This document shows positions 1 to 64,000 of a stretch of 64,000 nucleotides of DNA, piece after piece; positions within the stretch are counted from its first letter, which is position 1; every line of letters begins with the position of its first letter. The notes under the pieces are model-generated. The model was not told the DNA's origin, did not search any database, and worked only from the letters and a program-made list of their open reading frames with translations. The DNA is from Lytechinus pictus (lineage: Eukaryota): positions 6,572,001-6,636,000 of the forward strand of contig NW_026974141.1 of the NCBI RefSeq assembly GCF_037042905.1. Direction: 5' to 3'. A program made the position numbers and the translations under genes.

Positions 1-337
1 ATATCACAGTTTTGTTCACGTAAACTTGCTTAGAATACCACAAAGAGTTTCTATGCCAAAAATTAGAACATTTGGATCTTTATTTAGGAAGTTAGAGGAA
101 AAAGTATGATTTCGCATACTAATTACGCATAAATTAGCATAATTACCTAATAACAATTTGCATGAAATAAATTACAATACAATTTTGTAGATTATATCCC
201 AAACAACCTGCGTGCCAATTTTTGGCGCGATCGCGCGGTCGATGGCCGAGATCTCAAGGGGGGGGGGGGGGGCCTGGGAGCCCCCCCCCCCCCCCCCCCG
301 CCATATGAACTCCCAAAATACCCCGGCCTAGATAGGG
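1..337. mobile_element. Right end of a piggyBac-like non-autonomous DNA transposon
   Basis: Ends ...CCCCGGCCTAGATAGGG followed directly by TTAA (338-341). CCC/GGG termini with TTAA are typical of piggyBac. The left end lies outside the window. Confidence 0.6.
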
Positions 338-415
338 TTAAGGGATTGGAAAACGTCAGTACGGTGCTGCTAAGCGACAGCCGGGCGCACGATCAATTCA
401 GAAAAATAAATAAGC
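338..415 (+). mobile_element. 3' part of a tRNA-derived SINE (same family as 3345-4001 and 32839-33102)
   Basis: ttaagggattggaaaac...acggtgctgctaag...gccggg...acgatcaattcagaaaa aligns by eye with 3929-4000. Confidence 0.7.
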
Positions 416-1599
416 ATACAGTATGGATTATTCATATTATTGGAGTACAGTTAACAGTTAAAAGATTGTTATATATATAGATACATACATAAACATGAAC
501 CTATCTTGGTGGTGACAGTGAATTACTGCTTATCACGATTTTATTTTTGATGGATGTTTTAATGGTGTTGGTTGTGACATATATTTCCGTAGAACAGTAA
601 ATAAAGTTATGTCGAATATTCAAAGAAATAGGAGCTCTATCAGTTTATAACAGAGTAGTTGATTAAGTAATAAAATAGGATATAAACTTCAAAATTCTGT
701 GTGAAAACTCGTAGTTGAGCAGAAGCGTTGAAAAGTTGACTTGTCTGCAAAAGTTCGATCTACTAGGTGCATTGAGTTGTTCGACCTGAACTTGGAATGA
801 TGAAATAGGCCTGCCGTGTACATCGAAGAGTGGAAACGAAGAGATGAATCATCGATATCAGGACCAAAACTCGTCAATGTTGAGGGTCTCAGTGGAGCCC
901 GATAGATATCAGGAAAATGAAGTAAGTAAAAAGTCAGCTAAAACAGGAGTCCATTTCTCCTCTACAAAAAGAAGGCCCAGACAGTATCAGTGAGGTATAC
1001 GCTGTTGGGTGCTAAGCCGACGATCTCAGAGGATATTGGTTCAAATCCCCATAGAAAAAGATGCAACCAAAATCTAACACAGACGACTCTGCTGAAGTAT
1101 CAGCAACCAGGTTTTTTTTAAGTCTGGTATCGTTAATTTTGAATGCACGAAACCGCCCTTACAGGGCGAGATCTAATTGGTCATTTTGCGTAACCAAGAA
1201 AAACATTATTTACATATTTTTACTAAGTCCGTGTCTCTTAGGGTTCAACACGTATTGGAAATGCTTTCTTTTGAAATTCATCTGCTGTTCGGGAAATACT
1301 GTCTTTAATAATAACAGGTGGAAATTTCTTTGCGTCCAACTAAAAAAATCAAAATTGCTTTTGATTCTTCTTTTTTTACAGTATCACAAATTTCAGGCTT
1401 CTTTGATATCCTAAAATAAACTCAGAAATTGTCACTACAAAACAATGACGATGGTTATATCAAGGAGAAAAAAATGCCGAAAGCGGATATTGTAGTGTAG
1501 GGGAAGATGGTGGAACAAGTTGACAGTTTTTTAGGCCTATATTGAGGTCTTCAAAACAACCCCCTCCCCCGAAAAAAAAACGACAATTGCAAACGAGAA

Positions 1600-2070
1600 A
1601 TTTGGATAAGGATCTGCCAGGCATTTTTTTTTTCACAAAACTCTACAAACTTCTCACCAACAGGGATATAAGTTGTAGCACACGATTACGCCAAAAAAAA
1701 ATGCTATGTTTTATCAGGGTTCATATACGGCTGTGAGACATGTGCTTTAAATTCAATTATGGAAAGAAAGCAGAGACCTTTAAAATGCAGTCTTATTGTA
1801 GAATGTGCCGAATATCATGGAAACAAGTGATGATGTCTCGAAACTGATGGTTCTTACACAGGAGGAATGAAGAAACGCATTTTATCAGGCCATACCTGAG
1901 GAGACAAATCTTTGCAATGGAGGGGAAAAATAGAGGCAGAAGAAGAGAAAGTTGAAAAGGGAAAATGTGGCTTGGAAGTATTGAAAAGATGACGGGCAGA
2001 GCAATAAATGAATGCTGTCATATTGCCCTCGAGAGAGGCATATGAAAAAATGTGCGCATCCAACCTCTTT
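1600..2070 (+). mobile_element. Degenerate RTE-clade LINE, 3' fragment
   Basis: Frameshifted translation gives LLTNRDISCSTRLR...GFIYGCET...YCRMCRISWKQ...EGKIE, matching the RTE post-RT motif YGCETW...CYRRMLRISW. Confidence 0.7.
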
Positions 2071-2949
2071 ATAGAGAAGGATCTAATTCAGCGGTGGGGG
2101 TATTAAGGTACTCCATCAACATGCAGATTTCGCGACGATTACAATCGTAACGTCGACATGCGCGGAGCTACCACTTCTGGAGGTCTACATGTCCATGATT
2201 ATACCGGCGTCCATTATGATCTCCGCAAAGGCTGTGGTAAATTGGCCAAAATTATTTCCACGACTAGGCGTGTAGACACAGGGTCGTAGTAAGGTAAAAA
2301 AATATATAAATGGAATGCAATACAGTGCCATAAAAATGTCACCCCGACTTGAACATTACGTCAGAACATGGTTAAAGTCATCCTATATCTCCCAATCAAA
2401 GCAAATATTGTTAGCAGTCTGGATTTTAGATTGAGGATTCTCATAGTGTGTCTCGACATATCGCAGAGATGAATTACTTGGTGTACAATTCATTGTGGAC
2501 GGTTGAATATGGTTGACTGATTGGTTGCCTTTCATTTAGGCACGATTACAATACATAAATAGACACCGGACTGCTTTCCGTTGAGGCCGTATGTTTTTAA
2601 TGTGTTTTTTTCTTTTGGGGGGGGGGGGGGAACAGGCGAATGTCGAACGTGCACTGCTTAATTTGCGCTATGGATTAATTTGCAATATAAACATGTTGGT
2701 TTATTTAATATCCGAAATGCTCAGGAATCTCAATTCATACTGGTGAGCAGGACTTTTCCTCTGAACATTGCGTTACGATACAATATCTATACAAAAACGA
2801 TGGCAAATAAATACACACAACACGTGCCTAAGATTATCGCCAGCCTCATTAAAATGTGGACAATTGCAAGACTTATTATAAAGAATCGATTATGGTATAT
2901 CGATAGGCCAAAAAAAAAAAAAACAGGGAACAAAAAGAAAGTGCATTCC

Positions 2950-3160
2950 CTAACCTGGTTTGTGGCATCTGACGAATGCTTGGTATTTCAGTGACTCTGT
3001 AGAATACGTGCAATTTCGGTTATAAAGCGTATAATACCATAAGTGCAGCTATACACATGCGTCATACTCCCCGAGCTGCTATATTCAAGCACATACATCA
3101 TATATCTCTATCAACTGGAGTATTGCGAAACCAGCGATATATTATTTGTCGGAGAAATGT
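2950..3160 (-). pseudogene. Cassette 1: degenerate Cys-rich (SRCR-like?) exon with phase-1 donor
   Basis: EYSSSGSMTHVYSCTYGIIRF/frameshift/YNRNCTYSTESLKYQAFVRCHKPG. Donor G|GTTAG; last exon base 2955. Confidence 0.7.
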
Positions 3161-3344
3161 GGTTCACTACTTCAATTTAAGTTTAAAACAAGAAATACGT
3201 TCGTGGTGTAATTGCGACGTTCTTTTTTTTTTTGGTGTTGCTACTTTGTTGTTTTGTAATCAATTAAAACTAATATAGTGCAATCTGGCCGTGAATAATA
3301 GTAAGATTATACAATATGACGTTATGATACGCAATTATATATTA

Positions 3345-4001
3345 TCGGTGTGTTGGTTCAGTTAGCAGGGCGTTTATCGCACAACCGGAAGGTCGGCAGT
3401 CGATGCCCCATCTGCGTAAGACGAAACATCGTTTAAAATGGGGGTTGCTGCTTCCCTGTTTGGCATTGAACGATTTAAGCAGGGTGCTACATAACTTTTT
3501 AGAAGCGCTTGCGCGCTCGGGCAAGTAAATGTTTAAATAGTTGGAATATACTTGCCCAAAAATCTATTTCACTTGCCCGAAAAAATCATTGAAAAAAAAG
3601 GTTTACCTCTTCAAAAGAAAGTGTTGCGGTTTTATAAACCATCTGATACATCCCTCTTACATCTTTTGACATGAACTGATCTACCTTGTTATTGCATTTC
3701 TTTTCCAAATTGATTTTATCTTGCCTGTCATGACCAAAATTAGTGTTAATATCATAGCATATCGACCCTAATTTTGGTAATTCTACTGTGAGAATTTTAT
3801 TTTGTACTGTGTGAATTTTGCTTGTTCAATTCGAGCAAGTAGTTTTGGTCTTTACTACAAACACTTGCCCGACTCTAACTTTTACTTGCCCCGGGCAATC
3901 GCGCAAGTGCTTATGTAGCACCCTGGATTTAAGGGATTGGAAAACAGCATTACGGTGCTGCTAAGTGGCTGCCGGGCCAACGATCAATTTAGAAAAAAAA
4001 A
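3345..4001 (+). mobile_element. tRNA-derived SINE interrupted by a hAT MITE
   Basis: A-box-like ggtgtgttggttcagttagc head; body matches the uninterrupted copy at 32839; A-rich tail. Confidence 0.75.
3480..3925. mobile_element. hAT-type MITE
   Basis: Perfect 15-bp TIR CAGGGTGCTACATAA; perfect 8-bp TSD GATTTAAG (3472-3479 and 3926-3933). Confidence 0.92.
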
Positions 4002-4650
4002 ATGAATGAACAATGCAATATGGATTTGCAGTACAATTACCAGTTAAACGATTGTTATGTTCAATGATATTAACGGCGGCTTCTGGCCCTAAATTGCAAC
4101 AGTAACATCCAGATTTTCAGAATGAGATCGAAAGTCTGATCTTTGCGCCATTTCAGAGATAAACATAAACTTTAGAACAGTTGGCGAATAGTTTGCTAAT
4201 GCAGATCTGGCCTGTGGCAGTAGAAGCGTAAATCTGATCCGAGAAGAGTGGGGTGGTAAAAATAATAGATTTAGGTGAAATGTTACAAATTTCGAGGCAA
4301 TCCCATATCAAGCATCAATGCAATGTATATGGGTATGCATAAACATGAACAGATTATAATGTAAGTCAATGTTGGTGATTACAATGAATTACTGCTTATC
4401 ACGGTTTTATTTTCGATGGATGTTTTAATGGTGTTAATTGTGACATATATTTCTTTAGAACAGTTTTGGCTAACCATGCATCCGAGCTAATTAACCGAGA
4501 AAATGTTAATATGTAGGAAGACCGAAATTCAATCCAAAGCAATAAAATGGTTCCAAATGAGATGGCAAAGGAAGGCGGTGTCATCATAATTAGCAGGAAT
4601 AAAGGTACCTTCAGAAATGAATATGGAATCACAACCAAAATATAAACTTC

Positions 4651-7600
4651 TAGTGGAGCGGTTATGTGACAAAAAAATGGCCAAGATGCTCGGATCTGGC
4701 AGAAAGTGTGAAATTTGGCATACAGGGGTATTTTTGGGCGCTGATTTAAAAAATCGCCGGCCCCAAGCAATTTGACCATCGGGTCGGCCGCCATTTTGAA
4801 ATCCAAGATGGCCGCCATGAAAAATCATAAAAATTTCATTTTCTTGAGTTTTACATGGCATGTGACACTGAAATTTGGCATATAGGGATATTTTGAGGCA
4901 CTGATTTCAAATATTGCCGGCTCCCAGCAATTTGACCTCCAGGTCAGCGGCAAAATGGCCGCCATCTTGAAATCAAAGATGGCCGCCATGATATATTATT
5001 GCAATCATTTTCTCAAGTTTTATATGAACTGCGGTATTGAAATTTGGCATATAGGCTTAATTTGGGGTGCTAATTTCAAATATTGCCGGCCCCAAGTAAT
5101 TTGACCATCGGGTCGGCCGCCATTTTGAAATCCAAGATGGCCGCCATGAGAAATCATTTATGTCATTTTCTTGAGTTTTACATGACGTGTGACACTGAAA
5201 TTTGGTATATAGGGGTACTTTTAGGCACTGATTTCAAATATTGCCAGCCCCCAGCAATTTGACCATTTGGTCGGCTGCAAAATGGCCGCCATCTTGAAAT
5301 CCAAGATGGCCACCATGAAAAATCATTAATGTCATTTTCTTGAGTTTTAAATGATATGTGACACTGAAATTTGGCATATAGGGGTATTTTGAGGAACTGA
5401 TTTCAAATATTGCTGGCCCCCAGCAATTTGACCATTTGATCGGCGGCAAAATGGCCGCCATCTTGAAATCCAAGATGGCCGCCATGATATATTATTGCAA
5501 ACATTTTCTCGAGTTTTAAATGAACTGCGGTATTGAAATTTGGCATATAAGCTTAATTTGGGGTGCTGATTTCAAACATTGCCGGCCCCAAGCGATTTGA
5601 CCATCGGGTCAGCCGCCATCTTGAAATCCAAGATGGCCACCACGAAAAATCATTAATGTCATTTTCTTGAGTTTTAAATGATATGTGACACTGAAATTTG
5701 GAATATAGGGGTATTTTGAGGCACTGATTTCAAATATTGCCGGCCCCCAGCAATTTGTCATCCAGGTCAGCGGCAAAACGGCCGCCATCTTAAAATCCAA
5801 GATAGCCGCCATGAAATATCGTTGCAATAATTTTCTCTAGTTTCGTATGAGCTATGGTATTGAAATTTAGCATATACAGTGTAGGTGTAGTTTAGTCTTA
5901 CCCCCAGGTCAGCTGACATCTTGAAATCTAAGATGGCCGCCATGAAAATCACAAAAAAAATAAAAATCTTGAACTTTACATGTGCTCTTAACTTTGGCAA
6001 GTAGAGTACCTATTTTGGGGTGCTGATTTCAAATATTGCCAGCCCCAAGTGATCTGACCATCAGTTCAGCGGCAGGATGGCTGCCATGAAAAACCATATC
6101 AAATAATTTTCTTGTATTTTACATTACATATGACACCAAAATTTGGCATACAGAAGTACGTGGCACTGATTTTTGCCGGTCACCAGCAATGCAACCACCG
6201 GGTTTCGGCAAAATAACCGCCATGAATTAAAAGCAATGATAATTGTCTTGAGTTTTATATGAACTCTGGCCCTGAAAGTTGTCATATAGTCATATATGTA
6301 GGCCCTGATTATTGTCAGACCCCTGTTTGGTTGCCATTTTGAAATACAAGATGGCCGCCATGAAAGATAATTTGCTCAAGTCTTACGTATGGGCTGTAAC
6401 ACTTTGTATTTGGAGAAAAACTTGATCTTTGCATCCTTGATCACTGAAAAAAAAAACAATAAATAGATGCTATTTTGAATTCCAATATGGCTACCAAGTT
6501 TGAATGATGCACAACGTTACAATGGGGAGTAAAAAAAAATAATAACTCAAGAAAATGATTTTAATGAATTTTCATGACAGTCGATCCTCTCTAGATTTCA
6601 AGATGGTGGCCATTTTGCAGCATATCTATTTGACAGATTACTGGGGGGAAATTTCAATACCCCAAGATGCCAAATTTCAAAATAATAACTACGTTATAAT
6701 TATGACAATTGATATTTTTTAATGATTTTTTATGGCAGCCATCTTGTATTTCAAAATGGCTGCCATTTTGCAGCAAAGGTATCACGGGCCTGAAACATTT
6801 TCCATAGACTCGTGTGTTAAAGAGGCGTTCAAAAAAAAATAAGGATGAAATTCGAGAATTGAATGTTTACTACTAGTAGATAGGATATATGTCTGACATT
6901 CCATATCTGACCAGAAAAGGGTACATCGACGAGCTCATTTTAAAAATAAATCGGCATTTATGAAGATTACACCTGACTGGATCAAATTCATCACTTGACG
7001 CAGTAAAATGGCAATACTTCTTCCGCCAGTATAAGACTAGTTCCAAAGTGGTGATATATCTTCCACAAAAAAAAAAAGGAAGTTCAGTAAAGTTACCCTT
7101 TCAGTGTTAGATTATCAATCATATTCATTCATTTTTGTCAATCAGCAATATCAAAATTAAAAATTGAGAATTATTGGGTTGGCTCGAATTAATATATTTG
7201 GCCTGCCAGTTGTAATTACGCCCGTATAACCCTGACTCAGGGGATCAGATCGCTGAGGGGCCGCAATATTTGAAATAAGCTCCCCACACTACTTCTATAT
7301 TTCAAATGGCAATACCGCAGATCACATAAAACTCAACAAAATAATTGCAATATTTATATGGCAGCCAGCTTGGAATTCAAGATGACGGCCATTTTTCCGC
7401 CGACCAATTGTCAGATTGCTTGGAGCCAGCAAGTTTTTAAATGAACTCACCCAGGTACCGATATGCTACACATTTCAGTGGCACATATTATGTAAAATTT
7501 AAGAAAATGAGTTCAATGATTTTCATGGCGGCCATCTTGGATTTCAAATGGCGGCTGACCCGATGGTCAAATCGCTTGAGGCCAGCAATATTTGAAATCA

Positions 7601-8981
7601 GCACCCCAAAGTAAGCCTATATGCCAAATTTCAATACTGCAGTTCATATAAAACTCGAGAAAATGATTGCAATAATATATAACGGCGGCCATCTTGGATT
7701 TCAAGATGGCGGCCATTTTGCAGCCGACTAAATGGTCAAATTGCTGGGGGCTGGCAATATTTGAAATCAGTGCCTAAAAATACCCCAACAAAAGGCATAC
7801 CAAATTTCAGTGTCACATGTCATGTAAAACTCAAGAAAATGACATTAATGATTTCTCATGGCGGCCATATTGGATTTCAAAATGGCGGCCGACCCGATGG
7901 TCAAATTACTTGGGGCCGGCAATATTTGAAATCAGCACCCTTATTTAAGCCTATGTGCCAAATTTCAATACCGCAGTTCATATAAAACTCGAGAAAATGA
8001 TTGCAATAATATATCATGGCGGCCATCTTGGATTTCAAGATGGCGGCCATTTTGCCGCTGACCAAATGGTCAAATTGCTGGGGGCCAGCAATATTTGAAA
8101 TCAGTGCCTAAAAATATCCCAATAGGCCAAATTTCAGTGTCACATGCCATGTAAAACTCAAAAAATGACATTTAATGATTGGTCACGGCGGCCATCTTGG
8201 ATTTCAAAATGGCGGCCGACCCGATGGTCAAATCGCTTGGGGCCGGCAATTTTTGAAATCAGCACCCCAAATTAAGCCTATTTGCAAAATTTCAATACCG
8301 CAGTTCATATAAAACTCGAGAAAATGATTGCAATAATATATCATGGCGGCCATCTTGGATTTCAAGATGGCGGCAATTTTTCCGCTTACCAAATGGTCAA
8401 ATTGCTGGGGGCCGGCAATATTTGAAATCAGTGCCTAAAAATACCCCTATATACCAAAGTTCATTGTCGCATGTCATGTAAAACTCAAGATTTTTCATGG
8501 CGGCCATCTTGGATTTCAAAATGGCGGCCGACCCGATTGTCAAATCGCTCGGGGCCGGCAATTTTTGAAATCAGCACCCCAAATTAAGCCTATTTGCAAA
8601 ATTTCAATACCGCAGTTCATATAAAACTTGAGAAAATGATTGCAATAATATATCATGGCGGCCATCTTGGATTTCAAGATGGCGGCCATTTTGCCGCTGA
8701 CCAAATGGTCAAATTGCTGGGGGCCGGCAATATTTGAAATCAGTGCCTAAAAATACCCCTATATGCCAAATTTCAGTGTCACATGCCATGTAAAACTCAA
8801 GAAAATGACATTTAATAATTGGTCACGGCGGCCATCTTGGATTTCGAAATGGCGGCCGACTCGATGGTCAAATCGCTTGGGGCCGGCAATTTTTGAAATC
8901 AGCGCCCAAAAATACCCCTGTATGCCAAATTTCACACTTTCTGCCAGATTCGAGCATCTTTTTCACATATCTACTGGACTA
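4651..8981. mobile_element. 4.3-kb foldback non-autonomous DNA transposon, Academ-like
   Basis: TAGT...ACTA termini and 3-bp TTC flanks. Long inverted arms (about 4651-6400 and 7230-8981) are built from alternating ~120-130-bp subrepeats containing AAGATGGCCGCCAT. TAG termini, a 3-bp TSD and long TIRs fit Academ. No transposase is visible. Confidence 0.7.
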
Positions 8982-9793
8982 TTCCCAAAGCGTGGGAAAT
9001 AGCACATCAAAATACCGAAAAAGGGAATAATTACATATAATAATAAATTAATTTTCTAAAGCCCACTTTCCATTCATCCGATGCATGTATTGGTTTTATG
9101 CACCTGCCCTCCACGAGCCAGCCACTGCATCGTGGTATGTTATGTGATAAGATAAAGGTTGAGGGAGTACATCATACCCATTCCCTATGGGAAACCCTAA
9201 TTCCTGCAACCATGCTGATATCAAACATTATTGATCCACCCTTTCCTTTGTAAACTGCAGAGGACACTTTATCGATGTCGCAAGACGTCGGCACTACACA
9301 AGAAAGTGACAGTCACCTGTCAAAATCCCAATCCGATTGGTGTAGAAGATGGGAGCAGGGGGGCTATGTTACTTCCGACCGTGGGAAAAATCCTCGCATC
9401 TCACTGGACAGCTAACGCCTACCTCAAGGTGGACATCACCAAGCAAATAAGGTGCTGAACCACCGCAGCTTGCCCGCTCAATGTTAGATACTAGATCCTG
9501 ACAAGTGAGCTGAAAATCCTGCAGTAGGCATCGGAAGACCATACCTCCGTTTCAAGACACCAACACACGTGACATGAATCTTACCAGCATAGACACTAAT
9601 GATTATGAAAGATGTAGATGATAGTCCTCATCTATGGAGAGCTATTGTTAGTGTGGGTGCTAGGAAGGTGCAAATTGCCTGGAATGCTCAGCTCATCTGG
9701 CAGACCAAAGAGCTGAGAGGAAGGCGATGGCAGCATCTTTATTCCCATTAGTGCCAGTGCCATCCTCCTTAATTTGTACGAATTGGTCTAGAG

Positions 9794-10516
9794 CAGCTTT
9801 TCTCAACTTTTTTTTTTTTTACTCAAGGACCACTTTGACTCTCATATTTTTGTTCGGGCCCACCGACCAAAGCTTTAAGAAAGTGGCATTACTACTTGTC
9901 TCGACTCAACGATACACATTGATAATAATGAGCATAGTGCGTAACTTTCACTAGCCTCCAAACATACAACCATGACAACATAATTATCAAGAATACTGAA
10001 TACCTTCAACTTTCGACACACATTGTTTTTTATTTTGCAGCACTGCCAGTCATAATGAATCAAAATTTAATGTATTCAGGGTCATATTTTTTTAAAATTA
10101 CCTTCTGTGACTTTTCAACAGTAAGTTTGTTTCCTCCCCCTCCCTTTCGCTAAAAAAAACCCCGGTCCATTTTGATAAAAGCATGTTTTGTGAAATTAGA
10201 AAAATAGGCACATTCGAAATACACAGTTTGAGAACTAGCTTACTGCTTTCGTAAAGGTCCGGTATATGGGCGAAAAATAACTACCTACACAACATGTCTA
10301 AAATTAATTTGTATGCATATTGCAACATGCATGCTACATAAGCCTGCTTTAGCTTTGTTTGACCCACCTAGACCGATCGAACAAACATGTAACATGTTCT
10401 GATTGGTCTGAGAAATATACAATGTACTATAGTTTTTCCCCTATTTTTTTTCTTCCTCTGGAGCTTCTCGCGGCCCACCTGAGAAAGGTTTGCGGCCCAC
10501 CAGTTGAGAAGCGCTG
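9794..10516. mobile_element. hAT-Charlie-type non-autonomous element
   Basis: TIR CAGCTTTTCTCAAC / GTTGAGAAGCGCTG; flanks GTCTAGAG / CTCTAGAC match the Charlie NTCTAGAN target. Confidence 0.8.
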
Positions 10517-10842
10517 CTCTAGACAGTGCAGTCACTCTAGAAAATGTAAGACTTAGCGCTACACCATGTTTTTTTGTTCTTGTTTTGTTTGTTTGACGAA
10601 TGGATGCCGGCTGGATAGGTAGGGGGGGGGGTTCCTACAGTCGCCTGTCAGACAGTGCGAAAATAAAAAATTATGCAAGTGTGATATTTAGGATGTCCCT
10701 CCTTATTGACGAAGTAACTAGTAAATGCAAATAAAGTGACATCAATGGAAAGTGATACATATGTAGTGATATTCTTAACAAACTATATGTCTCATTATCA
10801 CTTCCTTTGTGATTCGAAATAGGCTCGAAACAACAAATTTCC

Positions 10843-11050
10843 CTAACCTGGTTTGTGGCATCCAACGAATGCTTGGTATTTCCATGAGTTTGTAGAAAAT
10901 AAACAGTTTCAGCTGTTTGTAACATGGTAATTGTAATTGTACACCCACGTCATACTGGTCGAGCTGCTATATTTAATCCAATCCTTAAGACGTAACGCCC
11001 ACGACTCAAGTGACAACATGTTTGCATATACTGTTGGTTGGACAAATTTC
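10843..11050 (-). pseudogene. Cassette 2: degenerate Cys-rich exon
   Basis: LSNQQYMQTCCH.../KDWIKYSSSTSMTWVYNYNYHVTNS*NCLFSTNSWKYQAFVGCHKPG|GTTAG. The stop is a CGA>TGA change; last exon base 10848. Confidence 0.7.
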
Positions 11051-11889
11051 TATTGAGTAACAGATGGAACGTCTTGGCAGTTTCAATTGCGCAACGCAAG
11101 AATAAAACACGCCACCAATGATGTAAACGCTTTTTTGACAGACCTGACAAATCTCTATCGACCATTAAAAATAGCCATGAGAAAACACCCCCCCCCCTGA
11201 GAAACTGACTATTAACATGCTGCTTCTGAAATTTGTCATAGCGTTTACAAATAAGTGTACGAAATATTTAAGCTTTATTTCAGAAAATGCTTATGCATGG
11301 TCCCCTCGGAAAATGTATGCGTACCGCAATCTACTAATTTGCTTGCCCTTTTATGTCGCCAATTGTGCAGAATTATAAAAGAAAAGAAAAACAAAGTGTC
11401 CTATACACACCAATAAACATGGGTGTAAAACCGGTGCACATTTTCGGGGGGAAATGTTCAGAGCCGTTTCCCACATGATAATTGCCATTTTTTACCTTTT
11501 ACTCTCTTTGCGCATATGCATTCTCGTGGTGGGTGGCGGGATTGCAAGTATGTTGGCACCATGCACAGTCTAGGTTGCTAGCTCTCATCCTCCATCCTTA
11601 TCAAAATGCTCACAGGGCAGTGGCGAAATTTGTATGCATAAAGTGTGGGTTATTGGGTCAAAATATGTTTTTAAATTACAATAAATTTAACTTGTAAATA
11701 AATAAATTGTCATTATTATTAGTAGTAGAAATAGTAGTAGTAGTAGTAATTTGATTGAATGAAAGTGGTTTATATCAACAGTTCAAACCTGACCTGTACT
11801 CGAGGTCTGCAGCTTTTTGTACTTCTTATCAGACGCTAACCTGTTTATATTCAGTAAATTGCTTGGTCTTTTCTTGTAAGATTTTATTG

Positions 11890-12100
11890 ACTAAAACTAA
11901 ACATTCAGTATACAAATAATACACGTAAGCGCGTGCATGCAGGGCCAAATAATGAAGGATGTGCGAGAAGACACAATGGATATACCGCACCGAGGTCCGC
12001 AGGGCCAAGTGCGGTATATCCATTCGGCGAGTCGAGCACAGAGTTCATTATTTAGGTCCTCTATGCACAAGAATGCGTGCATTGTTTGTTTTATACAACC
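11890..12100. repeat. Imperfect palindrome, probably the core of a hairpin-type MITE
   Basis: GGATATACCGCAC...GTGCGGTATATCC at the centre, with extended arms (aaataatgaa/ttcattattt). Confidence 0.55.
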
Positions 12101-12995
12101 CCCTCCTCCCATATGTTACTGAGTTGCCCCGAATGCTGTATTTGATCTAAATTCTAGATAATTCTAGATAATCCCAGACCTCGCAATATCCTGCACTCTG
12201 ATGTCAGAGTGCAGGATAGTACTTTTGGATGCAATAGTGCGATTCGCTGAATATCATGTGATCCGATTTGGACCAATCAGATTACAGAACATTCTTGAGA
12301 GTTGTATAATACTCAATGTACACGCAATGATATACAAGTGAACTGCACGCTGTGGCGTATGGCGTCACTTACTCTGTCCAGCAACGTGCGGCAGATGCTG
12401 TGCCACAATAACACGTTTTTCGAAGGATCCTCAAAGTGCAGCCTGACCAGCAGTGCCAAAAGTCTGATGTCTTGTTTATGTGTATAGGTCTATGAGTGTG
12501 CGACTTGTATACGTGCAATGTCTGTAAAATTGTACTTTGAATTGCAGAAATTGCACCGGCAAGGTGTAGCCTCATATATGCATATACCTATGCAGCTGCA
12601 GCACCTCCGATGTATAATCTTGCACCCCATATCTACATAAAATATGGATGAATATCCTGATGTTGGGCTTCTTAAAAATGAAACGAAATATTATTTTATT
12701 CAGATATTTAACTGAAATGAACTCAAAATATGTTCCACTGCCCGTTAAGTTTTACTAGTTATATTGAAGGGCGCCGCTCTGTGGCGACCAACAACTGGGA
12801 TTTTTGTCCGTGTTTTTATGTCTAATTTGTCATATTTTCTGTCCTGCCGTATGATATTTGCTCATTCTATCTTCTAGAAAGATGGCTTGGATATCCAGCA
12901 GAAGTTTCATACTACTTTAATTTGTATTTGTGGTGCTCTCGATTGATTATGGATTTTGAATCGACTCAATTACTTGGACATACCCTAACAGTATT

Positions 12996-14430
12996 GTGTA
13001 CACACGGAATGAATCGCTTGAGATACGGGAATCGCTGGTGGCGCCTCCGCCTGATGGATGTGAACGCTTCCCACGGGAGATAAAACCACGTAAAAGACGC
13101 AAGAGAGGAGGAGTCCGAGAGAAAATAAGGAAAATGGGTAATAAGCCCCCAATACCTATTATGAATATTGGTAATGTTCGGTCATTGACAATAAAATGGA
13201 TGAACTTGGTACTTTATGTAAATACATGCATGAATATAGAGAATCATGTTTGATGGCTTATATAGAAACTTTGGCTTAACGACAACATCCCCGATAATGT
13301 TCTAGATTTACCCAACTTTGCTATGTTTAGGGCCGATAGGACAATTGATTCAGGAAAGACGAGGGGAGGCGGGATTTGTTTTTACATCAGTCAGATATGG
13401 TGTAATAATTGGACAGTGAAAAGTCAGATTTGTTCCCCAGATATTGAACTTTTTGCAGTTGGACTACGACCCTTTTACCTCGCAAGAGAATTCCCACAGG
13501 TCTTCATCACCGTCTACATTCACCCCGAGGTGACGTCACGATCGCGAGTGAGACCATAGCTGAAAAAGTTCACGAATTCAAGACACAATCACCCGAAGCG
13601 CCGATTCTGATAAAAGCGGATTTCAATCAATGCCGATTGAACATTGTTCTTCCCAATATTGATCAGTATATTAACATTCCGAAGAGAAGTGACGAAAATT
13701 TAGACCTTTGTTATGGTAATATCCGCAACGCATATACAAGCAAGGCATGTCATCAGGTAGGCAGCTCCAATCATACGAACATAGAACTCATACCGGTATA
13801 CAAGCAGAAACTGAAAAGAGGTTTAGTGGCAACTAAGCAACGCTGTGTCAGGTCTGGTCACGTGACCGAGAATCTCCAAGCTGGTTTTGACTGCACGAAT
13901 ATGAACGCCCTACTGGATTCATTAGATACGCTCCATGAAGCAGTAGATGCCGTCACCGATTATATACGCTTTTGTGTTGACACAAACGTTCCCTGCAAGT
14001 CATCGAAAATTTACCCCAACAATAAACCATGGGTATCAAAAGAACTGAGAGACTTAATTGAACTTAAAGAATGATGCATTTATATGCCCCGGTAATCTGG
14101 TTGAAGTAAAGATAATCCAAAAACTATTCAAAGAAAAGGTCAAGTCGTGCAAAAGTGTGTATAAAGAGAAGATTGAAAGAAGTTTCAAGGATACTGTCCC
14201 GAAAGCTGCATGGAAAACGCTACACAATGTAACTAACTACAAAACAAAAACAGGGGTACCCCAATCAACTGTGTGTCAATCTTTCGTAGATAATCTAAAT
14301 GAATTCTATTGCAGATTCGATAGGGAAGCTTTTTCGATTAAGAACAACGAACTAGCTAGGAAATTAAAAGGAAAAAAAAGATGGATGGGTGCGATAGCAA
14401 TATAATTATTTTGACGGAACATGACTTAAG
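12996..14430 (+). mobile_element. Rex1/Babar-type (CR1 group) LINE remnant: APE endonuclease region, truncated before RT
   Basis: Frameshifted ORFs give RKRGGVR...GNVRSL...RADRTIDSGKTRGGGICFYI...SPDIE...RPFYLAREF...DFN...LDLCYGN...YPNNKPWV. Confidence 0.85.
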
Positions 14431-14546
14431 AGTGTTGTTAGAGGTCATATAAAAGTCATAATCACAAAACGGCACTGCCTTGTTTACTACACCGGGACCG
14501 AATACCGGTGACGTCACAGTCAAAGAACACCCGTCTCGGTAGGCAT

Positions 14547-15217
14547 TAGTGGGTTTTCGCCCAGCGTCGTACGACGCTATCTACGACGTAGAACGATCTC
14601 TTTGTTCGTGCGTCCGTCGCGCTCAACTCTCGCTTGTAAGCAGTTTCGCAAATCGCTGAACGCGGCCGGATCGACCGGCTGGCATGGTTGGCATGTAATG
14701 TTGACACGCCAACATGTGCATTGTATATGTTCCTACTATGTGCACACAACTGGCAGTGCCATGTGTCTTGCAGTCGCGTCGTCGACCGAGCCATGCAACG
14801 GCTTTTCAATCATATTTCAATAATCATACTCGTTTAAACTTCTACTGTAACATTTTGAAATTATACTTAGCTTGATTTTAGTATAATTGAAATGGTACTC
14901 ACCGAAAAACTCGCATTCGAGTCCATGTTTTGAAGCTTTCAGCTATCAGTGTAGTCAGAGTAGAGTACAACATGTGCATGCACGCGATGGGCGAATGTGT
15001 TTACATCGATCGGCTCAGCTTGCTCGCTCTACAAGCGATCTGATTGGCTGTTGACGGCTGTTGACAAATCCTACGTTCTAATGCGGACGCCCGCTAATTT
15101 GCGGAAGAACCGTCCGTAATTTGAGCTCAAGAACGCTCGGGCCTCTGTTTCCATGAAAGTTGGCGATTTTTGCACACGTACGTTCTACGTCGTACGACGC
15201 TGGGCGAAAACCCACTA
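14547..15217. mobile_element. Non-autonomous DNA transposon with ~30-bp TIRs (superfamily unassigned)
   Basis: TAGTGGGTTTTCGCCCAGCGTCGTACGACG at the left and its exact reverse complement at the right. Confidence 0.85.
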
Positions 15218-15872
15218 TTGCAGGAGCAAACCCAGGGAAAATGGGTAGGGATAAATCGTTAAATTCACTATTTTGAAAAAAAGAAAATGGGGGTCGAATC
15301 ACCTCTTTGTGTTTGGGGGGTTGTAAGGTTGCTATTAATGTAATTATCTCAATATTTGGAATCGTCTTCTTAATTCAACTTTAAAATGTCGTAATTTTCT
15401 GATTTTACTTCCGATTTTGAAGAAATGTTCAGTCTTATGCTTGTTTAGTTTTTCCCCATTGATTCAAATGAACATTTTCTGGGGAGTGGACTTGACCTTA
15501 AAAAAAGCTAACAACCTACCACTGACAATAATTGAAAACATACATGTTGCTGTGTTTTCGTGGGCATCAGTTGCTGTATAAGAAAGGGTAGTTATTCCCA
15601 GTGGAAATCAAGTCGTGTGTAATGTTCAATGTAATTTGCATCTATATCAACCTTACTAAATCTAACAAAGAGAAGCTTGAATGTCCACGGAAATTTGCCC
15701 AGAAAATAATCGGTCTTGAATTCTCAAAGACACATCTCACCCTCTACACTGCTATTATAACTTCAATTCCTGATAGGCCGATGCTTCTAAACAAGTTTCA
15801 TGATGTATGAAACAATTTTTTTTTTCAGAATTAACTTAAGTTTTTTTATTAATTATTTTTTTTTTATTTACA

Positions 15873-16158
15873 TAATAATAATAATAGGCATTTATACAGC
15901 GCCATCTATCTAGAAATATTCTATTCCGAGGCGCGTTGTTATTATTATTATTATCCCGGCTTTAGCTCGAGCTGCCTTTCAGCGCTCATGCATTCAAGAA
16001 ATTAATCCTGCCGGGTACCCATTCACCTCACCTGGGTTGAGTGCAGCACAATGTGGATAAATTTCTTGCTGAAGGAAATAACGCCATGGCTGGGATTTGA
16101 ACCCACGACCCTCTGTTTAAAAGTCAGAAGACTAATTCACTGGGCCACAACGCTCCAC
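15873..16158 (-). mobile_element. tRNA-derived SINE, second family
   Basis: Minus strand has GTGGCCCAGTG (A box) and GGTTCAAATCCC (B box), a conserved body (CAACCCAGGTGAGGTGAATGGGTACC) and an (ATT)n tail. Other copies at 42233-42480 and 59100-59175. Confidence 0.8.
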
Positions 16159-16626
16159 TTGTACTGGTAGGCGGCGAGGAGCTACCAATTATGATAGGGC
16201 CTACAACTTATCTTTGTTTTTATATAAAAGGTTTTATATTGTGTTTAGTGTTTGGTAACGAAGTAGCTTGAATTTAATTCTACTTTTGAATATCGTGTTT
16301 TTTGTTTGAAAAACTCGCCCCACCCACTGATTAACAAGAAAAAAACATGAATAATAAAAACAACTAATTAATGTAATATCTATATAAAAAAATCTCAATT
16401 TCCACTGCACGTGAATCAACTTCAAATTAATCGATAAACTAACAAATTCCTTGGTTGTATACCATTATTTTATCTTGGTCCAACACTCACATCCATCGCT
16501 TTCATTGGGTGACCCCAGTGCTGCGGGTGGGGGCTGATAAAGGATAAAAAGTGTTGGATAACTGATAATACTTTGTCTTAAAATCATGCTAATTGACTTC
16601 AAAGCTTTGAACAAGAAAATTTCCCC

Positions 16627-16850
16627 CTAACCTGGTTTGTGGCATCCGACGAATGCTTAGTATTTCACTGATGACTCTGTAACAAACGAGCAGTTTCGTT
16701 GATGCATAACACCGAAAATGATATCTAACACAGCCGTCATACTGATCGAGCTATGATGTTCAAAATAATCCTTACAATGATTACCCCTCTATACAAATTG
16801 ACATTTCATTGCAATATACTGATAGCTAGAGAAATCAGAATAATAATAAA
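16627..16850 (-). pseudogene. Cassette 3: degenerate Cys-rich exon, no frameshift
   Basis: YYYSDFSSYQYIAMKCQFV*RGNHCKDYFEHHSSISMTAVLDIIFGVMHQRNCSFVTESSVKY*AFVGCHKPG|GTTAG. Two stops and one in-frame 3-nt insertion; last exon base 16632. Confidence 0.72.
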
Positions 16851-19103
16851 TATGCAGTTAATGTCAACTTCCACTCACTGGAGTAACGTTTTGGTCTATG
16901 CATTGAATTCGCATGGAAATTGAAATGAAATAGATTGTCCCGCTAATTAAGTATGTCCTGTTTAACGGAGGATTATGTATCCTGTCCGTCGCCATCTCTA
17001 TGCTTCGATAAGCGTATTGTGTAGCTTTGATTCAGACATAAATATAATCTAAATTCTGCTGGATTTATAACCATCATGAAATGAGTCAATGAAAGTAAAC
17101 TTATTTCTTATCCAGGCATCGAATTCGGCAAATTGTCGTATAATTAAAATTGTGTACAATCGTATACATACGTCGGTCTGTCTGTCTGATTAGAGACCTT
17201 TCGTTTTCTGTGACGAGCCATATGGACGTACGAGATTAAGGAATTTTGGGAGCGCTGCACATGCGCGAAGTAATCTGTGACGAGCCTTCTCGTTCACTGC
17301 CCAAATCTGTGACTGGTATTTGAGGGTTTTGACGTTCAGGGTCATAGTGCTCGAACGAGCGCTAGTTCGTACATGATGACGTCATCCAAGCTTAGCAAAA
17401 ATGAATCAAGCATCAACATTCGAGTTTCGTTGATTCAGCAGGGCTGGTAAACTGCAAATTACTGATTGTTACCAGCTTTTCCATTACATTTAGTGTGTCC
17501 TGTTTTCAGACACTACATATCCGATAGGTAATTGATGTTCCATTTCCAAACAACTGTGTTTTTCGGTTTTTTGCGCAAGAGTGCAAATGTTGCACCCACA
17601 GTCGCCCCACTGGTTCGTAACGTTATGCTACGCCTGATTCTCCGGCCGAGCATCGGCCCCACGGCCCGCTCGCTATCACGCTGGTATATGCTGTGGCCTG
17701 GTACGGTTACGTCGACTTAAATCGAAACTGTTTTCATCAATGTACGAACGTGATACTGAACGAGCGGTGTCACCACTTCTGGTGAACTAGAACTACGTTG
17801 CAGTCGCAGACAATCGAAAGCTTACCATTGTCCTGAACTAACCGCACAGAAACGTTGTTAGCGCTAGCAATGCGTCAACAGAGGCCCTGCTACAACCGGT
17901 AATATGGCAGCAATGCGTAATGCTACAACAATTTACAATGTACTTACACATTGGGATAAATGTTTTGATTTCAAAATCCGAAATATGTGACTGGGCTCAC
18001 TGTTAGCGCTTTGTTAGGCTAGCTACGTGTATGTGCAGCCGGCACTGGTATATGTAATGAGAAAGCACATAGTAAAAGAGCCAGGATTCAGTCTATTCCC
18101 TAAGCAGCTTGCATTTTAACAAGGGCACCCATCTGTGGTTAAGTCCCAAACTTCATGAGAATTGTCTCATGACAGTTTGAATTTTACTACATAGTGCGCC
18201 ATAGTTTGTATAGGTCTCCCAAGTGATTCTAAGCTAGCATTACATCAACACCTATGTACAAACTCCGAGTTAAAATATATAAAAAGCAACTCAGGATAAT
18301 TGTAAATTAACTGGAGAGCATTTTCAGCTTTATAGAGGAAGATTTTAAAAAATAAGGGAGATTTAAATGGATTCTATCATGGATAAGCTTCAAAGAAAAC
18401 TGAATAAATTATCACCCTTCGATAAAAATCCACCGGATACCACACTATTTGGATTTGATGGCGACAGAACCCCCAACGAATGTTACATTGGACAATATTA
18501 GTACACAACACTCCACAGATGTAGATAAGCTGTCACAAGTTCATGTAGAAGATGGAGCCACAAAAAGTTAAACGGGTGGTAAAGTTTCCTCCCGAGAAAA
18601 ATAACTACCAAGAACCAAGAATGGACAAAACCAAGGCTCTGACTATTAAGAAGGTGACTACAAACTCCAAAGATGTAAGTCAGTAGATAAGTGTGACAGC
18701 GCAATCGTAGTATATAATTGCTAAAAATACCAAAATAAAACCAATCGTATGATCGAGTAAGGATTGTGTGACAGCTGGACATGCTTGAACTGTCAACGAA
18801 TGAGTGATGAAATGTACGCCTTCAGCAGCACATGTAGAAATAGGAATTTACATTGGTTCTGTGTTGACTGTGATGAAAAAAGGTACAACTGCTGCTAGAA
18901 ATGTGATACACAAAGGGAACATCAATTTACCAACTTCTGCCGGTGGTGGTAACGATATTAAAGAAATAGCTAACAGACTTGAGAAGAAGCTCAGCGACAA
19001 TGTTTGCAGAAAATTACCACAAGCAAAACAATCCATTAAAAACATGATAGATGATGGAGCGAGGAAGCTAAAACAATCGTGTGCTAAAATAGTGAGTTCA
19101 AAT

Positions 19104-19701
19104 TTCGTAGGCGGTCATCCGAACCGTCTTATCAGTCAATTTTGGTAAAAAAAAACAAAAATCGATTTTGAAATTTGTGCATGAAATAAAGGTACTAGTT
19201 CTACTCTATTCATAACTAGATTTCAAGGCAGCAATTTATTATATTTTCTGAGATATGAGACGATTTTTACGGCGATGCAATACAAATTTTTGATAAAATG
19301 CGCAAATCCCATGATAGGAAACGTGTCCTGTAACAGAGCGATGCCGCGCCGACGTTTTGACTGACCGCGATTTCAATGCGCGCGGTCACCCAAACCACCG
19401 TGTCGGCACTGGGCACTGCATTGACTTTGCATGTGAAAAGCGATAAGACGTTTTGACTGATCGCGCTCATTGAAATCGCGGTCAATCAAAACGTCGTATC
19501 CCTTTTTCCATATGGCGATATTTTTTTTCGAATCCTTAGTTTTGTTTAAAAATTACGATACCAATGTCAAATAATTTGCTTGGTCTATCCAACCATGTAT
19601 TCACTAAGTGTGAACATTATAGCAAACTTCGAAATCGATTTTCTCTGAAATAGGTTTACACCGTCGTTTGTGATACGACGGTTCGGATGACCGCCGACGA
19701 A
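19104..19701. mobile_element. MITE with ~30-bp TIRs; second copy at 37975-38916
   Basis: TTCGTAGGCGGTCATCCGAACCGTCTTATCA / TGATACGACGGTTCGGATGACCGCCGACGAA, with an internal palindrome. Confidence 0.8.
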
Positions 19702-20414
19702 TTGACTGATCAAGGTGTAAGAATAAAGCAGATCAGGCCCAATACTGGCAACCCTAGGTCCAAGTCTCAAGGTCACAATAAATTTGAAAATGATGGTAGG
19801 TCTACAGAATTTTGTGGTTAAAATGGTGACCATGGAAGAGGTGATAGACAAAGAAAAGAGGAAAAATAACTTGGTTTAATATCCACAATGTGCCTGAATC
19901 ACAATCTGACAATAACCAGAAAAGACAGGAAGCTGACATCAAAGTAGTCAGGGACATTCGGGAGGAGATTGATGAGTACAATGTGAAAATATTTAGATCA
20001 ATCAGACTGGGTGGAAAGAGCGCAAACAAGAAAATAAAACAAAGAGTCCTACTTATCGAACTGTACTGAACATGAAGAAATAAGGATATCCTGGTTAATG
20101 CCAGAAATCTTAGAAACTCAGAAAAGTGAAAAAGATATTTATATATCGCCAGACCTTACACGTAAAGCAATGAGGAGATGTGAAATAAGGAAAGAACTGA
20201 ACCAGAAGTGGAATGTGGAAAAATCGTTTAGTGAACCTCGTCTAAACCAACAAGAATGGAAGAGGTAAACAAATAGATAGCTTTTATGCAGAGGAAAGCA
20301 TATATCTTCTAGTATCCCAAAGGCTAATACAAGTGACAGCGACAGTGACAGTGAAGTTAGAATTTTTACAAAGTAAATGTGTGTTTAAACATATTCGTGA
20401 CCCGGCTCGCTATA

Positions 20415-21231
20415 CAGTGCGTCCCAGAAAAAACGAAACCGAGATTTAGCGATGATTTATCACAACTTAATCACAAATACAATAGACAAATGACCTACCA
20501 ATGTAAAGCTTAGAATCTCCTCTTTCATTTTAGATTATTCCTCATTCACACATGAGTGAGCAAAAACAATTTGAAGAAAGGATACCAAAAACTCATTTGG
20601 CGGGGGGGGGGGGTATGTGAATTTTAAAAAGAAAATCACATGCCTAAAAAGTTCAATATCTGCTCTTTAATTCCATATCTTTATCACAAAAAATGGTCAA
20701 GAAGTAAAAAAGTTACGTTCCCTCGAAACAATGCTTGTATTTCCATAATTTCATTAAATAAACGTGTTTTCAACGGTTTTCCACAGAAGCTATCGCATGG
20801 TTAACAAAATACTTCATACATGGCTGATCGTCAACAAAACGGAGTGTCGAGTGAGTTTGAACGCTAGCCTGTAAAACCTCTTCATTTTATGAAATTATTG
20901 AAATTCAAGCCTTATTTCAAATAACCAGAACTTTGTTATTTCTTGACCATTTTCTGTAATTGAGGTATCAAATTAAAAAGCAGATATTGAACTTTTTAGA
21001 AATGTGGTTTTCTCTTTGAAACCCAGATACAGCCCGCCAAATGACTTTTTGGTATCCCCTCTTCAAATAGTTTTTGCTCACTCATACGTGAATGAGAAAT
21101 AATTTAAGTAATTTCAGATAAAAGAGGAGATTCTAAGCTTTACAATGGTAGGTCATTTGTCTATTGTATTTGTTATTAAATTATGATAAATCATCGAAAA
21201 ATCTCGGTTTCGTTTTTTGTGGGACGCACTG
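20415..21231. mobile_element. Tc1/mariner-type MITE with long TIRs
   Basis: TA|CAGTGCGTCCCA...TGGGACGCACTG|TA; arms are complementary over ~300 bp. Confidence 0.9.
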
Positions 21232-24200
21232 TATAGGAGATCAAACTGCTATAGTACTAGACCTTGTCAAAATAAATATTGATGATACCGTACAGTAAAT
21301 AAAATGTCGACCACCACTAGGAAAGAATGCTGCCTCCATGTAGAATTATTTGTTTGGAGAAAGCCAAATTCCACAATCAGACCCAAATTTATCCATGCAA
21401 AGTCATGGAAGTATGCAAAGGAGACTTTGCTAGGATGAGGGAAGACCTTGATGCAGTTGACTGGAACGTACTTCTAGGGGACCTAAACATTTTTGAGATT
21501 TGGATGACCATCAAAGCCAAACTACATGAGAAAATGGAATTATGTATCCCAAAGTTGGTCGTAACAGAAGGAAAAAGAAATGTATACACATGAACAAGGA
21601 AATAGATATCACCTATGAGACAAATATAAGAAGTCAAGAAGTATACAGGACAATGCTAAGTACAGGAGTGCAAGCAATGAACTTCATAGGCTAACACGTC
21701 AACTCCGGGAAGAACACGATGATGACCTCATTAACAACATAGGAAAAAAAAGGCTTTTGGAACTATGCGAATCAAAAGAGAAAATTCAGATCCAAAATAG
21801 GAGATTTAGTCAGCAAAGATGGAATTTTCTTTCAGACTGATGATGAGAAGGTTGAAACATTGGATGACTATTTTGCCAGTGTTTTAGCAAAGAAAACTTA
21901 GTACACATACTTTCCTTGACTAGAAGAAATCCTGACAATCTATCGACAAAGTGTTGGTAAATCAAGAGACAGTGATAACGATATTGAGGAATCTGAATGG
22001 AAATAAATCAGCCAGTTCAGATAAATATCCATCCACGTCTTCTAAAGAAAGTGGCTATTGAACTAGCTACACCTCTAACTATCCTCTATAATACGTCTTT
22101 GGAAGAGAAATCACCGCCTAAAGACCGGAAGATAAGAAACGTGACTCGAATGTACAAAAAGGGAGAAGAAAGTCTGTTGAAAATTACAAATCAATGACAC
22201 CAACATATGTTGTTGGCAATAAATTAGAAAATATTGTTAGATATGCCTTAATGAAATTCCTGAATAGAAACAATCTACTCTCTGAATATCAACATGGCTT
22301 TGTAAATGACCAATCCTGCATGTCACAACTATTATGGACAATAGAACAATGGGCAAAAAGTCTGGACGACAGCGAACCGATCACTGCCTTATACTTGGAT
22401 TTTAGAAAAAGCGTTCGATTCAGTTCCACATGAACGTCCTTTAGCAAAGCTAGGGGCCCATGGGTTAAGCCAACCCTTGCTATCTTGAATTGCAGCTTTT
22501 CTCAAGGGGAGAAAACAGAGAGTTGCATTAATGGAGTCACCTCAGTGTGGACCTTAGTTAAGAGTGGAATTCCGCAAGGAAGCATCATGGGGCTGGTTCT
22601 GTTTGTCGTCTTCATAAGCGACCTACCAATTGAAGTTTCGTCAGACATACTACTATCTGCGGATTCTAAGATGTACAGATGCGTTCAAGACGATACAGAG
22701 TCTACAGCACTGCAGAATGATCTGACAAGTTTAACATCTTGGTCCAAGAAATGACAGCTACCATTCAACGAAAGCAAATGTGCAGTTATACAAATGGGAA
22801 GAAAAAACAGACAGGTCAAGTACCACATGAAAGGAAGTGAAGTAAATCAATCATTGAAAAAGACCTCGGAGTTCACATCGATGTTGACCTCAAACTCCAT
22901 GAACCAAATATGTTAGCAAAGCCTATCAACTGCTCGGAACTGTCAGACGTACCTTCACAAAACTGAACATCAAGACATTACCCCTCATCTTCAAGAGATT
23001 GATCAGACCTCATCTGGAGTACGAAAATATCTTGTGGCATTCTAGATGGAAAGGTGATTGAGATAAGATCGAAAGAGTACAGAGGGGAGCGACGAAGATT
23101 ATAACTGAGGACTTCCATATGAAGAGAGACCGAGAGTCCTGGACTTACACTCAATACACCAAAGGAGAAGGAGAGGTGATGCCATAACAGTGTTCAAAAT
23201 CCTCAAGGGTATGGTGAGGCTGGACCCAAGTCAGTTCTTCACCTTATCTAACCACACAACCACAAGAGGTCATCCCCTCCAAATCAAGGAGAGGCCCCGT
23301 CTAGAGGTCAGAAGGTGTTTTTTCAGCAACCGAGTGGTGGAAGACTGGAACAGACTACCTCAATAAATAATTGAGTCAAATTCTATTGATGTTTTCAAAA
23401 CTCGACTGGACAAACACTGGGAGACCATGCGATTCAACATTACATACCCAAACCGTCTTAACCCATGTGCATGTGCAATGAAAAGTAATGATACATTTAA
23501 AGTAATGTAGATAGTCTAGACCGAGGATCACAGGATCTAACTGTCCTTGTATCCGGATGATGAAGATGATGATAATGTTTTTTTGTAATTTTTTTTACAA
23601 TTGGGGGACTTTGCCGCAGAGGACGCCCTAGTGTTTCTAAGCTATACTTTTTCATTGAATTACATATTTGATACACTATTTCATGGTAATGAAGCAAGGG
23701 AATCCAAGAACGTGACGATAGAACTGAATGGAATTATCTTTCATTTGTAGATACTATTTTTCCCCTAGGGAAACCGAGCATTCGCTTCGACTTTCATTAT
23801 CGTCCCTTTTTTCGAAAAACAAAAACAATTATATTGTTTTTCTTTTTGAGGGGGGGGGGGCTGAAATACGCACGTATATACTCTAAACAAGTATGATAAA
23901 GGAATACCGAGAAATAAAATACATTTGAGAGGCTTTGGAAAAAAAGAGCTTGATATATCAACTTGTGCAAATTGTAGATACTGTGTTTTGCCATGGGGAG
24001 GCAGAATGGGGATAACATTTTTTTTGAGGGGGCGGACACATTGTGTTTTTTTTGCACGTTTCACATAATCGAAAGCGAAGTGCAAGCTATTTTAGCAGTT
24101 CCTGACGACTTGAATATATTCCTTTGAAGGAGTACAGTGACTCGTCAAGACGATATCTCATCAGATAAATAATTCGAACGCGGAGCGCGAGCTGAAAATG

Positions 24201-25238
24201 TTGAATGTCTTGAGATTGGGACAGCACGTTTTAAGTAAGTTTTGCAACCATGAACAAGATGGGTATCTAGCTACACGATTGTTGCGAGCGCGTTGCGAAA
24301 GCTGAACTTTATGATTACTTTTTTTTATTCAGTGTATATATATATTTTTTTTGTAATAAGGAATATGCATGATGCGTATCTTGATGAATAAAATAACGAG
24401 AATTCGAATACGAGAAGATCAGGCCGAATATATGAGTTCGACTTGAACACTTAATTTTTAAGTCCCGTGTTATTCTTTGAAACAGATTATTCATTTATCT
24501 CACTGCGAGGGCGAAACGGGATTGAAATTCGAGTTTTATATAATGCCCTGATCGATTTATTTTAGTGACTAATATAGTTGGGACCTAACAATTACTAAGT
24601 GAGTAAGTTTTCAACATTGGAAAAATACTGTTTTTGAGCACTTTATAACTTGAATAGGATGTTATGACAGCATTTACTATGCATGTACATTCATGTATTA
24701 AATTTTTATTCAGTTTTCAACACATCAGGGGCAAATGCCTTCCCTGCTTCCCCCTCACCCCTTAGTGCTGCCACTGCTCATTACGTCATAATGACGCTCC
24801 ATTGACGTTTGAGAATGGTTTCAGAAGGGAACTTATAGCATATTTATTTCTGTTGAGTTGAATAAAACAGATATACCGGGAAAATGGTATCTCCAAGACA
24901 CAAGGTGGAATTATGTAAATTGCGCCGTGAACGATGCGTGGTGCCATAGCGCCGAATCCTTGACGAACCTGATGAGGAGACTATTCACTTTCACATATGC
25001 CGAAAGTTCTTTACTGCACAATAACTTTGTCTAAAAATATGATCGCACGAACAATTGCAGGAAGCTTTAAATGAAAAAAAAAGACATAATGAGAAGAACT
25101 TTACAAAGGACCTAATAAAAAAAAAAAGCTTATACTTTAACCATGCCGGTATAAATTTTTTCAATGTAATAAAATCATGGATTATTAAATATAAATGTAA
25201 TGATTTAATGGACGGATCCAAATTATGAACTGTCTTAA

Positions 25239-25629
25239 GGCCATCGCACACCTTACGACTGGTCAACGATCCGAATTTGGAACAAATCACATTTTGCTTG
25301 TTTCCTGAAAATATAAATTATATGTATATTTATATTAGAGGTTCATATTAACTGAAAAAAGTATACATTTTTTATATTGTAAACCTTTACTTCACAGTAA
25401 AGGCCAAATTAGTTTCAAATTGTAGCCAATCGTATGATTACTATTACGTCATTACGACTACATATTCAAATACGTCTGATAGCATAGTAACACATTTGGA
25501 CAAAAGTATTGGTAAAACGAATTAGACCATTACACAGTAAGATATTCCATGTCTCAATATTAGCGTAAAATTCTACTACGTCTTATTCCGAAAGCGGGTC
25601 GTGGACCAATCATAAGGTGTGCGGTGCCA
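25239..25629. mobile_element. TTAA-flanked MITE (Kolobok- or Harbinger-like)
   Basis: TTAA on both sides; imperfect TIR GGCCATCGCACACCTTACGA / TCATAAGGTGTGCGGTGCCA. Confidence 0.7.
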
Positions 25630-25897
25630 TTAAACAAGTCCGATTTTTTCACGTCCACCAGTAGCTGCTACACGCTAATATAAGAGTTGCGCAAGTTAAG
25701 CAGAGGCCTTGCCTCTGAGGGAGCTCGGTCCGTCGATCACTATTGTAAATGCATCCTTCCCCTAGTCTATTTTCAAACCCTGTTCGACAGAAAAGCAGAG
25801 CGCGAGCACATGCCCAAAGGCTAGGGAAATAAATATCTAAGAAAATGGGCGAAGGCGACGACCTATTGTAATACCCCTTCAAGAATTGAAAATGTCC

Positions 25898-26140
25898 CTC
25901 ACCTTGTTTGTTGCATCCAACGAATGCTTGGTATTTCCATAAACCTGTATTAATCGAGTAGTCTCGATGATATTGGATGTACAATGTATTTGCAACCGTA
26001 CACCACAGTCATACTAATGAGCTGCCAAGTTCAATCGAATCCTAACACTAGAAATCCCCGAGACCAAACTGATAACATAAGTATTATACTGACGGTTAGC
26101 GAAATGATAATCATAACCATAAAGATTCAGTTGATCCCAA
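25898..26140 (-). pseudogene. Cassette 4: degenerate Cys-rich exon, closest to cassette 10
   Basis: YHRDYSINTGLWKYQAFVGCNKQG|GTGAG. The donor variant GTGAG keeps the splice consensus; there are indels upstream; last exon base 25903. Confidence 0.68.
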
Positions 26141-26894
26141 TTTCCATTTAGGGTGAAAATATCTGAAATTTGTTTACCACCCCCGTTTATGTAATCAAAT
26201 TATCGTCATTGAATGATACAATGCCCATCTAGAAAGGAAGCAAACGCCTTGCCCCTAACCCGCAAAGCGATACAATGGCCAAGCAATATCAAGCATTACA
26301 TCATCCCAGCAGGGAGACGTGGCCAGATTTGGGCAGTTGAATAACGGGACTCTTTAAAGTCAAGCAATTAATAGAACTAAACCTCCCTGTCTGATCCACT
26401 GCACCTATTTTCAAGTCACTTATAGAAATAATATGCTTGATTCACATAAATTGCCTGAAAAAAATTATTACATAGCTGAACATTTATGACAATACTACAG
26501 TGGCGTAATGGGCCAAAGATATTGAGAAGGAGGGGGCAAATATGATGCACGTAGTAAAGACGCGTGCGAAGCGAGCGAACAAAATTTTCGACCAATTGAG
26601 TGAAAAAAATGTTATTTTTGGTGGACATAGTGTTCATAATACGATATAATACCCTCTCCCATTTGGTCGTAATACATTCAGCTACTGTGTAATGTTTGCT
26701 GTATTGTCCATTCCATGGAAATTTCAATGGGCTACCTATTTCATTTTTTTCGTTAAAAAAAAAATCTAAAAAGCTGCGAGCGAGCAAAATGTTGGACCCT
26801 TTTGACACAAATATATAGTTCGTTCGTATATTTTGACACATTATTCAGAAAAAAAAACGGTGGAGGGGGGGGGGGCAAGCAATGGAATAAAAGA

Positions 26895-27045
26895 TGCAGA
26901 GGTTAATAAAGCCACTCTCCAGGATAATAGACTGCAATACTCTGGCATATTGAGAGATAATGACTCCGTGATTGACTAAAAGGGGAGCATCATACTGAAG
27001 ATAATGGGACCAAACAGCAATGGCTTTAAGCGAGTACTGCGCGAG
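26895..27045 (-). pseudogene. Degenerate coding-like segment (CUB-like motif?), paralog at 58735-58875
   Basis: STRLKPLLFGPIIFSMMLPF*SITESLSLNMPEYCSLLSW versus STRLESLMFGSIIFSMMFPFQYNTESLSLNMPQSCTLFS*. Differences are enriched at third codon positions (8 synonymous, counted by hand). Confidence 0.35.
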
Positions 27046-27744
27046 CAACTAGCGCCCCCCCCCCCCCCTGCTCTCTCAGCGTGAATGTACTGTAATTTTT
27101 GTTGTAGAGGTGGGTTCGGTTAGAAAAACTAAATCTTTGAAATATCCCACACGTCCTCTGGTGCAATGCTTTATCTAGCCTCCCTACACAAGTGAGGGGG
27201 GGGGGGTGCTGATTAACAACGGCGACAAAGGTAGCGTTGAAAACAAGGCTGCATCGTTGCGTCAACTGTTTTGATTGATCGCTGTATTCTTCAATTACTC
27301 AATTGGGTTTGGAACAACAGGCATTACCTTTCCCAACATATCAAATGGCCGACTTGTCAGCTACACCACCTGAGAAAAATGATAGAAATTAATATACCTC
27401 GAATGCTGTGATTGCATACTCAATTCAAGAATCATCTTGTTTGTTTCACGAAAGGCAGCAGGCACATCACGCCGCAATATTAAGAGTTGTTCTCTTTTTA
27501 AATATAACCTCAAATCAGGAATACGTCGGATCAGTAATAAACAAGCAAAAAACACCATGAATAATTATTACGATTCCAAAGACAATGAAATAATTGGTGT
27601 AAGATACACCAAGGTCTGATTTACCAGTCAGAGTATTTTTTTTTCTTTATAATTGAATTTTACTGAAAGCGTCATAAATCATAAGTAATTCTACAAATTC
27701 AAATTTGTGGGAAAGGAAAATGCTAGAAAACCAGCGTAACCCAG

Positions 27745-27900
27745 CATACTGATCGAGCTTTCATATTCAAACACATCATAACAGTGTTAACATCGCTTAT
27801 ACCAAATTGGAAACAGAAATTTGGACGAATATACTGCCTGTCATAAATAGTGTATTGATGACGAAGATGCAATCAATCGAAATGTTATTCACACTACTTG
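27745..27900 (-). pseudogene. Partial cassette lacking the conserved 3' block
   Basis: CATACTGATCGAGCT...CCAAATTGGAAACAGAAATT...AATATACTGC is present, but the donor block is absent. A similar truncation occurs at 36495-36610. Confidence 0.6.
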
Positions 27901-28143
27901 CTTCAAGACAAATACAGGTCCCAAGTAAAACATTTAATAACAGAGGGTACTTGCAAAGACTGTAAATGATGTACTACTTATTTCTGAGTTCTGACCTGCC
28001 CATGATAGTACGAGCTTTTGGCAAGAAAAAAAAAACGACGAAGACGTTAGATGTACGGTTCGTTTGTAAATTATCCATGTTACTAAAGTAATCCGAGACG
28101 ATTTTTTCGCAACTGTAATGAGTCGCATTGACGTCTGTCGTAA

Positions 28144-28850
28144 AGGCCCCCACACACATAACTGAATTGCCTGAAATATGCCTTCCGATGGCCGGCAAGA
28201 TACTTTTTTTTTTTCGCTTAAAATGGTAACTGATAGTATATCATATTTACCCTTCGTGTTTTGGTTCGTACACCTCCTGAACTAAGAGCTGCGATTATTC
28301 AAATTCCCCCGGAAATTTTTAACATGTTTAACATTTCCCGACGAATTGAAAAATCGTTGGTCATCTGTTCGAAGTCGCATGTCTTATTTAGTCTGCGGTA
28401 ATCGTTCGTTTGTCGTGTGTGTGTTATTGTCGCGCACAGTCCTTCATCGCGCTTTTGCCAAAGTAGACCGATCTCGAAAGAACCCCAACGAAGCAACACG
28501 ATAATACAAACGTACAAGTCTTAAAATGCTCGATCTATTCCCTCGTATTCGTTTCTAACCGCACGTCATATCAAACTGTTGCTCACTGTTCGTTCGTCTT
28601 ATTGAGTTATATCAACCATTCGCTCGTCTTCGGCTGCAATTTACTCAAAGAGGTGAACCGAAAAATCGATATCTTTAGCATGTCATATTGATCATTCGCT
28701 CACCGTTCGTTGATAACATTTGACAATAGTTACTGATCGCATGATTTGACGGAAATTGTATTTCAATTCGTTGAATTTGCGTGCATTAAGTCAATTTTTC
28801 TCATTCGTCACCCTTCGTCCGTCTACATTCGGTCAGGTGTGAGGGGGCTT
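28144..28850. mobile_element. PIF/Harbinger-type MITE
   Basis: TAA TSD and TIR AGGCCCCCACACAC / GTGTGAGGGGGCTT. An empty paralogous site GTCTGTCGTAAAGCTTGATATC lies at ~41180-41200. Confidence 0.88.
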
Positions 28851-29968
28851 TAAAGTTTGATATCGCTTCTGTACTGTGAAAGAACAGCCAGTCAGAGCGC
28901 CTGTATATAGATATTCGGATACTTACACTCTGGATTCGAAATCCGTGCCCCAAATATATATATAATTATATTTTCCATTAAAATGTGTTTTCATCAAAAT
29001 GTAGCTGTATCATGGATTCTAGATAACTTTGCAACCGTCATGCCGTTCACAACTCAACCTTGGTTAAAGATGTGCTAAGTGGAGACGCAAGTTATTTTTT
29101 TCCGTTAAAAGTCATGGGATTTGGTCAAAGATAATTTTTAGTCATGCGTTAAAGTTTACTCGCAGGACTTTTTTATGACACATAACTCTGCAGATGTTGC
29201 AACGCCAACAGAACTTTGACTGTACGTGCACTTGGGTTACATTCAAGTCATGATGCATTTTGTGGGTCACGTGGTAAGTTCAACTCAGTGGTAATTTCAG
29301 GACTTAAAGTTTACCTGCAAGGCTCTCTAATGACAAATAACTTTAAAACCGTCACTCATTCGCCAACTCAAGTTTGGCTGTATGTGCAAAGGAGACCTGC
29401 CTGTCATGGTGCCGTTGGCCTTCATGTCATTAGGTCAAAGGTCATTTGAGGTCATGAATTAAAGTTGGTTTCAAAATTTTAATTTTCCTTTCCTCTTAAT
29501 TTCACTAACGCTTATTAAGCAAAACAAAAATATATGTACTTGTGTTTCCCCTCTAAATAACAAGATCATTGTAACAATTCATATTCAAGAGCCCTTGCCT
29601 TGACTACACCCACAAACATATGTAAACTTCACACATGCAAAATATCAAAGCAATAATACCATTTATATCAAAGGGGTGGAGAAAGTTAAGAAAAGGTTGA
29701 ATGGGGGTAGCATCTTATGAAATAGTCCTTCTCAAAATATATTTGGTATTGGATTTTCATACTATACATTTCACGATTTGGTTTTGGCATTATTCTCTGG
29801 CGTACCAAGGGAGAACGAATATTTCCTTTTATTTGTAGTTCTAGTGGTTAGAGACGTACGTCAGTATTATGCAGTAGAGTTTTACGTAACATGTGTATAT
29901 ACTGTAGGCCTATATATTGACAACTAACAGCAAACGTCGTAAATACATTTGTGAGAATGGCTTTAGTC

Positions 29969-30200
29969 CTAACCTGGTTTGTGACATCCGATGAATGCTT
30001 GGTATTTCACTGAGTAAGTATAAAACGTGCAGTTTCGAAAGTGAGTAACTATTTATTTGTACTCGTACACACCTGTCATACTGATCGAGCTGACATATTC
30101 AAAGACATGTTAACATCGGTGATACCAAATTGGAAACAGAAATTTGGACGAATATACTGCCTGTCATACATAGTGTATTGATGACGAAGATTCAATCAAT
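29969..30200 (-). pseudogene. Cassette 5
   Basis: EYVSSISMTGVYEYK*IVTHFRNCTFYTYSVKYQAFIGCHKPG|GTTAG; last exon base 29974. Confidence 0.72.
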
Positions 30201-30462
30201 CGAAATGATATTCACACTACTTGCTTCAAGACAAATACAGGTCCCAAGTAAAACATTTAATAACAGAGGGTACTTGAAAAGACTGTATTGTATTACTTAT
30301 TTCTGATTTCTGACCTGCCCATGATAGTACGAGCTTTTGGCCAAAAAAAAAAGCGACGAAGACGTTAGATCTACGGCTCGTTTGTAAATTCTCCATGTTA
30401 CTAAAGTAATCCGGGACGATTTTTTTCGCAACTGTCATGAGTCACATTGACGTCTGTCGTAA

Positions 30463-31169
30463 AGGCCCCCACACACATAACTGAATTGCCTGAAATATGC
30501 CTTCCGATGGCCGGCAAAATACTTTTTTTATCGCTTTAAATGGTAACTGATAGTATATCATATTTACCCTTCGTGTTTTGGTTCGTACATCTCCTGAACT
30601 AACAGCTGCGATTATTCAAATTCCCTTGGAAATTTTGAACATGTTTAAAATTTCCCAACGAATTGAGAAATCGTTGGTCATCTGTTCGAAGTCGCATGTC
30701 TTATTTAATATGCGGTAATCGTTCGTTTATCGTTTGTGTGTTATTGTCGCGCATAGTCCTTCATCGCGCTTTTGCCAAAGTGGACCGATCTCGAAAGAAC
30801 CATTGACGAAGCAACACGATAATACAAACGTACAAGTCTTAGAATGCCCGATCTATTTCCTCGTTTTTTTTTTTTTATTGCACGCCATATCAAACAGTTA
30901 CTTATTGTTCGTTCGTCTTATTGAGTTATATCAACCATTCGCTCGTCTTCGGCTGCAATTTACTCAAAGAGGTGAACCGAAAAATCGATATCTTTAGCAT
31001 GTCATATTGATCATTCGCTCACCGTTCGTTGATAACATTTGACAATAGTTACTGATCGCATGATTTGACGGAAAATCTATTTCAATTCGTTGAATTTGCG
31101 TGCATTTAGTCCATTTTTCCCATTCGTCACCCTTCGTCCGTCTACATTCGGTCAGGTGTGAGGGGGCTT
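30463..31169. mobile_element. PIF/Harbinger-type MITE, duplicate of 28144-28850
   Basis: Same TIRs and TAA TSD; copied with the tandem duplication. Confidence 0.88.
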
Positions 31170-32296
31170 TAAAGTTTGATATCGCTTCTGTACTGTGAAA
31201 GAACAGCCAGTCAGAGCGCCTGTATATAGATATTCGGATACTTACACTCTGGATTCGAAATCCGTGCCCCAAATATATATATAATTATATTTTCCATTAA
31301 AATGTGTTTTCATCAAAAAATAAAGCTGTATCATGGATTCTAGATAACTTTGCAACCGTCATGCCGTTCACAACTCAACCTTGGTTAAAGATGTGCTAAG
31401 TGGAGACGCAAGTTATTTTTTCCGTTTGAAGTCATGTGATTCGGTCAAAGATCATTTGTAGTCATGCGTTAAAGTTTACTCGCAGGACTTTCTTATGACA
31501 CATAACTCTGCAGATGTTGCAACGCCAACAGAACTTCAGCTGTACTTGCACTTGGGTTACATTTAAGACACGATGCCTTTTGTGGGTCACGTGGTAAGTT
31601 CAACTCAGTGGTAATTTCAGGAGTTAAAGTTTATTTGCAAGGTTATTTAATGACAGATAACTTTTAAACCGTCACTCATTAGCCAACTCAAGTTTGGCTG
31701 TATGTGCAAAGGAGACCTGCCTGTCATGGTGCCGTTGGCCTTCATCTAATTAGGTCAAAGGTCATTTGAGGTCATGAATTAAAGTTGGTTTCAAAATTTT
31801 AATTTTCCTTTCCTCTTAATTTCACTAACGCTTATTAAGCAAAACAAAAATCTCTGTACTTGTGTGTCCCCTCTAAATAACAAGATCATTGTAACAATTC
31901 ATATTTAAGAGCCCTTGCCTTGACTACACCCTCAAACATATGTAAACTTTACACATGCAAAGTATAAAAGCAATAATACCATTTATATCAAAGGGGTGGA
32001 GAAGGTTAAGAAAAGGTTGAAAGGGGGTAGCATCATATGAAATAGTTCTTCTCAAAATCTATTTGGTATTGTATTTTATGCTATACATTTCACGATTTGG
32101 TTTTGGCATTATTCTCTGGCGTACCAAGGGAGAACGAATATTTCCTTTTATTTGTAGTTCTAGTGGATAGAGACGTACGGCAGTATTATCACGATTATGC
32201 GGTTAAGTTTTACGTAACATGTGTATATACTGTAGGCCTATATATTGAGATCTAACAGCATATACCGTAAATACATTTGTGACAATGGCTTTAGTC

Positions 32297-32550
32297 CTAA
32301 CCTGGTATGTGACATCCGATGAATGCTTGGTATTTCACTGAGTATGTAGAAAACGTGCAATATCAGTAGTAACTATTCATTTGTAATCGTACACACCTGT
32401 CATACTGATCGAGCTGACATATTCAAAGACATGTTAGCATCACTGCAACCTAATTTGGTGACAGAAATTTGCACGAATATACTGCTTGTTGGAAAAATAA
32501 TAATAATAAGGAAGATACAGTTTAATTCAAATGTTACTCAAACTACTTGA
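32297..32550 (-). pseudogene. Cassette 6
   Basis: SSISMTGVYDYK*IV/-4 nt/...CTFSTYSVKYQAFIGCHIPG|GTTAG; last exon base 32302. Confidence 0.7.
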
Positions 32551-32838
32551 TGTCAGACAAAACAAAGGTCGCCAGTAAAATATTTGTCAACAGAGGTTAC
32601 TTGCAAATTATGTAAAAGATATACATGTATAATTCATTCGTAACCTCTGACCCACTCATGATAGTTCTAAGTCAGCTATTTTCACACGACATAACCAACA
32701 TTTACGATGACCTTTGTAACTTATATTTCTTAGACCAATTTGATGACAGATATTAAAAATATACTGTTTGCAGGAGAAAATGGATATAAATCATAAGCAA
32801 CGAAAATAATCCCGATTTGGAATACATCGTGACACAAC

Positions 32839-33102
32839 ACCGGTGTGTTGGCTCAGTTGGTAGAGCGTCCGTCTCACAACCGGGAGGTCGGGGGTTCAAA
32901 CCCCGGCCGCGTCAGACCAAAAGACGTTAAAAGATGGGAGTTGCTGCAACCCTGGTTGGCGTTCAACGATTAAAGGGATAGAGCCTCGTCGATCTGGCGC
33001 TGCACAGCGGCTGTCGGGCCCGTGATCAATTGAGCAAAGCAAATTTTCGGAGTATTTCATTTCTTGTCTATTTCGAACAATAAATTATGGATTTTTTTTT
33101 TC
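32839..33102 (+). mobile_element. Full-length tRNA-derived SINE
   Basis: TGGCTCAGTTGGTAGAGCG (A box) and GGTTCAAACCCC (B box), followed by a non-tRNA body shared with 3345-4001. Confidence 0.85.
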
Positions 33103-33516
33103 AAAGTCTCGAAACTATTTCACTTTGTTATCATTAATTTTTTGCCATGTGTTTTAAGTTTTCCCTGGTTTGATGTGAGACTTGGTTTAAGCAGAAAAGT
33201 AAATCCCACTACTGAACAACATCTTCTTACAGCGTAATTTTTTTTTGCAATATTTTATTCACCCATGATGCAGACAACCTTATCCCATTTTATTTTGAGC
33301 TTACTTCTGCGAGATAAGTAAATTTTTTTACGTCTATATTTATCGACATATCGGTTTAAAGTTACCCATCGCACCCGGTCTACAAAGCAAAATGTTCAGG
33401 GTGGAGGGGAGAATACTATTTTTTTAGTACAATTTTTTTTCGGAATGAATTAGCCACAATTACTGACTTTTTCTAAAAATAATTGATGTCAATATTGACA
33501 ACTTTATTTTCACCTT

Positions 33517-33684
33517 NNNNNNNNNNNNNNNNNNNNNNNNNNNNNNNNNNNNNNNNNNNNNNNNNNNNNNNNNNNNNNNNNNNNNNNNNNNNNNNNNNNN
33601 NNNNNNNNNNNNNNNNNNNNNNNNNNNNNNNNNNNNNNNNNNNNNNNNNNNNNNNNNNNNNNNNNNNNNNNNNNNNNNNNNNNN
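33517..33684. other. Assembly gap (168 N)
   Basis: Run of N. Confidence 1.
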
Positions 33685-33896
33685 ACTTGTTCCAACAGAG
33701 TTTATTTCTAAGTCCAAATTTCTTCTTCAGTGATACAATAAAGTAATGAAGCTTTATTTTAACCCAGAGACGTGGAATTTACGGCGAAAATTTGTACTTA
33801 GGTATACAATAAAGCAATAAAGCTTTATGGAACCCAGAGACGTGGACTTTACGTCAAAAAAAATTGGACTTAGAAATAAACTCTGTTGGAACAAGT
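33685..33896. mobile_element. Short palindromic MITE abutting the gap
   Basis: ACTTGTTCCAACAGAGTTTATTTCTAAGTCCAA and its exact reverse complement at the right end. Confidence 0.7.
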
Positions 33897-36800
33897 ATAA
33901 TGCATTTTCTCTTTGCCAATTTTATCTCATCTATGTCCAACACGCGAAATGTAATATCGTTTTATACACACACACACACATACACACACATACATATATA
34001 CATATAAACAAGGGATCATGGGTTTCTATAAATTCTATGGAGAATATAGAAAGTGACATCAAGTATTATCATCGCGACAAAGAATTACTTTTGCCAAGAC
34101 AAGTGGGCTTGCAGCGCGATTGGAGTGGCAAAGGCAAAGGTAAAGTAATGGTACTATCAACCGGTAAATTTTAACAGCGATTTTATGTAAAAGTTAAATA
34201 TACATGTACGCAGACTTAATAGGTAACTTTTTTTTATTATCAAACATATTTGTTCATGCTTTAATATCAGTGATCTTTCAATCCCCGAAAGTCTTCATAG
34301 TGTATCTGCGTCGTCTCTATAATTTTTTCTGCGGTAGAGACGTCGCAGAGATCACACCACGGACTGCCGATACATCCCCAACAGTCTCCGAGACTGTGGT
34401 ATGTTGGAAGTCGGATAAAGATGGCGCTATAAAGCTGAGCATCATTTTCAAGTCCTTGCTTCACAGACCAGCCTTGCAGCAACGCACGGATGTGTTGCTA
34501 TGAGGATGGTTCACTTGATACGCGCATAGAGTGGAAGTGCGCGCACAATTTGGTTGTCATGCCAATGAAAACATGAACATGCAATACTCTTTTTGATTAA
34601 TTGTGGAATTTTGATGAAGAAACGGCTTATGGCAATGGTAGGAAGAATTGATAAAATACAAAATTATATGAAATATGAAATAAATGTGTACTGCTTTTCG
34701 AAATTAAAACCATTACTGAATTATTACTTATAAAAATGATAATTTTCGGAAAACCCGATTGAATTATGTCACTGAATTAAACCTATCTGCTAATTTCACC
34801 CCACTTTTGTTATGACCCAATAAATCATTTCAGAGTACTTATTCTAGTGAAGTATACAGTTGTTTGAAGGTGACAAGTTTTTACATCAAATATACATTTA
34901 ATGTTAAAAAAAAAAGAGTTTGATACCTGATCCAGGTAACTTTTGCTGCAACACAATTATATAGAACATGCATTATTACCGTGACCGCGCACTCATGGTC
35001 GTGCGCACCCCGGTCGGTGCGTAGGTATGATTGGCTGGCATCTGCCTGCGTACCGGGACTGATGCTAGGAAAATGAAAATTTGTGTAAAATCGTTATACA
35101 AATGCCCATCTATAAAAGCATTAAACGCTTTGCCCCCAACAGCATTGTTTGAAGATACCCATTTTGGGGCAGCAAATCCCGCAAAGTGATACCATTGGCA
35201 ATACAACGTAATACATTATATTTACATTATCCCACGTGAAACTTTTCAGCAGGGAGACCTGACCAGATTTAGGCAGTTTAAAAACGTGGCATTTTGAAGT
35301 CAAGCAATTTAGAACTTTTGACCCCCTTGTTTGGTCTACTGCCCCCATTTTCAAGTCACTTAAAAGAATAATATGCTTGATTCACATAAATTACCTGAAA
35401 AAGTAATTACAAAGCTGAGCATTTATGACAATACTTCACTGGCGTAGTTTGCCAAAGATATTGAGATGGAGGGGGCAAATATGATGCACGTAGTAAAGAT
35501 GCGGATGAAGCGAACGAACAAAATTTTCGACCTATCCAGTGAAAAAAAATATATATATATATTTCTTGATAGACTTTAACATAATACTCAGGAAACTACA
35601 TAATACCCCCTCCTACTTGGTTTCAATGCATTTGGCTACTGCCTCCATTTTCAAGTCACTTATATGAATAATATGCCTCATTCACATGTTTGTTGTATTT
35701 TCCATTCCATGGCCATGTAAATGGGTGACTTATTACATTATTTTAAAATAGAAATTTGGTTCTGCTTGGTGTAACAAAAAGAATGAAACAAAATCCCTAT
35801 CTCTTCGGTGCAGCTTTAATATTGAATTAAATCCACTTTAGTGTTATGTGTGTACACTGTATAAAACTTATACTTATCCGTAGCGCAATAAGAAAAAAAA
35901 ACTTACACAAACAAACAAGCAAAAATTGAAGAAGAGACATGAGGCGTGGAGCAAAATGTCATATTTCACCCATTCCCCCTTCCTTTTCTTTTTATTTTTC
36001 TAGGTCGTGAAACTCCCAAATCTACACGCGAATTGTGATGTTACATAAAATAGTTAAGCAACTAAACAACTTGGTCAGAATAACTGACAGGTCTTCCACA
36101 ATTGTGAAAAAAAAGAAAAAAAATGATGAAAATAAATATACTTCGAATGCTACGATTGCATACTCAATTCAAGAATCCTCTCGTTTGGTTCACCCAAGGC
36201 AACAGGCACAACGCACCGCAATATTGAGAGCTGCTCTCTTTTGTTAATATGACTTCAAATCAGGAATCGGGATACGTGAAAAATAATGATAATATATTAC
36301 CATAAACAATATCTACGATTCCAAAGACAATGAAAATATTGGTGTAAGATAGCACCAAAGACTGATTTAGCAGTCACAAATTTTTTTTTTTCTTCTTTTT
36401 AATTGAATGTTACTGAGAACGTCATAAGTCATAAGTAATTCCGCAAATTCAAATTTGTGGGAAAGGAAAATTCTAGAAAACCAGCGTAAACCGGCATAGT
36501 AATCGAGCTGAAATATTCAAACACGTCCTAACAGTGTTAACATCGCTGATACCATATTGGAAACAGAAATTTGGACGAATATACTGCCTGTCGTACATAG
36601 TGTATTGATGACAAATAATTATTTTTATAGCCCTCACTCATTTGCCAACTCGTTTCTGGCTGAATGCAAAACGAGGACCAGCATATTATGGTGCCGTTGG
36701 CTTTCATGTCATTAGTTTAAAAGTCATTTGATGTCATAAATCAACGTTGGTTTCAAAATTGTTAATTTTCCGTTTTTTCTTAATTTTACCCACTAACACT

Positions 36801-37227
36801 TATTCAAACATCACTGTTCTAGTGTTTCCCTTCTCCATAACAAGATCATTGTAACACTACATATTCAAGCGCTCTCGCCTTGACTATACCCACAAACATA
36901 ATTTTGTAAACTTCACACATGCAAAATATCAATTCAATAATACCATTCATGTCAAAGGGGTGGAGTATGTTAAGGAATGGTTGAAAGGGATTAGCATTAA
37001 GAAATCGCCTTTCTCAAAATTTATTTTTGTATGGCATTATATACTATTTATTTCACAATTGGTTTTTGGTACCATTCTCTTTCGGAGCAAAGGAGCTCGA
37101 ATATAAATCAATGTTTGTAGTTCTAGTGATTAGAGGCGTAAGACAATATTATGCAGCAAAGATGTACGTAAAACTAAGAGAGCTATCTATATACATCGTA
37201 AATACATATGTGGCAATGGCTTTAGTC

Positions 37228-37520
37228 CTAACCTGGTTTGTGGCATCCGACGAATGCTTGGTATTTCGTTGAGTATGTATCAAACGTGCAGATTGTTAGT
37301 GCGTAATCATATATTTACAACGGTACACATCCGTCATACTGATCGAGCTGACATAATCAAACACATCCTAACACTGTTAACATCGCTGAGAACAAATAGA
37401 TGACACAAATTTGAACGAATATACTGCTTGTTGGAGAAATAAAAAAAATAATCATAACCAAGCCACAGTTTAATCCAAATGTAACTTACAATACTTTCTG
37501 TATGACAAACATTTGCCTCC
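37228..37520 (-). pseudogene. Cassette 7, closest to cassette 11
   Basis: WIKLWLGYDYFFYFSNKQYIRSNLCHLFVLSDVN/fs/C*DVFDYVSSISMTDVYRCKYMITH*/fs/CTFDTYSTKYQAFVGCHKPG|GTTAG; last exon base 37233. Confidence 0.72.
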
Positions 37521-37974
37521 AAATGAAAAATTTCCGCAAACAACGACGGGGACGTTACATCTATGTCGCCATTGTTTTGGCTGTTTAATATACCAATTAA
37601 ATCACGGCAAAATGCCAACCCTACTAAATTTATTAATTACAAAAGCTGATAACTTCCATAGCCATTCCACAAGACAATTGTCATCATTTCACCTTCCTTT
37701 GTTGTTGTTCAACAGAAAACCATGATCATTTACACTGGTCCTCATTTATTCAATCCCATGGACGAGTCTATAAAGAATTCACCAAGCTCACTTACTTTCA
37801 AACGCAATATCAAATAAAACATAATATTCGTTACCATTTAAGAAAAATAACTGCGGGGTGTTTTTGCTGTCTGTCTTAGGTGTTACCATGTTCCTTGTTG
37901 TTATATTTAGTATATCTTTTGTCATTAATCTTTATATTTTAATCTAAATTATGAACAATGACACCATTACATAT

Positions 37975-38916
37975 CCGTCGGTGGTCATCCGAACCGTCGT
38001 ATCACACTTACGACGGAGCAAATCCATTTTAGAGAAAATTGACTTCAAAGTTTACTGAAATGTTCGCACTTAGTTCTCCAGCCTTACAACATATCAATTG
38101 CTAGAAAAATGCTTGGTTGGAAAGGCCAAGACAATTGTATCCCTATTTTTACACAAAACCAAGGATCAGAGAAAATATCGCAAAAGAGCTACATGCTTGT
38201 AATTTCGGTTTGAGCTGTTTAGAGTTCCCCCGTACAAAAACGCCATAGGCCCGTACTCTGAAGACAGGTTTAACTTAGACCATGGTCTAACTCTGTGCTA
38301 AAATTATGGGAAGCCAAAAGTGTCAACATTTTTATTAAGTTCTATGTTTCTAATGTTTATTGTGCACTTTCCTGATTCATTGATGGTGAAGACAATCATC
38401 TCTTTATACTTCTTAGACAATTATGAATGGTTTGAGAGCCAAATAAGCTGAAATATGGTATATCTACTGTTAGTGATTTATGTAACAATTGGCTATCCAT
38501 ACTTAAACCACAACTTTAAACCTGAGTTTTAGTAAACCCAACTTCAGAATACGGGCTATAGGGAAAACAACAACCCTGACCGCGACTTTAATGCGCGCGG
38601 TCAGTCAAAACGTCGTATCGCTTTTCACTTGCAAAGTCAATGCAGTGCAGATGGGCGATACGAAAGTTTGGCTGATCGCGCGCATTGAAATTGCGGTCAG
38701 TCAAAACGCCGTATCGCTCTGCTACTGTACACGTTTCCAATGGGATTTGCACATTTTATAAAAAAAAATTGTACGGCATTTCAGAAACTAAAATAAATTG
38801 CTGCCTATAAATTTAGTTATGAATAGAATATGACTTGTACTTTAATTTTCTTCAAAAATCTCAAAATCTTTTTTTGACCAAAATTGACTGATACGACAGT
38901 TCGGATGAACGCCGAA
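37975..38916. mobile_element. MITE (family of 19104-19701, opposite orientation) with a nested MITE at 38248-38557
   Basis: Outer TIR GGTCATCCGAACCGTCGTATCA; inner TIR GCCCGTA(C/T)TCTGAAG with ATA flanks on both sides. Confidence 0.8.
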
Positions 38917-40052
38917 AAGGGAACGTGTTTCGCAGGATCTGCTTTGACAAGGTTTCCTCCACATGACATCTTCAGTAACATGATCATTACCTATATTTGA
39001 CTGCTTTCACGAATGTATTGTAGCGTTATATCTTAAAGAAATTTGAATTTCCTTTTTTTTTTCATAATGGTGTTGAGATGTAAAAAATGTATTTACTTTG
39101 CTGTTATTGGCTGTTATTGTGGAAATAAATGAAATATATTGTATCAGCGACATGGTCGATCTGGGACGATTTTCCACAACCATGATGAGCCAAATAGTCG
39201 CGATGAGCCTCATAGTCGCCTGCCGAAGACCTCGAAAGCGTATATGTACTGTAAAAGCAGCCAAGAAGAGCGCCTGTAGATATATTCTTGGATTCTTTAA
39301 CTCTGTGAATGGAAACTATGCCCCCCGAAAATGAATTCGCGATTTTCCATTTAAAACAACGGTTTATTTTTTTCGTGGGGGGGGGGGGGGTCAAAATATA
39401 GGTGTATAATAATTTCCAGTTTTGAAAATGAATAAAATTTCGTTATCCACTACATCTTGCCAAACGAATATATATAACTGACAGCGATCCACCAATAATC
39501 CACGTTAGATACAAATGATTGGGTATTTTCCTTTTCTCTTCGGATGACTCTCTAAAACCTGCATTAAGGGCGCTGGGACATACGTGCATTTAACCCGAAA
39601 CCATTATTCTATCCATTAATCGACGCATGACCTTGGAAAGAGACTTGATCTAAACAAAGGGGGAAACTTGCCGAAAACAGGCTGCCTATTATTTTTTAAC
39701 ATTACCCTTTTAATACGCAAATGCTACACTTTGTCAGTGATTATACGAAGTGGCTCAAACCTCGGCTGGTCTCCAGCCCCGTAGAAAGTAGATGACTACC
39801 GAAAATTAGCAAAGCTAATAAAGAACCTGTTGGCATGGTAAACTTGCATTACTCGTGAATATTATTATTTGTTTCGCACTTAAATAATCATATATATATA
39901 TATTTATATTGATTTAAGCCTTGATTTAAGCTACGCCTACCATTGTTCTCTTCATTCATTTCTTTACAATATTTAAATAAAAAGATTTGCCAAAGTTGTT
40001 GTACATGAATAACTTCACACATTTATATACATTTATATACATATATATATAT

Positions 40053-40252
40053 GGGCAATTCCATAAAATATGTACGTCCGACCCCCTTTATGTAGGACCT
40101 TCATGAAATTTTCTGTCTCTGATTTCTTGTTCTTTTGACAGTCTGTAATGCTCTCAAATGACCATGACTTGGTCAGTTTATGAAGTGAAGTAAAACTTGA
40201 GAAAAGTGGTGGTCGGACGTACAAAAAGGTTGATTATTTTATGGAATTGCCC
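40053..40252. mobile_element. Small MITE inserted in a (TA)n tract
   Basis: TIR GGGCAATTCCATAAAAT plus subterminal TGTACGTCCGACC; ATAT flanks. Confidence 0.8.
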
Positions 40253-40840
40253 ATATATAGACGTGTTTTTCACTACTGTTTCAGAAACGGATTTTGAATT
40301 CTCTTTTTTTGTCACATCATGGGCACTGTCGAATAGTGGGACTTTACTTTTCATTTTTTGACAGCCACGCTTCTATTAAAATGTACGATTTTATTTCTAC
40401 GACATTCACTAAATCATTTGTGATTATTCTTTTCAATATGTCGAAGCAGATTATTTTGATTTTACTCAGGTACATTTTTCACTGCTGATCCTTGACTGTT
40501 GGCGGTGAGGCCATGGCAACGCGTCTTTAGATGCGTCTTGTACAGTAAGCCTCCTCCATCTTCAGCGCGATAATATCTTTGAAAGGTGAGTTTCAGATTC
40601 TGTATGCCTTTGAGCAGACGTGTTTTTCACGACTGTTTCAGAAACGGATTTTGAATTATCTTATTTGTCACATCATGGGCGCTGACGAAGGGTGTGACTT
40701 TAACTTTCATTTTTGAGAGCTACGCCCCTTTCAAAATCTACGATTTTAATTCTATGGCATTTACTAAACGAATACATATATAAATATATATATATATAAC
40801 CAAATAAACCATAGATACTTTTGTGACAATGACTTTAGTC

Positions 40841-41100
40841 CTAACCTGGTTTGTGGCATCTGACAAATGTTTGGTATTTTACTGAGTATGTATAAAACGT
40901 GCAGTTTCGGTAGTATCTTTTTATTTGTACTCGTACACACCTGTCATACTGATCGAGCTGACATATTTAAAGACATACTAACAATGTTAACATCGCAGAC
41001 ACCAAACTGGTGACAGAAATTTTCACTAATATACTGCTTGTTAGACCAAGAATAATAATAAGGAAGATACAGTTTAATTCAAATGTTACTCAAACTACTT
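40841..41100 (-). pseudogene. Cassette 8
   Basis: PYYYSWSNKQYISENFCHQFGVCDVN.../SSISMTGVYEYK*/-4 nt/YRNCTFYTYSVKYQTFVRCHKPG|GTTAG; last exon base 40846. Confidence 0.7.
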
Positions 41101-42232
41101 GATGTTCGTTTGTAAATTATTCATGTTACTAAGGTAATCCGGGACTATTTTTATCGCAACTGTCATGAGTCGCACTGACGTCTGTCGTAAAGCTTGATAT
41201 CGCTTCTGTACTTGGAAGGAGCAGGAATTCAGTGCACCTGTATATTGATCTTTAGATTCTCACACTCTGGATAGGAAATCTATGTCCCAAAATTATTTTT
41301 TGTTTCCATTAAAACAACGTTTTTTCATCAAAATGTAGCTGTATGATGGATTCTAGATAACTTTGCAACCGTCATGCCGTTTCCAACTCAACTTTCCGTT
41401 TGAAAAAAAGCGCCAAAAATTATCAAACTTGAAATGAAAATGCTGTTAAATATGAACAATTTTACTTTTTACGGTCTGCTTCACGTTTAAGATATGCATT
41501 ATAATTTGGCGCGCTGAAAATTTTGGGCATTAACAAAACCTTTACCCCTCTCATTATTAGATTCATGGATCGGCAGTCCTTACTCTTACCTATATGTTTT
41601 TAATAACTTTAGCCTCAGACAGGGAATATTTAGCAGCAGAGGCATTTTCTTTACCATAAAGAATGACAAAAAAAACGGAGCGCTATTAAAAAATCACTGA
41701 CAGGTTTAGAGCGCTTAAAAAAAGAGCAAAACAAACAAACAACAAGGAGAGGTTTAGAGCGCTTTTGATAAATCACAGACAGGTTTAGAGTTAAAACTTA
41801 CATTTTATGGCATGAGTATTCTTATTTTCGTGGAAGTTTAAGTATATATTGAGATTACTTTATGAAACAAAGTTGCAAGGCAGTCTACTATATTGGAGAT
41901 CATTGACTTCTTCTACCAGCAGTATCTCTCATGCATTTAGATGATACTTTGCAAGGGAGCGTTTAGCGACCGAGCGAGAGAAGTTTCGAATGTCAATAGT
42001 AAAAACTTTGATTTAGAGCATTTGACGACGTGAATGGAATACTGCCCTAATTGATTATATACGCATACGGGGCATACATATATAAATATTTTTTTTTCTT
42101 AGTGGTCGGATATTTTTTATTTATTCTATTTATTTATTTTTTTTTTTTTTTTGGGGGGGGCATGAGTGATTTGTTACTTTTGCCAAGACTACTGGGCTGA
42201 GATTGCGCGATTGGAGTGGCAAAGGTAAAGGA

Positions 42233-42480
42233 ATAATAATAATATAGGGTATTTATATTGCGCACATATCCACCTTGTTAGGCGCTCAAGGCGCTCCTAT
42301 ATTACCCGGCTAAGCTAGGCGTTCAAAGCGCACACAGCTTCTTGAGGAATTACTTCCTACCGGTACCCATTTACCTCACCTGGGTTGAGTGCAGCACATT
42401 GTGGATCAGTTTCTTGCTGAAGAAATTACGCCCTGGCTGAGATTCGAACCCACGACCCTCTGTTTCAAAGTCCGGAGACT
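42233..42480 (-). mobile_element. tRNA-derived SINE (family of 15873-16158)
   Basis: Minus-strand GGGTTCGAATCTC B box, shared body, (ATT)n tail. Confidence 0.8.
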
Positions 42481-44669
42481 TTCCTTTGATACTTTACAAA
42501 TGCAATGGAATATGGAAAATATACTTTACCGATGATTTATTCCTTATTTTTTGAATTCTTCTGCCGGAGATGAAAAAATGGCAGCCGTTTGTTGCTGCCC
42601 TCTATGTTCAATGAGTTGTGCTTTTCTCAAGGCTTTCCGATTAGAATTTTCGATATCCTGGCGAATCAATGCGAGCGTTAAGTTCCGAACGCACGCACAT
42701 AGAATACAAGCGCAAAGCACCGCAAAAATCGCGATATATAGCGACAAGTAAATACGTATGTAAGGATGATGACGTCATCCAAGATGGCAACTTACGTTGA
42801 CCAACGAAAGGATCGAAGATGACGATGTTTCGATCATCATTTGAAAGGCATTAGCGGTAACTGCGGTCTAAGGTACGATATTTCTGAATTTTATACATTT
42901 TTTCGTAAATGTGGATGTAATTTCTTTTTCATAATGTAACATTTTTTGAAGAAAAAAAAAGATCGGAAAATCGGGTTTCCGCCGAATGTTACATCTCACG
43001 TTACTGCTATAAATACGTTGTCTGTACAAACGAGCCTCCAAGCTCTTCAGTCTATGTATTGGTGATTGAGCCAACGCAGTTCAGCGGAACAACCAAAATA
43101 CAGAGACTGAAGCTTTTGGTCTATACAATGTAAAGCATTATATTTACATTGTCCCACGCGAAACTTTTCAGCAGGGATACCTGACCAGATTTAGGCAGTT
43201 TAAAAACGTGGCACTTTGAAGTCAAACAATTCAGAACTTGTAACCTCCTTGTCTGGTCTACTGCCCCCATTTTCAAGTCACTTATAAGAATAATATGCTT
43301 GATTCACATAAATTGCCTGAAAAAATTATTGCAAAGCTGAACATTTATGACAATACTACAGTGGCGTAGTTTGGCAACAATATTGAGAGGGAGGGGGCAA
43401 ATAATTATGATGCACGTAGTAAGGATGCGGACAAAGCGAGCGAACAAAATTTTCGACCTATCCAGTGAAAAAAAAATATAAATATATATATTTCTTGATA
43501 GATTTTTACATAATACCCCCTCCTACTTGGTCGCAATGCATTTGGCTACTGCCTCAATTTTCAAGTCACTTATAGGAATAATATGCTTCATTCACATGTT
43601 TGTTGTATTTTCCATTTCATGACCATGTAAATGGGTGACTTATTACCTTTGTTTAAATAGAAATTTGGTTCTGCTTGGTGTAACAAAAAGAAAATAAGAA
43701 CATTTCTTGTCTCTATTGTGTAGCTTGTTGGGATAAATCCACTCTTAGTATTATGTGTGTACACTGTACACAACTTATACTTATCAGCAGGGTTAGAAAA
43801 AAAAATGAAGGGGAGACATGACGCGTGGAGCAAAATTTCGAAAAAAAATGCGAGCGAATAAAATTTATGACCCTTTTGATACGAATATAAAAATTGTTGA
43901 TAGTTTTGACATATCATTCAGAAAAAAATAATCATATTTCACCCTTTCCCCTTCCTTTCCTTTTCTCTTTGTTTTTATCTTGGTCGTGAAACTCCCAAAT
44001 CTGCTTGCGAGTTTAGATGATACATTAAATATAAAACATCCAAACAATTTGGTCAGAATAGCTGACACGCACTCCACAATTGTGAAAAAAAAGACATATT
44101 CCCACCGCTGCATCCCTCACGTTGATTTAAAAAATATTCTGAATACAAATTGTCTGTCTGTAGGACATGGGGGCATTTACAGAGTCCCTTAAAAATTGAA
44201 GAAGAAACAACAGTGAAATGTGAATTTATTATATTTTCATTGAAAGTGATCAAAAATGTTCGTTGCCTCGCGACTTTTGTTCCCACATAGGCCTATGCCA
44301 TGTCACGCCCTCTCAAAATGTTTTGCTCACTCCACTCTTCCAAATAAAATGAAATATATGTATCACTTACGGGTACAAAGGAAATAAATAGATGTATACA
44401 AGCGTACGTACGCACAATCACGCATTGTTTCATAACTATTTCTGATGATGAACCTTTTGTTCTACACACCCACCCATACACAAAACATATACATACATAT
44501 ATATAGATATATATATATATATTAAAGTTTCACGTATTGGCTTCTGTAAGGTAACAAAATAATGGTGAAAATAATGCTTTGATTACCAATAAAACTCTAT
44601 TGGCAATCAAAGCATTATCGTCAGCTTTATTTTGTTACATATATAGATAGATATATATATATAGATATA

Positions 44670-45573
44670 TGATTTCTTTGAAAGGTGAGTTTCGCAATCC
44701 ATATGCCCATGAACAGACGTGTTTTTCACGACTGTTTCAGGAACGGATTTTGAATTCTCGATTTATTTTATTTTATTCATTTATTTTTTTTTTTTCATTT
44801 TCATTTTGCAGTCATGGCAACGCGTCTTTAGATGCATATTCTACAGTGCGCTTCCCCCATCTTCAGCGCCTTGATTTCTTTGAAAGATACATTTCAGAAT
44901 ATGTACGCCCTTGAACAGACGTGTTTTTCACGACTGTTTCAGAAACGGATTTTTTGTTGGTCACAACATGGCGCTGACGAAGAGTGTGACTTTAACTTTC
45001 ATTTTTGAGAACTACGCTCCTTTTAAAATCTACGATTTTATTTTTACGGCATTTACTAAACGAATATAAACATAACATATATAAGAGTGGGACATTATCT
45101 TTTACTTTTGAGAGCTACGCTCCTTTTGAAATCTCCGATTTTATTTCTACGGCATTTACTACACCATTGTAATTATTCTTTTCCATATGGCGATGGAGAT
45201 TATTATCATTTTACTCATGTACTTATTACTGCTGAACCTCGACTGTTGGCGGTGAGGCCCTTTTCAGATTTTCCTGTTTTCGGAGCCGGAGATTTGCCAT
45301 TGTCATATTGCAGTCATGGCAACGCGTCTTTAGATGCATCTTTTACAGTGCGCTTTCCCCATCTTCAGCGCCTTGATTTCTTTGAAAGATAACTTTCAGA
45401 ATCTGTACGCCCTTGAACAGACGTGTTTTTCACGACTGTTTCAGAAACGGATTTTTAATTCTCTTTTTTTTCACATCATAGGCGCTGACGAAGAGTGTGA
45501 CTTTAACTTTCATTTTTGAGAGCTAAGCTCCTTTTAAGATCTACGATTTTTATTTCTACGGCATTTACTAAAC

Positions 45574-45580
<7 letters not shown>
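44670..45580. repeat. Locally triplicated ~200-300-bp unit, also present twice at 40260-40780
   Basis: Recurrent CAGACGTGTTTTTCACGACTGTTTCAGAAACGGATTTT at ~40260, 40615, 44713, 44916 and 45418. Confidence 0.8.
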
Positions 45581-45604
<24 letters not shown>

Positions 45605-45646
45605 ACTAAATACACCGCAAATACATTTGTGACAATGACTTTAGTC

Positions 45647-45900
45647 CTAACCTGGTTTGTAGCATCCGACGAATGCTTGGTATTTCACTGAGCAGTTTCG
45701 GTAGTGAGTAACTTTTTATTTGTTCTCGTACACATCTGTCATACTGATCGAGCTGACATATTCAAAGACATGTTAACATCGCTGAAACCAAATTTGGTGA
45801 CAGAAATATACGACACGAATATACTGCTTGTTAGACCAATCATAACCAAAACGAGAATCAAAAGGAAGATACAGTTTTATTCAAATGTTACTCAAACTAC
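45647..45900 (-). pseudogene. Cassette 9
   Basis: SSISMTDVYENK*KVTHYRNC(15-nt in-frame deletion)SVKYQAFVGCYKPG|GTTAG; last exon base 45652. Confidence 0.7.
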
Positions 45901-47129
45901 TTGATGTAAGACAAAACAATGGTCGCCAGGAAGACATTTATCAACAGAGAATACTTGCAAATTATGTAAAAGATGTATTATTCATTCTGACCTACTCATG
46001 ATAGTTCTAAGTGAGCTAATTTCACACGATATAACCAACATTTGCGATGATTTTTGTAACTCATATTCCTGGGACCAATTTGATGACATGTCTTCAAAAT
46101 ATACTGCTTTTTGATGGAAAATGGATATGAATTATGGTAAAAAAAAGCAGTAAGCCCCAATCCCGATTTCGAATACTGCGTGACACGACTAAAGAAAAAT
46201 ATATCAATATCGACTAGTTATATTCAAAGGCCTCGTATCTACCTATGCAGCGCATATACTGTGACCAGTGTAAATGCAGCATATCTATATTAAAAGAATA
46301 CAAGAGGTAATGGGATAATATTATTCTATGGAAAATTTTAGAAACAAAGCAATTACTTTGCCAAAACAACTGGGCTTGCATTGCGCAATTGGAGTGGCAA
46401 AGGCAAAGGTAAAGTAATGATACTATCAACTGGTAAATTTTAGCAGCGATTTTATGTAAAAATTAATTATACATATACGCAGATTTATTAGGTAACTTAT
46501 TTTAAATAATTAAACATATTTATTCACTCTTTAAGATCAGTGATTTTTTTGCGACTTTCAATCCCCCAAAGTCTTCCCAATGTATCTGCGTCGTCTCTAT
46601 AATTTTGCTGTTGTTGAGACGTCACAGAGAACGCACAACGGACTGCCGAGATAACAGTCTCTCAGACTGTGCTTTGTTGGAAGTCGGAGAGAGATAGCGC
46701 TTTAAAGCTGAGCATCAATTCTAGGTCCTTGCCTCACTGCCCAGCCGTGCAGCAACACACGGTTGCGTTGCCAGAAGGATGGTTCACTCGATACGCGCAT
46801 GGAGTGGAAATGCGCGCGCAATTTGGTTGGCATCCCCATGAAAACACGAACCGGTATAATACTCTCTCTCTGATTAATTGTGGAATTTTGATAAAGAAAC
46901 GGATTATGACAATGGTAAATTGAAATGATAAAATACCAAAATATATGAAATATGAAATAAATATGTACCGCATTTCAAAATTAAAACCAATTACTGAATT
47001 ATCAATGACAAAAATGTAATCTTCGGAAAACCAGATTGAATTATGTTACTAAATTAAACCCAATTTCACCCTGCTTTTGCCAAGCTCATTATGTGACCCA
47101 TAAAATCCTCTTAAAGTAGTGTTTTCTAG

Positions 47130-48115
47130 TGTGGCGGCGCAGCTTTGCAAGACGGCCGGTGGCCGCCCACCGTTTTGTGCTGCCCACGTACAAAGAAAGG
47201 AGTCGAGAAATGACCTATTCGAACGAAGAGATGAAGTAAAGTTGTACATGTTTATTTTAATCAGTGTCATATCAATATGTTGGTACAATATAGTAACGTC
47301 GCAATTCTGGATCGGACGACCGACAGTGGGGTATAACTAAACCGGCATGGCCTACGGCAGCAAAACAAATAGTGAACGAATCTAACTACCCGGCCCGACC
47401 TAGCACACACCCTTTTTATCCTTCTTGGCTCAAATACCACGTGGCGAGAATCCCTTCCCCAAATCGGTCCTATCACTTTTGGTACAATGCGCCAAATGAA
47501 TCCGCCTGTAATCTTAGTGTATAAAATGGAACTAATTATTGTGCGTACTCTGATTTCAAATTCAAGTTCATCGGCTTTCATTATTCTTCTCTCTTACGTA
47601 ACTCTCTCTTCACCACATCCCAACTGCTCTCTGATCAACTTATCCTCTCTCTGCGACTCCCATACTTTAACCACTCATACTAGAGCTCTCTCATCTACTC
47701 TCTTACTCAATTATCTCGTTCTACGACTCTTCTATCTTACAACTGAGATATCTTTCCCACCTGTTCATTCTATCTCTCTTTAGTCGCTGAAGAATGCAAG
47801 CGAGCCGGAGAACAGGAAATCAGAAGCAGAACAGAAAAAAATATAAGTTCATCTGGACTGTCCATAAATTCTAATTTAGTATTCAATTCTACTCTTCCAA
47901 ATCCATTGCGTTCCGAAAAAATACTACTTCTAAATCCTAGACAACCCTAACGTCTAGCAACCATCCAGTTTGAATTCCTTCACTACCACATTCTAAACAC
48001 ATTCGGCCTGGCCAAGAAAAAAAAAGGAACTAAAAATAACCATTATGGAATGTAAACAATGCAAGAAGGCAAACGAACTTTTTTTAAAAAAATCTTAATT
48101 TTCCACCCCGCCATA
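47130..48115. mobile_element. Solo LTR (Gypsy-like, ~986 bp)
   Basis: TGTGGCGG...CCGCCATA termini and 4-bp TSD CTAG. An empty paralogous site TTCTAGTGAAGTATACAGTTG lies at ~34842-34862. Confidence 0.8.
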
Positions 48116-51100
48116 CTAGTATAGTGTACAGTTGGTTTAAGTTGACAAGTTTGTACACCAAATATGATGATTAAAAACGATCTATATGTTTATATCTTTT
48201 TCAAAAATACAAATTAAAATAATGAAAAAACATTGTACGTATTGATCATGATTTTAACATGTTGAATGTCATTATAATGCTAAGTACACGTGAGTTTGAT
48301 TCCTGCTCCAGGGAAATTTCGCTGCAACACACTTATCGTGACCGCGCCGAGCCTCATTGCACTCGTCGCGCGCGTCCGGGTCGGCGCGTATGTACGGTTG
48401 GCTGGGATATGCATGCAAACCGGGACTGATGCTAGCAAAATCAAAATGTGTGTAAAGTTATAGAATGACATAGTAGCTGTAACATTAAAATGTAATGGCA
48501 GGCTTTCACTTTGTAGCTTACAGCACCTGTCAGAACATACTTGTCTCAATACTAACTCTGCGACCAGATAATTTTGGTTTAACGTTTATAGGACCATTAA
48601 TTTCTCTGGCTCGATCCCAATGTCTGGTGCCTAAATGATTGCATTTTCTGGGCCGCGGATTTGCGGAAATGATATGGTCTTTCTATATGTTTTTATTCCA
48701 ATCTACGTTAAAACCGAAAATTTAAATTCCAGCCTTCAACATAATATGGCATTGTGCTGCCTTATCGCCTCAAACAATGCAAGACCAAGTCCACATCATT
48801 TGGTGTCTATTTCAAGCTATGTCAAGTCGCAACGAGATGATAATCCTCCCTGTGCGGCGAGTACTGCATACGTATTGATGTGCCCGGGAAAGGTTCAGCG
48901 TGACAAGACCAGATGTTTAAGGTCTTGGCTATGTTTTTGGAATGTGTGGATTTGGTACGAGCAGCGATATTAAGTACAAGGTCGGTTAACCTATAATTTT
49001 TTTTAGGTAAACTGCAAGAATGACGAAAGCTTTTTCTCCTACATTTTTTCTAATACATTAACATTTAAACAATATTGTTTTATATATTTTCTTAAAGTTT
49101 TCATTATCACTAAAATTAGAAAATGAAACAAACGAACCCCCCTGTTACACCCACAAATGTAATAATCGCCCACAAATGTAATAACGCCCACAAATGTAAT
49201 AACACTTTACCCACAAATGTAATAACGCCCACAAATGTAATAACACTTTACCCACAAATGTAATAATTTCACCCACAAATGTAATAATGCACTTTACCCA
49301 CAAATGTAATAAATTTTGATCGCCCACAAATGTAATAATGACTTTACCCACAAATGTAATAAATTTGAAGGGATTTTTGGCGAATCCGTTCTAAACTAAA
49401 ATCCTATAGTAATGCGTTCATATAGCACAAAAGTGCAAAGTCTTTTTTCCAGACCCGGTTAATAAAACATTATAGTACAAGTCCAAGGTCTTTTTCCAGA
49501 CCCGGTTGTTTAAAAAATTATAATGTAAGTCCAAAGTGTTTCTTCCAGACCCGGTTGTTTAAAAAATTATAACATACGTCCAAAGTCTTTTTTCCAGACC
49601 CGGTTGTTTGAAAAATTATTACATAAGTCCAAACTAAGATACGATAATGATATTCGAGTGGTATAAAAATGAGAATCAAGCTTAGTCTTTTCTCCAGACC
49701 CAGTTAATTAAAACTGGTGGAAAAGTAACAAAGACCCCAACTCTCTTATTAATGTTGAATAACATAGAAATATAGTGTAGTCTTTCATCCAGACCCAGAT
49801 CTTTCAAATATAAATGAATAATAATAATAAATTAGTAATAATAAAAAAGCAAGCAAAGACCCACGATCCTATTTATGTTGAATAACATGGAAATATAGCG
49901 TAGTCTTTCCTCAAGACCCAGATCTTTCAAATAACAAATGAATAATAATAATAATAAATTAGTAATAATAAAAAGCCAACAAAGACCCACGATCCTATTT
50001 ATGTTGAATAACATGGAAGTATAGCGTAGTCTTTCCTCAAGACCCAGATCTTTCAAATAACAAATGAATAATAATAATAATAATAAATTAGTGATAATAA
50101 AAAAGAGAGAGTTTTCTTTATTCCAGACCTTGTCATTTTCAAAATATAAGATAAATGAAATCCTCATAACTAAGACACAATCCTATTATTGTGCCTGTTC
50201 AGCATGAATAAGATGATTGGGGGAGTATTTCATCAACATTTATGTCCGACAAGTTGTCAGATCTGACAACTGTCCTTGATGTTGATTGGCTAAGAAGCAG
50301 TGCTACCATGGTAAGTGTCGGATAAAACGTCAGACAACTCCTTTCATGAAATGCTCCCCGGGCTCTAAGTTTTGATGTTTTTTTTTTTATCATAAATGTC
50401 TTTGCCTGGAAGAAAAAGTGAATGTTTAATTACATCATTCATTACAGGATGTTAGGCTGGAAGAGGGATAATTTTTTTTTCTTTTTTTAATAAACAGGTC
50501 TGGTCAAATTAAGTATGCGTCATCACAAGGGTTGTATAGTTTGGAAGATGCTGGGGTCAAAGTTTTAAGATTAATGTTTCGCTTAATTTGTATTTTTAAG
50601 AGAACTGTGTGATTGTTAAAGAAAACACTCTAAGTCCAAGCATTTTAAGTGGGTTTAATTTTGAAGATTGGTCTTAGCTGTGATTTTTTTTCAATATTTG
50701 TTTATCTTTTAAATAACCGAGTCTAGACGAAAGACTAAGCATAATACTCGGGTTATTCCACAAGAATCAGAATATGACAAAGTCTTTTGTTTTTAAGATT
50801 GTTAAAATCATTTTTTAATTACTCGGTCTGGAATAAAGACAACGCTCTAAACATGTGCTTTTCTACATGCATGGTCTTAATTTGGAGGATTGTTGGTTCT
50901 CAGATTCGTTGTTGGGGGTTGGGTTTTATTGATTTTTTTATTCTTGAAATAATTGTGTCTGGAGGAAAGTCGATCTTCGACAGTCGGTCTTCATGTTATT
51001 CCACAGTAATTTTATTATTGGATATTCGTTTTAGAATATTTGTAAAAACTATTTTATTTTTTTAAATACTAACCAAGTCTGGAGAAAGGATGTTTGCTTA

Positions 51101-51138
51101 ACCCATGCATTATTACAATGTTTTGTAGGGGTCGTAGT

Positions 51139-51390
51139 CATGGGCGGAAATCCCAGGGGGACAGGGGGACGTGTCCCCCCTACTAAAAATAGTAGGGGGA
51201 CACACTATCAAATGTTCCCCCTATTATTTCTGGTCTTCTATGATGGTAAGAAATTCATCATTCAAAATCGAAATAAAACATGTATTTTAGGACGAGATGA
51301 CCTTACTTTCGGGTGATAACCTTTTTTTTTTGCTTGTCAAATTTTCCAGACCCTTGTCCCCCTACCTTTTGGAAGAGATTTCCGCCCCTG
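51139..51390. mobile_element. hAT MITE nested in the foldback element
   Basis: TIR CA(T/G)GGGCGGAAATC; perfect 8-bp TSD GTCGTAGT. Confidence 0.9.
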
Positions 51391-52099
51391 GTCGTAGTAT
51401 TATTTTTTTTAAATGGGTGTGGGGTAAAGACATATTTTTTTGCTGGGTGAAACTTTGGAAAATTGGTCTTAGATTTGAAGTTTTTTAATTCATTTTTAGA
51501 ATAGCCGGGTCTGGAGGAAAGAGTACTCTTGATTCTCAATTTACCCTTAGCGCATATATTCACAATATACGCCGTATAAGTTAAAACAACAACAAAGACA
51601 TTAATTCCATTAGTTTTAATTAACTGGGTCTGGAGAAAAGACTAAGCTCGATTCTCATTTTTATTCCACTGGAATATCATTATCGTATCTTAGTATGGAC
51701 TTATATTAAAATTCTTGAAATAAACAGGTCTGGAAAAAGACTTCGGACTTATATTAACATTTTTTAAACAACCGGGTCTGGAAAAAGACTTGGACTTATA
51801 TTGTAATTGTTTAATTATCCAGGTCTGGAAAGATGACTGCACTTTTGTGCTATATGAACGCAGTGCTATAGGGTTTAGTTTTAATTTTAAGTAACCGGGT
51901 CTGGAGAAAAGACTACGCTTGATTCTCAATTTACTCTTAGCGCATATATTCACAATATATGCCATATAAGTTGGAACAACAATAAAGACATTAATTCCAC
52001 CAGTTTTAATTAACTGGGTCTTGAGAAAAGACTAAGCTCGATTCTCATTTTTTTTCCACTGGAATATCATTATTGTATCTTAGTTTGAACTTATATTAA

Positions 52100-53800
52100 G
52101 ATTTTTGAAACAACCGGGTCTGAAAAAAGACTTTGGACTTATATTATTATTTTTGAAACAACCGGGTCTGGAAAAAAAGTCTTTGGACATATATTATATT
52201 TTTGGAAACAACCGGGTCTGGAAAAAAGACTTTGGACTTATATTATTATTTTTGAAACAACCGGGTCTGGAAAAAAAGACTTTGGACATATATTATAATT
52301 TTTGAAACAACCGGGTCTGGAAAAAGACTTTGGACCTATATTATTATTTTTGAAACAACCGGGTCTGGAAAAAAAAGACTTTGGACATATATTATATTTT
52401 TTGAAACAACCGGGTCTGGAAAAAAGACTTTGGACTTATATTATTATTTTTGAAACAACCGGGTCTGGAAAAAAAGACTTTGGACATATATTATAATTTT
52501 TGAAACAACCGGGTCTGGAAAAAGACTTTGGACCTATATTATTATTTTTGAAACAACCGGGTCTGGAAAAAAAAGACTTTGGACATATATTATAATTTTT
52601 GAAACAACGGGGTCTGGAAAAAGACTTTGGACTTATATTATAATTTTTTAAACAACCGGGTCTGAAAAAAAGACTTTGGACTTATATTATTATTTTTGAA
52701 ACAACCGGGTCTGGAAAAAAAGACTTTGGACATATATTATTATTTTTGAAACAACCGGGTCTGGAAAAACACTTTGGACTTATATTATAATTATTGAAAC
52801 AACCGGGTCTGAAAAAAAGACTTTGGACTTATATTATAATTTTTGAAACAACCGGGTCTGGAAAAAAAGACTTTGGACTTATATTATATTTTTTGAAACA
52901 ACCGGGTCTGGAAAAAAGACTTTGAACTTATATTATTATTTTTGAAACAACCGGGTCTGAAAAAAAGACTTTGGACTTATATTATTATTTTTGAAACAAC
53001 CGGGTCTGGAAAAACACTTTGGACTTATATTATAATTATTGAAACAACCGGGTCTGAAAAAAAGACTTTGGACTTATATTATAATTTTTGAAACAACCGG
53101 GTCTGGAAAAAAAGACTTTGGACTTATATTATATTTTTTGAAACAACCGGGTCTGGAAAAAAGACTTTGAACTTATATTATTATTTTTGAAACAACCGGG
53201 TCTGAAAAAAAGACTTTGGACTTATATTATAATTTTTGAAACAACCGGGTCTGGAAAAAAAGACTTTGGACATATATTATAATTTTTGAAACAACCGGGT
53301 CTGGAAAAAGACTTTGGACCTATATTATTATTTTTTAAACAACCGGGTCTGGAGAAAAAAGACTTTGGACATATATTATAATTTTTGAAACAACGGGGTC
53401 TGGAAAAAGACTTTGGACTTATATTATAATTTTTTAAACAACCGGGTCTGAAAAAAAGACTTTGGACTTATATTATTATTTTTGAAACAACCGGGTCTGG
53501 AAAAAAAGACTTTGGACATATATTATATTTTTTGAAACAACCGGGTCTGGAAAAACACTTTGGACTTATATTATAATTATTGAAACAACCGGGTCTGAAA
53601 AAAAGACTTTGGACTTATATTATAATTTTTGTAACAAGTGGGTCTGGAAAAAAGACTTTGGATTTATATTACAATTTTTTAAACAACCGGGTCTGGAAAA
53701 AAGACTTTGGACGTATATTATAATTTTGAAACAACCGGGTCTGGAAAAAGACTTTGGACTTGTACTATAATGTTTTATTAACCGGATCTGGAAAAAAGAC
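52100..53800. repeat. ~49-bp tandem minisatellite, about 35 copies
   Basis: Unit TTTGAAACAACCGGGTCTGGAAAAAAGACTTTGGACTTATATTATAATT. Confidence 0.95.
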
Positions 53801-54344
53801 TTTGCACATTTGTGCTTTATGAAGGCATTACTATAGGATTTTAGTTTAGAACGGATTCGCCAAAAATCCCTTCAAATTTATTACATTTGTGGGTAAAGTC
53901 ATTATTACATTTGTGGGCGATCAAAAATTATTACATTTGTGGGTAAAGTGCATTATTACATTTGTGGGTGAAATTATTACATTTGTGGGTAAAGTGTTAT
54001 TACATTTGTGGGCGTTATTACATTTGTGGGTAAAGTGTTATTACGTTTGTGGGCGTTATTACATTTGTGGGCGTTATTACATTTGTGGGTGCAACACCCC
54101 CCCCCCAAAAAAAAAAAAAAAAAAAAAAAATCCTCTACAATCTAGCCTAAAAGTGCCCTGAGAGAAAATGGTCACAAAACCTTAGCAAAGAGGACCTTTC
54201 TAAAAGTAACATTGCCACGCTGAGCTCTTCTACGTTCATAGTCATGAATCAATGCAATACATGATACATGTAAGAGCACGACCACACTCGGTACACGCAC
54301 ACCAATTATTACATCGGCGTCTCCTACCAAAGCTACCAAGAGTT

Positions 54345-55964
54345 CAGTGGCGTAACAGGCGGGGGGGGGGGGGGGGCAGGGGGGGCAAGTTGCCCCCCCC
54401 CCCCCTGGCGGATTTCACCGGGAAAATAAAAAAAACGGGAAAAAAATAAAGAGAGGGAGAAAGAAAGGGAAAGGGGAAGGAAAGGGGAAAAGGAAAGGAG
54501 GAAAAGGAAAGGGAAAAGGGAAAGGGAAAAGTGAAAAGAAAACGAAGAAAATATATTTTTAATGGAAAAGGAAGGAAAGCGGGAAAATGAACGAAAGAAC
54601 ATTTGAGAAAGAACAAATCATTCCGAAATAGGCCTATGTAATGCAATATCATGATGGGAAATAAATTAAAAGATGACAGAGGCAAACAATAACGGGAAAT
54701 GAAGGTAGAATGTAATTAGTCAAAAGCTAAATAGAAAAACAAAGAAAAGGGACAAGAAAAAAACTTAATAACATGACCGGGCTGCCGAGGATAGAAAATA
54801 AAGAGCGGGAAGAAAGATGGACTGCATACAACATTGTGCTATAAGCTTGCTAAATTCAGTATGCAAATAAGCTACTGGGGCTTTGCCCCAGACCCCATGC
54901 AGTAGGGGCTCTTCATCTATAACCTTCAAATGGCTCTATAACGCCCCCCTGTAGGGACCCTTCCTACATTAAGCGTTACGTTCAATCACTGGCGTACAGG
55001 CGGAGGGTCTTCGTTCCACACCCAAGAGGAAATAACAGAAATTATAGGAGACAACGTATAATAAAATGAATGGAAACAATGAAATGTGTTATTTGCTGAA
55101 TATAATGGATATCTATCACATAATTAAAATTTAATTTCAATAGGCATTTTTTGTCAGCTCGCTTTGCTCGCTGGCGACTTTTTACAAACTTTCCCACATT
55201 GCTATGTTTTGCCCCCTCAAAATATTAACTGGATTAAATAAATGTGTTGTGTAAAAGCTATATTCTGTATATACCCGCGATTTGATTAAAAATATCGGCA
55301 ATCTGCGAGGTTTAAATGGCTTTGATATCACGAAGATCCGGGGGCTCCAGACGGACCCCAACCGCAAAGCACTGCCGTATATGATTATGGAAGGATTGGG
55401 CCATGGTCCCCAAAAGTTCTACAACCAAGAAAAAAAAAGAGGAAAGAAAAGCAAAGGAGAAGTGTAGGATATGATTTTATTTATTGAATACAATGTCAAA
55501 AAATATCTCAAAGTTAAATTCTCATGAAAATGTGATTTTCATTCTCGCTCGCTTCGCTCGTTCGGGACTTATATCAAGCAGCTTTTTAGCACTTGCGCCA
55601 TACTGCGCCTCTCGTTTTTTTTACTCTTCACGCTACTGCTGCAAATAATCATGTTCAGAGTGGCATACAGACCACGAAAAAGGAATGGAAAGAGAGAAGA
55701 GTGAAATATATTATTCTCTGGATATCATGTCAAAATCTATCACAAAATTGGATTTTTGTATTAAAAATGTCAAAAATTTTGCTCGCTCGCTCGCATCTTT
55801 TTTTAAAGATAAATTCTGCCTGATACACAATATCTGGCCCTCTCAATATCGTCGCCTCATTACACCATTACGCCTGTTCATACCATGATATGACCGGGAA
55901 ATTTGTGGCTCTTGCCCCCCCCCCCCCCCCCCCCCCCTGGCCACCGACCCCTGTTACGCCGCTG
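54345..55964. mobile_element. hAT non-autonomous element (1.6 kb)
   Basis: TIR CAG(T/C)GGCGTAACAGG; perfect 8-bp TSD CAAGAGTT. Confidence 0.92.
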
Positions 55965-56472
55965 CAAGAGTTGGTCATAGGGACTTCTCAAATTCACGTG
56001 TGCCGATCTCTGATCGCGAATGCAAGGATGGATAGTATTAAATAAAAATAAGAAAGATCAGAACTTTACAATGGACCTACTTAAATAGTTAAATAGTGAA
56101 CATTTTAATCATACCAAGGTTAGTTTTAGGTAATAATATAATGGGTTATTGAATATCAACCCCGATGATTTAATTGACGAATCAAAATGTTTAAACTGTC
56201 TTGAACGAGTTCGATTGGCCACGGTCGCCAGTAGCTGCTATTTGTGTAAGACCCTCCTACACACGCAATGAATAATGAGTTTTGCAAGTTTAATATCAAA
56301 GGCCTCACCAATAAGGCGGTTCGGCCTGACGATAAATACTGTAAACGCACACTGGTTTAGACCATTCCAAACCCTTTTTTACACAAGCCAAGCAGAGAGC
56401 GTGGACCTGCCAAATGCTAGGGAAAAAAGCGACAACCTACTGTAATACTCATTCAGAACTAAAGCAAAGTCC

Positions 56473-56715
56473 CTAACCTGGTTTGTAGCATCCAACGAAT
56501 GCTTGGTATTTCCATGAACCTGTATTAATCGAGTAGTCCCGGCGATATTTAGCTTATTTGCAACTGTACATTACCCTTATACTGATCGAGTTGCTATATT
56601 CAATCCAATCCTAACACTAGAAATTCCCGAGACCAAACTGATAACATGAGTGCTATATAATATACTGACGGTTAGACAAATCTGTATAATAATCATAAAG
56701 ACCCAGTTAATTCAA
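56473..56715 (-). pseudogene. Cassette 10
   Basis: LGLYDYYTDLSNRQYII*HSCYQFGLGNF*C*DWIEYSNSISIRVMYSCK*AKYRRDYSINTGSWKYQAFVGCYKPG|GTTAG. Continuous frame with four stops; last exon base 56478. Confidence 0.72.
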
Positions 56716-59700
56716 TTTTCTATTGAATTAATTTACGCCCCCCCCCCCCCTAGTCCACCTGCTTGACTATTGAGCAATATGCCGACAACGGACATTGATG
56801 GCGCATCACGCCTTTACAAAAATTATCCCCTTTTTCAAGCGGACATATTCGTGGAGTCGCGCGATCACTGGGTCTGGCGCGGTGTATACTATGTGAATCA
56901 GTATGTATGTATCAGAGAATTAAGCGAACAAGAAAACACGGTCACTATCTGGACTACCTCCCGTTTATGGAGCAATACAAGCAAATACCCATCTAGAAAG
57001 AATAATGTTTCCCCCCCCCCCCCCACTAGTGTTTGAAGATACCCTTTTCAGAACAGCACAGCCCGCAGAAATTTCTTAGACAGGAGGGACAGAAGCCAAC
57101 CTTCACTGAATCGCGACGGGGGCATCTACAAACTTTTTAAGAGTTTATGACGAACTTCATCACAGCACCGTCGCTTCTTGCAGTAATCAGACGGGTTATA
57201 TTACTGAGGAAGACTTAAGTGTGTAGTTGGAAATTTAGAGGTAAATCATTTTTACCGATTTTTATTTTGCATTTGGATCACACGTTTAAATTTGCGGATA
57301 TTTTACCGAAGCAGATTAACTTTCATTAGTTGTATACATTGTTTCCAAGAATTATTTGTGCACTGCATACAACAATGCAAAATGAGAAGACGAACACTGT
57401 TGGAACAAAAAACAATCCTAACCATTATAAAACATACATTATAAAACATAAAACATACAGAATGTTATGTCATATGAACAAAGGAGGTACATGTTTAGCC
57501 TTTGTTTACACATAGCTGCAAAGATCGGTTACGAATGAATGATAACGAATCATGCAGTAATGCAAATTTTTACACCGTGAAATGATAATCGAATCATAGC
57601 ATGCAATGCTTCTGATCATGACTTTTTTCCCCTTTTTTTCATGAACATAAGCTGATAGTTCGTTGGAGAACGCAAACGCTTATTTACGACGGTAGTTGAT
57701 TTTGGAAGAGACTTTTTGGGCCCGTCGTTATGGTCGTAAAACTCTGTCCTGCAATGCAAATTGTGTGACATGAAATTTATTTTTAGTTTCGCATCTGCAA
57801 CGGAAACATTCAATTTGCGTTTCGTGTGCAAAATTATGGTTGCTACTATGGTAACAGCGATATATAAGAGCTCGAGAGGCCGTCCGGGGGGCCCACTTCC
57901 TTTGACGAGTGGATAGAAGGCGCGACCACGCGTAAAAGTGGACAGAGTGGGCAAGTACGTTACGTATACGCCTATGTAACGTTATAAGGGTGTCAAAGAC
58001 GATGTTTAAAATACTGAAAAAAGGGATACATTTCCGATACGTGTAGGATTTCACAAGCCAAATACTTGTTAAGAGATGCATTTTCATAATCTGGAAAATA
58101 CTTGCTTCCCTTGTTTAGGGTGAATTTTTCACCAGGTACCAAGCAAACCCGGGGGGCACTTCAATTGACGGCTGGATACAAGTATTTTCTATTTTCTGAA
58201 AATGCACCCCTAACATCTCGTGTGAAAACCTACCCTTATAACAATGATATGGAACAAAACAGTACCCTTTACATATATTCCCTTAATAATAGATACCCAA
58301 ATTAAGTACAGCAATATTTTTTAATTGTGATGTCACGGACGTCAGCTCTACCTTTACTTACATTTGGTTTAGTACCGCCCCACCTCTCATACCTCGCTCA
58401 TGTCGGACTCTAAACACGTAGTATTGGGGCAATAATTACATCCTTTATAAATCATTTTAGTCGTGTTTATTTCCTGGCAAATTTGATCGTAAACACGTAC
58501 ATATAGCTTTCCAAGCGAAATATATACCCCCTTTTCATTGTTTTAGTGTCTTTGACACCCTTAATAAGTTACGTACGTAACGTGCCAAATCTTGAAAAGG
58601 AGATCCCTTTACGTCGCACATGGTATTCATTCGTCAAAGGAAGTGCAATCCAAATCAAGTGGTCTTGCGGTAAGCGTTTATGACGTAAGTGACGCAGGAG
58701 GGACGGGGAGGGGGCATGGAATTAAGAGGCTGAAGTTAATAAAGTTACTTTTTCAGGAAAAGAGAGTGCAAGACTGTGGCATATTGAGAGACAATGATTC
58801 CGTGTTATACTGGAAGGGAAACATCATGCTGAAAATGATGGAGCCAAACATCAATGACTCTAAGCGAGTACTAACAATCTTAACGCAACTAGAGTTCCCG
58901 TTACCCTCACATCGTAAATGTTGTTGTAGAGATAGATTATGCCAAACTACTTTGAAATAATCCACCTCCGGCATGCCCGGTGAAATGCTTTATAAATAGC
59001 ACTCCTACACAAAAATAAGGAGGTGCTGATTTACAGCAGCCGTAAGACAGCGTTTGAAAATGACAATAATCATCATCATCACCACGATCATCATCATAAT
59101 AATATAACATTATTACAGCGCACGTATCAGCCTTGTTAAGTGCTCCTGGCGCTCCTATATAATTCCGGCTAAGCTACATGTAGTCCACCGGTACCGGTGG
59201 TTACTGTGGTTTTATTTTATTTTTTTTGGGGGGGGGGATTACACTCATATGAGTTCTCAAAAACAGAAATTACCTTTCCCAACAAACCAGATGGCCGACT
59301 TCTCAGCTACATCGCCGCCCCCAAAAATAATAATAATAATAAAATGAAAATAAATAAATTAACACATAGGCCTACATAATGAAGTTCCGTTCTGTCATCA
59401 CATACTCAATAGAAATTCAAGAATCATCTTGCTTGTTGCACCGAGGGCAGCATGCACATCGCGCGAATTTATGAAGAATTCTTTTTTTGTTTCTAAATCT
59501 CAAATCAGGAATCGGTAAACGTGAAAAATAATAAAAACAACACAACTGATCTGTACGATTCCAAAGGCAATGAAATCATTGGTGTAAGATAGTACCAAGG
59601 GCTGACTTAACCATCACAGTGTTTTTTTTATTGGTGAAAACGCTTAAAACGTCCACTGAGATGTCATAACTAAGTCCATAAATTTGAATTTTTCTGAGAA

Positions 59701-59945
59701 AGTAAAATGTTTGGAAAATAGAATTACCCAGCATACTAAAAGAGTTAAAAATCATAAACGCAATTTGGAGTGATGCAAACATCGTGCAAGATACTTTAAC
59801 GTGAATTGTGACACCACAGCTTTTGTGATATGAGACGCACAACAATTAATATTTGCAGTAAAGTTTTAAATAAAGGGCCTTTTATGTCAACAACAAGAAC
59901 AACAAATCGAGTATCGTATTCACATTTGTGTCAAGCTTGTTAGGG

Positions 59946-60215
59946 CTAACCTGGTTTGTGGCATCCGACGAATGCTTGGTATTTCGTTGGGTTTGTTGTA
60001 TCAAACGTGCTGTTTGGTAGTGCGTAATCATATATATAAACAAAGGTACACATCCTTCATACTGATAGAGCTGACATATTTAACACATCTTCACACTGTT
60101 AGCATTGCTCAGACCAATTAAATAACAGAATTTTAAATGAATATACTGCTTGTCAGAGAAATCATAGTGATAATGATAATTGCTAAGCCACAGTTCAATC
60201 CAATTGTTACTTACT
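59946..60215 (-). pseudogene. Cassette 11
   Basis: VSNNWIELWLSNYHYHYDFSDKQYIHLKFCYLIGLSNAN/fs/...SSISMKDVYLC/fs/...TFDTTNPTKYQAFVGCHKPG|GTTAG; last exon base 59951. Confidence 0.7.
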
Positions 60216-60877
60216 AGCTGTTAGTCAAATAAATGTCGTCAGTGAGACATTTATTAATAAACATTTATTGATAAACAATAAACATGTTATACCAAAAGCT
60301 ATGGAACCTATTATTCCAGAAGCACTGCTTTTGATAATTAAAGTAAAAAAAGGCTGTGCTCATATTTACAATATTTTATGTAGTATAAGTTGAAATATTG
60401 CAAAAATCTCATCAAATTGAAACCTTTTTATTCAACTGCAGATGTCAACATGAAGTGGTTTCAGTTCAAAATAGTGAATATAAATATTTATATGAAAGAT
60501 GCTTCGTTACGATTCAAATTAGTTACTAATGAATTATGTACTTTTTGTTATAATAATAAATAAATTATTATGCATATTTTATGTTCTTGTGCCCACACGA
60601 GCGAAATTTGGTCTCAACTGGAAATTTGTTTTTTACGGAAACAATAATGATGCTCTTAATTGTGTTTTTATAATCGTTTGAAAAAAAAATGCAGCAAAAT
60701 GCAAACACTGTCTTCCAGTGTTCGACCATATTTTGTTTGAAATTAAATCGTATTATGGTATGGAAAAGTATATATATACATAACACAAATCTAAAATAAA
60801 AGAAATTCATGAAAAGGTGGTCATCTTTTGCTTTATTATATTAAGTCCCTCAGATATCTCTAAAATACATACACCCT

Positions 60878-60903
60878 CACACACACACACACATACACAC
60901 ACT

Positions 60904-60933
<30 letters not shown>
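60878..60933. repeat. Compound (CA)n/(TA)n microsatellite
   Basis: Direct inspection. Confidence 0.9.
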
Positions 60934-60934
<1 letters not shown>

Positions 60935-63900
60935 CTTGTATGGATTATTTTTCTTTCCTCTGCACTTTGATTTTTTTTTCAAATGTTACGACCATTCGTG
61001 GAATATTGTATTGTACATATTTAAATTTTGTGTCATATACTGTCTTAATTATTGAATTATGTATTGTCAAAAAATATGTATTATAGTGATTTCAATAAAG
61101 AAACCCGGTGGAAGGGTTAAACAGATTAAACAAAAAATATTAATAAAGGGTACTTTCAACGACTATAAATAATTATTATTAATTTCTGACAAAAAAATTC
61201 TGCCCTACCAATGATATTGGGACTTTTCGAAACCACGACGGGGAAGATAAATCTGCGGCTCGTATGCAAAACTATGCTAATATGGTTTAAGCGACATGGT
61301 CGATACCGGAAGGTTTTCGACCGTAATGACCCACATGGTCGTCTCTGTACTCGGGGGAGTCTGCCGATAGATTGTTAGATTCTTACACTTTGCACGTGAA
61401 AACTAAGCCCTAAAATAAATGCTTAACTTTCCCATTTTAACAAGAATTGTCAACAACATAAAAAGGTCTATAAGGGATTCAAACTAAAATTTTAAAATAA
61501 ATAGAATCTTGACCACCTGTATAGACTTATGTAACAATGCAATAATTATTTGTATAATAATCCCCCATTCGGGTGAAGTAATATATCCTAAGGCTAACTG
61601 TCTGTGTAGGAGGAAATGAAGTTCAGACGGATAACATATGTGTAAACGCATGAGGCATGAATAGATTACTTTGACCCACGAATTTAATTGCCAGCGCTCC
61701 TCCAATAATCCACGTTAGATACATTATCGATTCGATGGACTATAATGCTAAAGATTTAAGCATTAATTCGGTATGCCCCCCCCCCCCTCAAAATTTACTT
61801 TATTTCTTTAAAGAACAAAATTCTTGGCCATGCCCAAATACACCATGGAGCGCACATCAGGTCATATCTACCCCTGTTCAGACCCGGGCTACGAGCATCA
61901 GTAGTCGCACGTGAAAGCAAATTGTTTTATCATGTAAAACAGCTTGCGAAGTAGAATTTGGAAAATGGTTAGTAAACAGTTTGTAACGACCGGGCAAAAA
62001 GGTCTCTTCCAAAATCAGCCTTTTTCCAAGATTTTTTTTTGCGTTTTCATAGTAGTTGTGGAAACAGGTGAGCGAAACACCCACGACATAATAAAAAAAA
62101 CTTACGACAATAATTGTGTGTAACTTCGTATGACAAAATCCTTATTTGCGGTTATTTCCGTCAAAAGAAACGGTTGTTATAATGACAATACGTATAGCGA
62201 AGTCTTAAGCAACAGCTCACTCTGAGTATCATGTATTTTCGACGTCACAAAGCAACCGGGGCGAGACTGGCGTAATAAAAAACACGTCTCGAGGCTTTTG
62301 AATTATGATGGAGACAAGAAAAAGGGCGGGGAGGGGTGGGGGCTAGTAACTTTTTGTTTCTGTTTCTGGGGTTTCTTATAAGCCTAAACAGAAATCGGGA
62401 AAATTGTATGCCTCTCGTTTTAAGAAGATAAATACCCTGATATTACCATATTCGTTAATTAATAAGGCATTAACCACATGACTAACTAAATTTTCAATGA
62501 TACAAGAGAACAAATAATATGCATATAACATATACTCACCTAGATCGTAGATATTATCTAGGTAAGTACCCATAGTTTTACTGACTCATTTTCATTCTCC
62601 ACGGATTTTAAGCAAGATTTGTTTCATACAAGAGAGGATTCAACATCGACAAGGTTAATTCAATTCGGCATTACCGAAGAAGGGGTACTCGGCCCTTATT
62701 ATACTGTGTACTCGACCCTTATTATACTGTATATAATTTTGTCAATATTAGTATTGCTTAGGAAATATCTAATGATAACTGTAATTTTAAATACTGGGAA
62801 GATGCATACAAAGTAGCACTTGCTTTTGCTAGGCTAAGTTGACACTAGGTCTGAGGTTCAGATGCTACATGAGCATGATAAGAGAAGCGGTATTTTGCAC
62901 TTTGCATTCGAGTTTTTGCCTTTCTTCTGTGAGTTGTCAGCGATGTGCGTACTGCACTTAAACACAACCCACAGTGCACATGGACGTTGCTATTTTTCAA
63001 ATCACTAGCAATTGTTTTATGAAGACAAACAATGGTTTAAGCACAAGCAAAGCGTTATGTATACAAAATGCAGCAAATGCTGTGACTTATTATTTTTCTT
63101 TCCGAAAAGTGTTGGGCGGATCGCGAATCACGTGGGATGTAATTGTAACGTGAAACGTAACAATAGTGTTCCGCTACATGCGTATGGCTTAAGTTTTGCA
63201 ATAAACAGCACAGATATAGCTGCTGCATCCGTCTGATTGTACGTCCGTCAGTCAGTGAGGGAGGAGAATTGGCGGGTTGGGCTGGATGATGAAGGATTTG
63301 CCTAATCGTGTAAGTGATTGCCATTTGGATGTGGACATAACAAGATTTACATTAAACTTCGAAAAACTGAATAACTTTAATATCACGGAACTATGTCCCG
63401 TCACGAACGTTTACCATGCCACTTTCATCTGAAGAGGACCCGTGTTTAGTAAGGAAGTGTTTACCAAGTGCCCGTTTTCATATAAATGCAATTTTTTTAA
63501 ACCAAAAAATGCATAATGGTTAGTTTCGGTCATGTTCGCTCCTTTGGCTAACTTAGCAGACGATGCGAGCCTGCTAGTTTATAGTATACATACGCAGAAC
63601 ATATTGCAAATCAAAATCAATTCCGGACTCGATACTACTAAATATTTGCTTTCTCAAACTGTAGCTATTTATAGATATCAGTAGGCAAAGCTTTAAAGTA
63701 CAAGAACATTGTTTCTTTCAACATTAAATGCATTAATTAATCTTATTTGGACTGTATCAATTATTTCAAATTGAAAGGGTCTAGGAACGTAAACTATCAT
63801 ACGTCAGTCATGTGACGTTCTACAACAAAATGTGCCGTGTTCTGCCTTCTCGATCTCAAAGTTCTAAAGAAAAATGAGATGCAACCATTACACTAGTCAC

Positions 63901-64000
63901 AAAGCGTTATACATCAACATGTAGGTAATCTATTCAGCATTGAGATGACAATCAATTTCGATCTTTTTTACCCTTATGTATATTTCAGTGGGGAAAACAA

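What the first reader, a model, noticed from the sequence alone, without database searches (positions are those of the whole stretch)
2950..60215. Co-oriented array of 11 variable exon-like cassettes, each with its own phase-1 splice donor
Seen: 11 minus-strand cassettes with last exon bases at 2955, 10848, 16632, 25903, 29974, 32302, 37233, 40846, 45652, 56478 and 59951, all ending ...G|GT(T/G)AG. My hand-built consensus is W-I-K/E-L-x-L...F/L-S-N-K-Q-Y-I-x-x-x-F-C-H-Q-F-G-L-x4-C-K-D-x2-E-Y-x-S-S-I-S-M-T-x-V-Y-x-C-x-Y-x-V-T-H-x-R-N-C-T-F-x-T-x-S-x-K-Y-Q-A-F-V-G-C-H-K-P-G. Many substitutions are synonymous in this frame (gtc/gtt, tgc/tgt, ttc/ttt, aac/aat, acg/aca, tac/tat), so it is probably the ancestral coding frame. 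Known: CxQ(L/F)G, C-x9-C and a terminal AxVxC, together with a phase-1 boundary, recall SRCR domains, a family greatly expanded in echinoderm immunity. The cysteine spacing is non-canonical, so the SRCR label is tentative. Inference: a same-strand bank of variable cassettes with no obvious complete gene between them resembles either variable-exon arrays (Dscam, protocadherin, UGT1 style) spliced to constant exons beyond the low-coordinate end, or a pseudogene donor library for gene conversion (as for chicken Ig pseudo-V).
Basis: partly seen in the sequence, partly recalled or inferred. Interest (0 to 1): 0.8.

Follow-up and report, generated by a model that had tools for sequence, protein, structure and literature searches.

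The report
Decayed exon-relic array in sea urchin
Eleven full and at least two partial same-strand copies of a roughly 255-base cysteine-rich exon relic are all broken and were multiplied by unequal crossing-over, so this looks like ordinary gene debris and not a working variable-exon or gene-conversion system, apart from one unexplained, very conserved 41-base block at the old splice site.

Summary
All 11 cassettes sit at the stated minus-strand positions and end in ...AG|GT(T/G)AG. A profile search adds two clear and two weak partial copies, and none lies on the plus strand.

The functional reading does not hold:
- Every copy carries stops and frameshifts in all three frames, and so does the majority consensus, so much of the amplification came after the frame was lost.
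- Variation shows no codon periodicity.
- The old units share no second exon.
- The window holds no constant exon, no docking-type complement and no Pfam domain.
- Contigs of four public runs show no listed splice joint at two of the donors.
- Public protein collections hold only three unnamed, unspliced ORF calls of the family.

The SRCR label stays unconfirmed.

Cassette c29974 is a chimera (5' part 96% like a truncated copy, 3' part 98-100% like c32302). It marks unequal crossing-over between cassettes as the way the array grows.

One thing is unexplained. The last 41 exon bases plus GTTAGG stay about 86-94% identical between lineages whose remaining core is about 60% identical, and third codon positions are as conserved as the others. 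Gene conversion or a DNA/RNA-level constraint could explain this.

The scan had noted this block before, on this same window.

The parts
2946..3185 (-). cassette c2955, old singleton lineage; full core, broken frame
   Evidence: nhmmer E 3e-50; stops in the donor frame
10838..11085 (-). cassette c10848, old singleton lineage
   Evidence: nhmmer E 4e-57; stop 21 codons before the donor
16622..16873 (-). cassette c16632, old singleton lineage; TAA inside the conserved block
   Evidence: nhmmer E 5e-60...VKY*AFVGCHKP
25893..26146 (-). cassette c25903, sister of c56478; donor GTGAGG
   Evidence: nhmmer E 9e-61; flanks shared with 56261-56724 at 72%
27741..27887 (-). partial copy p27741 (5' half only, model 2-148), broken just after the 18-nt block
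   Evidence: nhmmer E 9e-26; 96% identical to the 5' 100 nt of c29974
29964..30208 (-). cassette c29974, a chimera: 5' part of p27741 type, 3' part of c32302 type
   Evidence: identity by segment; flank 93% identical to c32302's over 1.5 kb; tandem duplication 27745-30280 = 30077-32607
32292..32536 (-). cassette c32302 (family A)
   Evidence: nhmmer E 8e-67
36490..36615 (-). partial copy p36490 (model 25-149), same breakpoint and same downstream sequence as p27741
   Evidence: nhmmer E 6e-22; 27375-27865 = 36119-36615 at 84%
37222..37484 (-). cassette c37233 (family A); its 41-nt block equals the consensus
   Evidence: nhmmer E 3e-71; zero-mismatch block matches
40836..41088 (-). cassette c40846 (family A)
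   Evidence: nhmmer E 6e-69
45642..45890 (-). cassette c45652 (family A), with a 15-nt deletion
   Evidence: nhmmer E 8e-61; indel list
56469..56720 (-). cassette c56478, sister of c25903
   Evidence: nhmmer E 4e-63
59941..60209 (-). cassette c59951 (family A, sister of c37233)
   Evidence: nhmmer E 3e-61; shares the -1 frameshift at model 184 with c37233
37227..37273 (-). example of the hyper-conserved block: last 41 exon bases plus GTTAGG
   Evidence: between-lineage identity 0.86 (exon part) and 0.94 (GTTAGG) against 0.60 for the rest of the core
37333..37350 (-). example of the second conserved block (18 nt, CAGCTCGATCAGTATGAC)
   Evidence: 14 minus-strand matches against 0.01 expected
33517..33684 (.). 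assembly gap in a spacer; not part of any cassette

Best explanation
This is a tandem array of dead copies of one exon-sized unit, on the minus strand of a sea-urchin genome. Earlier notes of this scan name the species as Lytechinus pictus.

- Origin (inferred): the unit is about 255 nt of conserved core ending at a phase-1 GT donor. It probably descends from an exon for a small cysteine-rich extracellular domain, possibly a derived SRCR.
- Growth (shown): the array grew by repeated unequal crossing-over between the copies themselves. This produced an 8-9-kb higher-order repeat, a 2.33-kb tandem duplication and at least one chimeric cassette.
- Timing (shown for family A, inferred for the rest): much of the amplification came after the reading frame was lost, because several disabling lesions are shared and the majority consensus is itself broken.
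- Present state (inferred from negative evidence): nothing indicates that the cassettes are now translated, spliced to a common exon, or used as conversion donors for an intact gene.
- Conserved blocks (inferred): the 18-nt and 41-nt blocks are conserved at the nucleotide level, not the protein level. The most likely cause is continuing gene conversion or crossing-over among copies, which keeps going where long identical tracts survive. A residual role as a splice donor or enhancer in a non-coding transcript is the alternative.
For: - Copies: 11 full and 2-4 partial, all on the minus strand, none on the plus strand.
- Every copy is broken in all frames. The majority consensus has three stops and a frame break.
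- Frameshifts are shared by subsets: -7@102 in three copies, -4@174 in two, -1@184 in two.
- No codon periodicity.
- Higher-order repeats at 26307, 35247 and 43169. Tandem duplication 27745-30280 = 30077-32607 at 92%.
- Chimera c29974: 96% to p27741 and 71% to c32302 in model 1-100. It is 100% and 98% to c32302 in model 101-150 and in the block, and 93% in 1.5 kb of flank. Yet in model 151-208 it is 83% to c32302 and 91% to c40846 and c45652.
- Old units share nothing but the core, at DNA level and protein level.
- Related copies elsewhere keep the frame open for about 60 residues: P0002, P0003 and P0004. These are unspliced ORF calls in which 'PGE' is read-through of GGT GAG.
- No annotated relative.
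- No Pfam domain in the cassette pieces or in the ten largest ORFs.
- No listed joint at donors 37233 or 40846 in four runs. X1 contigs are colinear with the genome over 36500-37256 and 37237-38005.
Against: - Neutral decay alone does not explain the blocks. Between-lineage identity is 0.86-0.94 in the block and 0.60 elsewhere.
- Conversion is inferred, not demonstrated, for the old lineages.
- RNA evidence is thin. It comes from assembled contigs of four runs, two of unknown kind, covering two donors. Another 226 joints and 2058 loose ends were not shown.
- The rest of the genome could not be searched, so an intact paralog or downstream constant exons beyond the window cannot be excluded.
- The short profile (34 positions) would miss relatives below about 50% identity.
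Confidence: 0.6

Rival explanations
1. The cassettes were once consecutive, constitutive exons of one large multi-domain gene, with one domain per phase-1/phase-1 exon as in multi-SRCR genes. The whole gene later died (a unitary pseudogene). The copies would then have diverged while functional and decayed afterwards.
For: - Co-orientation, spacing of 2-9 kb, unrelated spacers between old copies and a phase-1 donor on each copy.
- Acceptor-like YAG a few tens of bases upstream of the core in several copies, read by eye.
- The two conserved blocks fall where the two best-kept motifs of the putative domain lie (SSISMT, KYQAFVGCHKPG).
Against: - No third-position excess of change anywhere, and none in the conserved block, where old paralogs under protein-level selection should have saturated synonymous sites.
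- Shared stops and frameshifts, and a broken consensus, show that at least family A (6 of 11 copies) multiplied when already dead.
- No flanking first or last exons are recognisable.
Confidence: 0.15
2. It is a dispersed non-coding repeat family, for example a non-autonomous retroposon whose conserved 3' end with a small hairpin is needed for mobilisation. It happens to be concentrated here.
For: - Conservation is at nucleotide level with no codon signal.
- The most conserved part is terminal and holds a 6-bp hairpin.
- A copy on Logan contig L001 has only the 3' 146 nt, ending at the same point.
- In run X3 the bin holding the consensus block has word depth 609, against 5-16 beside it. That suggests further copies elsewhere.
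Against: - 15 of 15 detected copies are on one strand.
- Chimeric and higher-order structure points to local recombination, not insertion.
- No tails, target duplications or terminal inverted copies were seen.
- Copies elsewhere keep a cysteine-rich frame open for about 60 residues.
- Depth in contig tables is not a copy number.
Confidence: 0.1
3. The array is functional at the RNA level. Each unit supplies a non-coding alternative exon or decoy whose conserved 41-nt end and GTTAGG donor are used in splicing or in RNA pairing. This would be a Dscam-, protocadherin- or UGT1-like choice among many upstream exons, without coding content.
For: - The block and the donor hexamer, including its non-consensus +3 T and +6 G, stay 86-94% identical between lineages that are otherwise about 60% identical.
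- The block is also kept in a copy from another sample (L001).
- One run of unknown kind holds the whole of c37233.
Against: - No listed joints or loose ends at the two donors examined. Contigs there are colinear with the genome.
- No complementary docking sequence in 64 kb.
- No conserved RNA structure (-4.5 kcal/mol consensus) and no Rfam match.
- c16632 and c40846 carry changes inside the block.
Confidence: 0.08
4. The cassettes are a pseudogene donor library that diversifies an intact gene elsewhere by gene conversion, as chicken pseudo-V segments do.
For: Mosaic tracts and conversion-like patches exist among the cassettes themselves, all on the same strand.
Against: - No intact acceptor gene in the window.
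- No annotated protein carries this exon.
- Donor segments of known systems are largely open, whereas these carry several stops and frameshifts each.
Confidence: 0.04

Closest known systems
Tandem pseudogene or exon-relic arrays shaped by unequal crossing-over and gene conversion (birth-and-death with concerted evolution in multigene clusters)
   Same: Co-oriented copies, nested higher-order repeats, chimeric copies with breakpoints at homologous positions, shared disabling lesions and patchy identity between copies.
   Different: Only one exon-sized block is retained per unit, and old units share no other exon. Two short blocks stay far more conserved than the rest, at the nucleotide level.
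SRCR (scavenger receptor cysteine-rich) domain exons of sea-urchin multi-SRCR genes
   Same: The best-preserved relative (P0002) has the motifs CxQLGFG, C-x9-C and a terminal (A/T)-F-V-G-C, in the SRCR order. The boundary is phase 1 and the size is one exon per domain. 95 of the 100 nearest ESM-Atlas clusters for P0002:1-61 are SRCR.
   Different: There is no Pfam SRCR match even at E 10 and no PDB match. The last segment is about 5-7 residues shorter and lacks one cysteine. The WGTVCDD-type N-terminal motif is absent. The language-model lead did not replicate with two other pieces.
Variable-exon clusters (Dscam1 exon clusters; protocadherin and UGT1A variable first exons)
   Same: Many similar exons on one strand, each with its own donor, in a region with no complete gene between them.
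   Different: Those exons are open and expressed, with conserved promoters or docking and selector RNA pairs and downstream constant exons. Here all frames are broken, no complement of the conserved block exists in the window, and no splicing was seen.
Chicken immunoglobulin pseudo-V donor arrays
   Same: A bank of non-functional, related segments showing evidence of recombination between them.
   Different: No adjacent functional acceptor gene. The segments are much more decayed. All copies share one orientation, whereas pseudo-V segments occur in both. No evidence of transfer to an expressed gene.

Membership tests
SRCR domain (Pfam PF00530) | Significant match to the family profile | tested here: not met
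   hmmscan at E up to 10 found no SRCR hit for 10 window pieces or for P0002, P0004:1-60 and P0003:120-187. PDB phmmer and profile searches found no SRCR chain.
SRCR domain (Pfam PF00530) | Characteristic cysteine pattern and motif order (CRQLG ... C-x9-C ... AGVxC) in a domain of about 100-110 residues | tested here: inconclusive
   P0002 shows CCQLGFG, C-x9-C and TFVGC in the right order. However, the last segment is short and lacks one cysteine, and the N-terminal half shows no SRCR motif. ESM Atlas: 95 of 100 nearest clusters are SRCR for P0002:1-61 at scores 0.76-0.83, which is a lead only. There was none for c37233's N-half or for P0004:1-57.
SRCR domain (Pfam PF00530) | SRCR fold | tested here: inconclusive
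   AlphaFold2 on alignment A6 gave mean pLDDT 42.7 and pTM 0.17, so the model is unusable and no fold search was run.
Variable-exon array (Dscam, protocadherin or UGT1 type) | Each variable exon has an intact reading frame | tested here: not met
   All 11 copies have stops and frameshifts in all three frames.
Variable-exon array (Dscam, protocadherin or UGT1 type) | Donors are spliced to common constant exons | tested here: inconclusive
   No joint at 37233 or 40846 among the listed joints of four runs, and X1 contigs are colinear with the genome there. The data are contigs only, cover two donors and are partly unlisted. The downstream 2.9 kb holds no recognisable exon, and the region beyond the window could not be tested.
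Variable-exon array (Dscam type) | Docking-site and selector RNA complementarity | tested here: not met
   No plus-strand (complementary) match of the conserved blocks at up to 3 mismatches, and none by the profile. This holds within the 64-kb window only.
Gene-conversion donor library (pseudo-V type) | An intact acceptor gene of the same family that receives tracts | tested here: inconclusive
   None in the window. No annotated relative in 1.84 billion representatives or 5.8 billion clusters. The rest of this genome could not be searched.
Dispersed transposable-element family | Independent insertions: both orientations, target-site duplications, tails | tested here: not met
   15 of 15 copies lie on the minus strand. 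No tails or inverted termini were seen. The structure is explained by local duplication. Genome-wide copy number remains unknown; one search gives only a depth hint.
Tandem array grown by unequal crossing-over | Co-orientation, higher-order periodicity and chimeric copies with breakpoints at homologous positions | tested here: met
   Units start at 26307, 35247 and 43169. The 2332-nt tandem duplication has its junction inside the cassette. c29974 is 96% like p27741 in its 5' part and 98-100% like c32302 in its 3' part.

The most novel reading that the evidence does not exclude
The 41-nt block plus GTTAGG donor, kept at the nucleotide level in every unit and in copies from other samples, could be a working module and not a by-product of conversion. 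In that case the array would be a bank of non-coding alternative or decoy 5' splice-site exons, or repeated modules of a long non-coding RNA, whose choice or number regulates a gene beyond the low-coordinate end of the window.
Probability: 0.1. Interest if true: 0.6.

Novelty: new member of a known kind. Interest (0 to 1): 0.25.

Why it matters
As it stands, this is a tidy example of how unequal crossing-over between short homologous relics builds and reshuffles a pseudo-exon array. One step is caught in the act: a full-length cassette was re-created from a truncated copy and a neighbour. That is useful for annotation, because these cassettes should not be called as SRCR exons or immune diversity genes. 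It is not surprising. The only point that could matter more widely is the nucleotide-level conservation of the 41-base exon end and its donor across otherwise saturated copies. If that reflects function and not conversion, it would point to a repeated RNA-level element of unknown role in echinoids.

Tried and rejected
- Pfam on stop-free pieces and on the three related ORFs gave nothing.
- PDB sequence and profile searches gave nothing.
- AlphaFold2 on the 61-residue alignment gave pLDDT 43, so no fold search was run.
- Rfam gave only a tRNA-like SINE head at the gathering threshold, and nothing in the cassettes at E up to 1.
- RNAalifold gave no meaningful structure (-4.45 kcal/mol, one 6-bp hairpin).
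- A spliced-leader or snRNA-type gene reading was rejected by eye. I saw no Sm-site-like element, and conservation fades within about 25 nt after the GT.
- A recombination-signal-sequence reading was rejected. The would-be heptamer is variable while the would-be spacer is the conserved part.
- Helitron, LINE-tail or MITE readings were rejected. There is no CTRR end, no tail repeats and no inverted terminal copy.
- Two DNA pattern scans of JGI metagenome contigs gave 0 hits.
- MAFFT stacked N-half and C-half pieces on each other (A1, A3). Those alignments were discarded, and A4 and A6 were used instead.
- The search for homologous proteins is length-limited and returned only P0002.
- Findings look-ups by sequence and by relatives were blank.

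Full report
**Observation.** Ten are followed by GTTAG and c25903 by GTGAG. The repeat finder recovers the family in part (families D6, D8, D9). A profile built from the 11 copies recovers all of them with E-values of 1e-50 to 1e-71. It adds partial copies at 27887-27741 and 36615-36490, and weak ones at 32787-32722 and 46152-46062. It finds nothing on the plus strand. Three sub-blocks give 10, 10 and 14 matches, all on the minus strand, where shuffles give 0.00-0.01. Earlier notes of this scan name the genome as the sea urchin Lytechinus pictus. I did not verify that.

**Assembly gap.** The N run at 33517-33684 lies in a spacer and touches no cassette. The sequence on its two sides (32239-32838 and 34077-34849) matches, in the same order and orientation, 45589-46189 and 46344-47131 of a sister unit. 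The gap sits in a 1.24-kb stretch that the sister unit lacks. That stretch includes a tRNA-Val-like SINE head at 32842-32914. Order and orientation across the gap therefore look correct. Exact continuity cannot be known, and no reading frame depends on it.

**Anatomy.** The shared core is about 255 nt and ends a few bases past the GT.
- Old lineages (c2955, c10848, c16632 and the pair c25903/c56478) share only this core with each other and with family A (c29974, c32302, c37233, c40846, c45652, c59951). DNA and protein-level self-comparisons show no second shared block between old units apart from transposon pieces.
- So the cassettes are not each embedded in a set of other decayed exons.
- Two blocks stand out. 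One is 18 nt long (CAGCTCGATCAGTATGAC). The other is the last 41 exon bases together with GTTAGG.

**Coding capacity.**
- Every copy has stops and frameshifts in all three frames. The longest open stretch ending at a donor is 41 codons, and c16632 has a TAA inside the conserved block.
- The majority consensus of the 11 copies itself has three stops and a frame break.
- Frameshifts are shared by subsets: -7 at model 102 in three copies, -4 at 174 in two, -1 at 184 in two.
- Much of the multiplication, at least in family A, therefore came after the frame was lost.
The minor-allele fraction is 0.217, 0.193 and 0.213 at codon positions 1, 2 and 3.

**Was it ever an exon?** Probably.
- A profile of the C-terminal half was searched against 1.84 billion representative proteins. 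It found three true relatives, P0002, P0003 and P0004, plus two spurious repeat proteins.
- All three are unnamed, single-member, prokaryote-style ORF calls on eukaryote-like contigs: two contigs of ENA sample ERZ26222911 and one Logan contig of SRR28370578.
- They are not spliced. The residues after CHKPG (EAF, ETF) fit a read-through of a GTGAG-type donor. The DNA of P0004's contig shows exactly this (ccag|gtgaggctttt, L001). No DNA was available for the other two.
In P0002 these run from CCQLGFG through YSMTWVYSC, then C-x9-C, to KYQTFVGCHKPG. This supports that frame as an ancestral coding frame.
- No annotated protein carries the exon. The 34-position profile would miss relatives below roughly 50% identity.

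**Which domain?** The SRCR label remains a lead.
- Pfam finds nothing at E up to 10 in ten window pieces or in the three ORFs.
- PDB searches are blank.
- AlphaFold2 on alignment A6 gives pLDDT 43.
- The ESM-Atlas feature search places 95 of the 100 nearest clusters of P0002:1-61 in SRCR families, at scores of only 0.76-0.83. The N-terminal half of c37233 and P0004:1-57, which lacks the CxQLG motif, give nothing.
- The motif order fits SRCR. The last segment is too short and lacks one cysteine.

**How the array grew.**
- There is an 8-9-kb higher-order repeat, with homologous segments starting at 26307, 35247 and 43169. There is also a 2332-nt tandem duplication (27745-30280 = 30077-32607, 92%) whose junction lies inside the cassette.
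- Segment-wise identities show that c29974 is a chimera. In model 1-100 it is 96% identical to the truncated copy p27741 and 95% to p36490, but only 71% to c32302. In model 101-150 it is 100% identical to c32302, and in the terminal block 98%. The 1.5-kb downstream flank is 93% identical between the two.
- This is the product expected from unequal crossing-over between the truncated copy and the full copy 2.3 kb away. The event re-created a full-length cassette.
- In model 151-208, c29974 is closer to c40846 and c45652 (91%) than to its twin c32302 (83%). The -4 frameshift at model 174 is shared by c32302 and c40846 but not by c29974. These patches look like later gene conversion among cassettes.

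**The unexplained part.**
- Between the five lineages, identity is 0.86 over the last 41 exon bases, 0.94 over GTTAGG and 0.60 over the rest of the core.
- Within the block, identity at codon positions 1, 2 and 3 is 0.82, 0.90 and 0.86. The four CpG columns are the least conserved part of it (0.67, against 0.88 for the other 37 columns).
- Conservation is therefore at the nucleotide level. Old paralogs kept only by protein-level selection should have saturated third positions.
- The block is also kept in the copy from another sample (L001).
- In run X3 (a different organism code, probably DNA) the bin holding the consensus block has word depth 609, against 5-16 in neighbouring bins. That hints at further copies elsewhere, but the tool warns that this is not a copy number.
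- I favour continuing conversion or crossing-over that persists where long identical tracts survive. A DNA- or RNA-level function cannot be excluded.
- It is not a structured RNA (consensus -4.45 kcal/mol, one 6-bp hairpin). It matches no Rfam family. It has no complementary partner in the window.

- On 36500-42400, none of the listed joints or loose ends of four runs lies at donor 37233 or 40846. The listed ones fall in high-copy transposon stretches.
- Run X1, of unknown kind, holds the whole of c37233. Its contigs are colinear with the genome over 36500-37256 and 37237-38005 and abut inside the repeated block.
- This is weak negative evidence. The data are contigs and not reads, only two donors were covered, and many rows were not shown.

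**Surroundings.** No ORF in the 2.9 kb downstream or the 3.8 kb upstream of the array looks like an exon. The ten largest ORFs checked have no Pfam domain. The spacers hold transposon debris and satellites.

**Verdict.**
- The idea of an ancestral phase-1 coding exon is plausible.
- The SRCR label is unconfirmed.
- The variable-exon and donor-library readings are not supported.
- The best reading is an ordinary decayed exon-relic array expanded by unequal crossing-over, with one nucleotide-level conserved block still to be explained.

Noticed in passing
window 32842-32914 (+), within repeat 32841-32975; related copy at 3346-3479 (+): A tRNA-Val(CAC)-like sequence (Rfam 36.7 bits; also found by ARAGORN) heads a roughly 135-nt repeat. 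The repeat occurs twice in the window at 76% identity, each time a few hundred bases upstream of a cassette. It is probably a tRNA-derived SINE.
   Followed up: partly
window 4709-5876 and 7245-8934: Two blocks of 169/327-nt tandem repeats lie in inverted orientation to each other, with related pieces at 6011-6764 between them. This is a foldback-like arrangement. ORFs of 110-139 aa overlap the left block.
   Followed up: no
window 49169-54071: A 49/99-nt satellite (35 copies, 52084-53804) is bracketed by inverted arrays of 41-50-nt repeats (49169-49366 and 53874-54071) and by an inverted copy of the 49-nt unit at 49427-49633. It looks like a large foldback-type element inserted in the array.
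   Followed up: no
window 38076-38863, 40046-40439, 42213-42400; inverted relative at 19110-19702; related copy at 15997-16133: These stretches have summed contig word depths of 1e4 to 1e6 in all four runs laid, including those of a second organism code. They are high-copy transposon sequences shared between the two organisms.
   Followed up: partly
window 20369-20800 versus 20861-21295: The two arms show protein-level and DNA similarity on opposite strands, a palindromic pair of about 430 nt each. It is probably the inverted termini of a transposon or a hairpin element.
   Followed up: no
window 13637-14405 (+): Two adjoining ORFs (145 and 115 aa) gave no Pfam hit. By eye, from memory, the sequence resembles the region upstream of the reverse transcriptase in LINE elements.
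   Followed up: partly
window 17742-17767 and 20046-20063 (-): Weak matches to the 18-nt conserved block and to the profile (3 mismatches; nhmmer E 3.4 at 17765-17742), again on the minus strand. They may be further, nearly erased cassettes.
   Followed up: no

Follow-up and report, generated by a model that had tools for sequence, protein, structure and literature searches.

Why should a sequence of 40 nucleotides (nt) remain almost unchanged in copy after copy of a cassette that appears otherwise dead? The question arises in a 64-kb stretch of contig C21 (C21:6,572,001-6,636,000 of an 811-Mb assembly; hereafter the window), where an initial annotation made from the letters alone had pointed to 11 copies of such a block and had proposed either a nucleotide-level function or homogenization by gene conversion.

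A conserved block recurs beside a variable core

All 11 copies were recovered, with the mismatch counts (1, 1, 1, 4, 2, 3, 0, 4, 1, 2 and 0 in order along the window) and the absence of indels exactly as first described, and shuffled sequence gave no match to the 40-mer. The cassettes that carry the block, and two truncated ones, are as follows (window coordinates; the first coordinate of each numbered cassette is also the start of its block as counted on the plus strand).

2950-3078, minus: cassette 1; block 2950-2989 (5 intron nt and the last 35 exon nt), anchor 3061-3078; stop in the ancestral frame
10843-10966, minus: cassette 2; block 10843-10882, anchor 10949-10966
16627-16753, minus: cassette 3; block 16627-16666, with a stop codon within the block (CAA to TAA)
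25898-26043, minus: cassette 4; block 25898-25937, 4 mismatches; intron begins GTGAG
27722-27867, minus: truncated cassette; upstream half only, without the block
29969-30092, minus: cassette 5; block 29969-30008; recent 2.3-kb duplicate of cassette 6
32297-32416, minus: cassette 6; block 32297-32336
36472-36617, minus: truncated cassette; upstream half only, without the block
37228-37350, minus: cassette 7; block 37228-37267, perfect match
40841-40960, minus: cassette 8; block 40841-40880, 4 mismatches; sole window copy without a stop from anchor to donor (40846-40957), its open frame being mixed, not ancestral
45647-45755, minus: cassette 9; block 45647-45686; core deletion leaving a 101-nt cassette
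56473-56593, minus: cassette 10; block 56473-56512
59946-60073, minus: cassette 11; block 59946-59985, perfect match

Among the 11 window copies, mean pairwise identity is 0.92 in the block (range 0.80-1.00), 0.56 in the core, the 65 nt from anchor to block (range 0.35-0.87), and 0.38 in the intron from +6 to +60. The second anchor reported to bound the variable core is real, with a mean identity of 0.88; it has 14 matches at up to three mismatches in the window, 10 of them in block-bearing cassettes and 4 in truncated or anchor-only copies. The neighbouring sequence is as poorly conserved and as disrupted as had been described: a stop or frameshift breaks the ancestral frame in 11 of 11 copies, and anchor-to-donor lengths range from 101 to 121 nt, with all three residue classes represented. 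What recurs from unit to unit of the window is this piece of 150-370 nt and nothing else. As a guard against ascertainment bias, we also searched with a model restricted to the upstream part, and so free of the block, and obtained 88 matches, nearly all with the block just downstream.

One detail of the initial annotation did not survive. The CpG-rich CCGACG, said to be largely retained, has lost at least one CpG in all but 4 of the 11 window copies, and it is at these CpGs that most changes in the block fall; the four CpG positions of the block change recurrently, as expected. Across the whole window the observed/expected ratio of CpG is 0.91, so that CpG retention in the block is unremarkable. 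This ratio suggests little germline methylation, which in urchins usually accompanies weak germline transcription.

The block is an exon end with its 5' splice site

On the minus strand, which is the sense strand, the block consists of the last 35 nt of an exon and the first 5 nt of an intron. Every copy read on that strand ends in ..GGATGCCACAAACCAG and continues with GTTAG or GTGAG, and the exon end ..CCACAAACCAG followed by GT(G/T)AG forms a 5' splice site in phase 1 (CCAG before the border and GT[G/T]AG after it). The conservation noticed at first sight therefore stands, and what had gone unnoticed is the strand and the nature of the element, the 3' end of a minus-strand exon together with its donor.

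Across 59 non-redundant copies, conservation climbs towards the exon end, where the last 15 bases, G+1, T+2 and A+4 are retained in 92-100%; by position, the donor keeps G+1 in 98%, T+2 in 95%, A+4 in 95% and G+5 in 83% of copies. At +3 both G and T occur, a tolerance that a splice site allows, and the remaining donor positions are fixed. From +6 onward the same copies are at background, which leaves a sharp edge at +5. That the conserved span ends exactly where the 5' splice-site consensus ends argues that the donor is maintained as a donor.

Our best explanation, advanced tentatively and read from the sequence, is that what is maintained in each cassette is a splice-donor module that includes a splicing element on the exon side. 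Selection would keep this module in every cassette, not its coding capacity; the module would comprise the 5' splice site and about 30 nt of exon-side sequence, and those 30 nt or so would act as a splicing enhancer or selector. Against this reading stand the non-coding state of most cassettes, the lack of a conserved acceptor site, none of which could be defined for the cassettes, and the position of the window far upstream of the runs of Sushi exons described below. The CpG ratio, too, counts against it, as do the outcomes given below of the protein profile search, of the four runs and of the search for pairing in one intron.

Other signals were considered at this border. A spliced-leader gene is ruled out by an intron side that is unconserved past +5, a recombination-signal-like element downstream by the lack of anything conserved after +5, and an antisense acceptor on the plus strand by its unconserved AG.

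Constraint acts on nucleotides

Conservation in the block is equal at codon positions 1, 2 and 3 (0.88, 0.89 and 0.89, respectively), bearing out the earlier remark that silent sites are retained, and many block changes are non-synonymous, one of them a stop. On a tree built with FastTree from all sequence except the block, with changes counted by Fitch parsimony, the intron took 21.2 steps per site, the core 10.3, the anchor 8.6 and the block 4.6 (block versus core, p = 1e-7), and third positions of the block took 4.8-6.0 steps. The outcome that the initial annotation had named as speaking against it, statistically equal silent-site divergence in block and core once phylogeny is accounted for, was thus not what we found. 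The age of the distant copies is evident from their flanks, which are saturated.

Young duplicates were analysed in 12 clusters, with stratification by cluster and with the expectation taken from 700-nt flanks on each side. The block had collected 11 substitutions against 29 expected (observed/expected 0.38, p = 1e-4); for the other 100 nt of the cassette the figures were 42 against 72.6 (observed/expected 0.58, p = 7e-5). Some of these young copies carry stops already. The constraint is current, acts on nucleotides and spans the whole terminal 135 nt, being strongest in the block, and the conservation of the block at the nucleotide level has no codon periodicity.

That protein constraint alone would be insufficient had been argued from the start, and codon positions, the tree and the young duplicates all support it. 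As a leftover of coding function, the block would encode the domain's most conserved peptide, KYQAFVGCHKP, and would seem special only through ascertainment or because the copies died recently. The conserved islands do match the codons of key residues (SMT, VY, C.YG, CTF and the final Cys), and the longest open frames are in phase 1, but third positions of the block show no relaxation, its changes are often non-synonymous and include the stop, it is present in copies that were found without it, the distant copies with their saturated flanks are old, and the deficit persists in young duplicates that already have stops. We regard leftover protein constraint as quite unlikely, and the codon-position and young-duplicate tests largely refute it; since protein constraint cannot explain the block, the block is kept at the nucleotide level.

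In the young clusters (L001-L008, L023, L026, L028, L029, L042 and L046), substitutions in the last 135 nt are distributed 20:29:11 over codon positions 1:2:3, a pattern in which third positions of the ancestral frame change least, the opposite of coding constraint.

Gene conversion might produce a similar picture. The block would have been the most conserved part while the exons were functional, and conversion of short tracts towards the majority, with other cassettes or functional copies as partners, would erase new mutations, so that dead copies would need no function. We see this as possible, if somewhat doubtful. More than 200 near-identical stretches of 35-40 nt lie in same-strand tandem arrays, silent sites are conserved, the deficit reaches, more weakly, the whole terminal 135 nt, and conversion to the consensus mimics purifying selection in all tests that we ran. 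Block and core variants, however, fall on the same tree without excess incongruence. Scaled homoplasy was 0.51 in the block and 0.54 in the core (p = 0.57; 181 columns, low power), so that block variants fit the tree of the rest of the cassette as core variants do, with no sign of a separate block genealogy, and the block-specific conversion proposed earlier received no backing from this tree-incongruence test. The homology tract is, moreover, very short for efficient conversion, with unalignable flanks, and conversion does not predict a conservation edge exactly at +5. The same block consensus is also shared by two contigs from other public assemblies (L051 and L052), and for the longer of them, L051, we found no syntenic counterpart in this genome.

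Cassettes resemble decayed SRCR-type exons

The ancestral end phase, phase 1, gives the longest open frames across the 59 copies, of which no more than about 17 have an ancestral frame that stays open for at least 40 codons; the longest read ..ICRQLGFG....SSxSMTxVYxCxYGVAxHxxCTFSTxSxKYQAFVGCHKP. When a profile of the open copies was compared with 1.84 billion proteins, the only matches were two read-through open reading frames (ORFs), those of L051 and L052, which run straight through the donor into the intron and come from contigs of unspliced DNA; among these proteins, the profile search found none that is spliced or annotated and has a cassette. Six open cassettes and four pieces of locus L036 had no Pfam match at E ≤ 10, and Pfam found nothing in the ten largest ORFs of the window. 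Comparison with five canonical SRCR exons of this genome by hhalign returned a probability of 0.1, a profile search of the PDB found no SRCR domain, and a sequence search of the PDB and a word search had no matches.

Signs of an SRCR origin come from motifs, anatomy and a language model. Hallmark motifs of the domain (RL..G...G.VEV; V.CRQLG.G; Cys-x9-Cys; terminal A..V.C) can be made out in order in L036, L044 and L039, spread across three frames in L036. In one pairwise comparison, L044 matched a canonical SRCR exon by BLASTP with E = 3e-4, driven by CRQLGFG, and the best matches in a search with ESM features were SRCR clusters, with scores of 0.86-0.89. The cassette family matches the anatomy of canonical SRCR exons at its start, where an intron ending in ag is followed by a phase-1 GTGATG about six codons before RL.GG, and both end in phase 1, 2-4 codons past the last Cys. 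The most complete relic of the ancestral exon, L036:5863-6193 on the plus strand (C21 at about 9.316 Mb, at the inner edge of the plus-strand array described below), retains a good acceptor, after which G.RL..G.....G.VEV can be read; it carries frameshifts, and neither the block nor the donor is present. Sea urchin genomes hold many SRCR exons, and at least 942 candidates are present in this one. With moderate confidence, we consider the cassette to be a strongly diverged or decayed SRCR-type exon.

A transposon or SINE origin is ruled out, as the family occupies one contig with one strand per array and only this piece repeats. A side branch of the family lies at L033:7574-9309 on the minus strand (C21 at about 6.7976-6.7993 Mb), where four decayed exon copies form a tight tandem of 530-600 nt; these end differently, in ..TTCTGCTGGATATATCAG followed by GTAAAA, so that the block is not universal in the family.

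Two inverted arrays interleave with Sushi exons

A 33-mer of the block has at least 221 matches at up to three mismatches, against none for a control, and all of those listed lie on C21 in two inverted, megabase-scale arrays, the minus-strand array holding 135 matches (about 5.41-6.76 Mb) and the plus-strand array 86 (about 9.37-10.43 Mb), according to maps drawn from search tables, through which alone most of both arrays was seen. A decayed SRCR-type exon would thus have been amplified to more than 200 cassettes in these two arrays. The outer ends of the arrays (C21 5.38-5.49 versus 10.30-10.41 Mb; L019-L030) are inverted duplicates with 97-99.7% identity over kilobases. These are either the product of a giant, palindrome-like duplication of very recent date or an artefact of the assembly or of haplotypes.

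Sushi (CCP) exons, scoring above the cut-off of Pfam PF00084, form runs in the arrays, on the same strand as the cassettes. In L025:5549-9811 on the plus strand, nine open Sushi exons with good phase-1 splice sites come after four cassettes spaced about 1 kb from one another. The Sushi acceptors are in phase 1 (an intron ending in cag before an exon opening with GA) and are compatible with the cassette donor (CCA G, then gt). Across the genome, runs of this kind are spaced about 100 kb apart, over 5.61-6.42 Mb of the minus strand and 9.73-10.53 Mb of the plus strand; each comprises about 9-14 intact exons with phase-1 borders and has cassettes ahead of it, one lying 2-3 kb upstream; as 150 of the 320 Sushi candidates were scored, this map is a lower bound. 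Together, the runs and cassettes look like a tandemly amplified SRCR-like/Sushi mosaic gene family.

Each cassette has its own donor, and intact, phase-compatible Sushi exons lie downstream on the same strand, which is the arrangement of the protocadherin (Pcdh) or UGT1A type; as far as sequence can tell, the locus is organized as a set of variable exons, each equipped with a donor, ahead of constant exons. If the splice-donor module is what selection keeps, the donors of the cassettes would be used, joining to a downstream Sushi exon. Among the 150 scored candidates, no Sushi run falls between 6.42 and 6.80 Mb and none in the window, which therefore belongs to a stretch of about 340 kb with cassettes only; the nearest scored run (6.408-6.416 Mb) lies at least 150 kb downstream of the window.

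RNA structure, pairing and transcription

Folding of 32 copies with RNAalifold gave -1.05 kcal/mol and three pairs without covariation, that is, no conserved fold, and the structured RNA element that had been suggested is unsupported by these copies. An Rfam scan of the window returned one tRNA and no other known RNA family. Neither the window nor the sampled flanks contained an opposite-strand match to the block, and in the L025 intron between a cassette and the first Sushi exon, the best duplex with the block had -27.7 kcal/mol, compared with -27.3 ± 2.9 kcal/mol for shuffled blocks. The splice enhancer or selector proposed in the initial annotation is thus the best fit to the anatomy, while the one intron tested contained no complementary docking site for it. 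Contigs from four runs of another organism, guessed to be RNA, cover transposon pieces only and leave the cassettes essentially uncovered.

The lack of RNA structure would also suit an element of about 35 bp recognized as DNA by a protein with sequence specificity, such as a multi-zinc-finger factor, which would organize chromatin, promoter choice or recombination along the arrays, in the manner of the conserved elements of protocadherin variable exons or of a motif of the CENP-B-box type. The length of the element, its conservation at the nucleotide level and its same orientation in every unit of the mirror-image arrays are as such a site would have them. A binding site does not, however, account for a conserved span that stops exactly at the end of the 5' splice-site consensus, nor for a tolerance of G or T at +3 that is splice-site-like while other donor positions are fixed, and we judge it improbable.

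Comparison with known systems

Like the mutually exclusive exon clusters of the Dscam1 type in insects, the cassettes form same-strand tandem arrays of homologous variable exons, in which a short nucleotide-level element is the most conserved part of each unit and constant exons lie downstream. The differences from Dscam are considerable. Every Dscam variant is coding-competent and of matched length, whereas the cassettes are mostly broken and span 101-121 nt in three residue classes; Dscam selectors are intronic and only partly alike, whereas the cassette element is an exon end with its donor, nearly identical in all units. Dscam has a docking site; no sequence complementary to the cassette block was found in the one intron tested. 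The cassette array is 10-100 times larger.

The clustered protocadherin and UGT1A loci of vertebrates share with the cassettes a 5' splice site belonging to each variable exon, the possibility of shared constant exons downstream and a conserved sequence element at each variable exon. In those loci a variable exon is a long, intact first exon served by a promoter of its own, whereas the cassettes are decayed, internal-type SRCR exons. In exon anatomy the cassettes are closer to the multi-exon SRCR genes of sea urchins and to arrays of the DMBT1 type, with one exon per domain and phase-1 borders. With the SRCR profile of Pfam, canonical exons of this genome reach 110-123 bits; they lie 0.6-1.2 kb apart, whereas the cassettes have no Pfam score, are spaced 1-11 kb apart and keep only the 3' end of the exon.

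Selection at synonymous sites within exonic splicing enhancers resembles what we see in the block, in that silent sites near a splice site evolve more slowly. That effect is modest and occurs in functional coding exons, whereas the reduction in the block is at least 60%, extends over 35 nt and is found in non-coding exons.

The pseudo-V genes of chicken, the VSG genes of trypanosomes and the VLR genes of lampreys also include large arrays of broken copies with conserved ends and a variable core beside intact genes. Their cassettes have no splice donors and are used at the DNA level, whereas here there is a donor in each cassette. By analogy, the dead cassettes could be templates that are partly copied into an expressed SRCR-like/Sushi gene, with anchor and block as homology arms. 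The variable core does lie between two conserved arms, most cassettes are pseudogenic yet constrained, and the arrays flank and interleave with intact gene bodies. A conversion donor would not need the splice donor that every cassette has, though, evidence of somatic change is nil, and the genealogy of the arms is not uncoupled from that of the core in the homoplasy comparison above, whose 181 columns give low power. Diversification at the DNA level appears highly improbable to us.

Sea urchins have very large innate immune gene families. We know of no description in these animals of a system like Dscam and the protocadherins or like VLR, nor, to our knowledge, is there a mechanism known in them that combines variable and constant receptor parts. 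The locus shows an anatomy of this kind, with hundreds of variable cassettes, an invariant donor module in each and phase-matched intact Sushi exons downstream. Taken further, it would be a receptor-diversification locus in which more than 200 SRCR-derived cassettes are either joined, one per transcript, to a Sushi constant region or copied into an expressed gene, the block serving as selector or homology arm; this broader proposal we consider unlikely.

If the donors of the splice-donor module are used, the locus would be a new case of diversity by exon choice beyond arthropods and vertebrates. If they are unused, it would be a clean natural example of a 35-nt stretch that resists decay in hundreds of dead copies and would be useful for telling selection from gene conversion.

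Other features of the window

The window contains a run of N at 33517-33684 and a tRNA-Val (CAC) gene, or an element derived from a tRNA, which lies between cassettes 6 and 7 at 32842-32914 on the plus strand (Rfam 36.7 bits; ARAGORN). Dispersed repeats at 38200-38600, 40000-40400 and 42200-42399 are very abundant, at 85-90% identity, in the runs from another organism, and are transposon families common to urchins. Two 169/327-nt satellite arrays, at 4709-5876 and 7245-8934, lie in mutually opposite orientation about 1.4 kb apart. A 49/99-nt satellite occupies 51700-53804 with about 35 copies and recurs inverted at 49427-49633; it is flanked by inverted 41-nt repeats at 49169-49366 and 53874-54071.
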